A DNA stretch of 62,349 nucleotides, filler included, from Scyliorhinus canicula (lineage: Eukaryota), in assembly GCF_902713615.1 (NCBI RefSeq). It is 4 parts of 4 records of this genome, joined end to end, with 100 filler letters (N's around TTAATTAATTAA, not from the genome) between each part and the next. Parts side by side here need not be neighbours in the genome. Positions count along the whole stretch, not along the records: positions 1 to 24,158 come from NW_024055451.1; positions 24,259 to 45,027 come from NW_024055498.1; positions 45,128 to 59,275 come from NW_024055444.1; 1 more part is not named here. The stretch is one strand, 5' to 3'. The notes under the pieces are model-generated. The model did no database searches. It saw only the letters and a program-made list of their open reading frames with translations, and was not told the DNA's origin. Numbering within the stretch: position 1 is the first letter of the stretch; each line of letters begins with the position of its first letter. This document shows positions 1 through 62,349 of the stretch, one piece after another. The translations under genes and the position numbers were made by a program.

Positions 1-830
1 ATCACCCCAATGCCATTCAATGGAATTACCATCGCTGAAGCTCCTGCTGACCATTGACCAGAAACTGAACTGGACTCGCCATATACACAGTGTGGCTGTG
101 ACAAGAGGTCAGAGACTCGGAATTCTGCAACAAAAACACCTCCTAACGCCCCAAAGCCTGTCCACCATCTGCAACACCAGGTTAAAGTCCAACAGGTTTG
201 TTTGGAATCCCTAGCTTTCGGAGCGCAGCTCCTTCATCAGGTGACTCGACTGAGTGAGACTTCTTACTCCAGTCCAACGCCGGCATCTCCATATCACCAT
301 CTGCAAGGCACATTCAGGAGTGTGATGGAATACTCTCCACTTGTCTGGATGAATGCAGCTCCAATGACACAAAAGTAGCCCGCTTAATTGGCACACCATC
401 GACAACCACTCCCTCCCTCCACCGCTGAGGAACAGTCGCATCAGTGTTTACCACCTACAACATGCTCTGAAGGAGCTGGTCATGGCTGCTTGGACAACAG
501 CTACCATGTGCACAAGGACAGCAGATACATGGGAACATCACCAACTGGAATTTCTCCATCAAGCCTCTCACCATCGTGATCTCAAAATATCACATTGTTC
601 CTTCAATATCCATGATTCAAAATTCTGGAGCTGCCTCCCAAACACCACATGGACGGCAGTGGTTGAAGAACGAAGCTCACCACCATCTTCTAAAGGACAC
701 TGAGGGATGGGAAATAAATGCTGGTCCAGCCAGAGACGTCTGCATCACAAGAATGAAGAAAACACACTCTCTGACACAATATGACAATAATTTTACGTCC
801 TGAAATTGACATTTTCAACATGAAAATCTA
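1..830 (+). mobile_element. Degraded LINE (CR1/L2-type) 3' fragment containing a short Penelope-like insert at about 168-300
   Basis: Broken ORF resembling the C-terminus of LINE ORF2 (LTIDQKLNWTRHI...RGQRLGIL). The motif ccaggttaaagtccaacaggtttgtt recurs near 1225 and at 34180-34620. Confidence 0.45.
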
Positions 831-897
831 TTAAGTTGGAGGAAGGTTCATTGTTCCAGTTCCGAATTGTTTTGTACAGAATGAAATTACACCGACA

Positions 898-1092
898 TTA
901 AAGCAGCTGTCCAGTGATCTACACTGCTGTCTGACTGTACACAGCCGGGGTTACTGAAAGTATTAAAGCAGCTGCCCAGTGAGCTACACTGCTGTCTGAC
1001 TGTACACAGCCGGTGTTACTGAAAGTATTAAAGCAGCTGCCCAGTGATCAACACTGCTGTCTGACTGTACACAGCCCATGTTACTGAAAGCT
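898..1092. repeat. 65-bp tandem repeat, 3 copies
   Basis: aaagcagctg(t/c)ccagtga...ctgtctgactgtacacagcc...ttactgaaag recurs at 900, 965 and 1030. Confidence 0.9.
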
Positions 1093-1379
1093 GATCAATG
1101 TGTAGAATCAGGACAGGATGGATGGAGAGGAAGAGGAGGAGCTGGGGGTGGTGCAGCCGAATGGAGGAGCCCCCAGCTCGGCTGTGGACAACAGTCATAG
1201 GAAGCTGGGTAAGAAGTCTTACAACACCAGGTTAAAGTCCAACAGGTTTGTTTCAAACACGAGCTTTCGGAGCACGGCTCCTTCTTCAGGTGAATAGGAA
1301 GCTGAGCCTGAGCGGAAAATCATCCAGAGAAACATCGTCCTAATGGACTGGGAGTACCTGGGAAGGACCATCGCGGCCA

Positions 1380-4300
1380 CTCACTGATCCACACTCACTC
1401 ATCCACGCTCACTCGCCCTCACTCACCAGTCTTCACTCACTCACTCATCATCACTCATTCACCCTCATTCACCTATCCTCAATGATACATCTTTCCTTAA
1501 CAACCCTCACACCCACAATCACACCCACCCTTACTCACTTACCCTCACTCCACCACCCGCCCTGACACATTCTGACTCACCCACCCCCCTGACAGACTCT
1601 CACTCACCCACCCTCCCTGACACACTCTCACCCACGCTCCCTGACACACTCTCACTCACCCCCCCGACAGACTCTCACTCAACCACCCACCACGACACAC
1701 TCTCACACAGACACCCTCCCTGACACACTCTCACTCACCCACCCTCCCTGACACACTCTCACTCACCCACCCTCCCTGACACACTCTGACTCACCCACCC
1801 TCCCTGACACACTCTCACTCACACACCCTCCCTGACACACTCTCACTCACACACACTCCCTGACACACTCTCACTCACCCACCCTCCCTGACACACTCTC
1901 ACTCACCCACCCTCGGTGACACACACTCACTGACCCACCCTCCCTGACACACTCACACTCACCCAACCTCCCTGACACACACACACTCACCCACCCAGCC
2001 TGACACACTCTCACTCACCCACCCTCCCCGACACACTCTCACTCACCCACCCTCCCTGACACACTCTCACTCACCCACACTCGCTGACACGCTCTCACTC
2101 ACCCACCCTCACTGACCCACCCTCCCTGACACACTCTCACTCACCCACCCTCACTGACCCACCGCCCCTGACACACTCTCACTCATCCACCCGCCCTGAC
2201 AAACACTCACTCACCCACCCTCCCTGACACACTCTCACTCACCCACACTCGCTGACACACTCTCACTCACCCACCCTCACTGACCCACCCTCCCTGACAC
2301 ACTCTCACTCACCCACCCTCACTGACCCACCGCCCCTGACACACTCTCACTCATCCACCCGCCCTGACAAACACTCACTCACCCACCCTCCCTGACACAC
2401 TATCACTCACCCACCCGCCCCTGACACACTCTCACTCATCCACCCGCCCTGACAAACACTCTCTCACACACCCTCCCCGACACACTCCCACTCATCCACC
2501 CTCCCAGACACACACACTCACCCACCCAGACGCACTGTCACTCACCCACCCTCCCTGCCAACACTCACTCACCCACCCTCCCTGACACACCTCCCTGATC
2601 CACTCTCACTCACCCACCATCAATCACACACCCTCCCTGACACACACACACTCACACTCCCTCCCTGACACACTCTCTCTCACCCACCAAACCTGACACA
2701 CTCTCACTCACCCACCCTCCCTAATACACTGTCACTCATCCATCCTCCCTGACACACTCTCACTCACACACACTCCCTGACACACTCTCACTCACCCACC
2801 CTCCCTGACACACTCTCACTCACCCACCCTCGGTGACACACACTCACTGACCCACCCTCCCTGACACACTCACACTCACCCACCCTCCCTGACACACACA
2901 CACTCACCCACCCAGCCTGACACACTCTCACTCACCCACCCTCCCCGACACACTCTCACTCACCCACCCTCCCTGACACACTCTCACTCACCCACACTCG
3001 CTGACACGCTCTCACTCACCCACCCTCACTGACCCACCCTCCCTGACACACTCTCACTCACCCACCCTCACTGACCCACCGCCCCTGACACACTCTCACT
3101 CATCCACCCGCCCTGACAAACACTCACTCACCCACCCTCCCTGACACACTCTCACTCACCCACCCTCACTGACCCACCCTCCCTGACACACTCTCACTCA
3201 CCCACCCTCACTGACCCACCGCCCCTGACACACTCTCACTCATCCACCCGCCCTGACAAACACTCACTCACCCACCCTCCCTGACACACTATCACTCACC
3301 CACCCGCCCCTGACACACTCTCACTCATCCACCCGCCCTGACAAACACTCTCTCACACACCCTCCCCGACACACTCCCACTCATCCACCCTCCCAGACAC
3401 ACACACTCACCCACCCAGACGCACTGTCACTCACCCACCCTCCCTGCCAACACTCACTCACCCACCCTCCCTGACACACCTCCCTGATCCACTCTCACTC
3501 ACCCACCATCAATCACACACCCTCCCTGACACACACACACTCACACTCCCTCCCTGACACACTCTCTCTCACCCACCAAACCTGACACACTCTCACTCAC
3601 CCACCCTCCCTAATACACTGTCACTCATCCATCCTCCCTGGCACACACACACTCACCCTCCCTCCCTGACACACTCTCTCTCACCCACCCTCACTGACAC
3701 ACTCTCACTCACCACCCTTCCTGACACACACGCACTCACCCACCCTCCCTGACACACACAGACTCACCCACCCTCCCTCACTCACTCTCTCACCCACCCT
3801 CCCTGACACACTCTCACTCACACACCCTCCCTGACACACTCTCACTCACCCAGCCTCCCTGACACACTCACACACTCACCCACCCTCGCTGACACACTCT
3901 CACTCACCCACCTCCCTGACACACTCTCACTCACCCACCCACCCTGACAAACACTCTCTCACCCACCCTCCCTGACACACTCTCACTCACCCACACTCCC
4001 TGACACACTCTCACACACCCACCCTCCCTGACACACTCTCACTCACCCACACTCCCTGACAAACTCTCTCTCACCCATCCTCCCTGACACATTCTCACTC
4101 ACCCACCCTCCCTGACACACACACACTCATCCACCCTCCCTGACACATTCTCACTCACCCACCCTCCCTGACACACACACACTCATCCACCCTCCCTGAC
4201 ACATTCTCACTCACCCACCCTCTCTGACACACTCTCACTCACCCACCCTCCCTGACACACTCTCACTCACCCACCCTCCCTGACACACTCTCGCTCATCC

Positions 4301-7300
4301 ACCCTCCCTGACACACTCTCACTCACCCACCCTCCCTGACACACTCTCGCTCACCCAACCTCCCTGACACACACTCACTGACCCACCTTCCCTTACACCC
4401 ACTCACCAACCCCCATCCTCCCTGACAGACACTAACTCACACATCCTCCCTGATACACTCTCAATCACCCACCCTCCCTGACACACTCTCAATCATCCAC
4501 CCTCCCTGACACACACTCACTCACACACCCTCCCTGACACACTTTGGCTCACCCACTCTCCTGACACACTCTCACACACCCACCCCATCCCTGACACACA
4601 CACTATCACCCACCCTCTCTGACACACTCACTCACCCACCCTCCCTGACACACTCTCACTCACCCACCCTCCCTGACACAGTCTCACTCACCCACCCTCC
4701 CTGACGCACTCTCACTCAACCACCCTCCCTGACTCACACTCACTGACACACTCTCACTCACACACCCTCCCTGACTCATACTCACTGACACACTCTCACT
4801 CACCCACCCTCACTGACACACTCTCACTCACCCACCCTCCCTGACACACTCTCACTCACCACCCTCCCTGACACACTCTCACTCACCCAGCCTCCCTGAC
4901 ACACTCACACACTCACCCACCCTCCCTGACACACTCTCACTCACCCACCCTCCCTGACACACTCTCACTGACCCACCCACCCTGACAAACACTCTCTCAC
5001 CCACCCTCCCTGACACACTCTCACTCACCCACACTCCCTGACACACTCTCACACACCCACCCTCCCTGACAAACTCTCTCTCACCCACCCTCCCTGACAC
5101 ACACACACTCATCCACCCTCCCTGACACATTCTCACTCACCCACCCTCTCTGACACACTCTCACTCACCCACCCTCCCTGACACACTCTCACTCACCCTC
5201 CCTCCCTGACACACACTCACTGACCCACCTTCCCTTACACCCACTCACCACCCCCATCCTCCCTGACAGACACTAACTCACACACCCTCCCTGACACACT
5301 CTCAATCACCCACCCTCCCTGACACACTCTCACTCACACACCCTCCCTGACACACTCTCACTCACCCACCCTCCCTGACACACACTCACTCACACACCCT
5401 CCCTGACACACACTCACTCACATACCCTCCCTGACACACTTTCGCTCACCCACTCTCCAGACACACTCTCACACACCCACCCCATCCCTGACACACACAC
5501 TATCACCCACCCTCCCTGAAACTCTCACTCACCCACCCTCCATGACACACTCACTCACCCACCCTCCCTGACACCCTCTCACTCACCCACCCTCCCTGAC
5601 ACAGTCTCACTCACCCACCCTCCCTGACGCACTCTCACTCACCCACCCTCCCTGACACACACACACTCATCCACCCTCCCTGACACATTCTCACTCACCC
5701 ACCCTCTCTGAAGCACTCTCACTCACCCACCCTCCCTGACACACTCTCACTCACCCACCCTCCCTGACACACTCTCGCTCATCCACCCTCCCTGACACAC
5801 ACTCACTGACCCACCTTCCCTTACACCCACTCACCACCCCCCATCCTCCCTGACAGACACTAACTCACACACCCTCCCTGACACACTCTCAATCACCCAC
5901 CCTCCCTGACACACTCTCACTCACACACCCTCCCTGACACACTCTCACTCACCCACCCTCCCTGACACACACTCACTCACACACCCTCCCTGACACACAC
6001 TCACTCACATACCCTCCCTGACACACTTTCGCTCACCCACTCTCCTGACACACTCTCACACACCCACCCCATCCCTGACACACACACTATCATCCACCCT
6101 CCCTGAAACTCTCACTCACCCACCCTCCATGACACACTCACTCACCCACCCTCCCTGACACTCTCACTCACCCACCCTCCCTGACACAGTCTCACTCACC
6201 CACCCTCCCTGACGCACTCTCTCTCACTCACCCTCCCTGACTCACACTCACTGACACACTCTCACTCACCCACCCTCCCTGACTCACTCTCACTCACCCA
6301 CCCTCCCTGACACACACACTCACCCACTCTCCCTGGCACAGTCTCACTCACCCACCCTCCCTGACACACTTTCACTCACCCACCCTCCCTGACACACACT
6401 CACTGACCCTCCCTCCCTGATACACACTCACTCACCCATCCTCACTCACCCACCCTCACGCACCCTCACTCCCCTACCCTCACCCACCCTCACTCACCCA
6501 CCCTCACACACCCTCACGCACCCTCAATCAGTAACCCACCCTCACTGACACATTCACTCTCCCCCTCACTCAAATACCACCACCCACCCTAACTCTCCCA
6601 CACTCACTCACTCACTCACCCTCCAACCCACCATCGCTCTCGAATCTTCCCTCACACATCCACAATGACTCATTCATACTCACTCACCCAGCCTCACTCA
6701 TTCACCCTCACAAAGACTCGCACCCACCCTCTTTCAGACACCTTCACTCACAGATACTTACCCTTCCTCACTCACGCACCCTCACTCATTCACATTCCCT
6801 CAAACACCCTTATTGAGCCACCCTCACCAGACGCACCCACCCTCTGTCACCCACTATCACTCACCCTCACTCACCCACCCACCCTCACACACCCTCATTT
6901 ACTCACACCCATCCCCTCACTCACCCTGACTCACTCAACCACCATCACACACCCACCCTCGCGCACCACCCACACTCATTCTCTGCCACTCACACATCCT
7001 CACTCATCCTCGCACACCCACTAATTCTCAATGACGCACCTCACTCACTGAGCCACACTTACATCCTCACTGACCCGCACTCACTCATACATCCTCCTTC
7101 ATTCATCCTCACTCATTCACCCTCAGTCGCCCACGGTCACTGACTCCCCCTCATTCATTCACCCACTACATTCACTCACCAGCAGTCGACCCCCGACTCA
7201 CCCAAGCTCACTCACTCACCGACCCCCTGACTCACCCACCCTCGCTCACTCATCTTCATTGACTCTAACTACACAACCTCACTCACCCAGCGGCACTCAT

Positions 7301-8045
7301 TCCTGCCTCTCACTCACTCTCCCTCACCCATCCTGGCGCATTCGTGCTCGGTGACACAGCCTCACCCATTTACCCTCACTCAGTCATTCACTCTGATCTG
7401 CCACTCATCAACACTCAGACATTTTCAATCAGCCAACTCACTCACCCACACTCACTCTCCTACCCTCACTCAGTTACTCACTCACCCACACTCACTCTCC
7501 TACCCTCACTCAGTTACTCACTCACCCACACTCACTCTCCTACCCTCACTCAGTTACTCACTCACCCGCACTCACTCTCCTACCCTCACTCAGTTACTCA
7601 CTCACCCGCACTCACTCTCCTACCCTCACTCAGTTACTCACTCACCCGCACTCACTCTCCTACCCTCACTCAGTTACTCACTCACCCGCACTCACTCTCC
7701 TACCCTCACTCAGTTATTCACTCACCCGCACTCACTCTCCTACCCTCACTCACTCACCCGCACTCACTCTCCTACCCTCACTCAGTTACTCACTCACCCG
7801 CACTCACTCTCCTACCCTCACTCAGTTACTCACTCACCCGCACTCACTCTCCTACCCTCACTCAGTTACTCACTCACACACACTCACTGTTCTACCCTCA
7901 CTCAGTTACTCACTCACCCGCACTCACTCTCCTACCCTCACTCAGTTACTCACTCACCCGCACTCACTCTCCTACCCTCACTCAGTTACTCACTCACACA
8001 CACTCACTCTCCGACCCTCACTCAGTTACTCACTCATCCTCTCTC
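1380..8045 (+). repeat. C/A-rich satellite tract upstream of Cmu copy 1 (28-bp unit ccctccctgacacactctcactcaccca; 40-bp unit at about 7440-8030)
   Basis: Directly visible tandem units; the + strand is almost free of G. Confidence 0.95.
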
Positions 8046-8149
8046 TCTGATGCTCAGGAAATGGGCACGGGAGCGACTGCAACGGGGGAGGAATAGAGAA
8101 CTGGAGCGAAACTGATGTCCAGTGGCGCCCGAATGTGGCTGCATGGCAC

Positions 8150-9820
8150 GGGATTGCCGTGAGCCGGAGGAAGGAACAGAGAGCCGGGGGAAGGGGCAGG
8201 GAGCCGGCGGAAGGAGCAGAGAGCCAGAGGAAGGGGCAGAGAGCCGGGGGAAGGAGCAGAGAGCCGGGGGAAGGGGCAGGGAGCCGGGGGAAGGTGCCGA
8301 GAGCCGGGGGTAGGAGCAGAGAGCCGGGGGAAGGAGCAGAGAGCCGGGGGAAGGCGCAGAGAGCCGGGGGAAGGCGCAGAAAGCCGGGGGAAGGGGCAGA
8401 GAGCCGGGGAAAAGTGCGGAGAGCCGGGGGAAGGAGCCGAGAGACGGCGAAAAGGCAGAGTTGGGAGGAAAGCACAGAGATGCAGGGGAAAGGGCAGAGA
8501 TGCAGGGGAATAGGCAGAGATGCAGGGGAATGGGCAGAGATGCAGGGGAATGGCCAGAGATGCAGGGGAACGGCCAGAGAAACAGTGGAAAGGGCAGAGA
8601 TACAGGGGAAAGGGCAGAGATGCAGGGGAAAGGGCAGAGATGCAAGGGAAAGGGCAGAGATGAAGGGGAAAGGGCAGAGATGAAGGGGAATGGGCAGAGA
8701 TGAAGGAGAATGGGCAGAGATGCAGTGGAATGGGCAGAGATGCAGGGGAATGGGCAGAGATGCAGCGGAACACACAGAGAGCTGTAGAAAAGGACAGAGA
8801 GCTGGAAGGAAGTGGAGGGAGCAAGGGAAAGGTGCAGAGAGCAGGGGGGGGGGGGGGTGGAGTGGGAGTGCAGGAGCCGGGGGAAGTGCAGGGAGCCGGG
8901 GGAAGGCGCCAAGAGCCGGGAAGCAGCAGAGAGCCGGGGGAAGGGACAGAGAGCCGGGGGAAGGAGCAGAGAGCCGGGGGAGGAGCAGAGAGCCGGGGGA
9001 AGGAGCAGAGAGCCGGGGGAAGGAGCAGAGAGCCTGGGGAAGGCGCAGAGAACCGGGGGGAGGGGCAGGGAGCCGGGGGAAGGGGCAGAGAGCCGGGGGA
9101 AGGTGCAGAGAGCCGGGGGAAGGTGCAGAAAGCCGGGGGAAGGAGCCGAGAGCCGGGGAAAAGTGCGGAGAGCCGGGGGAAGGAGCCGAGAGACGGCGAA
9201 AAGGTAGAGTTGGGAGGAAAGCACAGAGATGCACGGGAAAAGGCAGAGATGCAGGGGAATGGGCAGAGATGCAGGGGAATGGCCAGAGATGCAGGAGAAA
9301 GGCTAGAGATGCAGTGGAAAGGGCAGAGATGCAGGGGAAAGGGTAGAGATGCAGGGGAAAGGGCAGAGATGCAAGGGAAAGGGCAGAGATGAAGGCGAAA
9401 GGGCCGAGATGAAGGGGAATGGGCAGAGATGAAGGAGAATGGGCAGAGATGCAGTGGAATGGGCAGAGATGCAGGGGAATGGGCAGAGATGCAGGGGAAC
9501 ACACAGAGTGCTGTAGAAAAGGACAGAGAGCTGGAAGGAAGTGGAGGGAGCAAGGGAAAGGTGCAGAGAGCGGGGGGGGGGGGGGAGGGGGGAGTGGGAG
9601 TGCAGGAGCCGGGGGAAGTGCAGGGAGCCGGGGAAGGCGCCAAGAGCCGGGGAAGCAGCAGAGAGCCGGGGGAAGGGACAGAGAGCCGGGGGAAGGAGCA
9701 GAGAGCCGGGGGAGGAGCAGAGAGCCGGGGGAAGGAGCAGAGAGCCTGGGGAAGGCGCAGAGAACCGGGGGGAGGGGCAGAGAGCCGGGGGAAGGGGCAG
9801 AGAGCTGGCGCAAGTGCAGA
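8150..9820 (+). repeat. G-rich satellite (gcagagagccgggggaagg and gggcagagatgcagggga units) with a higher-order period of about 730 bp
   Basis: Directly visible; the same unique block recurs near 8760 and 9490. Confidence 0.95.
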
Positions 9821-10449
9821 GAGCCGGACGAAAGTCCATAGAGTGGGCGATAAGCCATAAGAATCGGGGTAAAGCGCACAGTGCTGGCGAAATGTTCAAA
9901 AAGCCCGGGGAAAGTGCCAGGAACCGGGAAAAGTCGAAAGAACTGGGGAAAGTGCAGCGCACATGGACAAAGAGCCGTGGAAAAGAGCAGAGAGCTAAAC
10001 GATAGTGAAGGGACCAGGAGGAAGGTACAGCAATCCAGCGGGAACCGCAGAGAGATGGGGGAACGCTCAGAGAGCGCGGGGCGGGGAGTGGGGGGATCGC
10101 AGACAGCCCGGTCTCAGTGACAGGCGGAATGTGGGGTTAACACCACAATCAGCACAGCCGGGATCTTATTGAATGGGGGAGGAGACTCCACGGATTGAAT
10201 GGCCTCCTCCTGCTGTCAATGTGCATGGTCCTAAAATTAGTGAATGTTGCAATTACTCAAATGTAGAATTTTATTGTAATTATATAAAGGTGCATTCAGA
10301 AGGTGTTTTTGAAGCAAAGCCACTATTGTCTGGTTTGGGGAGTGGGGGTAGTGAGATGGAGAGAGGAGGGGCATCAGTCAGTTTGAACAAAGAGAATTTC
10401 CCAAAACTGCAAAGATACAAATGAAGAGACAACTTTTGTAAGACAAATT

Positions 10450-11256
10450 GATTGTGACGTACACAGCTCAGTTAGCTGGATTGTGACGTACACAGCTGTT
10501 AGCTGGATTGTGACGTACACAGCTCAGTTAGCTGGATTGTGACGTACACAGCTCAGTTAGCTGGATTGTGACGTGACAGCTCAGTTAGCTGGATTGTGAC
10601 GTACACAGCTCAGTTAGCTGGATTGTGACGTGACAGCTCAGTTAGCTGGATTGTGACGTACACAGCTCAGTTAGCTGGATTGTGACGTACACAGCTCAGT
10701 GAGGTGGATTGTGACGTACACAACTCAGTTAGCTGGATTGTGACGTACACAGCTCAATTAGCTGGATTGTGACGTACACAGCTCAATTAGCTGGATTGTG
10801 ACGTACACAGCTCAGTTAGCTGGATTGTGACGTACACAGCTCAGTTAGCTGGATTGTGACGTGACAGCTCAGTTAGCTGGATTGTGACGTACACAGCTCA
10901 GTTAGCTGGATTGTGACGTGACAGCTCAGTTAGCTGGATTGTGACGTACACAGCTCAGTTAGCTGGATTGTGACGTACACAGCTCAGTGAGGTGGATTGT
11001 GACGTACACAACTCAGTTAGCTGGATTGTGACGTACACAGCTCAATTAGCTGGATTGTGACGTACACAGCTCAATTAGCTGGATTGTGACGTACACAGCT
11101 CAATTAGCTGGATTGTGACGTACACAGCTCAGTTAGGTGGATTGTGACGTACACAGCTCAGTTAGGTGGATTGTGACGTACACAGCTCAGTTAGGTGGAT
11201 TGTGACGTACACAGCTCAGTTTGCTGGATTGTGACGTACACAGCTCAGTTAGCTGG
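10450..11256 (+). repeat. 29-bp minisatellite gattgtgacgtacacagctcagttagctg, about 28 copies
   Basis: Directly visible; two AGCT and one TGACGT per unit; runs into the 5' end of a tRNA-derived SINE. Confidence 0.97.
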
Positions 11257-11445
11257 ACGGCTGGTTCGTGACGAAGAGCGATCCCAACAGCGCGGGTTCA
11301 ATCGCTGCACCGGCTGAGGTTATTCATAAAGATCTCCATTCTCAACCTTGCTCCTGGCCTGATGTGTGGTGACCCTCAGGTTAAATCACCACAGTCAGCT
11401 CTCAAAGGGAAAGAACAGTCTCCGGGACTATGGCCTCATTTGCAT
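11257..11445 (+). mobile_element. tRNA-derived SINE body (shared with copy 2 at about 29103-29285)
   Basis: B-box-like gggttcaatc followed by a conserved body (ttctcaaccttg...gtgtggtgaccctca.gttaaatcacca). Confidence 0.6.
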
Positions 11446-11760
11446 TTTATATTACATGGTGGCTGAAATAATGGGGGAAACGCTCTGCTCTTCTCTTTCA
11501 ATCCAATGAAAGATACACCATTCAGATTACATCAAAATATGTTTTTTTTATAGAGACGGAGAAAGAGGTGAGTTTCTGAACAAGGGACAAAAAGTAGGTG
11601 ATTCCGAACGATAGAACCGATAGAAGATTCAATGTGGATGTGTGATTTAATCGGAAATGTTAGGATAAAATCATAGTTCTAGTCAAATTATGAAATGCTT
11701 GGTTACTTATAAATCACAAATACCAGAGTCTAACTTGTTGAATGGGCCATTCTCCCCCAG

Positions 11761-12060
11761 TGACACCGACTCCGCCCACTCTCTACAGTCTGGTCTCCTC
11801 ATGTCAGCAACACAACACCGACGGCTCCGTGACCTACGGCTGTTTGGCGATGGACTACTCCCCAGAAATCACCAGCCTTACCTGGAAGAACGATGGGCAG
11901 CTGATCACCACTGGAGTTAAGAAATACCCATCAGTAAAAAACAAGAAGGGAACCTACACCCTGAGCAGCCAGTTAACCATCACCGAGTCAGAGGGGGGAT
12001 GCAGCAACATCAGCTGTGAGGTTCGACACAGCGTCTCAGACAAGAGCATTGGAATGGAAT
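11761..12060 (+). CDS. IGHM: Cmu1 exon, copy 1
   Basis: ag|TG ACA CCG...GAA T|gtaagt, 300 nt; [16 protein letters not shown]...GCLAMDYSP...W...CEVRH. Confidence 0.95.
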
Positions 12061-15000
12061 GTAAGTGTTGTGGAGCCTGTGAGAAATAGAAAACCTATGA
12101 TTACCTTATATAGGGTCTTGGATATAACTCATTTGTAATACTCTGCATATTCCTGATCCCTGGAAAATCCAGCTTAGTGTCTATTGACCACAAACATTTT
12201 TTAAGTATATCAACTCATTTTGTTTATCAATTTCTTCTGCAAGAAATATCTCATTGTGTTTCTTGAAGGTCCCAGAATTTATGCTCCAAATGTTCTCCTC
12301 ACCGTGAGTTCCAGTGAAGAAATCACAAGACAGAAATTTGCAACCATCGTCTGTTCAATCAACGATTTCCATCCAAAGTCAATGACGGTGAAGTGGCTGA
12401 AGAATGGACAAGCCATGGGTTCAGGAATTGTCACCTCTCCCGCCTGTGAAGTTAACGGGAACTTCTCAGCGAGCAGTCGGCTGACAGTCTCCGCTGGGGA
12501 ATGGTTCAGCAAAGCGGTCTATACCTGCCAGGTCATTCATCAAGAGGTCACCCAAGGTCACAACATCACCGCGTCTGGTAAGAGACACAAACAGAGGAAA
12601 CAATAAATCATCCTGCACTCTGATGTTAATCAAAATCAGGAATTTATTAAAATCAGTACAAAGCACAGAATAACTTCTAATTTATTGCCATGTAGTTTGT
12701 GTTTCATTCTGATGTAAGAGCTGCATTAGGCTTGCTCACCATTCAGGATTTGATCAGCAGAGAAATAAATGTTTCCCTCTAATTTGAAGTCATTTAGTGA
12801 GTGAGGTGGATTTGATATCAGCCTTATCCTGAGACAGCTGATTATATTTGAGAGGCAGTGGGTGTCTGAACCCCTTTATTGATAACAGCTCCAAGGAAAA
12901 TTGTTGGAAAGTTAATTCAACCTATTTATAAATCAGCCTTCCGTATTAGGTTTCCGAGATCAGGATTGGAATATTTGTATTGGGAATGCTGCAATACTCG
13001 TTCATTAGAATGCCATTGTTGCTGCCTGTATTTCACAATGAGAATCGTTTAAGATGACCAAACTGGTTTTCCATTGTGTACAGAAGATTAATGGTGATCA
13101 TTAGAAGTTTCGAAGTTGATTTATTCCCATTGAGTGAGTGAAGGCTGAATCCTTCTGTCCTGATTCTGAAGATGAAACTTGTGTTGATTTTCATGTTTTG
13201 ATTCACAGATCCTTCTGATTGTATTACCGCCTCAGTAACAATACTGCCACCACCAATAGAACAGGTCTTACTGGAGGCGACTGTAACCTTAACCTGCGTC
13301 ATTTCGAATGCTCCTTATGGAGTCAACGTGTCCTGGAGTGAAGCGAAGAAGCCGCTGAAATCAGAGATTGCCGACCAGCCTGGAGCAGATACTGAGAGCG
13401 TGGTCAGCAAATTAAACATCTCGACACAAGCCTGGCTGAGTGGGGCTGTGTTTGACTGTGTGGCGAGCCATCAGGACCTGCCAACTCCTTTAAGATTTTC
13501 AATCCACAAAAAAATAGGTGAGCGGTGAAACTGAAGCAATAAGTGAGTCATTGTGTCTATTTCCATGTCAGCGGTCAGTATTTAGTATTCAGTGTATTTA
13601 TGGTCCATTCTGATTGGTAATTCCACGACTAAAAATTTTGGGCCTGTTGATCTTAAGGGGGAAATTGCTACGTAGATGAAGGAACAATGAATTAAAAGCA
13701 GTGATATGGGGTTTAGACGGAGCTAGACCAATGGCCACAAGACGTAGGAGCAGACATAGGCCATTCAGCCCAACAACACTGATCCAGCCTTCAATGAGAT
13801 CATAACTGATCTGATGTGATGATCTTCAACTCCTCTTTCCCGCCTTCTCCCGCTGTTACCAGACACCTAAACGACCCTCTTACGGACTGACCTCATTAAC
13901 ACTACACCTCTGTATGCTTCACCCGATGCCGATGTTAAGTAGTTACATTGTGTACCTTATGTTGCCCTGTTATGTATTTTATTTTATTTCCCTTTCTTTT
14001 CATGTACTGAATGATCTGTTGAGCTGCTCGCAGAAAAATACTTTTCACTGTACCTCGGTACACGTGACAATAAACAAAATCCAATCCCATATCTCTCATT
14101 GGTTGAAAATATGTCTCTCTCAACCTTGAACATACTGAACAACCCAGAGTCTACAGCCCCCTGGGTTAAATAATTCTACAGCTCCCCGACGCTCTGAGAG
14201 AGGAAATTCCTTCTCATCTCTGTCTGAAATGGGCGAACATTGACTTTGTGATCCTGCACTCTGGTCCGAGATGCTCCCACAAGGGAAAACAATCTCACAG
14301 CGACTAGACTCCGAAGCTCCCTGAGAATCTTTCATGTCTCGATTAGGCCGCCTTCATTCTTCTAAACTCCAATCAGTCCAGGCCCAGCCTACTTAACCTC
14401 TCCCTGTAAGAAAATCCCTCCATCCCTCGTGATCCTTCTCTAGACTGCCTTCAAAACCAATCTGTCTTCCTTAGGTAAGGGCACGAAAACTATTCAAAGT
14501 ATATCAGGTGTAGTCTAACTTGTCTAACCAGTCTAACTTTGTATAGTTTGAGCCAGACATCCCCATGTTTATATTCTATTCCCTTTGAAATAAATGTCAA
14601 CATTCAATTTGTCTCCATATTACCTGCAGAACTTGCTTTGTGTGGTTTCTGCACGAGGGCCCCCAATCCCCCGTTACTTCAGCCTTCTTCAGTCTTTCTA
14701 CATCTAAATAATATTCCGTTATGTTCCTCCTCCTACCAAAGTGTCTAAACTCACATTTTCCTACATTATGTTCCATCTGCCAAGTTTTTACTCAGTAACT
14801 TAAGCCACCTCTGTCCCTCTCTAGATTTTCTGTAACCTCACCACTTGCCTTTATATTTTTGTCATCTCCAGCCGTGGGAATAGTACATTCATTTATTAAA
14901 CACAGTTTTGAAATTCATGTATATTACATCTACTGATTCCCCCTTCTCCAGCCTTCTCCTCGAACAAGGGCAATAAAGTTTTCAGGCATGATTTCCCCTT

Positions 15001-18000
15001 CACGAAGCCGTGCTGACTCTGTTTGATTATATTATGTATTTCGAAATGCTCAGCTATTGGATCTGTTATAATGGACTCGAACCGTTTTCAACTGACAAAT
15101 GTTAAGGTCCCTGGCCTGTAGTTACCTGTTTTTGTCTCCCTCCCTTTTGAATAAGGGTGTCACATTGGCAGTTTTCTAATCCTCTTGGGGTAAGGTGGGA
15201 GGAGCCTGGTGTGGAGTTTAGACACCAGCACAGAATAGTTGTGCCGAATGGCCTGTTCCCCTGCTGTACACTTTCTGAAACTTTCGAATCCAATATCCGT
15301 AAATTCTCAGGGAAAAGGATTGTGTCCACCTCTGCTCCGAGCTGGGAAACCGGACAGATCCCAAAGTGGGAAATGGAAACCTTTAAAATCCAACACAAAA
15401 CACATTTCTCCCACATCTAACCCGCGGTTCCATTGTCTCCGGAATTCCCCATTTTATTGACATTTATTGTACATTTTCTGCAGATCCCAACCCGCGGGAA
15501 CCGTCCGTCTCTGTCCTCCTGCCCTCGGCTGAAGACGTCTCCGCTCAGAGATTCGTCTCCCTCAACTGCTTAGTGAGAGGTTTCTCCCCCCGAGAGATCT
15601 TCGTCAAGTGGACCGTCAATGACAAGCCGGTGAATCCCGGGAACTACAAGAACACCGAGGTGATGGCGGAGAACGGCAATAGCTCCTTCTTCATGTACAG
15701 CCTGTTATCCATTGCAGCGGAGGAGTGGGCCAGCGGCGCTTCTTACTCCTGTGTGGTGGGACATGAAGCCATCCCCTTGAAGATCATCAACAGAACGGTT
15801 GATAAATCCAGCGGTAAACCCAGTTTTGTGAACATTTCCCTCGCTCTGATGGACACCGTTAATTCATGTCAATGAGAATCTAATGGTTATATTTCGAACT
15901 AAAATAAAAATAATAAAGGTTTTTTCCTCCAATTGTGATTTAAATACACAACCGCTTAATTAATGGCGCTTCCACTTTGCTGATATTAGATCTGTTCAAT
16001 GAGACCCGGATTTCTACAGGTCTCAGCCCCAAGTCTGATACAACCAGTGCTCCCAGCTCAGATACACCCTGGGTTAGAGACAGAGTAAAACTCATTCATT
16101 CCAGGATTCAGCAAAATATCTTCATTGACTTTCCTCCCGCTGAGGAGAAATCGGGCACTTTCCCATTTCAGACAAACAAACCCATTACATTTAGATCTCG
16201 GTGTTCCTGCTTCTCTCATTGTCCATCCCTTTAAAATTAATGTCAGCTTTAAGTTGCTGTGTCACAACCACTGCAATCTGAATTGAGGGTCACACAGAAA
16301 CATGGACCAACAATCCCCTGTCAATGAGAGGGCAAAGTGAAATTGTTAATCCACTGTAACCGCACTTCACCAACACAGAGAAGGGGAGGGGCATTAGTTA
16401 ATCCACTGTAACCCCCGCTTCCCCAACAGAGATGGGGAGGGGCATTAGTTAATCCACTGTAACCCCCGCTTCCCCAACAGAGATGGGGAGGGGCATTAGT
16501 TAATCCACTGTACCCCCACTTCACCAACAAAGAGGGGGAGGGGCATTAGTTATTCCACTGTACCCCCACTTCCTCAACAGAGGGAGGGGGAGGGGCATTA
16601 GTTAATCCACTGTACCCCCACTTCACCAACAAAGAGGGGGAGGGGCATTAGTTATTCCACTGTATCCCCACTTCCCCAATAGAGAGAGGGGGAGGGGCAT
16701 TAGTTAATGCACTGTACCCCCACTTCCTCAACAGAGGGAGGGGAGGGGCATTAGTTAATCCACTGTACCCCCACTTCCCCAAAAGAGAGAGGGGAGGGGC
16801 ATTAGTTAATCCACTGTAACCCTATTCCACAGCAAAGAGAGGAAGAGGAGCATTACTTAATGCATTGTACCGGCACTTCCCAGGCAAAGAGAGGGGGAGG
16901 GGCATTAGTTAACACACTGTACCTCCACTTCCACAGCAACGAGAGGGGTAGGGGCATTAGTTAACACACTGTACCCCCACTTCCCAGGCAAAGAGAGGGG
17001 TAGGGGCATTAGTTAACACACTGTACCCTCACTTCCCCAACAAAGAGACGGTGGGGCCTGAGTAATCCATTATACCCCTGCTTCCAACAATGAGTGGAGC
17101 GGCATTATTTAATCCATTGTACCCACACTGCCCCAACAAAGAGAGCAAAGGGGCAATACTAACTCATTTTACCTCCACTTTCCCGACCAAAAGAGGAGGA
17201 AGGTGACGAGTGAACTCTCTGTATCTCCACCTCCAGCAGGGAGAACCCAAAGGCAATTTGCTGAGCTAACCAGAGAGAGGGAGATTATTAACTCAATATC
17301 TTCCCAGTCCCCAAGCAGAGAGTTTGGAAGTAAACCGTTCACTAGACGACGAAATCAGTTACTGAAATGACAAGACGGCATGTAGCTTACTGGCTGAAGG
17401 GTTTAAAAGACCATCATGATAAAGATGTTCTTAAAGTATCTATTTATGCAACAGAATTTTTTAGCACCCTTGCCCCTCTTATCCGTATGCTGAGACCGAT
17501 TCCCCAGAATCCAAATCCAGACTGGTGATTGAATTCTCGCTGGGTTTTCACTGTTCTCTCCTGAGGCACCTCCTTGTATTTTTGCATTCGGTCACCTGAT
17601 GTCAGCTTGCAACTCACACAAAACACATTTATATGCAGAAAGTTCAACATATTCTACATCGGTACCAATAATACCCACAACTGGCAAAGCTACAGGCAGC
17701 TGATACAAATACACAGACAGATAAACAGACACAGACACTACACACACATGCACACAGACCCACAAACACACACACGCTCACACGTAGACACAATCACACA
17801 CATGGACACACACATAGAAACACATGCATAAACATACACCCAGGCACAACGAACCACACATATTTTGACACAAAACACACGCAAACGTGCGCAAAAATTC
17901 ACAAACATGCACATAAACACAAACAACCCACATTTATACAGAGACAGGAACACGTCTACATCCACACATACACACACTAACCCACACACACAAGCGGCTA

Positions 18001-19846
18001 CACAAATGTACACAAACAGACACATACAGCCACATGTCCACACAGATACACAAACATATAAAACCAGGCAAGCAGGCTGACAGAAGAATATTAAACACAA
18101 ATGTAACCAATAACATATACATTAGCAGAATTTCACGATGACAGAAATATTTCCATTCAGAGACAATAATCCACATTAACACACTAATGGGCTCACGCCG
18201 ACACATATTAGCAGACTTGTACACATGCTAACACGAACACATATCAATACACATAGAATCATCAATACACATCAATAGATGGTTATAAACAACCATCAAT
18301 GCATAAACAGCACTACTGCCTCACAGCGCCATAAACCCGGGATCAATTCCAGCCTTGGGTGACTGTGTGGTGTTCCGACGTTCTCCCGTGTCTGTTCCTG
18401 TTTCCTACGGGTGCTCCGGTTTCCTCCCACAGTCCAAAGATGTGCACGTTCGGTGGATTGGCCATGCTGTATTACCCCTTAGTGCCCACAATGTTAGGTG
18501 GGGTTACCAGGTTCTGGGGACAGGGCAGGGGCATGAGTCCAGGGAGGGTGCTCTTTCCGAGGGTCGGTGCAGACTCTTGCAGAATGGCCTCGTTCGGCAC
18601 AGTCGGGATTATACGATGATGATTCTATGATGAAATACACGCATCAACAAACACACACACACACACAAACGCACTTATCCAGACACAAACATTAAGACAA
18701 TGACATGCATGTTGAACGTATAAAGACACATTAACACTTTTATTACTGGGCAGGGAAGTATAAACTTATATTAACACAGGCATTAATATATAAACATAGA
18801 CTTCAACACACAAACACACAATAAAACACTCATAAATACACATTGATTTAAGATAAATTTACACACAGGCGCTGACACACAAATCAATACTCATTGACAC
18901 TTATTTTTTTTAAATTTAGGGTAGCCAATTATTTTTTCCAATTAAGGGGCAATTTAGCATGGCCAACCCACCTAACCTGCACGTCTTTGGGTTGTGGGGG
19001 TGAAACGCACGCAGACACGGGGAGAACGTGCAAACTCCACACGGACAGTGACCCAGGGCCGGGATTCGATCCCGGGTCCTCATCGCCGTAGGCAGCGATG
19101 CTAATCACTGTGTCACCGTGCTGCCCTACAATGATACTTATAAAGACATCAGGACACACAAACGAAGAGTAAAGAAACACGAATTTCGCATCTCCACAGA
19201 CACAAAAGCTAAAGAACAAACACAAACGTCAGGCAAGGGCGGCACGGTGACGCAATGGTTAGCACTGCTGCCTCACGATCCCGTTCCTGGGTCTGTGTCC
19301 CTGTGGAGTTTCTCCATGACCCGTGGGTCTCACCCCGACAACCCAATGATGTGCAAGCTAGGTGGATTGGCCATGCTAACTTGCCCCTTAATTGGAAGAA
19401 AAAAGTTACAGAGATCGATTTCTGAGTGTCATGAACTCAACAGTAGATATGCAATGACAAATATATTAAAGAATGAATTAGCAGAGGGAGAAAATGAAAC
19501 GAGAATATTAAAAACAAAACGTGTATTAACAAACAATCTGATTATATTTATTGGGCTCTATCCCTGTAGATACCACAGACCACACCTGGACTGAAGAAAA
19601 TGAGGATGATAACGGGAACATCTGGACAACCGCTTCCACATTCATCACCCTGTTCGTCCTGAGCATTTCCTACAGCGCTGCAGTCACTCTGGTGAAGGTG
19701 AGAAGATTCAATCCACTCACACTTCAAACTGACAGAAGGTGTTTAAAACATCTCGAAATGTTTGATTGATTAAAAACTCTAACATCAATGTCCCAGATCA
19801 TACACATCTGCTTCATTATTTTCTCTCTCTTTTACAGATCAAGTGA
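11761..19846 (+). CDS. IGHM: IgM heavy-chain constant region, copy 1 (CH1-CH4, secretory tail, TM1, TM2), intact
   Basis: Four phase-1 C1-set exons with canonical splice sites, IgM secretory tailpiece with penultimate Cys, CART-type TM; no stops or frameshifts. Confidence 0.96.
12269..12577 (+). CDS. IGHM: Cmu2 exon, copy 1
   Basis: ag|GT CCC AGA...TCT G|gtaaga, 309 nt; [13 protein letters not shown]...WLKNG...YTCQVIH. Confidence 0.95.
13209..13517 (+). CDS. IGHM: Cmu3 exon, copy 1
   Basis: cag|AT CCT...ATA G|gtgagc, 309 nt; [17 protein letters not shown]...[13 protein letters not shown]. Confidence 0.95.
15484..15875 (+). CDS. IGHM: Cmu4 exon plus secretory tailpiece, copy 1 (membrane-form donor after 15813)
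   Basis: cag|AT CCC; [15 protein letters not shown]...[11 protein letters not shown]...KSSG|[19 protein letters not shown]; internal donor AGCG|gtaaac. Confidence 0.96.
15902..15907 (+). terminator. Polyadenylation signal, secreted IgM copy 1
   Basis: AATAAA 26 nt after the stop, with a second copy just downstream. Confidence 0.75.
16330..17160 (+). repeat. Tandem repeat of about 52-55 bp (ggggaggggcattagttaatccactgtacccccacttc...) in the CH4-TM intron
   Basis: About 14 visible units; a shorter homologous array lies at about 34730-35040. Confidence 0.9.
17700..18270. repeat. CA-rich low-complexity tract (homologue at about 35580-36170)
   Basis: Visible degenerate (CA)n. Confidence 0.85.
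18305..18630 (+). mobile_element. HE1-like shark SINE (orthologous copy at about 36190-36500)
   Basis: tRNA-like head and V-domain core ggtttcctcccacagtccaaagatgtgc..ggtggattggccatgct. Confidence 0.8.
18904..19126 (-). mobile_element. HE1-like SINE, specific to copy 1
   Basis: Reverse-complement core tagcatggccaacccacctaacctgcac; absent at the homologous site near 36780. Confidence 0.8.
19570..19697 (+). CDS. IGHM: IgM TM1 exon, copy 1
   Basis: tag|AT ACC...GTG AAG|gtgaga; acidic spacer [35 protein letters not shown] (CART motif). Confidence 0.95.
19838..19846 (+). CDS. IGHM: IgM TM2 exon, copy 1 (IK*)
   Basis: Polypyrimidine tract, tacag|ATC AAG TGA; gives a KIK cytoplasmic tail equivalent to KVK. 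Confidence 0.9.
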   Translation: MK

Positions 19847-20251
19847 TCGGTTGACGTTCGGACGCTGTAGATTTTCCTCAGCTGTTTATTATGATCTCTG
19901 TGTGACAGAAATACAATATCTCCTCTTGGTGACTCTAACAGTAAAATTCTCTCCGTTTATTATTCTGCATCTGTAACTGAGACAATCATGGACAGTATTT
20001 CTGCTTTTCAGTTTAAAATGTACGAGATAATTTTGGCTGTAATGTAATTGTAGTTAATAATTTCCCTCAATGTCATGTCTAAATAAGTAATTTATCTCGG
20101 ATCTTATTCACAACTGTTTCCTTCCCTTTATGTTCAGCTCCTGTTCTCTCTTGTGTCTGTTACAGTTGTACATACATTTGGCAGCTCAGAGGGCGTGTGT
20201 TCTGTTATCACTGTGACCCTCAATCGTTATGTTCCCTTTTGTAAACATCAA

Positions 20252-20257
20252 AATAAA
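20252..20257 (+). terminator. Candidate polyadenylation signal, membrane IgM copy 1 (homologue 37922-37927)
   Basis: AATAAA conserved in both copies about 400 nt after TM2. Confidence 0.5.
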
Positions 20258-21656
20258 TCTTTGTGTAATATTTTCGCTGAAATTTTAATAAATATTGAAT
20301 CAAAAATGAAAAAATAAGACTAATCTGAACTCCTTTCTCTCAGGTCCATCGGCACTGATCCTTTTCGCCGATTATACAGTTTTCTCCCCTTTCCCAGACA
20401 GATATTTCTCACCAGTCCTGTCTGGGATGTGTCTGAACTCAAGGCCCCTCAGTGAAAGAGCGACTGCGCCACCAAGCGGCCAATCCGGGATAAGACACCT
20501 TCACCTTTGCCTTTTTATGGTAAACTCCAGAGACAGAATGATTGCACAGCTGAAGAATTCCACAGATTCACTACCCTCCGATGCAAGAATGCTTCCTCGT
20601 CTCTGTCCTAAATTTGAGACTCCTTACTCTGAGATTATGCCCTCAGACTGTCCCACAAGAGGAAACAAGATGATTTTTCAGGCTGTGAAACTGGCTAAAG
20701 CTCTTTCCACAGTCAGTTCACTGGAACACTCTCACTCGGGTGTGTGTGTGTCTCGGGGCTTTTCCAGTCACACTGATGTTTGAAATCTCTTCCCACAGTC
20801 AGAACAGACAAACACATTGACAGTTTGTGATATGTAGGTCCTAATGAATTGAGTGACTGTCAGATCTCGATGTTATATTTGGATTAAGTTGCCCAGCTGC
20901 CAATCCTCCCGTTCTAATGCCTGAAAAATAAGTTTACAAAAATGATCACTGTGCTCACTAAGAATGTGATAGAAATTCACAACAGATCATTCTAGTTTAT
21001 ATCGAACCTTCTTTCCTCTCTTGCTTTCCCCAAGCATGTGGTCCAGTCAAAATAAAAGACCAAAATCAGCTGGAAGTCCCAACAAAAGTGTAGGGAACCT
21101 TCCTAACTGAACCAGAATATTGTTCCCAGTGTCTCTGAAACACTCTGTCCGCTGAGGTATCCACTTGGTGTGGAAGGTGTCAAACATTCCGGTGGATACC
21201 ACATGCTCCCTCTGCAGGGCCACTGGGAATAGACAAGTCCACGGAACAGAAGTCGGCTGCCAGAGTAACCCCCCCCCCCCCCCTAATAATAATATTTACT
21301 GTCACAAGTAGGCTTATCAGCCATGATTGAATGGAGGAACAGACTCGATGGACCAAATTGCCTAATTCTACTCCTATGTCTTATGGTCATATGAGAAGCT
21401 TCAGAGACTCATGAGAATTATTTGTGTCTAAAAACCTTCACTCCAACTAAAGAATCAGCTCAATAAGAGGATAACAGACCTGCAGCGATATAAAGATTAC
21501 AGTCTACATTCCATGTTCATCATCACAGCTTCAACTTGACCTGTACCTAATTTCTGTGTATGTCAGTGAGTGAAAGAGCCGAGAGACTTAGATGCTCAAA
21601 CATCCAGGGAAAGGTTGTGAAAATAAATAACCTTTATTCCTTTAAAAATCACCAGT

Positions 21657-23922
21657 TACAGGGTTCACCGCTTGGGTAAAGCTCCTATACAATGCTCCCA
21701 TGGCGAGTGTACGGACCAACAATACCAACTCCCAATACTTCCAGCTGCACAGGGGCACCAGACAAGGATGCCCACTGTCCCCGCTGCTGTTCGCACTAGC
21801 AATCGAACCGCTAGCAATCACGCTCAGGGCAGCAAAAGATTGGAGGGGGATCCGAAGGGGAGGTAGAGAGTACAGAGTCTCACTCTATGCGGACAATCTG
21901 CTCCTCTATATCTCGGACCCACAAAGCAGCATGGACGGAGTCATTGCGCTCCTGAAAGAGTTGGAGCCTTCTCGGGCTACAAACTCAACATGAGCAAAAG
22001 TGAGATCTTCCCAGTACACCCGCAAAGGGGGGGGGGGGGGGGGGGGGGGGCAGCACTAAAGGGGCTGCCGTTCAAACAAGCCTGACACAAATTCCACTAC
22101 CTGGGGATCCAAATAGCCCATGACTGGAAAGGGATCCACAAATGGAACCTCGCCAGCCTGACGGAGGAAGTTAAAAAGGACCTGCAAAGATGGAACACAC
22201 TCCCACTCTCCCTCGCAGGAAGAGTCCAGACGATCAAAATGAACGTACTGCCCAGGTTCCTCTTCCTGTTTAGATCCATTCTGATCTACATCCCCAAGGC
22301 CTTTTTCAAAGCGCTGGACAAACTTATCATGGCGTTCGTATGGGGGGGTAAAAATGCTAGGATCCCAAAGAAGGTCCTACAAAAAATACAATCCAGGGGG
22401 AGGCTAGCCCTCCCGAATCTACAATTCTACCACTGGGCGGCAACAGCCGAGCGAGTAAGGGGATGGATCCAGGAGCCAGAAGCTGAGTGGGTGCGTGCGG
22501 AGGAGGCCTCCTGCATGGGGACCTCCCTCCAGGCCCTCGCCACGGCAGCACTCCCATCCCCACCCAAAAAACATTCCAGCAGCCCAGTGGTGACAGCCAC
22601 CCTCCAATCCTGGAACCAACTGCGGCAGCAATTTGGCCTGACCAAAATGTCGGACAAGGCTCCCATCTGCAACAACCATAGGTTCACACCAGCACTGACT
22701 GACGCCACCTTCAAAAGGTGGAGGCAGGGCGGGGGGACACTGACAGTCAGGGACGTATACACGGACGACAGGATCGCAACACTGGATGAACTGACAGAGC
22801 AATTTCAGCTAGCTGGGGGGAACGAGCTACGGTACCTGCAGCTCAAAAACTTCCTAAGAAAGGAGACAAGGACGTACCCACAACCGCCACGACAGACCCT
22901 ACTGGAAGACCTACTGGACACAAGTATCCTAGAGACAGGGAACTGTAGTGACATGTATGACTGACTGGTGAAAGGGACGACACCGTACTGGACGCAACAA
23001 GAAGGAAATGGGAGGATGACCTGGGGATAGAGATAGGGTGGGGACTCTGGATGCGAAGCACTGCATAGGGTCAACTCCACCTCCACGTGCGCAAGGCTCA
23101 GCCTGACGCAACTAAAAGTGGTACATAGAGCCCACTTAACGAGAAACCGTATGAGCAGGTTCTTCCCGGAGGTGGAGGACAGATGTGAACGGTGCCAAAG
23201 AGGCCCGGCCAACCACGCCCACATATTCTGGTCTTGCCCCAGACTTGTGGATTACTGGACAGCCTTCTTCGAGGTTATGTCCAAAGTGGTGGGAGTGAGG
23301 GTGGAGCCATGCCCGATAGTGGCGGTCTTCGGGGTTTCAGACCAGCCAGATCTATTCCTGGGGAGGAGGGCGGACGCCCTTGCCTTTGCCTCCCTGATCG
23401 CCCGCCGTAGAATCCTGTTTGGCTGGCGGTCAGCTGCAGACTGGCTGTCCGACCTCTCGGAATCTCTCCAAATGGAGAAAATCAAATTCGCCATCCGAGG
23501 GTCAGACGACGGCTTCCATAGTACGTGGGAGCCATTCATGCAACTGTTCCGGGACCTGTTTGTGGCCAACGAACAAAGGAAGAATAGCCGGGTGGCCAAG
23601 AATCGGGGGAAAATGGACGGGAATCGGGGGAAGGTAGCCGGGGGGGGGGGGGGGGTTACAGGTTCGTTATGGGGGATTGATGGCAAGCTAAGGCCCAAAA
23701 CCAAACTATAAATAAATGCCTATAAACATGTGCCTCGGCCATATTGGATAATATAGAATGTAGAATATGTATGCTGGCTAAAGGGGGCGGCCACAATTGT
23801 TGTTATAAAGATGCTTACCTGTAAATATACATGTTAAATTTTTGTGTCTTTTTTTCTCTCTAACAATTTGTAACTTGTCATATATAAAACATGAAAACGC
23901 AATAAAAAACATTTATTAAAAA
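21657..23922 (+). mobile_element. 5'-truncated L1-clade LINE (ORF2 RT to C-terminus, 3' UTR, polyA), frameshifted
   Basis: RQGCPLSPLLFALAIEPLA and YADNLLL motifs, C-terminal CERC...H..W.C; A-tail; 13-bp TSD aaaaatcaccagt at 21644-21656 and 23923-23935. Confidence 0.92.
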
Positions 23923-24158
23923 AAAATCACCAGTAAGCCTGCTGCTGAAATGTATTTTAAATAAAGAAATATCACGCTGAGGGACAGAAAAATCACACAA
24001 ACATCCTGATAATGGACAGGAAACGACCACGAAATGTAATCACCGGTTGTTTAACCCCCTTCAGGTAGCTAGATAGAGGCTGCAGCCTCTCGCACTGAAT
24101 GTATCCGCGATACAGAGACACCTCCAGCCTGCAAACATCAGCTTCAGCCTGGGAATGG

Positions 24159-24258
24159 NNNNNNNNNNNNNNNNNNNNNNNNNNNNNNNNNNNNNNNNNN
24201 NNTTAATTAATTAANNNNNNNNNNNNNNNNNNNNNNNNNNNNNNNNNNNNNNNNNNNN
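24159..24258. other. Assembly gap (44N-TTAATTAATTAA-44N), true size unknown
   Basis: An identical spacer occurs at all three gaps. Confidence 0.98.
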
Positions 24259-24259
24259 G

Positions 24260-27200
24260 GGAATCATCACTCAGCCACGGTCACTCACTCGCTCACTCAC
24301 TCGCCCTCACTCGCCTATCTTCACTCATTCACTTACCCTCACCTGTCTTCACTCATTCACTTACACTCACTCGCCATCACTCATTGACCCTCGCGCACAC
24401 ATCCTCAATGATAAACCTTTCCTTAACGACGCTCACACACACCCTCTCACCGACGGTCACTCACTCATCCTCACTCACCCACCCTCTCTGACACATTCTC
24501 AATCACCCACGCTCACTCACGCACCCTCCTTGACATACCATCACTCACACACACACCCTGACACACACACACTCGCCCAACGTCCCTGACACACTCTCAC
24601 CCACCCACCCTCCCTGACACACTCTCACCCACCCACCCTCCCTGACACTCTCACTCACCCACCCTCCCTGACACACTCTCACTCACCCACCCTCCCTGAC
24701 ACACATACGCTCACCCACCCTCCCTGACACACTCTCACTCACCCACCCTCCCTGACACACTCTCACACACCCACCCTCCCTGACACACTCTCACTCACCC
24801 ACCCTCCCTGACACACACACACTCACCCACCCACCCTGACACACTCTCTCACCCACCCTCCCTGACACATTCTCACTCACCCACCCTCCCTGACACATTC
24901 TCACTCACCCACCCTCCCTGACACACTCTCACTCACCCACCCTCCCTGACACAGTCTCACTCACCCACCTTCCCTGACACACTCACACTCACCCACCCTC
25001 TCTGACACACCCTCACTCACCCGCCCTCACACACCCTCATTCAGTAACACACCCTCACTCACTACCTCACCCACACTCACCTTCACTCACTCACCTGCCC
25101 TCACTCACCCACCCTACCTGACACACTCTCACTCACCCACCCTCCCTGACACACTATCACTTACCCATCCTCCCTGGCACACTCTCACTCACCCACCCTC
25201 CTTGACACACTCTCACTCACCCACCCTCCCTTACACACTGTCTCTCACCCACCCTCCCTGACACACACTCACCCACCCTCCCTGACACACTCTCACTCAC
25301 CCACCCTACATGACACACTCTCACTCACCCACCCTCCTTGACATACTCACACTCACCCACCCTCCCTGACACACACACTCACCCACCCTCCCCGACACAA
25401 TCTCACTCACCAACCCTCACTGACACACTCTCACTCACCCACCCTCCCTGACACACACACGCACCCCCACCATCACTGACACATTCTCACTCACCCACCC
25501 TCCCTGACACACTCTCACTCACCCACCCTCCCTGACACACTCGCACTCACCCATCCTCCCTGACACACTCACTCACTCACCCACTCTCACTCACCCACCC
25601 CCCTGACACACTCTCACTCACCCACCCACCCTGACACACACACGCACCCCCACCATCACTGACACATTCTCACTCACCCACCCTCCCCGACACACTCTCA
25701 TTCATCAACCCTCCCTGACAGACTCTCACCCACCCACCCTCCCTGACACATTCTCACTCACCCACCCTCCCTGACACTCTCTCACTCACCCACCCTCCCT
25801 GACACACTCGCACTCACCCATCCTCCCTGACACACTCACTCACTCACCCACTCTCACTCACCCACCCTCACTGACCCACCCACCCTGACACACTCTCACT
25901 CACACACCCTCACACACCCTCCCTGACACACTCTCACTCACCCACCCTCCCTGACACACTCTCACTCACCCACCCTCACTCACCCACCCTCCCTGACACA
26001 CACGCACTAACCCGTCCTCCCTGACACTCACTCACTCACCCACCCTCACTCACCCACCCTCACTCACACACCCTCACTCACACACCCTCCCTGACACACT
26101 GTCACTCACCCACCCTCACTCACCCACCCTCACTCACACACCCTCACTCACACACCCACCCTGACACACTGTCACTCACCCACCCTCACCCACCCACCCT
26201 CACTCACACACCCTCCCTGACACACTTTCACCCACCCACCCTCCCTGACACACCCTCACTGACCCACCCTCCCTGAAACACTCTCAGTCACCCATGCTCC
26301 CTGGCACACACTCACTCACCCACCTCACACCCACCCTCCCTGACACACTCTCACTGACCCATCCTCCCTGACATACTATCACTCACCCATCCTCCCTGAA
26401 ACACTCTCACTCACCCACCCTCCTTGACACACACTCACTCACCCACCCTGACACACACACACACTCACCCACCCTGACACACTCTCACTCACACACCCTC
26501 ACACACACACCCTCACTCTCCTACCCTCACTCACACGCCCTCACACACACACGCTTACCCATCCGCATTCAACATCACTCACTCACCCTCATTGACTCGT
26601 TCTTACATGCCCAACCTAACTCATAACCCTCAATCACACACCCTCACCCACTCCCACTCGCTCACCTACCCCTATTCACTCACCCACCCTCACTCATTCC
26701 CACATACCCTCATTCAGTAACCCACCCTCACTTACACATTCTCGCTCCCCCTCACTCAAATACCATCACCCACCCTAATTCGGCCACACTCACTCCCTCA
26801 CCCTCCCACCCACCATCGCACTCTAATCCTCCCTCACTCACCCAGCCTCACCTATTCACCCTCACTTACAAAGACTGGCACCCACCCTCTTTCACACGCC
26901 TTCACTCACAGATCCTCACTCACACACCCTCACTCATCCACATTCCCTCATACACCCTTATTCAGCCACCCTCACCAGACGCACCCACCCTCTGTCACCC
27001 ACTACCACTCACTCTCATTTACTCCCTCACCCTCACTCACTCTTACTCACCCACATTCACTCATTCACGCACCCTAATTCACCCTCACTCACACACCCAA
27101 ACTCATTCACTCACACACCCTCATCCACCCACATCCATCCCCTCACTCACCCTCACTCACTCAACCACCATCACACATATACCCTCGCTCACCCACCCAC

Positions 27201-27490
27201 ACTCATTCTCCGCCACTCACACACCCTGACGCACCCGCCCATCCTCACTGACCGTCACTGACTCTCACTACACAACCTCACTCACCCAGCTTCGCTCATT
27301 CTCTGCGTCTCACTCACTCTCCCTCACCCACCCTGACTCATTCGGCCTCGGTGCCACAGCCTCGCCCATTTACCCTCACTCAGTCACTCACCCCTGATCT
27401 CTCACTTATCAACATTCATACATCCTCAATCACCCAACTCACTCACCCACACTCATTCCCCTACCCTCACTCGGTTACTCACTCATCCTT
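24260..27490 (+). repeat. C/A-rich satellite upstream of Cmu copy 2
   Basis: Same 28-bp unit as 1380-8045. Confidence 0.95.
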
Positions 27491-27544
27491 TCTCACGCAT
27501 GCTCAGGAGCGAGAACTGAAGACAAGTGGCGCTCGAATGTGGCT

Positions 27545-27970
27545 GCATGACACGGGATTGCCGGGAGCCGGAGGAAAGTGCAGAGAGCCGGGGGAAGGGG
27601 CAGAGAGCCGGAGGAAAGTGCAGAGAGCCGGGGGAAGGGGCAGAGAGTCGGGGGGAAGTGCAGAGACCGGAGGAAAGTGTAGAGAGCCGAGGGAAAGCGC
27701 AGAGAGCCGGAGGATAGTGTAGACAGGTGGAGGAAAGTGTAGAGAGCCGGGGAAGGGCAGAGAGCCGGGGGAAAGCGCAGAGAGCCAGGAGAAGGCACAG
27801 AGAGCCGGGGGAAGGGGCAGAGAGCCGGAGGAAAGTGCAGAGAGCCGGGGGATGGTGCAGAGATCCGGGGGAAGGCGCAGAGAGCCGGGGGAAGGGGCAG
27901 AGAGCTAGGGGAAGTGCAGAGAGTCTGGAGAAGTGTAGAGAGCCGTGGGAAGGCGCAGAGAACCGGAAGA
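27545..27970 (+). repeat. G-rich satellite upstream of Cmu copy 2
   Basis: gcagagagccgggggaagg units; shorter than in copy 1. Confidence 0.92.
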
Positions 27971-28243
27971 AAGTCCATGGAGTGGGCGATAAGCGATAAG
28001 AATCGGGGTAAAGCGCACAGTGCTAGCGAAGGGCTCAAAGGGCCCGCGGAATGTGTCAGGAACCGGGAAAAGCCCAAAGAACTGGGAAAAGTGCAGCGCA
28101 CATGGGAAAACACAATGAGCCGGAAAAAAATGCAAAGTCGAGGGAATGCAAAGACAGGCGGAGTGTGGAGTTAACAGCACAATCAGGATCTTATTGAATG
28201 GGGGAGTAGGCTCGACGGGTAGAATGGCCGACTCCCGCTGTTC

Positions 28244-28444
28244 ATGTTCAATTTTAGCATGGCCAATCCACCTAACCCACACATCTTTGGACTGTGGGAG
28301 GAAACCGAAGCACCCGGAGGAAACCCACGCACACACGGGGAGGACGTGCAGACTCCACACAGACAGTGACCCAGCTGGGAATCGAACCTGGGACCCTGGA
28401 GCTGTGAAGCATTTATGCTAACCACCATGCTACCGTGCTGCCCC
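28244..28444 (-). mobile_element. HE1-like SINE, specific to copy 2
   Basis: Reverse-complement core; the homologous site near 10210 is empty. Confidence 0.82.
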
Positions 28445-28608
28445 GCTGTCTATGGTATTTTTCAAGCAAAGTCACTACTCTCTGGTTTGGGGAGTGGGGG
28501 TAGATTGGTGGAGAGAGGAGGGGGCATCAGTCAGTTTGAACAAAGGGAATTTCCCAAAACTGCAAAGATACAAATGAAGAGGCAACTTCTTTATCACAAA
28601 GTGCTGTT

Positions 28609-29102
28609 GATTGTGACGTACACAGGTCAGTTAGCTGGATTGTGACGTACTCAGCTCAGTTAGCTGGATTGTGACGTACACAGCTCAGTTAGCTGAATTA
28701 TGACGTGCACAGCTCAGTTAGCTGGATTCTGACGTACACAGCTCAGTTCGCTGGATTGTGACGTACACAGCTCAGTTTGCTGGATTGTGACGTACACAGC
28801 TCAGTTAGCTGGATTGTGACGTACACAGCTCAGTTAGCTGGATTGTGACGTACACAGCGCAGTTAGCTGGATTGTGACGTACACAGCTCAGTTCGCTGGA
28901 TTGTGACGTGCACAGCTCAGTTAGCTGGATTGTGACGTACACAGCTCAGTTCGCTGGATTGTGACGTACACAGCTCAGTTTGCTGGATTGTGGCGTACAC
29001 AGCTCAGTTAGCTGGATTGTGACGTACCCAGCTCAGTTTGCTGGATTGTGACGTACACAGCTCAGTTAGCTGGTTTGTGACGTACACAGCTCAGTCAGCT
29101 GG
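28609..29102 (+). repeat. 29-bp AGCT/CRE-like minisatellite, about 17 copies
   Basis: Same unit as 10450-11256. Confidence 0.97.
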
Positions 29103-29602
29103 GCAGCTGGTTCGTAATGAGGAGCGATCCGAACAGCGCGGGTCCAATTGCTGCACCGGCTGGTTTATTCATAAAGACCCCCATTCTCAACCTTGCCCCT
29201 AGCCTGAGGTGTGGTGACCCTCACGTTAAATCACCATCAGTCCGCTCTCAGAAGGAGAGAGCAGTCTCCGGGACTATGGCCTCATTCCCGTTTTATATTA
29301 CATGGTGGCTGAAATAATGGGGAAAACGCTCTGCTCCTCTCTTTCAACCCAATGAAAGTTACACCATTCAGATTACATCAAAATGTGTTTCTTTCGATAG
29401 AGATGGAGAAAGAAATGTGGGTTTCTAAAGAGGGGGCAAAAAGTAGGTGAATCCCAACGATAGAACTGATTGAAGATTCAATGTGGATGTATGATTAAAT
29501 CGGTAAATGTTAGGATAGTACGAGTCAAATTATGAAATGCTTGGTTACTTATAAATCACGAATACCAGAGTCTAACATGTTGGATCGGCCATTCTCTCCC
29601 AG

Positions 29603-29902
29603 CGACACCGTCTCCGCCCACTCTCTACAGCCTGGTCTCCTCCTGCCAGCAACACAACACCGACGGCTCCGTAACCGTTGGCTGTTTGGCGATGGACTAC
29701 TCCCCAGAAATCACCAGCCTTACCTGGAAGAAAGATGGGCAGCTGATCACCAACGGAGTTAAGAAATATCCGTCAGTGAGAAACAAGAAGGGAACCTACA
29801 CCCTGAGCAGCCAGTTAACCATCACCGAGTCAGAGGGGGGATGCAGCAAAATCAGGTGTGAGGTTCGACACAGCGGCTCAGCCAAGAGTATTGAAATACC
29901 AT
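29603..29902 (+). CDS. IGHM: Cmu1 exon, copy 2
   Basis: ag|CG ACA CCG TCT...CCA T|gtaagt, 300 nt. Confidence 0.95.
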
Positions 29903-32900
29903 GTAAGTATTGTGGAACCTGTGACAAACAGAACCGCTTTGATTATTTTATTTACAACTTTGGTTATTTATGATACATTTATGGTACTCTGCATAGTTCT
30001 GATTCTTGGCGAAAAATATTGACTGCAGATAAACAGTTAAAACATAATAAATCATTTTAATTGTTACAAGATCTTCTGCAAGAAATGTTAACTTGTGTTT
30101 TGAAGGTGGTGGAACTGACATCCATCCAAATGTTCTCCTCACCGTGAGTTCCAATGAAGAAATCTCAAGACAGAAATTTGCAACCATCGTCTGTTCAATC
30201 AACGATTTCCGTCCAAACTCAATTAACGTGAAGTGGCTGAAGAATGGACAACCCATGGGTTCAGGAATTGTCACCTCTCCCGCCTGTGAAGTGAACGGGA
30301 ACTTCTCGGCGAGCAGTCGGCTGACAGTCTCAGCTGGGGAATGGTTCAGCAAAGCGGTCTATACCTGCCAGGTCACTCATCAAGAGGTCACCCAAAGTCA
30401 CAACGTCACCGCGTCTGGTAAGAGACACAAACAGGAAACAATAAATCATCCTGCACTCTGATGTTAACCCAAATCAGGAATTTACTGAAGTTAGTACAAA
30501 TCACAGAATAATTTCTAATTTACTGCCATGTAGTTTGTGTTTCATTCTGATGTCAGAGCTGCATTAGGGCTGCTCACCATTCAGGATATTACCAGAACAG
30601 CAAAGAATGTTTCCCTCTACTTTTAGATCATTTAGTGAGTGAGGTGGACTTGATATCAGTTTTATTCCGAAACAGCTGATTATATTTCAGATGCAGTGGG
30701 TGCCTTGAATCCTTTATTGATAACGGCTCCGGGGGAAAGTGTTCAAACGTTCATCCAACCTATTTATAAATTAGCGTTCAAGACTGTGTTCCAGAGATCG
30801 GGAATTATGAATCGCATTGGGAATGCTGCAATACTGATTCATTAAAATGATACCGTGGCTAAACGACTTTCACAATAATGGTTAGCACTGAGGCCTCACA
30901 GTGCCTGGGACCCGGTTCGATACTGACGCCGGTTGACTGTGTGGGGTTTACACCTTCTCCCCGTCTCTGCACGGGTTTCCTCCAGGTGCTTTGATTTCCT
31001 CCCACAGGCAAATACGTACAGGTTAGGTGAATTGGTCATGCTGAATTGTCGCTGAATGTCGAAAGATTAGGTGGGGTTGTGAGGCTAGGGTGGGGGAATT
31101 GTCCTAGGTAGAGTGCTCTTTCGAGGGTCGGTGCAGACTCCATGGGCCGAATGGTCCTCTTCTGCACTGTAGTAATCTATGATTCTATAATGGCATTGGC
31201 AGAACACGCTGGTTTTCTTTTGTATATCGAAGATTAAAGGCGGTCTTCAGAGGTTGATATTTCGAAGTTGCTTTATTCCCATTTAGAGAGTGAAGGCTGA
31301 ATCCTGCTGTCCTGATTATGAAGCTGAAACTTGGTTAATTTTCATGTTTTCAATCACAGATTCTTCCGTTTGCACTGATGCCTCAGTAACAATACTGCCA
31401 CCATCAATAGAACAGGTCTTACTGGAGGCGACTGTAACCTTAACCTGCGTCATTTCGAATGCTCCTTATGGAGTCAACGTGTCCTGGAGTGAAGCGAAGA
31501 AGCCGCTGAAATCAGAGATTGCCGACCAGCCTGGGGCAGATACTGAGAGCGTGGTCAGCAAATTAAACATCTCCACACAAGCCTGGCTGAGTGGGGCTGT
31601 GTTTGACTGTGTGGCGAGCCATCAGGACCTGCCAACTCCTTTAAGAATTTCAATCCACAAAAAAATAGGTGAGCAGTGAGACTGAAGCAATAAGTGAGTC
31701 ATTGTGTCTATTTCTAGTGTCAGTGCAGCGGTCAGTATTTAGCATTCAGTGTATTTATGGTCCATTCTGATTGGTAATTCCACTAACTAAATACTCTCGG
31801 CATTTAGAGTTTAAGGGGGAAATTGATATGCAGATGAATGAACAATGAATTAAACCCAGTGATATTGGGTTTAGATGGAGCGAGACCATAGACCACAAGA
31901 CTTAGGAGCAGATGTAGGTCATTGGGCCCATCAACACCGGCCCAGCCTTCAGTGAGGTCATGACTGATCTGATGTGATAATCTTCAACTCCTCTTTCCCG
32001 CCTTATCCTCATATCTCTTGACGCCTTTACTGATTTAAAATATGTCTCTCTCAACCTTGAACGTACTGAACAACCCAGATTCTACAGCCCCCTGCGTTAA
32101 ATAATTCCACAGCTTCGCTACCCTCTGAGAGAGGTAATTCCTTCTCATTTCTGTCTTAAATGGGCGAACCCTTATTTTGTGATCCTGCACGCCGCTCCGA
32201 GACGCTCCCACAAGGGAAAACAACCTCTCAGCGTCTATCATAAGAAGTTCCCGGAGAATCTTTCATGTCTCACTTAGGTCGCATTAATTCTTCTAAACTC
32301 CAGTAAGTACAACCCAACCTAGTTAACCTCAGCTCATAAGAAAATCCCTCCATACTCGGGATCAGCCTCGTGATCCTTCTCTGGACTGCCTTCAAAACCA
32401 ATCTGTCTTCCTCAGATAAGGGCAACAAAATTATCCAAAGTGTATCAGGTGTAGTCTAACTAATGCCTTGTATAGTTTTAGCCAGACTTCCCCATGTTTA
32501 TATTCGATTCCCTTTTAAATAAATGTCAACATTCAATTTGCCTCCATATTACCTGCAGAATTTGCTTTTTGTAGTTTCTGCACGAGGACCCCCAATTCCC
32601 CCGTTACTTCAGCTTCCTGCAGCCTTTCTCCATCTAAATAATATTCCGTTATGTTCTTCCTCCTACCAAAGTGGCTAACCTCACATTTTCCTACACCATA
32701 TTCCATCTGCCAAGTTTTTGCTCAGTAACTTAAGCTGTCTCTGTCCCTCTATGGATTTTCTGTGATCCTCACCACTTGCCTTTCTATCTATTTTTGTAAC
32801 TGCAGCCATGGCAATAGTACATTCACTTATTAAACGGAGTTTTTTAATTCATGTATATGACAAATACTGGCTCTCCTTTCTCTAACCTGCTCGTTACCAC

Positions 32901-35900
32901 CGCAAAGAATTGTAATACATTTGTCAGGCATGATTGACCTTCACAAAGCCGCGCTGACTCTGCTTAATTATATTCTGTATGTCTAAATGTTCAGCTATCA
33001 AGGTCACTGGCCTATAGTTACCGGATTCTGACTCCCTTCCCTTTTGAATAAGGGTGTTACATTGGCAGTTTCCCAATCCTTTGGGAGTAAGGTGGGAGGA
33101 GCCTGCTGTGGAGTTTATACACCAGTACAGAACAGACGGACCGAATGGCCTGTTTCCCTGCTGTACACTTTCTGAAACTTTCGAATCCAATATCCGTAAA
33201 TTCTCAGGGAAAAGGATTGTGCCCACCTCTGCTCCGAGCTGGGAACCGGGACAGATCCCAATGTGGAAAATGGAAACCTTTAAAATCCAACACAAAACAC
33301 ATTTCTCTCACATCTAACCCGCGGTTCCATTGTCTCCGGAATTCCCCATTTTATTGACATTTATTGTACATTTTCTGCAGATCCCAATCCGCGGGAACCG
33401 TCCGTCTCTGTCCTCCTGCCCTCGGCTGAAGACGTCTCCGCTCAGAGATTCGTCTCCCTTAGCTGCTTAGTGAGAGGTTTCTCCCCCCGAGAGATCTTCG
33501 TCAAGTGGACCGTCAATGACAAGCCGGTGAATCCCGGGAACTACAAGAACACCGAGGTGATGGCGGAGAACGGCAATAGCTCCTTCTTCATGTACAGCCT
33601 GTTATCCATTGCAGCGGAGGAGTGGGCCAGCGGCGCTTCTTACTCCTGTGTGGTGGGACATGAAGCCATCCCCTTGAAGATCATCAACAGAACGGTTGAT
33701 AAATCCAGCGGTAAACCCAGTTTTGTGAACATTTCCCTCGCTCTGATGGACACCGTTAATTCATGTCAATGAGAATCTATTGGTTATATTTTGAACTAAA
33801 ATAAAAAGAATAAAGGTTTTTTCCTCCAATTGTGATTTAAATACACAGCCGCTGAATTAATGGTGCTTCCACTTTGCTGATATTAGATCTGTTCAATGAG
33901 ACCCGGATTTCTACAGGTCTCAGCCCCAAGTCTGATACAACCAGAGCTCCCAGCTCTGATACACCCTGGGTTAGAGACAGAGTAAAACTCATTCATTCCA
34001 GGATTCAGCAAAATATCTTCATTGACTTTCCTCCCACTGAGGAGAAATCGGACAATTTCCCATTTCAGGCAGACAAACCCATCACATTTAGATCTCGGTG
34101 TTCCTGCTTCTCTCATTGTCCATCCCTTTAAAATGGAGATGCCGGCGTTGGACTGGGGTGAGCACAGTAAGAAGTCTTACATCACCAGGTCCAACAGGGT
34201 TGTTTCAAACGCGACCTTTCGGAGCGCAGCTCCTTCCTCAGGTGAATGGAGAGGTATCATCCAGGAACATTTATATAGACAAAGTCAGAGATGCCGGACA
34301 ATGCTTGGAATGCGAGCATTTGCAAGTAAATTGGATTCATGTCGCATTACATCCACCCCCCACAATCAGGCCTGGACTTGCAAAATTCCACCAACTGTTC
34401 TGGCTTGAGACAATTCACACCTCTTTAACCTGTGATTATCCCTCTCCCTGGATCTAATGATTTGATTACCTGCAAATGCTCGCACTCCAAGCATTGTCCA
34501 GCATCTCTGACTTTGTCTATATAAATGTTTCTGGAACATACCTCACCATTCACCTGAGGAAGCAGCTGCGCTCCGAAAGCTCGTATTTGAAACAAACCTG
34601 TTGGACTTTTACCTGGTGTTTTAAAATTAATGTCAGCTTTAAGTTGCTGTATCACACACACTGGGAACTGAATTGAGGATCAAACAGAAACATGGACCAA
34701 CAATCCCCAGTCAAAGAGAGGGGAAAGTGAAATTGTTAATCCACTGTACCCCCACTTCACCAACAGAGAGAGCGGGAGGGGTTTTAGTTAATCCACTGTA
34801 CCCCCACTTCACCAATAGAGAGAGGGGGAGGGGCTTTAGTTAATCCACTGTTCCTCCACTTCCACAACAGAGAGAGGGGTAGGGTCATTAGTTAACACAC
34901 TGTGTCCCCACTTCCCCAAAAAAGAGACGGTGGGGGCTGAGTTAATCCACTGTTCACCCGCTTCCAACAATGAGTGGAGCGGCATTATTTAATCCACTAT
35001 ACCCACACTTCCCCAACAAAGAGAGCAAAGGGGCAATAATAACCCATTTTACCTCCACTTTCCAGACCAAAAGAGGAGGAAGGTCCTGAATGAACTCTCT
35101 GTATCTGCACCTCCAGCAGGGAGAACCCAAAGGGAATTTGCTGAGCTGACCAGAGAGGGAGATTATTAACTCAATATCTTCCCAGTCCCCAAACAGGGAG
35201 TTTGGAAGTAAACGGTTCTCTAGACTAAGAATTCAGTTACTGACATTACAAGACACCATGTAGCTCACTGGTGGCTGAAGGGTTTAAAAGACCATCATGA
35301 TCAAAATGTTCCTAAAGTATCTATTTATGCAACAGAATTCCTTTAACACCCTTGTTCCTCTTATCCGTTTGCTGAGACCGATTCCCCATAATCCAAATCC
35401 AGACTGGTGATTGAATTCTCCCTGGGTTTTCACTGTTCTCTCCTGAGGCACCTCCTGGTATTTTTGCATTAGGTCACCTGATGTCAGCTTGCAACTCACA
35501 GAAAACACATTTATAAGCAGAAAGTTCAACATATTCTACATCGGTATCAATAATACCCACAACTGGCAAAGCTACAGGCAGCTGATGCAAATACACAGAC
35601 AGATAAACAAACACAGACACTACACATACATGTACACAGACCCACAAACACACACACGCTCACACGTGGACACAAACACACACATAGACACACATAGAAA
35701 CACATGCGTTAACATACACCCAGGCCCAACGAACCACATATTTTGACACAAAAACACACGCAAACGTGCGCACAAAATTACAAGCATGCACATAAACACA
35801 AAGCACACATTTATACACACACAGACACACGTGCACATCCACACATAGACACACAAATCCACACTCACAAGCGGCTACACAAATGTATACAAACAGACAC

Positions 35901-37516
35901 ATACAACCACATGTCCACACAGATACACAAACATATAAAACCAGACAAGCAGGCTGACAGAAGAATATGAAACACAAATGTAACCAATAACATTTACATT
36001 GGCAGAATTTCACGATGACAGAAATATTTCCATTCAAACAGAGACAATAATCCACATTAACACACTAATGGGCTCACATGGACACATATTAGCATACCCA
36101 TACACATGCTGGCACAAACACACGTTAGTGCTCACAGAGGCATCAATGCACATCAATAGATAGTTATAAACAACCATCAACGCATAAATAGCTCTGCTGC
36201 CGCACAGCGCCATAAACTTGGGTTCAATTCCAGCTTTGGGTGACTGTGGTGTTCCCACGTTCTCCGGTGTCTGTTCCTGTTTCCTCCGGTGCTCTGGTTT
36301 CCTCCCACAGTCCAAAGATGAGCAGGTTCGGTGGATTGGCCAGGCTATATTACCCCTTAGTGCCCACAACGTTAGGTGGGGTTACCAGGTTCTGGGGACA
36401 GGGCAGGGGCATGCGTCCAGGTAGAGTGCTCTTTCGGAGGGTCGGTGCAGACTCAATGGGCCGAATAGTCTCGTTCGGCACAGTCGGGATTATATGATGA
36501 TGATTCTATGATTAAATACACGCATCAACAAACACACACACACACAAACGCACTTATCCAGACACAAACATTAAGACCCTGACATGCATGTTGAACGTAT
36601 AAAGACACATTAACACTTTTATTACTGGGCAGGGAACTATAAACTTATATTAACACAGGCATTAATATATAAACATAGACTTCAACACACAAACACACAC
36701 AATAAAACCCTCATATATACACATTGACTTAAGATAAATTTACACACAGGCGCTGACACACAAATACACAGATCAATACTCATTGACACATGAACACACA
36801 CAATGACACTTATAAAGGCATCGGGACACACAAATGAAGAGTAAAGAAACACGAATTTCGCATCTACACAGACACAAAAGCGAAAGAACAAACACAGACG
36901 TCAGGCAAGGAGGGCACGGTGACGCAATGGTTAGCACTGCTGCCTCAGGATCCCGCTCCTGGGTCTCTGTCCCAGTGGAGTATCCCCGTGACCCGTGGGT
37001 CTCACCCCGACAACCCAATGATGCGCAGGCTCGGTGGATTGCCCGTGTTAAATTGCCCCTTAATTGGAAGAAAAAAATTAGAGAGATCGATTTCCGAGTG
37101 TCATGAACTCAACAGTAGATATGCAATGACAAATATATTAAAGAATGAATTAGCAGCGGGAGAAAATGAAACAAGAATATTAAAAACAAAACGTGTATTA
37201 ACAAACAATCTGATTATATTTATTCGGCTCTATTCCCGTAGATAACACAGACCACACCTGGACTGAAGACGATGAGGATGATAACGGCAACATCTGGACA
37301 ACCGCTTCCACATTCATCACCCTGTTCTTCCTGAGCATTTCCTACAGCGCTGCAGTCACTCTGGTGAAGGTGAGAAGATTCAATCCACTCACACATCAAA
37401 CTGACAGAAGCTGTTTAAAAGCACTAAATGTTTGATTGATTAAAAACTCTAACATCAATGTCCCAGATCATAAACATCGGCTTCATCATTTTCTCTCTCT
37501 TTTACAGATCAAGTGA
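29603..37516 (+). CDS. IGHM: IgM heavy-chain constant region, copy 2, intact
   Basis: Same exon structure and phases as copy 1; no stops or frameshifts. Confidence 0.96.
30106..30417 (+). CDS. IGHM: Cmu2 exon, copy 2
   Basis: aag|GT GGT GGA...TCT G|gtaaga, 312 nt. Confidence 0.94.
30870..31190 (+). mobile_element. HE1-like SINE in the CH2-CH3 intron, specific to copy 2
   Basis: ggttagcactg...cacagtgcctgggacccggttcga head; absent from the copy 1 intron near 13040. Confidence 0.78.
31360..31668 (+). CDS. IGHM: Cmu3 exon, copy 2
   Basis: cag|AT TCT...ATA G|gtgagc, 309 nt. Confidence 0.95.
31880..32720 (-). mobile_element. Degraded CR1-type LINE 3' fragment in the CH3-CH4 intron (homologue at about 13735-14830)
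   Basis: Minus-strand remnant ...[25 protein letters not shown]..., typical of the CR1 ORF2 C-terminus. Confidence 0.75.
33381..33772 (+). CDS. IGHM: Cmu4 exon plus secretory tailpiece, copy 2 (membrane-form donor after 33710)
   Basis: Differs from copy 1 by one residue (LSCL vs LNCL); tail ...DTVNSCQ*. Confidence 0.96.
33800..33805 (+). terminator. Polyadenylation signal, secreted IgM copy 2
   Basis: AATAAA at the homologous position. Confidence 0.75.
34130..34625. mobile_element. Palindromic non-autonomous element (Penelope-derived/MITE-like), specific to copy 2
   Basis: Inverted arms at about 34180-34325 and 34468-34620; tttaaaa on both sides, single at the empty site near 16230. Confidence 0.7.
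37242..37369 (+). CDS. IGHM: IgM TM1 exon, copy 2
   Basis: tag|AT AAC...GTG AAG|gtgaga; [35 protein letters not shown]. Confidence 0.95.
37508..37516 (+). CDS. IGHM: IgM TM2 exon, copy 2 (IK*)
   Basis: tacag|ATC AAG TGA. Confidence 0.9.
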   Translation: MK

Positions 37517-39403
37517 TCGGTTGACGTTCGGACGCTGTAGATTTTCCTCAGCTGTTTATTATGATCTGTGTGTGACAGAAATACAATATCTCCTCTTGGT
37601 GACTCTAACAGTAAAATTCTCTCAGTTTATTATTCTGCATCTGTAACTGAGACGATCATGGACAGTATTTCTGCTTTTCAGTTTAAAATGTACGAGATCA
37701 TTTTGGCTGTAATGTAATTGTAACTAATAATTTCTTTCAATGTCATGTCTAAATAAGTAATTTATCTCGTACCTTATTAACAACTGTTGCCTTCCCTTTA
37801 TGTTGAGCTCTTGTTCTCTCTTGTGTCTGTTACAGTTGTACATACATTTGGCAGCTCAGAGGGCATGTGCTCTGTTCTCACTGTGACACTCAATCGTTAT
37901 GTTCCCTTTTGTAAACATCAAAATAAAGTTTTGTGTAATATTTTTGCTGAAATTTTAATAAATATTGAATGAAAAATGAAAAAATAAGACTAATCTGAAC
38001 TCCTTTCTCTAAGGTCCATCGACACTGATCCTTTTCTCCGATTATACAGTTTGCTCCCCTTTCTCAGACAGATATTTCCCGCCAGTCCTGTCTGGGATGT
38101 GTCTGAACTCAAGGGCCCTCAGTGAAAGAGCCACTGCGCCACCAAGCGGCCCATCCGGGTTACGACACCTTCACCTTTGCCTTTTTATGGTAAACACCAT
38201 AGACAGGATGATTGCACAGCTGAAGAATTCCACAGATTCACTCCCCTCTGATGGAAGAATGCTTCCTCGTCTCTCTCCTAAATTTGAGACTCCTTACTCT
38301 TAGATTATGCCCTCTGGTCCTAGACTCTCCCACAAGAGGAAACAAGATGATTTTTCAGGCTGTGTAACTGGTTAAAGCTCTTTCCACAGTCAGTTCACTG
38401 GAACACTCCCACTCAGATGTGTGTGTGTCTCGGGGCTTTTCCAGTCTCACTGATGTTTGAAATCTCTTCCCACAGTCAGAACAGACAAACACATTGACAG
38501 TTTGTGATATTTAGATCCTAATGAATTGAGTGACTGTCAGATCTTGATGTTGTATTTGGTTCGAGTTTCCCAGCTGCCAATCCTCCCGTTCTAATGCCTG
38601 AAATAGAAGTTTACAAAAATGATCACTGTAAGAATGTGATAGAAATTCACAACAGATCATTCTAGTTTCTATGGAACCTTCTTTCCCCTCTTGCTTTCCC
38701 CAAGCATGTGGTTCAGTCAAAATAAAAGACCAAAATCAGCTAGAAGTCTCAACAAAAGTGTAGGGAACCTTCCTAACTGAACCAGAATATTGTTCCCAGT
38801 GTCTCTGAAACACTCTGTCCGCTGAGGTATCCACTGGTTGTGGAAGGTGTCAAACATTCCGGTGGATACCGCATGCTGCCTCTGCAGGGCCACTGGGAAT
38901 AGACAAGACCACGGAACAGAAGTCAGCAGCCCGAGTAACCACTCACACACATCCATAATAACAATAATCTTTACTGTCACAAGTAGGCTTATATTAACAC
39001 TGAAATGAAGTTACTGTGACAAATATTTAGTTAAACACGGACCCGAATAAGGAAACTTTGCAGCCACCTGTGAAGTTTAAATGTTTCGTTGTGTCAGGAT
39101 GAACCAGCATTTGAGGAGAATGAACTTGAATTGATACAAAGATAAGCATGAGTGAGCATCGTAAGCTGCTATTGTATCGGGGTGTTCTGGATCTCGGAGT
39201 TTTAACCCGGTAGTTAATTGTCAGAGATGCAGTATAATAAACCCTGCACAAAGCAAATGTGTGTGTGAGCAGCATCTGAAGCACCAGGAACCAGCTGGAC
39301 CAACAGAGCTGAATGTCTCCCAATGCAGCCACAGGACTGAACTTATTCCAGCTTCCAAGCCCACCTCAGACCCAACCTCCTGGCTTTTCATCTACAAGAA
39401 CGT

Positions 39404-39725
39404 TTGAGGACTTTGGGTCTGTACTCGTTGGGGTTTAGAAGGGTGAGAGGGGATCTTATTGAAACTTACAAGATACTGCGAGGCCTGGATAGAGTGGACA
39501 TGGAGAGGATGTTTCCACTTGCAACAAAAACTAGAACCAGAGGACACCATCTCAGACTAAAGGGACGATCCTTTAAAACAGATGAGGAGGAATTTCTTCA
39601 GCCAGAGGGTGGTGAATCTGTGGAACACTTTGCCGCAGAAGGCTGTGGAGGCCAATTCACTGAGTGTCTTTAAGACAGAGATAGGTAGGTTCTTTATTAA
39701 TAAGGGGATCACGGGTTATGGGGAG
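39404..39725 (+). mobile_element. CR1-type LINE 3' fragment, interrupted by the LTR element
   Basis: LGLYSLGFRRVRGDLIETYKIL...RRNFFSQRVVNLWN. Confidence 0.85.
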
Positions 39726-40674
39726 TGTAGCCATGCTGGCCACGCAAAATGGACACTGAGCCAAACTAAAATGGAAGGCTGCTGGGAAACAGACAGTTTA
39801 GCCAGAACAGCAATCTGCAAAGAGCAGTTTGCATTCTGCAGCAGCAGAAACCAGTTTGGGCTCAGGTGAAAAGACCTTAGCTAGGTGCAAATGGCAAAAC
39901 GCTTTGCATGCTAATGAGGCCATCAGACTTGAACACCCACACAATAGATACATTTGGTTCTGAATGGACACATTCTAATCAAGACCCAGACATCGAGGCA
40001 CCAGAAACCTCCAAACAAAAGGACATAAGAAACGCCCCCTCCATCACGGAGACCCCCTCGCATTGGGGAATTAATCCAGTATCGATAAGAAATTGATCCA
40101 ATAGGTAGAGCCCGCCCGAGAAGAGGGAAGGACAACGGAACCCCTATAAAAGATAGGGACCTCGTGTTGTCCGGTCTGTTAAACCCGTGCTCCGGCTCCG
40201 ACTGACACCTGGCATCCTGACTCCAGCCGTTGAGCACCAGCCGCCGAAACCGTAAGTTCAACGCTCGCTACGCGATCCAAGCCCACTAGACTCCCAAGTA
40301 CCAGAACGCTTGCTGAAGGCTGCAGACAAAACCAGGACGAAGGCCTCGTTCTCTGACCTTGCCTGTTCCTGTTAGATAAGTATTCTGTTTGCTTATGTTT
40401 AGTTGTAGCTTAGTCTCTTAGTGTGTGCATGAGTATTTATTATTAACTGTATAATAAATATTGATCGTTTGAACTTTACTAATCGGTGTATCGTCTTTAT
40501 TACTTTGAACTTGACCTTGGAATACTTGTGACGTTGCCTATACGGCAACTGGCGACTCCAGAGCTAAATAATTACATAGAACAGAGCCTAGCAGTGTTAA
40601 GCACACGTCGAACTCGGAGGCGTGTTAATACACTCCAATAAACGCGTTTTACGCCCATAGTAAAACGTACAACA
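39726..40674 (+). repeat. 5' LTR, about 949 bp
   Basis: Starts tgtagcc, ends tacaaca; TATA-like ctataaaa near 40144; AATAAA near 40453; followed by tggcgacatcc (PBS, about 40680). Confidence 0.75.
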
Positions 40675-40993
40675 TTTAGTGGCGACATCCGCCGGGACCC
40701 TGTTGTAAGTGGAAACACCACAGTGTCCAGGACCCTGAAATTTGAATTAGAACTCCAAATTGCAGAGAAAGAAAGAGATCACAAGTATTCAAGGTGTTCA
40801 AAATAATAAGCGAAATTCGGAAGTGTGTTTAGTGCATGCGTACTAACAGGGCTGTAAGGTAAAACTGAAAGCTTTTTGTTGCGACAAACTTTCGGTAGTT
40901 TTGTAATCGGAAAATAGCGTAAGCCGTACCCTTTTTTCGAAACACCACCCCAGCAACCCCCTGTTCCAAATTATAAAAAGAGAGTCAGAGGAA

Positions 40994-42743
40994 ATGGCCA
41001 TGCAGGCAATGGAACGTCTGATGGATCCAGCAAAGTTTGTGGTCGCAGCGACCAGCAGCAGTAGCAGAGTAGGCCAGTGTCCCACGTGGGAGCTGGAACT
41101 CCGCAAATATCTGCAGGGAAAGGGATGGCCCCTTTGGAAAGAGTTTTGTGCAAATGAGGAGACAGGTCCCGGAAGTATAGGTCATACTTGGTGGGAGAAC
41201 CTCTCTCAAATACACAAAAAGAGTTTAGGTAAAGCACGCAAGCCGATGGCGATTGTGTCCTGCTTGGCACAGTTGCGAGGCGCAGAGGAGGTCATCAGGA
41301 CGCTCCGGGCAGATTTAGAGGAAAGGAACCGAATGAGTAAGGTCGATGTCAGGGACATCGAGAAAGAAAACCTGGAATTAAAAGGGAAGTTGGCAGAGAA
41401 GGATAGAGAGGTGGATGATGCCAAGAGGGCTCACCAGTCTTGTCTAGCTCATCTGAGCAGTTCCCAGACCCAGTATGAGAAAGCCTATCAGGACATGCAA
41501 CGTGCCGTTCTGATAAGACAGGAATCGGAAAAGCAGGTGGAGGCATTGCAGAGGCAATGTTCCGATCTCAAAGCAGCTTTGAGAGCACTCCATGCTGCAA
41601 CGACCGAACAAAGACAAAGCACAGTTGACCACGCGAAATGCAGGAAACAGATTGCGGAACTGCAATCTCTGCTTTCGGTGCAGAATGGCTTCCAAAGCAC
41701 CTTTGGAGCTCAGTTAGATGGGGAAAATGCCCCAGATTGGCAGGAATTAAGCGAGACAGTGCAGCGTTATGTTCAGGGAACATGTGCGCCCGCAGCTCAG
41801 CAGAAACGACAGGCACCCCAACCCCCCACAGCTCAGACCATAACCGCACCCATGAATCCCATAACCACACAGAGGAAAGCCGAATCAGAAGGCGCCCCAG
41901 ACATAACCTACACCACCCCTTTAACAGTAACCCAGCTAAGGGACGCTTGTGAAAAGATCACTCCGTTCCTCCCCACCGCAGACCCCCACCAGTTTTTTCG
42001 CTAAAGTAAAACAGCAGGCTACCATGTACGGCCTGGATGAGAGAGAGCAGGTTAAGCTCACCGTGCTGAGCTTAGACCAGAGTGTAGTGGCAGCCCTCCC
42101 CGACCCACAAAACGTGGCAGGAGGCAGCCTAGAGGAGATGCACACTGCCATTTTAGATGCCATCGGGTACAATAGAGGTGACCCCGTAGAAGGATTGAAT
42201 AAGTGCAGGCAGAAGAGATCCGAACACCCCACAGCATTCGCAGGAAGGCTGTGGATTCACTTCAGCGCAGTTTTCGGACAGCTAGATAGAGCGCATTTAA
42301 CCCGCGAAAACATGGTTAAGTGGACGCGCACAATTATCTCACACGCAACAGAGGCAGGACAGAGCGCTTGCAATAGTTACGACCCCTCAGAAGAGGCCCA
42401 TAACGAGAAATGGGTCCTGAAAAGATTGTCCCGCGCTTGGGAGCAATCGCTTCAGGGAAAAGGAAAGGTTAGATCCCCAGAAGAGGCTCAGGCTGCTGCA
42501 GATATCCAAGCAGTCAGAGAGCACCAGAAGCCCGCATGGGTAAATGAAGGCAAGAGCAGCCCTCAACAGAAAGGACAGGAATGCTATAACTGTGGACAGT
42601 TAGGGCATTGGGCAAAAGAGTGTAATGCACCCCAGCGATCTCAGAGAGGCCAGCAGACAGGCACTCTGAACCGCAACAAAGCAAAACCCATCCACAATGT
42701 AGCAGTACAGTCAGGACCCACCAATGTGGACGAGACGAACTGA
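40994..42743 (+). CDS. gag: Gag, split by a 1-nt insertion in a T run near 41993-41998
   Basis: ORFs 40994-42004 and 41949-42743 join if T6 is read as T5; zinc knuckle CYNCGQLGHWAKEC. Confidence 0.85.
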
Positions 42744-45027
42744 CGGTGTTCGGGCTCCCCCACTTGGGTCTGTGACACACTATGGGACTCATCAGGGAGG
42801 CCCGTAGTCACGGCGAAAGTCAAAGGGAAGCCCATAGAGTTACTGTGGGACACAGGAGGATCCCGCACCACCATTAACTCCACAACCACGGCACACTCAG
42901 ACACGTGGCCGACCACCTCCACCATCACACTTAGCGGGTTCACCGGACACTCGCAGCAGGGACACATTACAGCACCCATAGCAATTCAGCTAGGGAACAT
43001 TAGCACAAGACACCCCGTAGTTTTAGTAAATCTTCCCCGGACAGCAGAGCACATCCTGGGGATAGATTTTATGAACGCTCATAGCTTGTCGTTCGACCCA
43101 GTGAACCAGTGCGTCTGGCGAATGGCGAGATCAGACAGAGCCCCAGCCACCCTCACAGTAGGAGACTACGCTAATAGGATTAGCGCAGTGGGAGAGTACT
43201 CATTCGACCTGACTACGCTCCACACCGACAGACAAATTAAGGCCCTACTAAACAAACACAGGACAGCATTTGCAAGTCACCGTCATGACTGTGGCAGAAT
43301 GACTGGACAAGTTCATGTTACCGGACAGGACCCCCGACCGCAAAAGCAATATAGATTTCCCCTCGAGGCAGAGGTGGAAATAGAAAAGGTTATAGGCAGC
43401 TTGTTGGACCAAGGTGTACTGAGAACGGTAGCCTCCACCAACAATGCCCCTATTTGGCCAGTGAGGAAGCCCGATGGATCATGGCGTCTGACCATCGATT
43501 ATCGGGAACTCAACAAAGTAACCCCCGCAGTAGCCCCAACGGTAGCTACTAGTCCCGAGACCATGCTCAAGCAGGGTCTCAACGCCAAGTACTTCACGGT
43601 ATTGGACATCAGTAATGGATTCTGGTCAATACCATTGGCAAAAGCGTGCCAATACAAATTCGCATTCACTTTTAAAACGCAGCAGTACACGTGGACATGC
43701 CTCCCACAAGGATTCCACAATTCACCCTCCATTTTCCACCGACAGCTGGCAAGTGGATTAGAAAAATTTTCCCGACCCGAATGTCTGGTACAGTATGTAG
43801 ACGACCTACTACTGCAGACAGACACAAAGGCAGAGCACATTTCGCTTCTGGCCGAACTCCTGGAACTCTTAACAGAAATTGGCTGTAAAGTTAACCCGAA
43901 AAAGGCCCAAATATTGGAAAGTAAAGTGATGTATTTGGGAACAGTCATCACGCAAGGCAAACGCGAGATCGAATTCAAAAGAATTGATTCGATCGTCAAA
44001 TTGCCCCTTCCCCAGAATGTTTCAGCCCTCCGGTCGTTTTTAGGACTGGTTGGCTATTGTCGGAACCACATAGACGGATTCGCGACAAAAGCCGCCCCAC
44101 TTTCAGACCTCCTTAAGAAAGGAGCCCCCTGGGAATGGCTTCCGCAGCATACAGGCGCTGTGGAAGAGTTGAAACGAGCCCTTAGTGCAGCACCCGCGCT
44201 GCTAGTCCCCGACCAACTTTCACCGTACGCAATAGAGGTAGCGAGCACCGATCTGACCCTCTCGGCCGTGTTGCTTCAGGAACGGCACGAGCAGCTAAGA
44301 CCAGTGGCTTATGCCTCCCGACTGTTAGACCCGGTAGAACAAGGATTTTCAGCCTGTGAGAGGCACCTCCTTGCTGTCTTCTGGGCAGTGCAGTACTTCT
44401 CATACATCACCGGACTAAACCCCATCACCATTCTAACCGAACATACACCCACACAGCTACTACTAGACGGTCGACTGAAGGACGGTTCAGTTAGCCAGAT
44501 TAGGGCAGCTAGGTGGACCCTACTTTTACAAGGACGGGACATTACTGTGAAACGGACACGCACACACACATATTTAGCAGACAACCTCCAATACCCCGGA
44601 CAGCCCCATGACTGTGAAATTGTAGCTCCCCTGCATAACACAGGACCCTTTTTAGCAAAAACACCCCCCAGGAAGATAGGGAACCCAAAACAAAGCCCCC
44701 AGCCCACAGACACGTGTGGACCCTTGAGGATTTATGTAGACGGTTCCTCCACAGTTTTAAATGGTGAGCGTATCACAGGATGCGGCATCTATGTAGAGGA
44801 CGCGCAGGGGCGCGCTCTCGAAGAAATCGCTCTTAAGTTACCAGGTCACTTAGGCGCGCAGGCAGCAGAGCTAGCAGCCATAGCGTACATAGTGGACCAC
44901 CCCGATTCTTTCCCCAGCCCAGCGGACATATATTCAGACAGCTTATATGTCTGCAATAGCCTAACAGATTTTCTGCCCCTGTGGAGGACACGAGGTTTTG
45001 TCTCCGCAGACGGAAAACCCCTTCCTC
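42744..45027 (+). CDS. pol: Pro-Pol (protease, RT, tether RNase H, second RNase H), in frame behind the gag TGA
   Basis: LLWDTGGS; NAPIWPVRKPDGSWRLTIDYRELN; LPQGFHNSP; YVDDLLL; IYVDGSS...AQAAEL...YSDSLY; no stop from 42744 to the gap. Confidence 0.92.
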
Positions 45028-45127
45028 NNNNNNNNNNNNNNNNNNNNNNNNNNNNNNNNNNNNNNNNNNNNTTAATTAATTAANNNNNNNNNNNNNNNNN
45101 NNNNNNNNNNNNNNNNNNNNNNNNNNN
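45028..45127. other. Assembly gap; must hide several kb or a join, because integrase and the 3' LTR are missing
   Basis: N run with spacer; pol is cut within RNase H. Confidence 0.95.
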
Positions 45128-45690
45128 TTTCAGAATTCTCTTGATTGTTTCACTTACCTCATGCGGCTTATTAGACTAGTCCGTCCCCATTCCTGTGCCA
45201 TCCTGCAGCCCAATGACGATTTGTAGCAAATGTGTTGCACTGTTTAACAATATAACGTCCGCACAATGCTAAACATTATAACTCATATTTCTGCAGTCTA
45301 ATAAACAATTGTTCTATAAGTGTGAAGGGTAATTTATTGACCATTTATTGTCCTGCTCTGTAATACAAAATTAAGTGATGCACTCTAATATATCGTAATG
45401 CGGTAAACTTTTCAGCACGATCCTTAAAGGGAAGAGATAAGAATTCTGGAGATTCAGAAGAAAAATAAATATTTCAGTTGAGATTCCGCTCTTACCTGGG
45501 ACACCAATAATAGTGAGTGCCGGGTAATAAATGGCAGAAAATGGTCCATTCGCTGGTCCATGCATCGTCTTTCAGGAACTAATTGAATTCTGCAAGGTGC
45601 ACATACTAGGTCTGCAAGACTTCCAAAGGGTCCCTCATTTATACCAGTGAGAGTCTCCAGAGGGGCAATTAAATTCCAACATGCCCTTTA

Positions 45691-46018
45691 GGGGCCTCAC
45701 GGTAGCATGGTGGTTAGCATCAATGCTTCACAGCTCCAGGGTCCCAGGTTCGATTCCCGGCTGGGTCACTGTCTGTGTGGAGTCTGCACGTCCTCCCCGT
45801 GTGTGCGTGGGTTTCCTCCGGGTGCTCCGGTTTCCTCCCACAGTCCAAAGATGTGCGTGTTAGGTGGATTGGCCATGCTAAATTGCCCATAATGTAAGGT
45901 TAATGGGGGGATTGTTGGGTTACGGGTATCCGGGTTACGTGGGTTTAAGTAGGGTGATCATTGCTCAGCAAAACATCGAGGGCCGAAGGGCCTGTTCTGT
46001 GCTGTACTGTTCTATGTT
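45691..46018 (+). mobile_element. HE1-like SINE, young (near-identical to 54049-54385)
   Basis: Full head, core and ctgttctatgtt tail. Confidence 0.88.
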
Positions 46019-46932
46019 TAGTTACAGATCGGTGAATAAACAAATTAAGAGACGAGTCCATGCCTTTCATTTGTTCCCTGGGGTGAACTGCTGAGTGCAA
46101 CTTTTGCGGTCCCTCCCAGCCCCAAGATAATTCTCTGCGCCTCCATCAATCAAAACACCTCTTGTTAACTCTGAGCTGAAGTCTGATCTATGATAAAAAT
46201 CTGTCTCTTTCAATATCTGACATATTGTGCTTTTAGTTGACGGATACGTTGACGTGGTTTGCGTATTTGTAAGTGTTCTGGTGTTTAGTGCTGTATTGAT
46301 ACACAAATATTGAAATATATTTGCGAGGAAAGAACTTGAAATAACTAATCGCAAACATGGAAGGACGTATGAGATCGAGCCGATCGCAGGCAAATGCTGC
46401 ACCGTGTGCACACAGCAGACCCCCTTGTTTATCCTCGGAAACCATCCATTCTGAAAGTGCCTTCAGATGTTCCAGTATGAGTTTAAAGTTTCTAGTGAAT
46501 AAACAATTGATAGGTGGCTGGTGGAATATCAATTCCGATAACATTGGGCAAGTAATTACCGAGACATGACTCAGAAGCAATAACAAGAAGTGCAGTGAAA
46601 ATGGAGGCACGATCCATAAAATCTAAAAATGAACATTTTTCGGACAGTGGGCCGTGCAGGCAATATTACTGAATATATTTAAGAAGGAAATAGAACACTA
46701 AATGTGTCAAAGTGTGTGGAAAATGTATTGGGGTATAGTTTTGATAGAGAACCCATTGTGATCACGTTGGATGGAGGAACCTCCATCTACTCCTACTTCT
46801 CCTTCTCCTACTACTATCTAAAATGTTTTTATATTTCGATGATGCATGGTGCTGTGTGGTATTACCTGAGATTGCACCTCGTAAACTACAGAGGCACTGT
46901 CTAGCTTAGTGTATCATTTCATTATAATATGA

Positions 46933-47146
46933 AGGCAAATTACTGCGGATGCTGCAATCTGAAACACAAGAGATAATGCTGGAAAATCTCAGCAGGTCTG
47001 GCAGCATCTATCGGGAGAGAAAAGAGCTAACGTTTCGAGTCGAATGACTCTTTGTCAAAGCAGTCGTTGGACTCGAAACGTTAGCTTTTTTCTCTCCCTA
47101 CAGATGATGTCAGACCTGCTGAGATTTTCCAGCATTTTCTCTTTTA
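46933..47146. mobile_element. Short palindromic element (inverted arms 46975-47041 and 47070-47136)
   Basis: The arms are near-perfect reverse complements. Confidence 0.75.
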
Positions 47147-47339
47147 TTTCATTATCGTAGGTGCAGTGTCAGTTACTGCTGTAACACACCATGCCACTGC
47201 TCATATCGCACTTGATTTGGCCACTGTTTATACTACACTGTGTTATGTTATTAATACTCCACGAGGGAGGCATGGTGGTGACAAGATCTAATGCAATATA
47301 AAAATACATATGGTCTTGTGGACTTTATTTTAAATTTTT

Positions 47340-47705
47340 CAAATCAAGTGGTAATTTAGCATGGCCAATTCACCTATCCTGCACATGCAATGAAAATGAA
47401 ATGAAAATCACTTATTGTCACGAGTAGGCTTCAATGAAGTTACTATGAAAAGCCCATAGTGGCCACATTCCGGCGCCTGTTCGGGGAGGCTGGTACGGGA
47501 ATCGAATCGTGCTGCTGGCCTGCTTGGTAAACCAGCGATTTAGCCGAGTGAGCTAAATCCGCCCCTGTTTGGGTTGGGGTGAGATCCACGCAGACACGCG
47601 GAGAATGTGCAAACTCTATACAGCAGTGGCCCCGGCGGTTCGAACCCAGGTCCTCGGCACCGTGAGGTAGCAGTGCTAACCACTGCGCCAGCAAGTCGCC
47701 CTCGT
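47340..47705 (-). mobile_element. Nested SINE fragments
   Basis: tagcatggccaattcacctatcctgcac interrupted by an element with an (aatga)n tail and gtcacgagtaggcttcaatgaag. Confidence 0.65.
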
Positions 47706-47824
47706 GGAGTATCAATAACAACTGTCCCACCGGACACCCAGGTCTCGCTGCATTTCCCAGTTTCCTAAACTGCCATCATTCAGAGAATAATCTGCCTTCT
47801 TGTCTTTGCCACCAAGGAGGTTAA

Positions 47825-48515
47825 CCTCACATGTACAGTCGTTGGAGATTGGCATGCAGGTACAGCAGGCGACGAGGAAAGCCTGTGATATGCTGGCCTT
47901 CAGATAGAGAAGGTTTGAGCATAGGAGATGGGATTGCTTTCAACAGTTATATGGAGCCTTGGTGAGGCCGCACCTTGAGTATTGTGTGTAGTTTTAGTTT
48001 GAGGAAGGACATTCTTGCTTTTGAGCATGTCCAGCGAAAGTTCACCAGACTAATTTCCGGGATGACAGGCCTGACATATGAAGAAATACTGGATCGGCTG
48101 GGTTTGCACTCACTGGAGTTGAGAAGAATGAGAGGGGATCTCATAGAAACATATACAATCCTGATGGGACTGCACGGGCCAGATGCGGGACGAATGTTCA
48201 CGATGTTGGGACTAGGGGTCACAGCCTAAGTATAAAGTATGAGCCATTCAGCACTGAGATGAGGCAGAACTTCTTCTCTTAGAGAGTTGTCAACTTATGG
48301 AATTCTCTACCACAGAAAGCCGTGGGGGCCAGTTCGTTGGATATATTCAAGAGGGAGCTGGACGTGGCCCTTGTGGCTAAAGGGAGCAGGGGAATGGAGA
48401 GAAAGTGGGAGTGTGAAACGGAATTTGCATTATCAGCCATGAATATTTGAATGGTGGTGCAGGCTCGAAGAACCGAATGACCAACTCCTGCACCAGTTTT
48501 CTATGTTTCTATGTT
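47825..48515 (+). mobile_element. CR1-type LINE 3' fragment
   Basis: RKDILAFEHVQRKFTRLISGM...LRRMRGDLIETY. Confidence 0.85.
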
Positions 48516-48829
48516 GATATATATCAGTGACCGAACAAATGCAGATATGAAGTTGAAGAGATTTAAACACAGGTTTGTGAGAAAATGGAACCTGTTGCCA
48601 CATGGAGCTTGGAGCAGAGAGTATTGATACATTTATGGGCAGATTTGGAAATACTAGAAAGAGAACAGTCTAGACCGACACAGGGAGTTGGATGGAAATG
48701 GTCAGTTAGATATCGGGTGGGGGGGGGGGGGGGGGGGGGCGGGGAGGACAGTCTGGTCTGGAGTATATGCGCAGACACAATTTAGTTGGGCCGAATGATC
48801 TATTCCTCTCCCCCAATTTCTATACTCTG

Positions 48830-49866
48830 TAAACCACAGAGAATACTGCGTACAGACAACCACGGAGAGAATCAGTCATGGGCGGAAAGAATTGAAAATG
48901 TCAGAGAGCCGGAAGAGGCAGTTCCCAGTGAGTAACAGTAAAACCCACTGCGGAAACTGAGCAGACTGAACCCAACCGACAACTCAGAGACTTTGGGACA
49001 AGTTCCCACGATTACAAGAAACACAAACAGCAAGTTTAAAGTTAGAAACAAATCGAAACTAACAGTAAATACATAAATTTAAAGAGAAACGGAGAAAAAA
49101 ATGAATGAAAGAAGAAAATGGTCAAATCGGAGAAAATGCAATCAGAAACTCTGGGAAATGTTAAACCACAGTCAGTGATTGGGGGGAAGGGGGGGAAGGG
49201 GGGGGGAAGAAGGGGGGAAGAAGGGGAGGGGGAGGGGGGAAGGGGGGGAAAGGGGGGGAAGGGGGAAGGGGGAGGGGGAAGGGGGGAAGGGGGGAAGGGG
49301 GGAGGGGAAGTGGGGGGAGAAGGGGGGAAGGGGGGAAAGGGGAATGGGGGGTTGTTGGGTTACGGGTATAGGGTGGATACGTGGGTTTGAGTAGGGTGAT
49401 CATTGCTCGGCACAACATCGAGTGCCGAAGGGCCTGTTCTGTGCTGTACAGTTGCTGTACTGTTCTATGTTCTGTCCATGGTAGAATCAAACAGAAATAA
49501 GGATGACATTCACTACCTCGGGTGAATGCCTTTCCTTCATGAATGAAATACTATTCGACATGATTTTCCCATAGTCCTGTTATTATCCTTTTCCCATATT
49601 TGACCTTTACCCGTTTGTAAATCACTGTTCAATCAGCTCCCACCACCCATTCTGATAGTGCATTTCAGATCGTTAGAGTTTACTGGGTGGAATAAAACAT
49701 CACCTCAGTCCCCATTGGTTTGCATTGTATCAATTGTATTGTAACAGTGAATACAATTAAAATGCAATTAAAGTGATAACATTGCCACAAAAACTGAGCA
49801 ATTCACGTGATTGGCAAATACTCCAGGTTAATCAGTGGTTAAACCATTTTCTTGATCCATGCTCAG
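48830..49866 (+). repeat. Left arm of an inverted duplication of the intron upstream of the supporting V (partner about 51058-51990), interrupted by a G tract and SINE tail at about 49180-49470
   Basis: 48900-49012 is a close reverse complement of 51810-51922; 49792-49812 matches the reverse complement of 51110-51130; intermediate blocks are colinear. Confidence 0.85.
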
Positions 49867-50751
49867 GTTTCTGTACAGCTCTCTCCGTGCTCTCTATCAC
49901 TGTGTGTGTGATCCTCACCATGGTCAGGTTTCTGTACAGCTCTCTCCGTGATCTGTATCACTGTGTGTGTAATCCTCACCATGTTCAGGTTTCTGTACAG
50001 CTCCCTCCGTGCTCTGTATCACTGTGTGTGATCCTCACCATGTTCAGATCTCTGTACAGCTCTCTCCGTGCTCTGTATCACTGTGTGTGTAAACCTCACC
50101 ATGTTCAGGTTTCTGTACAGCTGTCTCCGTGATCTGTATCACTGTATGTGATCCTCACCATGTTCAGGTTTCTGTACAGCTCTCTCCCTGCTCTGTATCA
50201 CTGTGTGTGATCCTCACCATGTTCAGGTTTCTGTACAGCTGTCTCCGTGCTCTGTATCACTGTGTGTGTGATCCTCACCATGTTCAGGTTTCTGTCCAGC
50301 TCACTCCGTGCTCTGTATCACTGTGTGTGTGATCCTCACCATGTTCAGGTTTCTGTACAGCTGTCTCCGTGCTCTGTATCACTGTGTGTGTGATCCTCAC
50401 CATGTTCAGGTTTCTGTCCAGCTCACTCCGTGCTCTGTATCACTGTGTGTGTGATCCTCACCATGTTCAGGTTTCTGTACAGCTGTCTCCGTGCTCTGTA
50501 TCACTGTGTGTGTGATCCTCACCATGTTCAGGTTTTTGTACAGCTGTCTCCGTGCTCTGTATCACTGTGGTGTAATCCTCACCATGTTCAGGTTTCTGTA
50601 CAGCTCTCCCCGTGCTCTGTATCACTGTGTGTGTAATCCTCACCATGTTCAGGTTTCTGTACAGCTCTCTCCGTGCTCTGTATCACTGTGTGTGTAATCC
50701 TCACCATGTTCAGGTTTTTGTACAGCTGTCTCCGTGCTCTGTATCACTGTG
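49866..50751 (-). repeat. Tandem array of 15 23-RSS units (59-61 bp each)
   Basis: On minus each unit reads CACAGTG-23 nt-ACA(G/A)AAACC. Heptamers are perfect in 14 of 15 units, two nonamers are perfect ACAAAAACC, and one nonamer is degenerate. Confidence 0.95.
50713..50751 (-). other. 23-RSS of the supporting V-delta (perfect consensus)
   Basis: CACAGTG atacagagcacggagacagctgt ACAAAAACC. Confidence 0.96.
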
Positions 50752-51057
50752 CTGTGTGCCGGCTCAGTGCAGCGTAGTACACAGTGGAGTCGCTCGGTTG
50801 AAGTTTGGAGATCTTTAAACGGCTGATTTTCTTGGAAGTGTCGATAGAAGCAGAAATTCTCCCTCCGGCAGCGTTTTCTTTATTCGCGCCTCCTGAAGTG
50901 TGTCTCTGAAGCAGGAATTCCGGAGCCTGTCCTGGGGACTGGCGGTACCAGTGTACTGTGTACTGACAGAACCCTGAATATTCCCAATTTAAAGTAACTG
51001 TGTCACCGGCAGCAGAGTTTTGGATAGGCGGGTTCTTGGACACCGAGGAACTCGAAT
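50752..51057 (-). CDS. TRDV: Leaderless supporting TCR delta V segment of NAR-TCR; open frame, but canonical Cys replaced by W and A
   Basis: ccgccag|AT TCG acceptor; TVTLNWEYSGFCQYTVHWYRQSPGQAPEFLL...SDSTVYYAALS; CDR1 Cys; phase matches the J donor. Confidence 0.85.
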
Positions 51058-52929
51058 CTGGCGGATGAAAAAAACGTAATTTGTTTTATTCGGGAAGCCA
51101 TTATTTGTTAATCACGTGAATAGCTCAGTTGTTTATGGTATTGTTTTATTTTAATTCTGCTTGAACTGTATTAACTTTTATGTCAATATGAACCAGTGAG
51201 GAATGAGTGGTTATTATCTTTCCCGCCACAAGCTCGAAAGTTCCGCAATGCACACTCGGAATGTGTGGTGGGAACTGATTCCACAAAGACTTATCAACGG
51301 GCAATGACCGGGATAGGAAAATGCAGAGTTATAGGAAAATTAAATGGTTCATGGGAAGAAGTGTATTTCATTGACAAAGGGCAGCATCTGCCCGTGGGGC
51401 CTAATGCGATCCTTACTTCTGCATGGTTCTACCATGGGTGTGACATTTCTGCTCCTATTTTCCTTGCTGAGGAACAGACGCGAGGGAACATTTTCATATC
51501 AGTGAGACAATCTGTTTCCTGATATAATTGGCCGAGTGTAACCGAACTGCATTCATCACTTAGCACAGCAAGATCCAACAGAAAATGATTGCGATTCATT
51601 GGCTATGGATACAAACCGACGTTGGACATCCGTAATTAGATGTCAATCACTGACTGCAGTTTAACATTTCCCGGTGTTTCTGATTGCCTTTTACTCTGTC
51701 TATTTTCTTTAATCAATAATATTTTTCTCCGTTTCTCTTTAAATTGAATCATTTACTGTTAGTTTCATTTTATTTCTACATTTACTTTGCGCTGTTTGAG
51801 CTTTCCGTGATCGTGGGAACTTGTCCCAAAGTCTCTGAGTTGTAGGTTGGGTTCAGTCTGTTCAGTTTCCGCAGTGGGTTTCAATGTTACTCACTGGGAA
51901 CTGCCTCTTCCGGCTCTCTGACAATTACAATTCTTTCAGTTTATTAACTGATTCTATCTCGGGTTCTCTGAGCGAACTTTTCTGTAAGTTTTATATTGTG
52001 TATAATCTACTGAAGAGGAATGAACGATTTGGCCCAACTGATTTATGTCTGTGCAAACTCCAGGTCAGCCTAACCCGCCCGAAATCGAGTTGGCCATTTC
52101 CATCCAGCACCTTGTGTCGCTCCATTCTGTTTCCCCTCCTTTATTTTCCATCCTACCCATTTCTGAACCAATTGTCTTTGCTCCAACCACTCAATGTGGC
52201 AGCGATTAGTATACCCTGATGTCTCTGAGTTGAAATATCTGTTATCAATTTGTGTCTGTTTTCTGTTAATGACTATTACATGTTCAACGTCCCTTTCTCT
52301 GGAAAAACGCACAAATTGACATTCAGATTTATGTTCATAATTTAATTCATCTATAAATCCTCCTCGTGATTCTCCATCCCTCGGTGAAAGTGGACCCAAC
52401 ATGTTGAACCTTTCCAGAGAGATTTGCATTGCAGCTGATTTCCGTCCTCAGAACCGCAAGATTCAAAAGACAATTTCTAACGGGTAGAAGTAATACCGAC
52501 GAGACCACCTTTCAAAGTTGACCCGCCATTCATTTATATGCTCGCTGATCCCCTACATCAACAACCAGACCCCCATTGTCGCCATAACCTTTGATACTTT
52601 CATATCTAATAATCTATTCAACACTTCTGTGAATAAACTCACATCTGAGAATCCAGAACTCTTTGAGGAACAGAAATCAAAGATTCACATGAATTGGTTA
52701 ACTAAAGAAATGTATCATCTTCTTAACTCTACTGCCGAAACACATATTCTGAAACTGGGATCCCAAGTGAGAACCTAGCCAGCGTGGATACACTTACCCA
52801 GTATCTGTTCTGCCAAGCCCTTTGAACATATGGTATGTTCTGATGAAGTTACATCTCAGGGCTCTACATTACATGGAATATCGGTCTAAATAACTCAATT
52901 TCAACTCACAGTAATTTACCTCAGGAATA

Positions 52930-53630
52930 TTTGTTAAATTTCTTCCCAAGCATGGAGATAATTTCTGAACTGAGGTGACTGAACCCTATGCAGCATTCCA
53001 GACCATAGTCCCAGCACTGATCTCTGCTGAACACCACCAGTAGTCACAGCACTCCATTCAGCAAATAACCCTTCCATTACTACTCTCTGCCTTCTATGAC
53101 CTAGCCAGTTCTGTATCCTTCTTGCAAGCTCACAACTGATCCCGTGTGACTTCACCTTTTGTACCAGTGTGCCATGAGGGACCTTGTCAAAGGCCTTACT
53201 GAAGTCCATATAGACAACATCCACTGCCCTATCTGCAGCAACCACCATTGTGACCTCCTTGAAAAACTCTATTAAGTTAGTGAGACGACCTCCCCTTCAC
53301 AAAACCATGCTGCCTTTCACTCATACGTCTACTTGCTTCCAAATGGGAGTAGATCCTGTCTCGAAGAATTCTCTCCACTAATTTCCCTACCACTGATGTA
53401 AGGCTCACTGGCTTGTAGTTCCCTGGATTATCCTTGCTCCCTTCTTAAACAATAGAACAACATAGGCTATTCTCCAGTCCTCTGGAACATACCTGAAGAC
53501 AGTGAGGATCCAAAGATTTCAATCAAGGCCTCAGCAATTTCCTCGCTAGCCTTCTTCAGTATTCTGGGGTAGATCCCATCAGGCCCTGGGGACTTTTCCA
53601 CCTTAATATTTTTCATGACGATAATCCTCA
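52930..53630 (-). mobile_element. CR1-type LINE RT fragment in the J to supporting-V intron
   Basis: AVDVVYMDFSKAFDKVPHG.L..K...HGI...WI.NWL. Confidence 0.88.
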
Positions 53631-54048
53631 ACTCTACTATCCCACCTTATACCCCTAACGCTCGACGCCCTCACTGAATACATGTCTGTCTCTTTCAGCC
53701 TTGAACATGCTTAGCGCCAATATTTCACAGTTTCACGGCCGTCTGAGAGAACAAGTTCCTCCTAGTCTCTGTTTTACATGGCGCCCCTTGACTCAGAGAT
53801 TATGCCCTCTGGTTCGAGACACTCCCACAAAAGGAAATCCTCTCAGGATCCAGCCTGTCAAAACCCCAGATTATCCTATCTGTCTCAATAAGGTCAAGTC
53901 TCTTTCTTCGAATCTCCTTTATAGAAATTACCTCCAAAGACGGGGCCAACCTCGTGAATTTTCTCCGGACTGTTTCAAATGTCGGTACATGCGCTTCCTC
54001 AAATGTTGCGTTTCTTCACATGGTGCATCAATCACATTGCGCAGTTCA

Positions 54049-54385
54049 GGAGCCTCACGGTAGCATGGTGGTTAGCATCAATGCTTCACAGCTCCAGGGT
54101 CCCAGGTTCGATTCCCGGCTGGGTCACTGTCTGTGTGGAGTCTGCACACGTCCTCCCCGTGTGCGCGTGGGTTTCCTCCGGGTGCTCCGGTTTCCTCCCA
54201 CAGTCCAAAGATGTGCGGGTTAGGTGGATTGGCCATGCTAAATTGCCCATAGTGTAAGGTTAATGGGGGGATTGTTGGGTTACGGGTATACGGGTTACGT
54301 GGGTTTAAGTGGGGTGATCATTGTGGCGCTGTCTTCAACATCGAGGGCCGAAGGGCCTGTTCTGTGCTGTACTGTTCTATGTTCT
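54049..54385 (+). mobile_element. HE1-like SINE
   Basis: Full-length copy, nearly identical to 45691-46018. Confidence 0.88.
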
Positions 54386-54799
54386 AAGCTCTAAGAGCCG
54401 ATGTGATGACCAAATGGACAGACACAGAGCCCCCTCACAGACCAACTCCGACAGCGGAGTCCGGACTGTCGACAATCTGCTTTCATTAAAAACAGTTAGG
54501 AATGATAGAGCCTGTGATGTTGAGCATGGACATGATGTGCCATTAAACTAGTAATGGTCCACATACTGTCAACACCAATTACCACTACCCCGATCCCTCT
54601 GACCTCCTGCTCCATATACAGTTTCCACAGGAAAGACCTGGACCCAACTCCAGAATCAAAATTTGCCGCCAAGAATATTACTTAGAAAGCAGATCAGCTC
54701 CAGTTTCAATCGGTTTTAAGAAATACGGATCATAATAATAAACTGAGGGCTAACATTCACGGACACGCTCTGTAAAATAGCGAGTTTGGAGACACTTAC

Positions 54800-54852
54800 C
54801 GGCTGTGACAGTCACCACCGTCCCGGATCCATCTGCATGTTTCCAGTTACCA
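54800..54852 (-). CDS. NAR-TCR J segment (GNWKHADGSGTVVTVTA)
   Basis: IgNAR/IgH-like GSGTVVTV; donor G|gtaagt; preceded by a 23-RSS. Confidence 0.9.
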
Positions 54853-54891
54853 CACAGTGACACGGCTCTCAGACTCCCCGGTACAATAACC
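54853..54891 (-). other. 23-RSS 5' of J
   Basis: GGTTATTGT-23 nt-CACTGTG. Confidence 0.92.
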
Positions 54892-55203
54892 ACCGTCACC
54901 TCAAACAGCAGGAAAATGATCACCAATCATTCGAAGCTGCCCAATTATTCGGGGGGTCGAAATACATAAACAACATCCAATGTTTCAAAGACTCTGTTGA
55001 TTTAAACCGTTCTCTGTGAGGCCCTGAGCTATGACTAAATGGCTGGAGGCAGGAAATATTCGCTTCATATAAACCGACGAAAATGATAAAGAAAGATGGA
55101 AATGGTGGAAATGACAATGAAACGTAACCAGGTTACAGCCATGATAACATCATCCCGATAATTCGCCACCAGGCCGGGCGAATTGTTATTTGCTTTATAC
55201 AGA

Positions 55204-55274
55204 GGAAATTGTCCCGGTCTCTGTCACTGTGAATAGTCCAGTGTAGCACCGTATGGCAAGTCAATATAAAATCC
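55204..55274 (-). other. NAR-TCR D segment (55232-55246, CTACACTGGACTATT) with 12/12 RSS
   Basis: 5' GGATTTTAT-12-TACGGTG; 3' CACAGTG-12-ACAATTTCC; about 380-390 nt from both V and J. Confidence 0.88.
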
Positions 55275-55597
55275 CCGGCTATATGGTGAACGTGGGGACA
55301 TAACTTCAACAGTGGGGACTGCGGTTCCCAGTTCCCTCTGTTGGAACAGGATCCGGCTGGTCTGAGGGTTCGTCACTGAGATCAGTTATTCCCAATCTCC
55401 ATTCACTGACACTAAGTTCTGGAAAAGTATCAACATCCGCACAAACTCGGCGTTTATAAATCTCAAGATGTTAACGGGAATGATCCAGTCTCATTATAAA
55501 CCAGAGCATGGGACAGACAGTATGAGGCGGAACTGTGGGGGTTTCAGGGCAGATTAACTCCGCTTTTACATTTGTTTCTGTGATAATCCGCACTGAG

Positions 55598-55635
55598 GCA
55601 TTTTGTATCGCGGGAAGCCGAGACCCATCACTGTG
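55598..55635 (-). other. 22-bp-spacer RSS 3' of the NAR-TCR V
   Basis: CACAGTG atgggtctcggcttcccgcgat ACAAAATGC. Confidence 0.88.
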
Positions 55636-55926
55636 TGTTCCAGTATCTGTACTGAGCTTTACAGAAATAGGTGGCGCTGTCTTCAACTCTCACATCCCGA
55701 ATTTCCAGCGAAAATGTCTTTTCTGCTTTATTCACCGACACAACAAATTTCCCTCCGCTGGAGATCCGCTCCCAATCTGCCCCGGGCTGGGGTTGTCTGA
55801 AGAAATCCCCGCTTTTCAAATAAGGATAATATAATCCTCTATACAGAACACAGGTGATAGTGAGAGTCTGACACTCCTCCTTGGTCATCGCTTCTGGGTC
55901 CTGTGTCACTGACTGACTGAAATATC
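55636..55926 (-). CDS. NAR-TCR V exon (VNAR-like, short FR2/CDR2)
   Basis: ccag|GA TAT; SVTQDPEAMTKEECQTLTITC...WERISSGGKFVVSVNKAEKTFSLEIRDVRVEDSATYFCKAQ aligns by eye with the VNAR framework; non-canonical FR1 Cys. Confidence 0.92.
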
Positions 55927-56075
55927 CTGGAAATTAAACAGAGGCAGTTTAATGGACCATCACAGCCAGAAACACAGATCAGGGCTAAAACCCCAGACAG
56001 GGTCTGTAATTGGGATGGACTCGGGCAGCTTTGTGTTAAATCCACACAATGTGGGTTAGTCTGATTGGTACTCAC

Positions 56076-56121
56076 CGGGTAAACAGACGCACAGGGTGAA
56101 AACAAGGAGGATTCCCGTCAT
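56076..56121 (-). CDS. Leader exon of the NAR-TCR V (MTGILLVFTLCVCLPG)
   Basis: 46 nt, hydrophobic, G|gtgagt donor, phase 1, in frame with the V exon. Confidence 0.92.
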
Positions 56122-56405
56122 TCTGCTGCCTGGAGCTGATGGTTTAGATGTCGGGGATCGGGAGACTGCAAACCTGGACTGCTCTGGGAGACTGCGCCTC
56201 AGACCTGAACTGAAATTAAATTACGTCCTTAAATCGGTAAATTAGGCCACGCCCCGAGGCAACCTCACAACAGAACTTGAGTATTGAAGCGGTACAGTCG
56301 GTTGCAAACACTCAGTCGAACATCCACAGCTCTTGCTACCAGGGAGCCTCCAGTTGCCTGTCGCTTCATTGGATTTGTGAGCTGGGTTCAAACGTAGCTC
56401 AAACT

Positions 56406-56662
56406 GGGCGCCAAGGTAGCACAGTGGTGAGCACTGTTGCTTCACAGTGCCAGGCACCCGGGTTTGATTTCTGACTTGGGTCACTGTCTGTGTGCGGAGT
56501 CTGAACATTTTCCCCGTGTCTGCGTGGGTTTCCTCCAGGTGCTGCGGGTTCCTTCCACAAGTCCCGAAAGACGTGCTGTTAGATGAATTGAACATTCCGA
56601 ATTCTCCCTCTGTGAGCCCGAACAAGCGCCGGAATGTGGCAACTAGGGGATTTTCACAGTAA
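56406..56662 (+). mobile_element. HE1-like SINE
   Basis: agcactgttgcttcacagtgccagg head; gggtttcctcc core. Confidence 0.7.
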
Positions 56663-57714
56663 ATGTCTGATCAGAATGCCGGAACCTCAGGACCAGCAAC
56701 TTCCTTCAATCCAGAAACTGATGATCAGGTTACAGTATGATACAGACCACTGATAATATCCAGGTAGATATTTACAATATACATGATGATTATTGCACCA
56801 TCGCCGTCTATGTTTTATAATACCAACAATGCTTCAATTTAGTAATGATTATTTTCCAGTTCTGTCATATTCAGAATGCTCATTTGCAGTGACAGAGAAT
56901 GGACAAATATTCAGAAGGACAACGTACACTGTGGGATCGGGTTAGGGGCTTGGAAGAATGAGGACAGACAATATAAAGTGAATGATGCAAGTTGGTAGGC
57001 ACTGGGGAAAGAGCGAGAGAGGTGATGTGACCGGAGGGAAGGTTGAGACTTCTGTTAAATCCATTTTAAGTTATTGGCTTGATCAGCAGGAAGCGTGTAC
57101 AGAGGTGAAACTGTTGAAGGTGACTATGCATTTGTATACCGTTGATAATATCTCGGCTAGATTAATGTTCAAATCTGGACTGCACATCTGAGAATGATTT
57201 GAGGGTCTCAGAAAGGGTGCGGGTCAGAATCATTAATATTGAACTAATGAAGAAATGCTTCCGCTTTGTGCAAAGACTGGGGAATGTGATCCTGCCCTCC
57301 GTAAAACAGAGAAGTCTGAGCGAATATTTGGTTGACATTAGACCACAAGACTATAAGATATAGGAGCAGAATTAAGCCACACGGCCCATCGAGTCTGCTC
57401 TGCTCTCAACAATTCCAGTTGAATAAATAAGGAAATATTGCCTCTAGTGGCAGCAGGTTCAGTCACCAGAGGACTGTCATTTGAAGGATTGGTATCTGCT
57501 AAAGAACCCAAGACAAGTTTGCAGACATTTCCTTTGCAATGTGAGTGTTTGTGACGTGTTCACTGACTGAAAGGCAAGCGGATTTAAAAGTCAAAAAAGG
57601 AATAGGATAACGTCCTTAAATTGATCCTTCAGCAAGGCAGCGGGACGGAGCAGTGGAGTGAGAGTAAATTGGTAGTTCTGCGCAGAGTTCATCGGCACCA
57701 TGTGCTGACTGAAT

Positions 57715-58085
57715 GAAATGAAATAAAAATCGCTTATTGTCACAAGATGAAAGATGAAAATCGCTTATTGTCACGAGTAGGCTTCAATGAAGTTACTGTG
57801 AAAAGCCCCTAGTCGCCACATTCAGGCGCCTGTCCGGGGAGGCTGGTACGGGGATCGAACCGTGCTTCTGGCCTGCTTGGTTTGCTTTAAAAGCCAGCGA
57901 TTTAGCCCAGTGAGCTAAACCAGTCCCACAAGTAGGCTTCAATTAAGTTACTGTGAAAAGCCGCTAGTCGCCACATTCCGGCGCCTGTTCCGGGAGGCTG
58001 GTACGGAAATTGAACCGTGCTGCTGGCTTGCCTTGATCTGCTTTCAATGCCAGTGATTTAGCCCTATGCTAAACCAGCCCCTGAC
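57715..58085 (-). mobile_element. Two tandem copies of a short tRNA-derived SINE
   Basis: gtaggcttcaat.aagttactgtgaaaagcc.ctagtcgccacatt occurs twice; same family on + at 58458-58635. Confidence 0.75.
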
Positions 58086-58457
58086 CTCATTGTGGGAATG
58101 AATGATGAGGGAATGAAACAGGAAGTTCTTGATGATTCCAGTATCCAAATATTTACCTATTTCCTGTGCAGTTACTTTTCGAATTTCTGTACTAATCTAA
58201 TGCAATTGAGTAACATATGGCGTGAGTAAAATGTTTGGAGAAGGAAGGTATGGCTTTACCGAGTTCATACTCCAGAGACAACCACCAAGATCTGGCAACG
58301 TCCAAGGACGGAGGAGGCTGTGTTTTAGTCACATGAGTCCTAAAGGAGAAGCAGAGAAAGCAATTTTCTTTAACACACCGAGTATCTGGTCGTTTGACTG
58401 AAACATATAGATAAAGCGGAGAGTTGGCTGCACATTGCTTAAAGACCATAAGACCAT

Positions 58458-58635
58458 AGGGGCTGGTTTACCACAGTGGGGCTAAACAGCTGACTTATAA
58501 TACAGAACAAGGCCGGCAGCGCGGGTTCAATTCCCGTACCAGCCTCCCCGAACAGGCGCCCGAATGTGGCAACTAGGGGCTTTTCACAGTAACTTCATTG
58601 AAGCCTACTTGTGACAATAAGCGGTTATTATTATT
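58458..58635 (+). mobile_element. Short tRNA-derived SINE with a (tta)n tail
   Basis: ggggctggtttaccacagt...gggttcaattcccgtaccagcc. Confidence 0.75.
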
Positions 58636-58639
58636 ATCA

Positions 58640-59275
58640 TATAAGACATAGAAGCAGAATTAGGCCACTCGACCCATTGAGTCTGCTCCGCCATTCAATC
58701 ATGGCTGATATTTTTCTCATCCCCATTCGCCTGCCTACTCCCCATAACCTCTGATCCCCTTTTTGATCAAGAACCTATCTATCTCTGTCTTAAAGACACG
58801 CAGTGATTTGGCCTCCACAGCCATCTGCGGCAAAGAGTTCTACAGATTCATCACCCTCTGGCTGAAGAAATTCCTCCTCATCTCTGTTTTAAAGGATCGT
58901 CCCTTTAGTCTGAGATTGTGTCCTCTGGTTCTAGTTTTTCCTACAAGTGGAAACATCCTCTCCACGTCCACTCTATCCAAACCTCGTAGTATCCTGTAGG
59001 TTTCAATAAGATCCCCCACTCATCCTTCTAAACTCCTACGAGTACAGACCATGATTCTCAACCGTTTCTCATACGATAAGCTCTTCATTCCAGGGATCCT
59101 TCTTGTGAACCTCCTCTGGACCCTTTCCAAGGCCAGCACATCATTCCTTAGGTACGGGGCCAAACACTGCTCACAGTACTCCAATTTGAGTCTGACCAGA
59201 GCCTTATACAGCCTCTGAAGTACATCCCTGGTCTTCGATTCCAACCCTCTTGACATGAATGAAAACATTGCTGCC
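58640..59275 (-). mobile_element. CR1-type LINE 3' fragment
   Basis: [39 protein letters not shown]. Confidence 0.88.
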
Positions 59276-59375
59276 NNNNNNNNNNNNNNNNNNNNNNNNN
59301 NNNNNNNNNNNNNNNNNNNTTAATTAATTAANNNNNNNNNNNNNNNNNNNNNNNNNNNNNNNNNNNNNNNNNNNN
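59276..59375. other. Assembly gap
   Basis: N run with spacer. Confidence 0.98.
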
Positions 59376-59424
59376 ATTGCAAACAATGGAACATAGGAAG
59401 AAACGATCTCAAAAATCCACTCAC

Positions 59425-59470
59425 CGGGCAACACGACCATGGTTAGCGGGAAAGGACATAGGAGAAATAT
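59425..59470 (-). pseudogene. Possible orphan V leader exon with ATA in place of ATG ((I)FLLCPFPLTMVVLPG)
   Basis: 46 nt, gccATA context, ends CCC G|gtgagt like the NAR-TCR leader; a V exon would lie in the gap. Confidence 0.4.
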
Positions 59471-61405
59471 GGCAGGTGGTTTAGATTCAGCTAACAAATC
59501 AGAATATTTTAAATATTCTGAATGTTATAGACTGACATTGAAGAGTGAACATAGAATTGGGCATGTTTCGCTTATTGTGAATCTGAGGGACAGCTGCCGA
59601 GGAAGAGGATTGGCTGCTCTCTCAGAAATGGGACTAACAATGAACCAATCAGTGATGCTGGTGCCCTATTACTGCATGAACACTCAAAGCTCTTTCTGTG
59701 CTAATCCGCTTGAGGTTGGCCTCCATCGATGCACGTTACACACACACCAGACGCACGGGCAAACACTTTCGTACAGACAACCCAAGCAGAGGCTCACATT
59801 TACAGTTAACCAAATGTAATCGTTACCCAGTGAGGCTAAACCTATTTCAGTATCTTTCTCTTTCTTGACCTTCTGCTCAGAGTTTTGCTTCAAATCTTTC
59901 TCTCTCTCTCTCACACACACTATCCCCCAATATGCTCTCCTTCCATGTGCTTGTGATAATCCTGATTATTTTGCTGACAGTCTGGTCTCAATAAACTCGA
60001 GAGGAATCTGTAGGTATAGTATTATTTATTTTTAATCAACTTGCAAGGCTGACCCGCTCTATAGAGATTCAGAACACATACAGTCTCTGAAGCTCCCAGA
60101 ACCGACTGAGGACCAAGTCAAAGAGATCTCTGCACATATTCAAACGGCATCACGTTTCACATACAAGATTCCCATAGGTCCATCCTATACACCCTCCTGA
60201 CCTGGCCATATAGCCTGAATGGTTCACTTCGGATTCCTCAACCATGGGCCTCTTGTTACCCAGCATCCTTTTCACCATCCTCTGCACGAGGCTCCCCTCC
60301 ACCTTTCTGCCATGCTTTGCTGAATTCCTTTGTTATTTGTCTGTGAACTCACTACCATCAGACCGGCTCTATCATCTACATTATTCTAACTAATAATCCT
60401 ACTTTATATCACATTCGTTTGTTCAATTCCTATCCGATGCCACGAATGGGTCATGTGCAGCAATTTCCCCAACAGCACAATCGTTTCAGAATGGAAATGA
60501 GAACAGCAAACGGAGGCTGCGCCCCGAGACACCGCAGATTCTAAACTAGTCAGACTGTGCGGCTGGTATCATCTGCAGGCGGGATTGCAGGAGCGGAAAT
60601 AGCGACGGTTGAATCTCTGGAGACTTGTGAGCATCCTGCACCTGTTCACTGCTCATGTGAGTGAGGGACTGGCATGCATCGCCCAGAAGTATCAAAAATT
60701 AGGGAACGGAATGAACATTCGGCACATGCCTATTTGAAAATGCTGTCCCAATCGTCTTTCGCACACCACATTTTCCATATTGCTTTCCATTCTCAGATTA
60801 TGAAAGTCACCTTTTGGCAGTTCTTATTGAATCTTCTTTCATCATTTTCGCGTTGTGTTCTAGATGTTAACAAATCGGAATATTATGAATAAATACATCA
60901 TTCTCTATCATATTTTTCTATCAAATCGGGATGATTTGTCATTGGATCTGCTGCTAATGGGAACAATTACAGCAAAACGATTTGAGTCTTCCTTCTACCT
61001 CTATTCTTACAAGCAAATGAACCCAGAATTCTCTGGTCTTTGCATAAACGGCCCTCGTCCCTGTTAATATTTAAATATATAACATCTTTCTCCAACGTCC
61101 TAATACTACTCCTCATTTGTCGTGCACAGGATTTGGAAAGAAACGGGCAGCAAAGATTTCATCGATTTAGTGTCCGTTTCTGACACAAACATCAACAGTT
61201 GTAAAAACTGTTTCCTAGCAGATCTAGTTTAGATTTCTGGGAGACATTCATGTCTTTTTGTGTATTTCAATGCACCCTCAATCCATTCAGTGGCTGCATT
61301 CAAATAGGAATGAAACTATTCCGGCACCAGAAGGTGCCAACTTCAAACATGGGGATGATGAAGTTCCGTGACGGCACCGTCAAAACCAATAGACGTCGTG
61401 GTCTG

Positions 61406-61415
61406 AGTGATGTCA
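61406..61415 (+). promoter_or_regulatory. TCR V promoter decamer (CRE-like) AGTGATGTCA
   Basis: Exact match to AGTGAYRTCA, about 125 nt upstream of the leader ATG, with CCAAT at 61386-61390. Confidence 0.65.
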
Positions 61416-61539
61416 GAGTGGGCCTGGTCCCCTGCAGTGTGTGGGTGGAACAATGAGCTGAACAGAGCCCGGGTTCCCTCTCGGCTTCTCAATCTCTGCC
61501 TCATTCCATTCCCATTCACTCAGAGAGGTTCAGTCAGAC

Positions 61540-61573
61540 ATGTTTCTGTTAATACTGGCGGCCCTGTTGGACG
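61540..61573 (+). CDS. Leader exon of a TCR V (MFLLILAALLDG)
   Basis: ATG...GAC G|gtaagt, phase 1. Confidence 0.85.
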
Positions 61574-61752
61574 GTAAGTAATGGATAATGGTCGTCAAGC
61601 CAGATTAGCAGTTTCTGGATTGCAATTACATTGAATATAATTAACGATCAGAAATATCCACATAGTTGAGTTTCCACAAACTCACAGATATACAAACAAA
61701 TTTAGGTGAATTATGTTTAACCTATCGATGTTTCATTTATTTCCCTTCGCAG

Positions 61753-62041
61753 GCGGGCGAAGTGCAGATGCAATAACTCAATCACCGGTGACAAAACCGT
61801 GTCAGAAGGGGTTTCGGTGCGGCTGGATTGTGAATATACAGACTCGAATATGCAGTACATGCAATGGTATCATAAAATCGGCACAGCCACCAATCTGGAT
61901 TATTAGCAAATTATTACATCTGAAGGATGATGCAGTTTCAGGACGATATCTAGCGGCTGCTGACAAGTCTAAACAGAACGGTTACCTCAAATCAGCGATC
62001 TCAGTGTGGAGGACGGGGCGGTCTATTACTGTGCAGTGAGG
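61753..62041 (+). pseudogene. TCR alpha/delta V segment with three frameshifts (pseudogene or sequencing indels)
   Basis: Across frames: DAITQSPVTK/TVSEGVSVRLDCEY..MQYMQWYH/QPPIWII...KQNGYLK/ISDLSVEDGAVYYCAVR. Confidence 0.85.
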
Positions 62042-62080
62042 CACAGCGTTAGATAACAGCTGGTGCCCCGTACAAAAACC
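62042..62080 (+). other. 23-RSS of the plus-strand V
   Basis: CACAGCG-23 nt-ACAAAAACC. Confidence 0.92.
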
Positions 62081-62349
62081 TCGGCGAGTAGTCACAGCTT
62101 CACTAAATCTGCTTTGCTGCTCCTGTCTGAGGGAATTGTTTGATCCTGGATTCAGGAACACAGTCAGGTCTATTCATCATTCAGTTATATTGGTGTCTCT
62201 GCTCTTCTGCGGGTGAACAGATGAGCAGTTTGGGAAATACGCGACTCATTTCCATGCAGCAATGTACATGGTAAATTAAAACTTGGAATACCGGGCTACC
62301 AGCAACGGTAATAACAGCTCTCGATGTGGAGATAAGTGCTGGAAGTTAA

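What the first reader, a model, noticed from the sequence alone, without database searches (positions are those of the whole stretch)
11761..56121. Two intact IgM constant genes scaffolded next to a NAR-TCR / TCR alpha-delta region
Seen: Cmu copy 2 ends at 37516 and the supporting V-delta begins at 50752, in convergent orientation. Established: sharks rearrange IgH V segments into TCR delta transcripts, Ig-like V segments occur in the shark TCRAD locus, and ancestral IgH-TCRAD linkage has been proposed. Inference: this could be a retained physical junction between complete IgM genes and TCRAD, which would make some 'trans' rearrangements cis. Caveat: the link crosses the gap at 45028-45127, which is demonstrably larger than drawn.
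Basis: partly seen in the sequence, partly recalled or inferred. Interest (0 to 1): 0.75.

Follow-up and report, generated by a model that had tools for sequence, protein, structure and literature searches.

The report
False join, real shark IgM–TCR linkage
The antibody (IgM) genes and the special T-cell receptor segments sit side by side here only because separate genome pieces were stitched into one window; other copies really do alternate without gaps elsewhere in this shark genome, an already published layout that likely lets antibody V segments be joined to the T-cell receptor delta chain on the same chromosome.

Summary
The 'gap' at 45028-45127 is a pack joint. The window is four stretches from four contigs: IgM copy 1 = C59, copy 2 = C106, NAR-TCR cassette = C52, last V = C414. 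The described junction, distance and orientation do not exist. The parts are real: two intact IgM constant genes, each with intact VH-D-D-J upstream, and a NAR V-D-J plus supporting V-delta. The idea is right elsewhere in G000. IgM clusters and NAR-TCR cassettes are contiguous without N on C106 (200 kb), C101 and C51, and a complete IgM gene lies 91 kb from D-delta on C108. This linkage is published (Flajnik 2025, PMC12227049; Table S1 interleaves IgM and NARTCR V in great white shark). No VH-delta junction was seen here. Two side results. (1) Every supporting V-delta is followed by 5-23 stacked 23-RSSs; the scan noted shorter stacks before in other sharks' DNA. (2) 15 of 17 supporting V-deltas carry Trp at canonical Cys23, yet public run contigs show such V-deltas spliced and rearranged, one in frame; I found no mention of this in the papers I could search. 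Verdict: artefact as drawn, known biology underneath.

The parts
11761..19846 (+). IgM constant gene, copy 1 (G000:C59): CH1 11761-12060, CH2 12269-12577, CH3 13209-13517, CH4+secretory tail 15484-15875, TM1 19570-19697, TM2 19838-19846. Its VH-D-D-JH lies outside the window at C59:54653-56220
24159..24258 (.). pack joint (artificial) between the C59 and C106 stretches
29603..37516 (+). IgM constant gene, copy 2 (G000:C106): CH1 29603-29902, CH2 30106-30417, CH3 31360-31668, CH4+secretory tail 33381-33772, TM1 37242-37369, TM2 37508-37516. Its VH-D-D-JH is at C106:848811-850390; a block of TCR alpha/delta-type V segments lies 45 kb further upstream, with no N between
49857..50751 (-). tandem array of 15 recombination signals (61-bp unit: heptamer, 23-bp spacer, nonamer, about 22-bp linker) directly behind the supporting V-delta
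50752..51057 (-). leaderless supporting TCR V-delta; open frame, CDR1 Cys present, canonical Cys23 is Trp and Cys104 is Ala
54800..54852 (-). NAR-TCR J with 23-RSS upstream and splice donor
   Evidence: splice of this J type to the supporting V-delta seen in run contigs
55232..55246 (-). NAR-TCR D flanked by two 12-RSSs
55636..56121 (-). NAR-TCR V: leader 56121-56076, V exon 55926-55636, open frame, a-b loop Cys, followed by a 22-spacer RSS
59276..59375 (.). pack joint (artificial) between the C52 and C414 stretches
61730..62080 (+). frameshifted TCR alpha/delta-type V pseudogene with one 23-RSS (G000:C414); relatives occur on many IgM-bearing contigs

Best explanation
The IgM-to-NAR-TCR junction in this window is an artefact of window packing, but its pieces come from a real shark antigen receptor complex in which complete IgM miniclusters alternate without gaps with NAR-TCR cassettes and TCR V segments, a layout that likely lets IgM VH segments be joined in cis to the single D-delta/J-delta/C-delta unit. 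SHOWN: four source contigs; gap-free alternation on C106, C101 and C51; a complete IgM gene 91 kb from D-delta on C108; VH and TCR V segments carry 23-RSSs and D-delta has a 5' 12-RSS; a supporting V-delta matching a copy on C52 is joined to that D-delta in a public run contig. INFERRED: the unplaced contigs belong to one chromosomal region; IgM clusters and TCR V blocks were amplified together by segmental duplication; a VH is then just another 23-RSS V in the TCR V field, and the C108 VH (opposite strand to D-delta) would join by inversion. NOT SHOWN: an IgM VH on C-delta in this species.
For: Joints and mapping. C106:4620001-4820000 has 0 N; order, all + except one V: NAR V, supporting Vd, VH, Cmu1-4+TM, IgH-like V, TCR V, NAR V, supporting Vd, TCR V(-), VH-D-D-J, Cmu1-4+TM. 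C101:15001-109900 has 0 N: IgM(-), then NAR cassette(+) 53 kb from the VH. C51:189600-269500 has 0 N: cassette(-), then IgM(+) 46 kb away. C108: IgM(-) 19177-45220, two TCR V, two IgH-like V, D-delta 136422, 15 J, C-delta 182835-185444, J-alpha array, C-alpha; 0 N in 1-130000 and the first N run starts at 137537, after D-delta and the first J. 7 of 12 contigs with a NAR cassette and 22 of 31 with the last stretch's V type also have a Cmu1 hit. The real left neighbour of the window's cassette on C52 is an orphan IgM TM exon 8 kb away. Run X13's contig has the 9 differences of the C52:69754 copy (8 listed; the ninth follows from the count) and continues into D-delta letters. Published: PMC12227049 sections 6 and 15 and Table S1.
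Against: No assembly link between C108 and C106, C52, C59, C101 or C51 was seen; only C108 shows IgM and C-delta on one contig. C59 (copy 1) holds no TCR V in its 86 kb by tblastn at E 1e-3. C52 has no CH exon. The five VH 3' loose ends shown read into IgM D/JH-type letters and none into D-delta or J-delta; 29 further loose ends were not displayed. The co-occurrence lists are truncated (40 scored of 114, 117 and 264 candidates), and some contigs look like haplotype duplicates (supporting V-deltas of C87/C88 and C90/C95 are alike), so the p-values overstate independence.
Confidence: 0.88

Rival explanations
1. The window shows a true scaffold junction between IgM copy 2 and this NAR-TCR cassette.
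For: Both kinds of gene are intact and belong to one gene complex. By coincidence the cassette's true neighbour on C52 is a convergent IgM TM exon 8 kb away.
Against: The spacer is the pack joint. The two sides map at 100% to C106 and C52. On C52 the DNA left of the cassette is known and is not copy 2: the TM exon there is 85% identical to copy 2's, has an in-frame stop and no CH exons.
Confidence: 0.01
2. The NAR-TCR cassettes and TCR V segments among IgM clusters are orphons, copied along with IgM duplications to places away from C-delta and mostly dead; VH-delta chimeras would still be trans.
For: Many interleaved V segments are broken. 16 of 17 supporting V-deltas lack at least one canonical Cys and the remaining one is frameshifted. 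Mean pairwise dN 0.083 vs dS 0.139 among 11 open copies is only weak constraint. No assembly link of these contigs to C108.
Against: Run contigs show these V-deltas spliced to NAR J and joined to D-delta or J-delta, one in frame. In great white shark the same mix lies on one chromosome with the TCR constant gene (Table S1). One complete IgM is contiguous with D-delta on C108.
Confidence: 0.07
3. The gap-free interleaving is a mis-assembly of highly repetitive IgM/TCR duplications.
For: More than 100 near-identical Cmu1 candidates on many small contigs; probable haplotype duplicates.
Against: Four independent intervals, in different orientations and spacings, without N; the same interleaving is tabulated in another species.
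Confidence: 0.04

Closest known systems
Elasmobranch antigen receptor complex, AgRC (Flajnik et al. 2025, PMC12227049; I saw the abstract, passages, sections 6 and 15, and part 1 of 2 of Table S1)
   Same: IgM linked to TCR alpha/delta; TCR-type V exons between IgH clusters; proximity proposed to explain VH-to-D-delta rearrangements. The great white sheet lists IgM genes alternating with NARTCR V. The catshark sheet lists IgM(-), TAILV, IgWV-TCRD, TCRA in the order I find on C108.
   Different: The catshark sheet lists no NAR-TCR cassette; here 17 supporting V-delta copies on 12 contigs are mapped and three IgM-NAR intervals are shown N-free. The sections read do not mention stacked RSSs or the Cys23 loss. 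The supplementary PDF and part 2 of Table S1 were not read and could bear on this.
NAR-TCR, doubly rearranging TCR-delta (Criscitiello 2006, not held; known here through passages of PMC1845163, PMC6795676, PMC5931798)
   Same: NAR V with leader and a-b loop Cys, own D and J, spliced to a leaderless supporting V-delta with CDR1 Cys that rearranges to D-delta/J-delta.
   Different: Supporting V-deltas here mostly lack the canonical Cys23 (often Cys104 too) and carry 5-23 RSSs instead of one.
Shark IgM minicluster (V-D-D-J-Cmu; described in PMC1845163 and PMC12227049 passages)
   Same: One VH, two D, one JH, four CH exons, secretory tail, two TM exons.
   Different: None in structure; one C106 cluster looks partly germline-joined.
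IgH V use by shark TCR-delta and TAILV (Criscitiello 2010, Deiss 2019, Ott 2021: not held, known only as cited in PMC12227049, PMC6795676 and PMC5931798)
   Same: IgH-like V segments with 23-RSS just upstream of D-delta (C108:126227, 128592); a full IgM VH within 91 kb.
   Different: No VH-C-delta transcript was seen here.

Membership tests
Shark IgM minicluster | Four C1-set CH exons, secretory tail and TM exons with open frames and splice sites | tested here: met
   (both copies)
Shark IgM minicluster | One VH, two D, one JH upstream with 23 / 12-22 / 12-12 / 23 RSSs | tested here: met
   C59:54653-56220 and C106:848811-850390
Shark IgM minicluster | Expression of these two particular clusters | tested here: inconclusive
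   VH family heavily covered, but contigs cannot be assigned to one of more than 100 similar copies
NAR-TCR cassette | VNAR-like V with leader, a-b loop Cys and no Trp in the WYRK motif | tested here: met
   features from PMC1845163
NAR-TCR cassette | Own D and J with RSSs; J spliced to a leaderless supporting V-delta with CDR1 Cys | tested here: met
   splice in contigs of runs X1 and X14 (paralogous copies)
NAR-TCR cassette | Supporting V-delta with canonical Cys23-Cys104 pair | tested here: not met
   window copy has Trp23 and Ala104; Trp23 in 15 of 17 copies, Ala104 in 12 of 17. It works like a supporting V-delta but is not canonical
NAR-TCR cassette | Supporting V-delta rearranges to D-delta/J-delta | tested here: met
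   for paralogues: X13 (C52:69754 copy to D-delta), X14 (C87-like allele, in frame, to a J matching C108:145548 at 22 of 24 letters). The window copy itself was not seen rearranged
Antigen receptor complex (IgH-TCR alpha/delta linkage) | Complete IgM gene contiguous with TCR-delta D/J/C | tested here: met
   C108; not met by the window itself
Antigen receptor complex (IgH-TCR alpha/delta linkage) | Window's contigs (C59, C106, C52, C414) on the same chromosome as C-delta | not testable with these tools
   needs Hi-C, FISH or a chromosome-level assembly
Antigen receptor complex (IgH-TCR alpha/delta linkage) | IgW, IgNAR, UrIg2 and PSMB5 in the same linkage group | not tested
   not searched in G000
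Antigen receptor complex (IgH-TCR alpha/delta linkage) | IgM VH rearranged onto D-delta/J-delta/C-delta | tested here: inconclusive
   none among the loose ends shown, 29 not shown; contigs drop rare junctions

The most novel reading that the evidence does not exclude
In catsharks, IgM miniclusters and NAR-TCR cassettes form one co-amplified recombination field that works both ways. VH segments join D-delta in cis, and the stacked 23-RSSs behind a disulfide-less supporting V-delta can also be joined by simple deletion to the 12-RSS D of the next same-strand IgM cluster (58 kb away on C106), giving a doubly rearranged NAR V - V-delta - Cmu antibody chain.
Probability: 0.06. Interest if true: 0.8.

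Novelty: already known. Interest (0 to 1): 0.3.

Why it matters
As a window feature it does not matter: the junction is artificial. The underlying linkage explains how shark T cells borrow antibody V segments and bears on the common origin of IgH and TCR-delta, but that point was published in 2025. The expressed supporting V-delta without canonical Cys23, and the long RSS stacks, are small open questions for a shark immunogeneticist.

Tried and rejected
1) Treating 45028-45127 as a scaffold gap: rejected. 2) Looking for TCR V on copy 1's contig C59: none found. 3) Looking for CH exons on C52: none; only an orphan TM exon. 5) VH-to-delta junctions in run contigs: no support, no evidence against. 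6) One search listed no holder on record as RNA; X1 and X4 are guessed RNA and X13/X14 are of unknown kind. The J-to-V-delta splice in X1 and X14 argues for RNA there. 7) My first reading, that the in-frame X14 contig lacks both cysteines, was withdrawn: differences near alignment ends are not listed, and its 5 unlisted differences fit a Cys104-bearing allele. Trp23 stands. 8) Selection on the RSS stack: mismatch rates 1.9% heptamer, 3.2% spacer, 4.4% nonamer over 165 units do not show it. 9) The X14 J as a J-alpha: no match within 2 mismatches in C108:185-300 kb; the best match is a J upstream of C-delta. 10) Naming the TCR V block by homologue search gave no hit; the call rests on PDB single-domain hits to TCR alpha chains, single 22-24-spacer RSSs and no nearby C exon. 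11) PMC7909615, PMC1458790, PMC3222143 and PMC7039070 are not held; they may describe the RSS stack or the Cys loss. Searches gave no title or abstract start describing either.

Full report
1. Observation. The window holds three identical 100-base spacers (44 N, TTAATTAATTAA, 44 N) at 24159-24258, 45028-45127 and 59276-59375. These are pack joints. Searches of G000 (4.22 Gb, 646 contigs) place the stretches at 100% identity on four contigs: C59:62001-86158, C106:856878-877646, C52:124001-138148 and C414:248001-250974. Three of the stretches end at their contig's end. The junction, the 13-kb distance and the convergent orientation in the finding are therefore not genomic. A protein identical to a G000 locus is named Scyliorhinus canicula by the database.

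2. The parts are real. Both Cmu genes have four C1-set exons, a secretory tail and two TM exons with open frames and proper splice sites. Each has an intact VH-D-D-JH upstream in the genome, outside the window. The third stretch has a NAR V (VNAR hits) with leader and a-b loop Cys, a 12/12 D, a J, and a leaderless supporting V-delta with CDR1 Cys. These match the features given in PMC1845163 (passages).

3. True neighbours of the window's pieces. Copy 1: C59 is 86 kb and shows only VH-D-D-J-Cmu. Copy 2: a block of V segments (six loci, several broken) lies at C106:786975-803946, 45 kb upstream of its VH, with no N between. Five of the six carry one RSS with a 22-24 spacer, and the one tested hits TCR alpha chains best among single-V PDB chains. 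The nearest NAR cassette found on C106 is about 3.76 Mb away. The cassette: C52 has three NAR cassettes, three other TCR-type Vs, two 100-N gaps and no CH exon. An orphan IgM TM exon with an in-frame stop lies 8 kb from the window's supporting V-delta, convergent. So the false join happens to mimic a real but broken neighbour.

4. The linkage is real elsewhere. C106:4620001-4820000 has no N and reads NAR V, supporting V-delta, VH, Cmu, IgH-like V, TCR V, NAR V, supporting V-delta, TCR V, VH-D-D-J, Cmu. C101 (95 kb) and C51 (80 kb) each join a complete IgM cluster to a cassette without N, 53 and 46 kb apart, divergent. The only C-delta found is at C108:182835-185444. On C108 a complete IgM gene (minus strand, 19177-45220) is followed by two TCR Vs, two IgH-like Vs, D-delta at 136422, 15 J segments, C-delta, a J-alpha array and C-alpha. 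There is no N between the IgM VH and D-delta, 91 kb apart. Across the truncated hit lists, 7 of 12 contigs with a cassette and 22 of 31 with the last stretch's V type also have a Cmu1 hit. That fits joint amplification, but the contigs are not independent.

5. How it likely works. Shown: VH and TCR V segments have 23-RSSs and D-delta has a 5' 12-RSS, so the 12/23 rule (established knowledge) permits VH-to-D-delta joins. Shown: the cassettes are used. Run X14 has a 592-base contig with NAR J spliced to a supporting V-delta and an in-frame junction to a J matching C108:145548 at 22 of 24 letters. Run X13 has a contig matching the C52:69754 copy (8 listed differences shared, total count 9 as expected) that runs into D-delta letters. 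Inferred: these contigs lie in one chromosomal region; VHs act as extra V segments of the TCR-delta field; the C108 VH would join by inversion. Not shown: any IgM VH on C-delta. The five VH 3' ends displayed read into IgM D/JH-type letters, and 29 loose ends were not displayed.

6. Comparison with what is known. Flajnik et al. [quoted passage not shown] They note TCR-type V exons between IgH clusters and say proximity supports the trans-rearrangements. Table S1 interleaves IgM with NARTCR V on great white chromosome 27 and lists IgM(-), TAILV, IgWV-TCRD, TCRA on one catshark scaffold. The catshark sheet lists no NAR-TCR cassette, so the mapping in section 4 adds detail, not a new kind of system. 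PMC6795676 and PMC5931798 (passages) restate the known VH-delta chimeras.

7. Side result A: stacked RSSs. All 17 supporting V-delta copies found are followed by head-to-tail 61-bp units, each a full 23-RSS. There are 15 in the window and 5-23 in the 15 copies counted (two look-alike copies left out). A generic double-RSS pattern gave 100 matches in G000, all in these arrays, and 0 for the reversed control (a lower bound). 24 other V segments checked have at most one RSS. Read-through tails of database proteins from whale shark, epaulette shark, sawshark and an unnamed record match the array's translation beyond one RSS: 7 of 13 tails tested, 0 of 100 shuffles reaching each score; one more tail covers a single RSS only. 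The scan had noted 2-5-unit stacks in other shark and ray genomes. Both junctions seen use the first RSS, but joins at later RSSs would not show as loose ends in that test. Function is untested.

8. Side result B: lost disulfide. Codon 23 is Trp in 15 of 17 copies and codon 104 is Ala in 12 of 17. The one copy with both cysteines is frameshifted as assembled, which could be an assembly error. Trp23 is in 7 of 7 Scyliorhinus database proteins, three of them from S. torazame, while 33 of 35 other listed shark proteins keep Cys23 (5 of 47 proteins were not parsed). Contigs of X1, X4, X13 and X14 show no difference at Trp23. X14 likely keeps Cys104; X13 cannot have it. So a rearranged, in-frame NAR-TCR chain lacks the canonical V-domain disulfide in its supporting domain. 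I found no mention in searches or in scan notes, but the key primary papers are not held.

9. Verdict. As drawn: artefact. As biology: a member of the published antigen receptor complex. Interest 0.3, carried by the testable cis pairs and the two side results.

Noticed in passing
window 49857-50751 (-) and 16 paralogues on C51, C52, C53, C87, C88, C90, C93, C95, C99, C101, C106, C615: Tandem arrays of 5-23 complete 23-RSSs (61-bp unit) behind every supporting V-delta and nowhere else among 100 genome-wide pattern matches; longer than the 2-5 units the scan noted in other sharks.
   Followed up: yes
window 50752-51057 (-) and paralogues: Canonical Cys23 is Trp in 15 of 17 supporting V-deltas (also in S. 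torazame proteins) and Cys104 is Ala in 12 of 17, yet such V-deltas are spliced and rearranged in public run contigs, one in frame.
   Followed up: partly
L013:1336-1659 (C52:121336-121659, +): Orphan IgM TM1/TM2 region with an in-frame stop, no CH exons on the contig, 8 kb from the window's supporting V-delta.
   Followed up: yes
L018:5102-5860 (C106:4655102-4655860): IgM cluster whose VH seems fused in the germline to D, with a single 12-RSS before JH (partly germline-joined).
   Followed up: no
L040/L041 (C615:89616-99118, -): Two NAR Vs, one apparently fully germline-joined and one V-D joined, ahead of one supporting V-delta; resembles the 'V(gj)V(gi)V' entry of Table S1 for great white shark. 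Other cassettes (C106:4708403, C52:83612, C53:5390) also look V-D joined.
   Followed up: no
L108-L110 (C108:272115-297343): A second run of J-alpha segments, near-copies of the first, follows C-alpha: tandem duplication of the J-alpha/C-alpha unit or a haplotype duplicate.
   Followed up: no
L021:6172-6450 (C106:4686172): Divergent IgH-like V with a damaged heptamer, 6 kb behind an IgM TM exon and next to a TCR V: TAILV-like relic.
   Followed up: no
window 40907-45027 (+): LTR-retroelement gag-pol-like frames (protease, RT, two RNase H domains) 3.4 kb behind copy 2's TM2; cut by the end of the stretch. Observed only.
   Followed up: no
window 21646-23711 (+): Fragmented frames that look like a LINE ORF2 (by eye; the piece scanned had no Pfam hit) at the end of C59.
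   Followed up: no
window 1388-10136 and 24259-28170: Long low-complexity satellite arrays in the JH-CH1 intron of both IgM genes; intron 17.6 kb in copy 1 and 11.9 kb in copy 2.
   Followed up: no
P0029, P0033, P0034, P0035, P0040, P0041: Mustelus asterias gene models show C-delta on six different contigs in two sequence types, against one C-delta found in G000.
   Followed up: no
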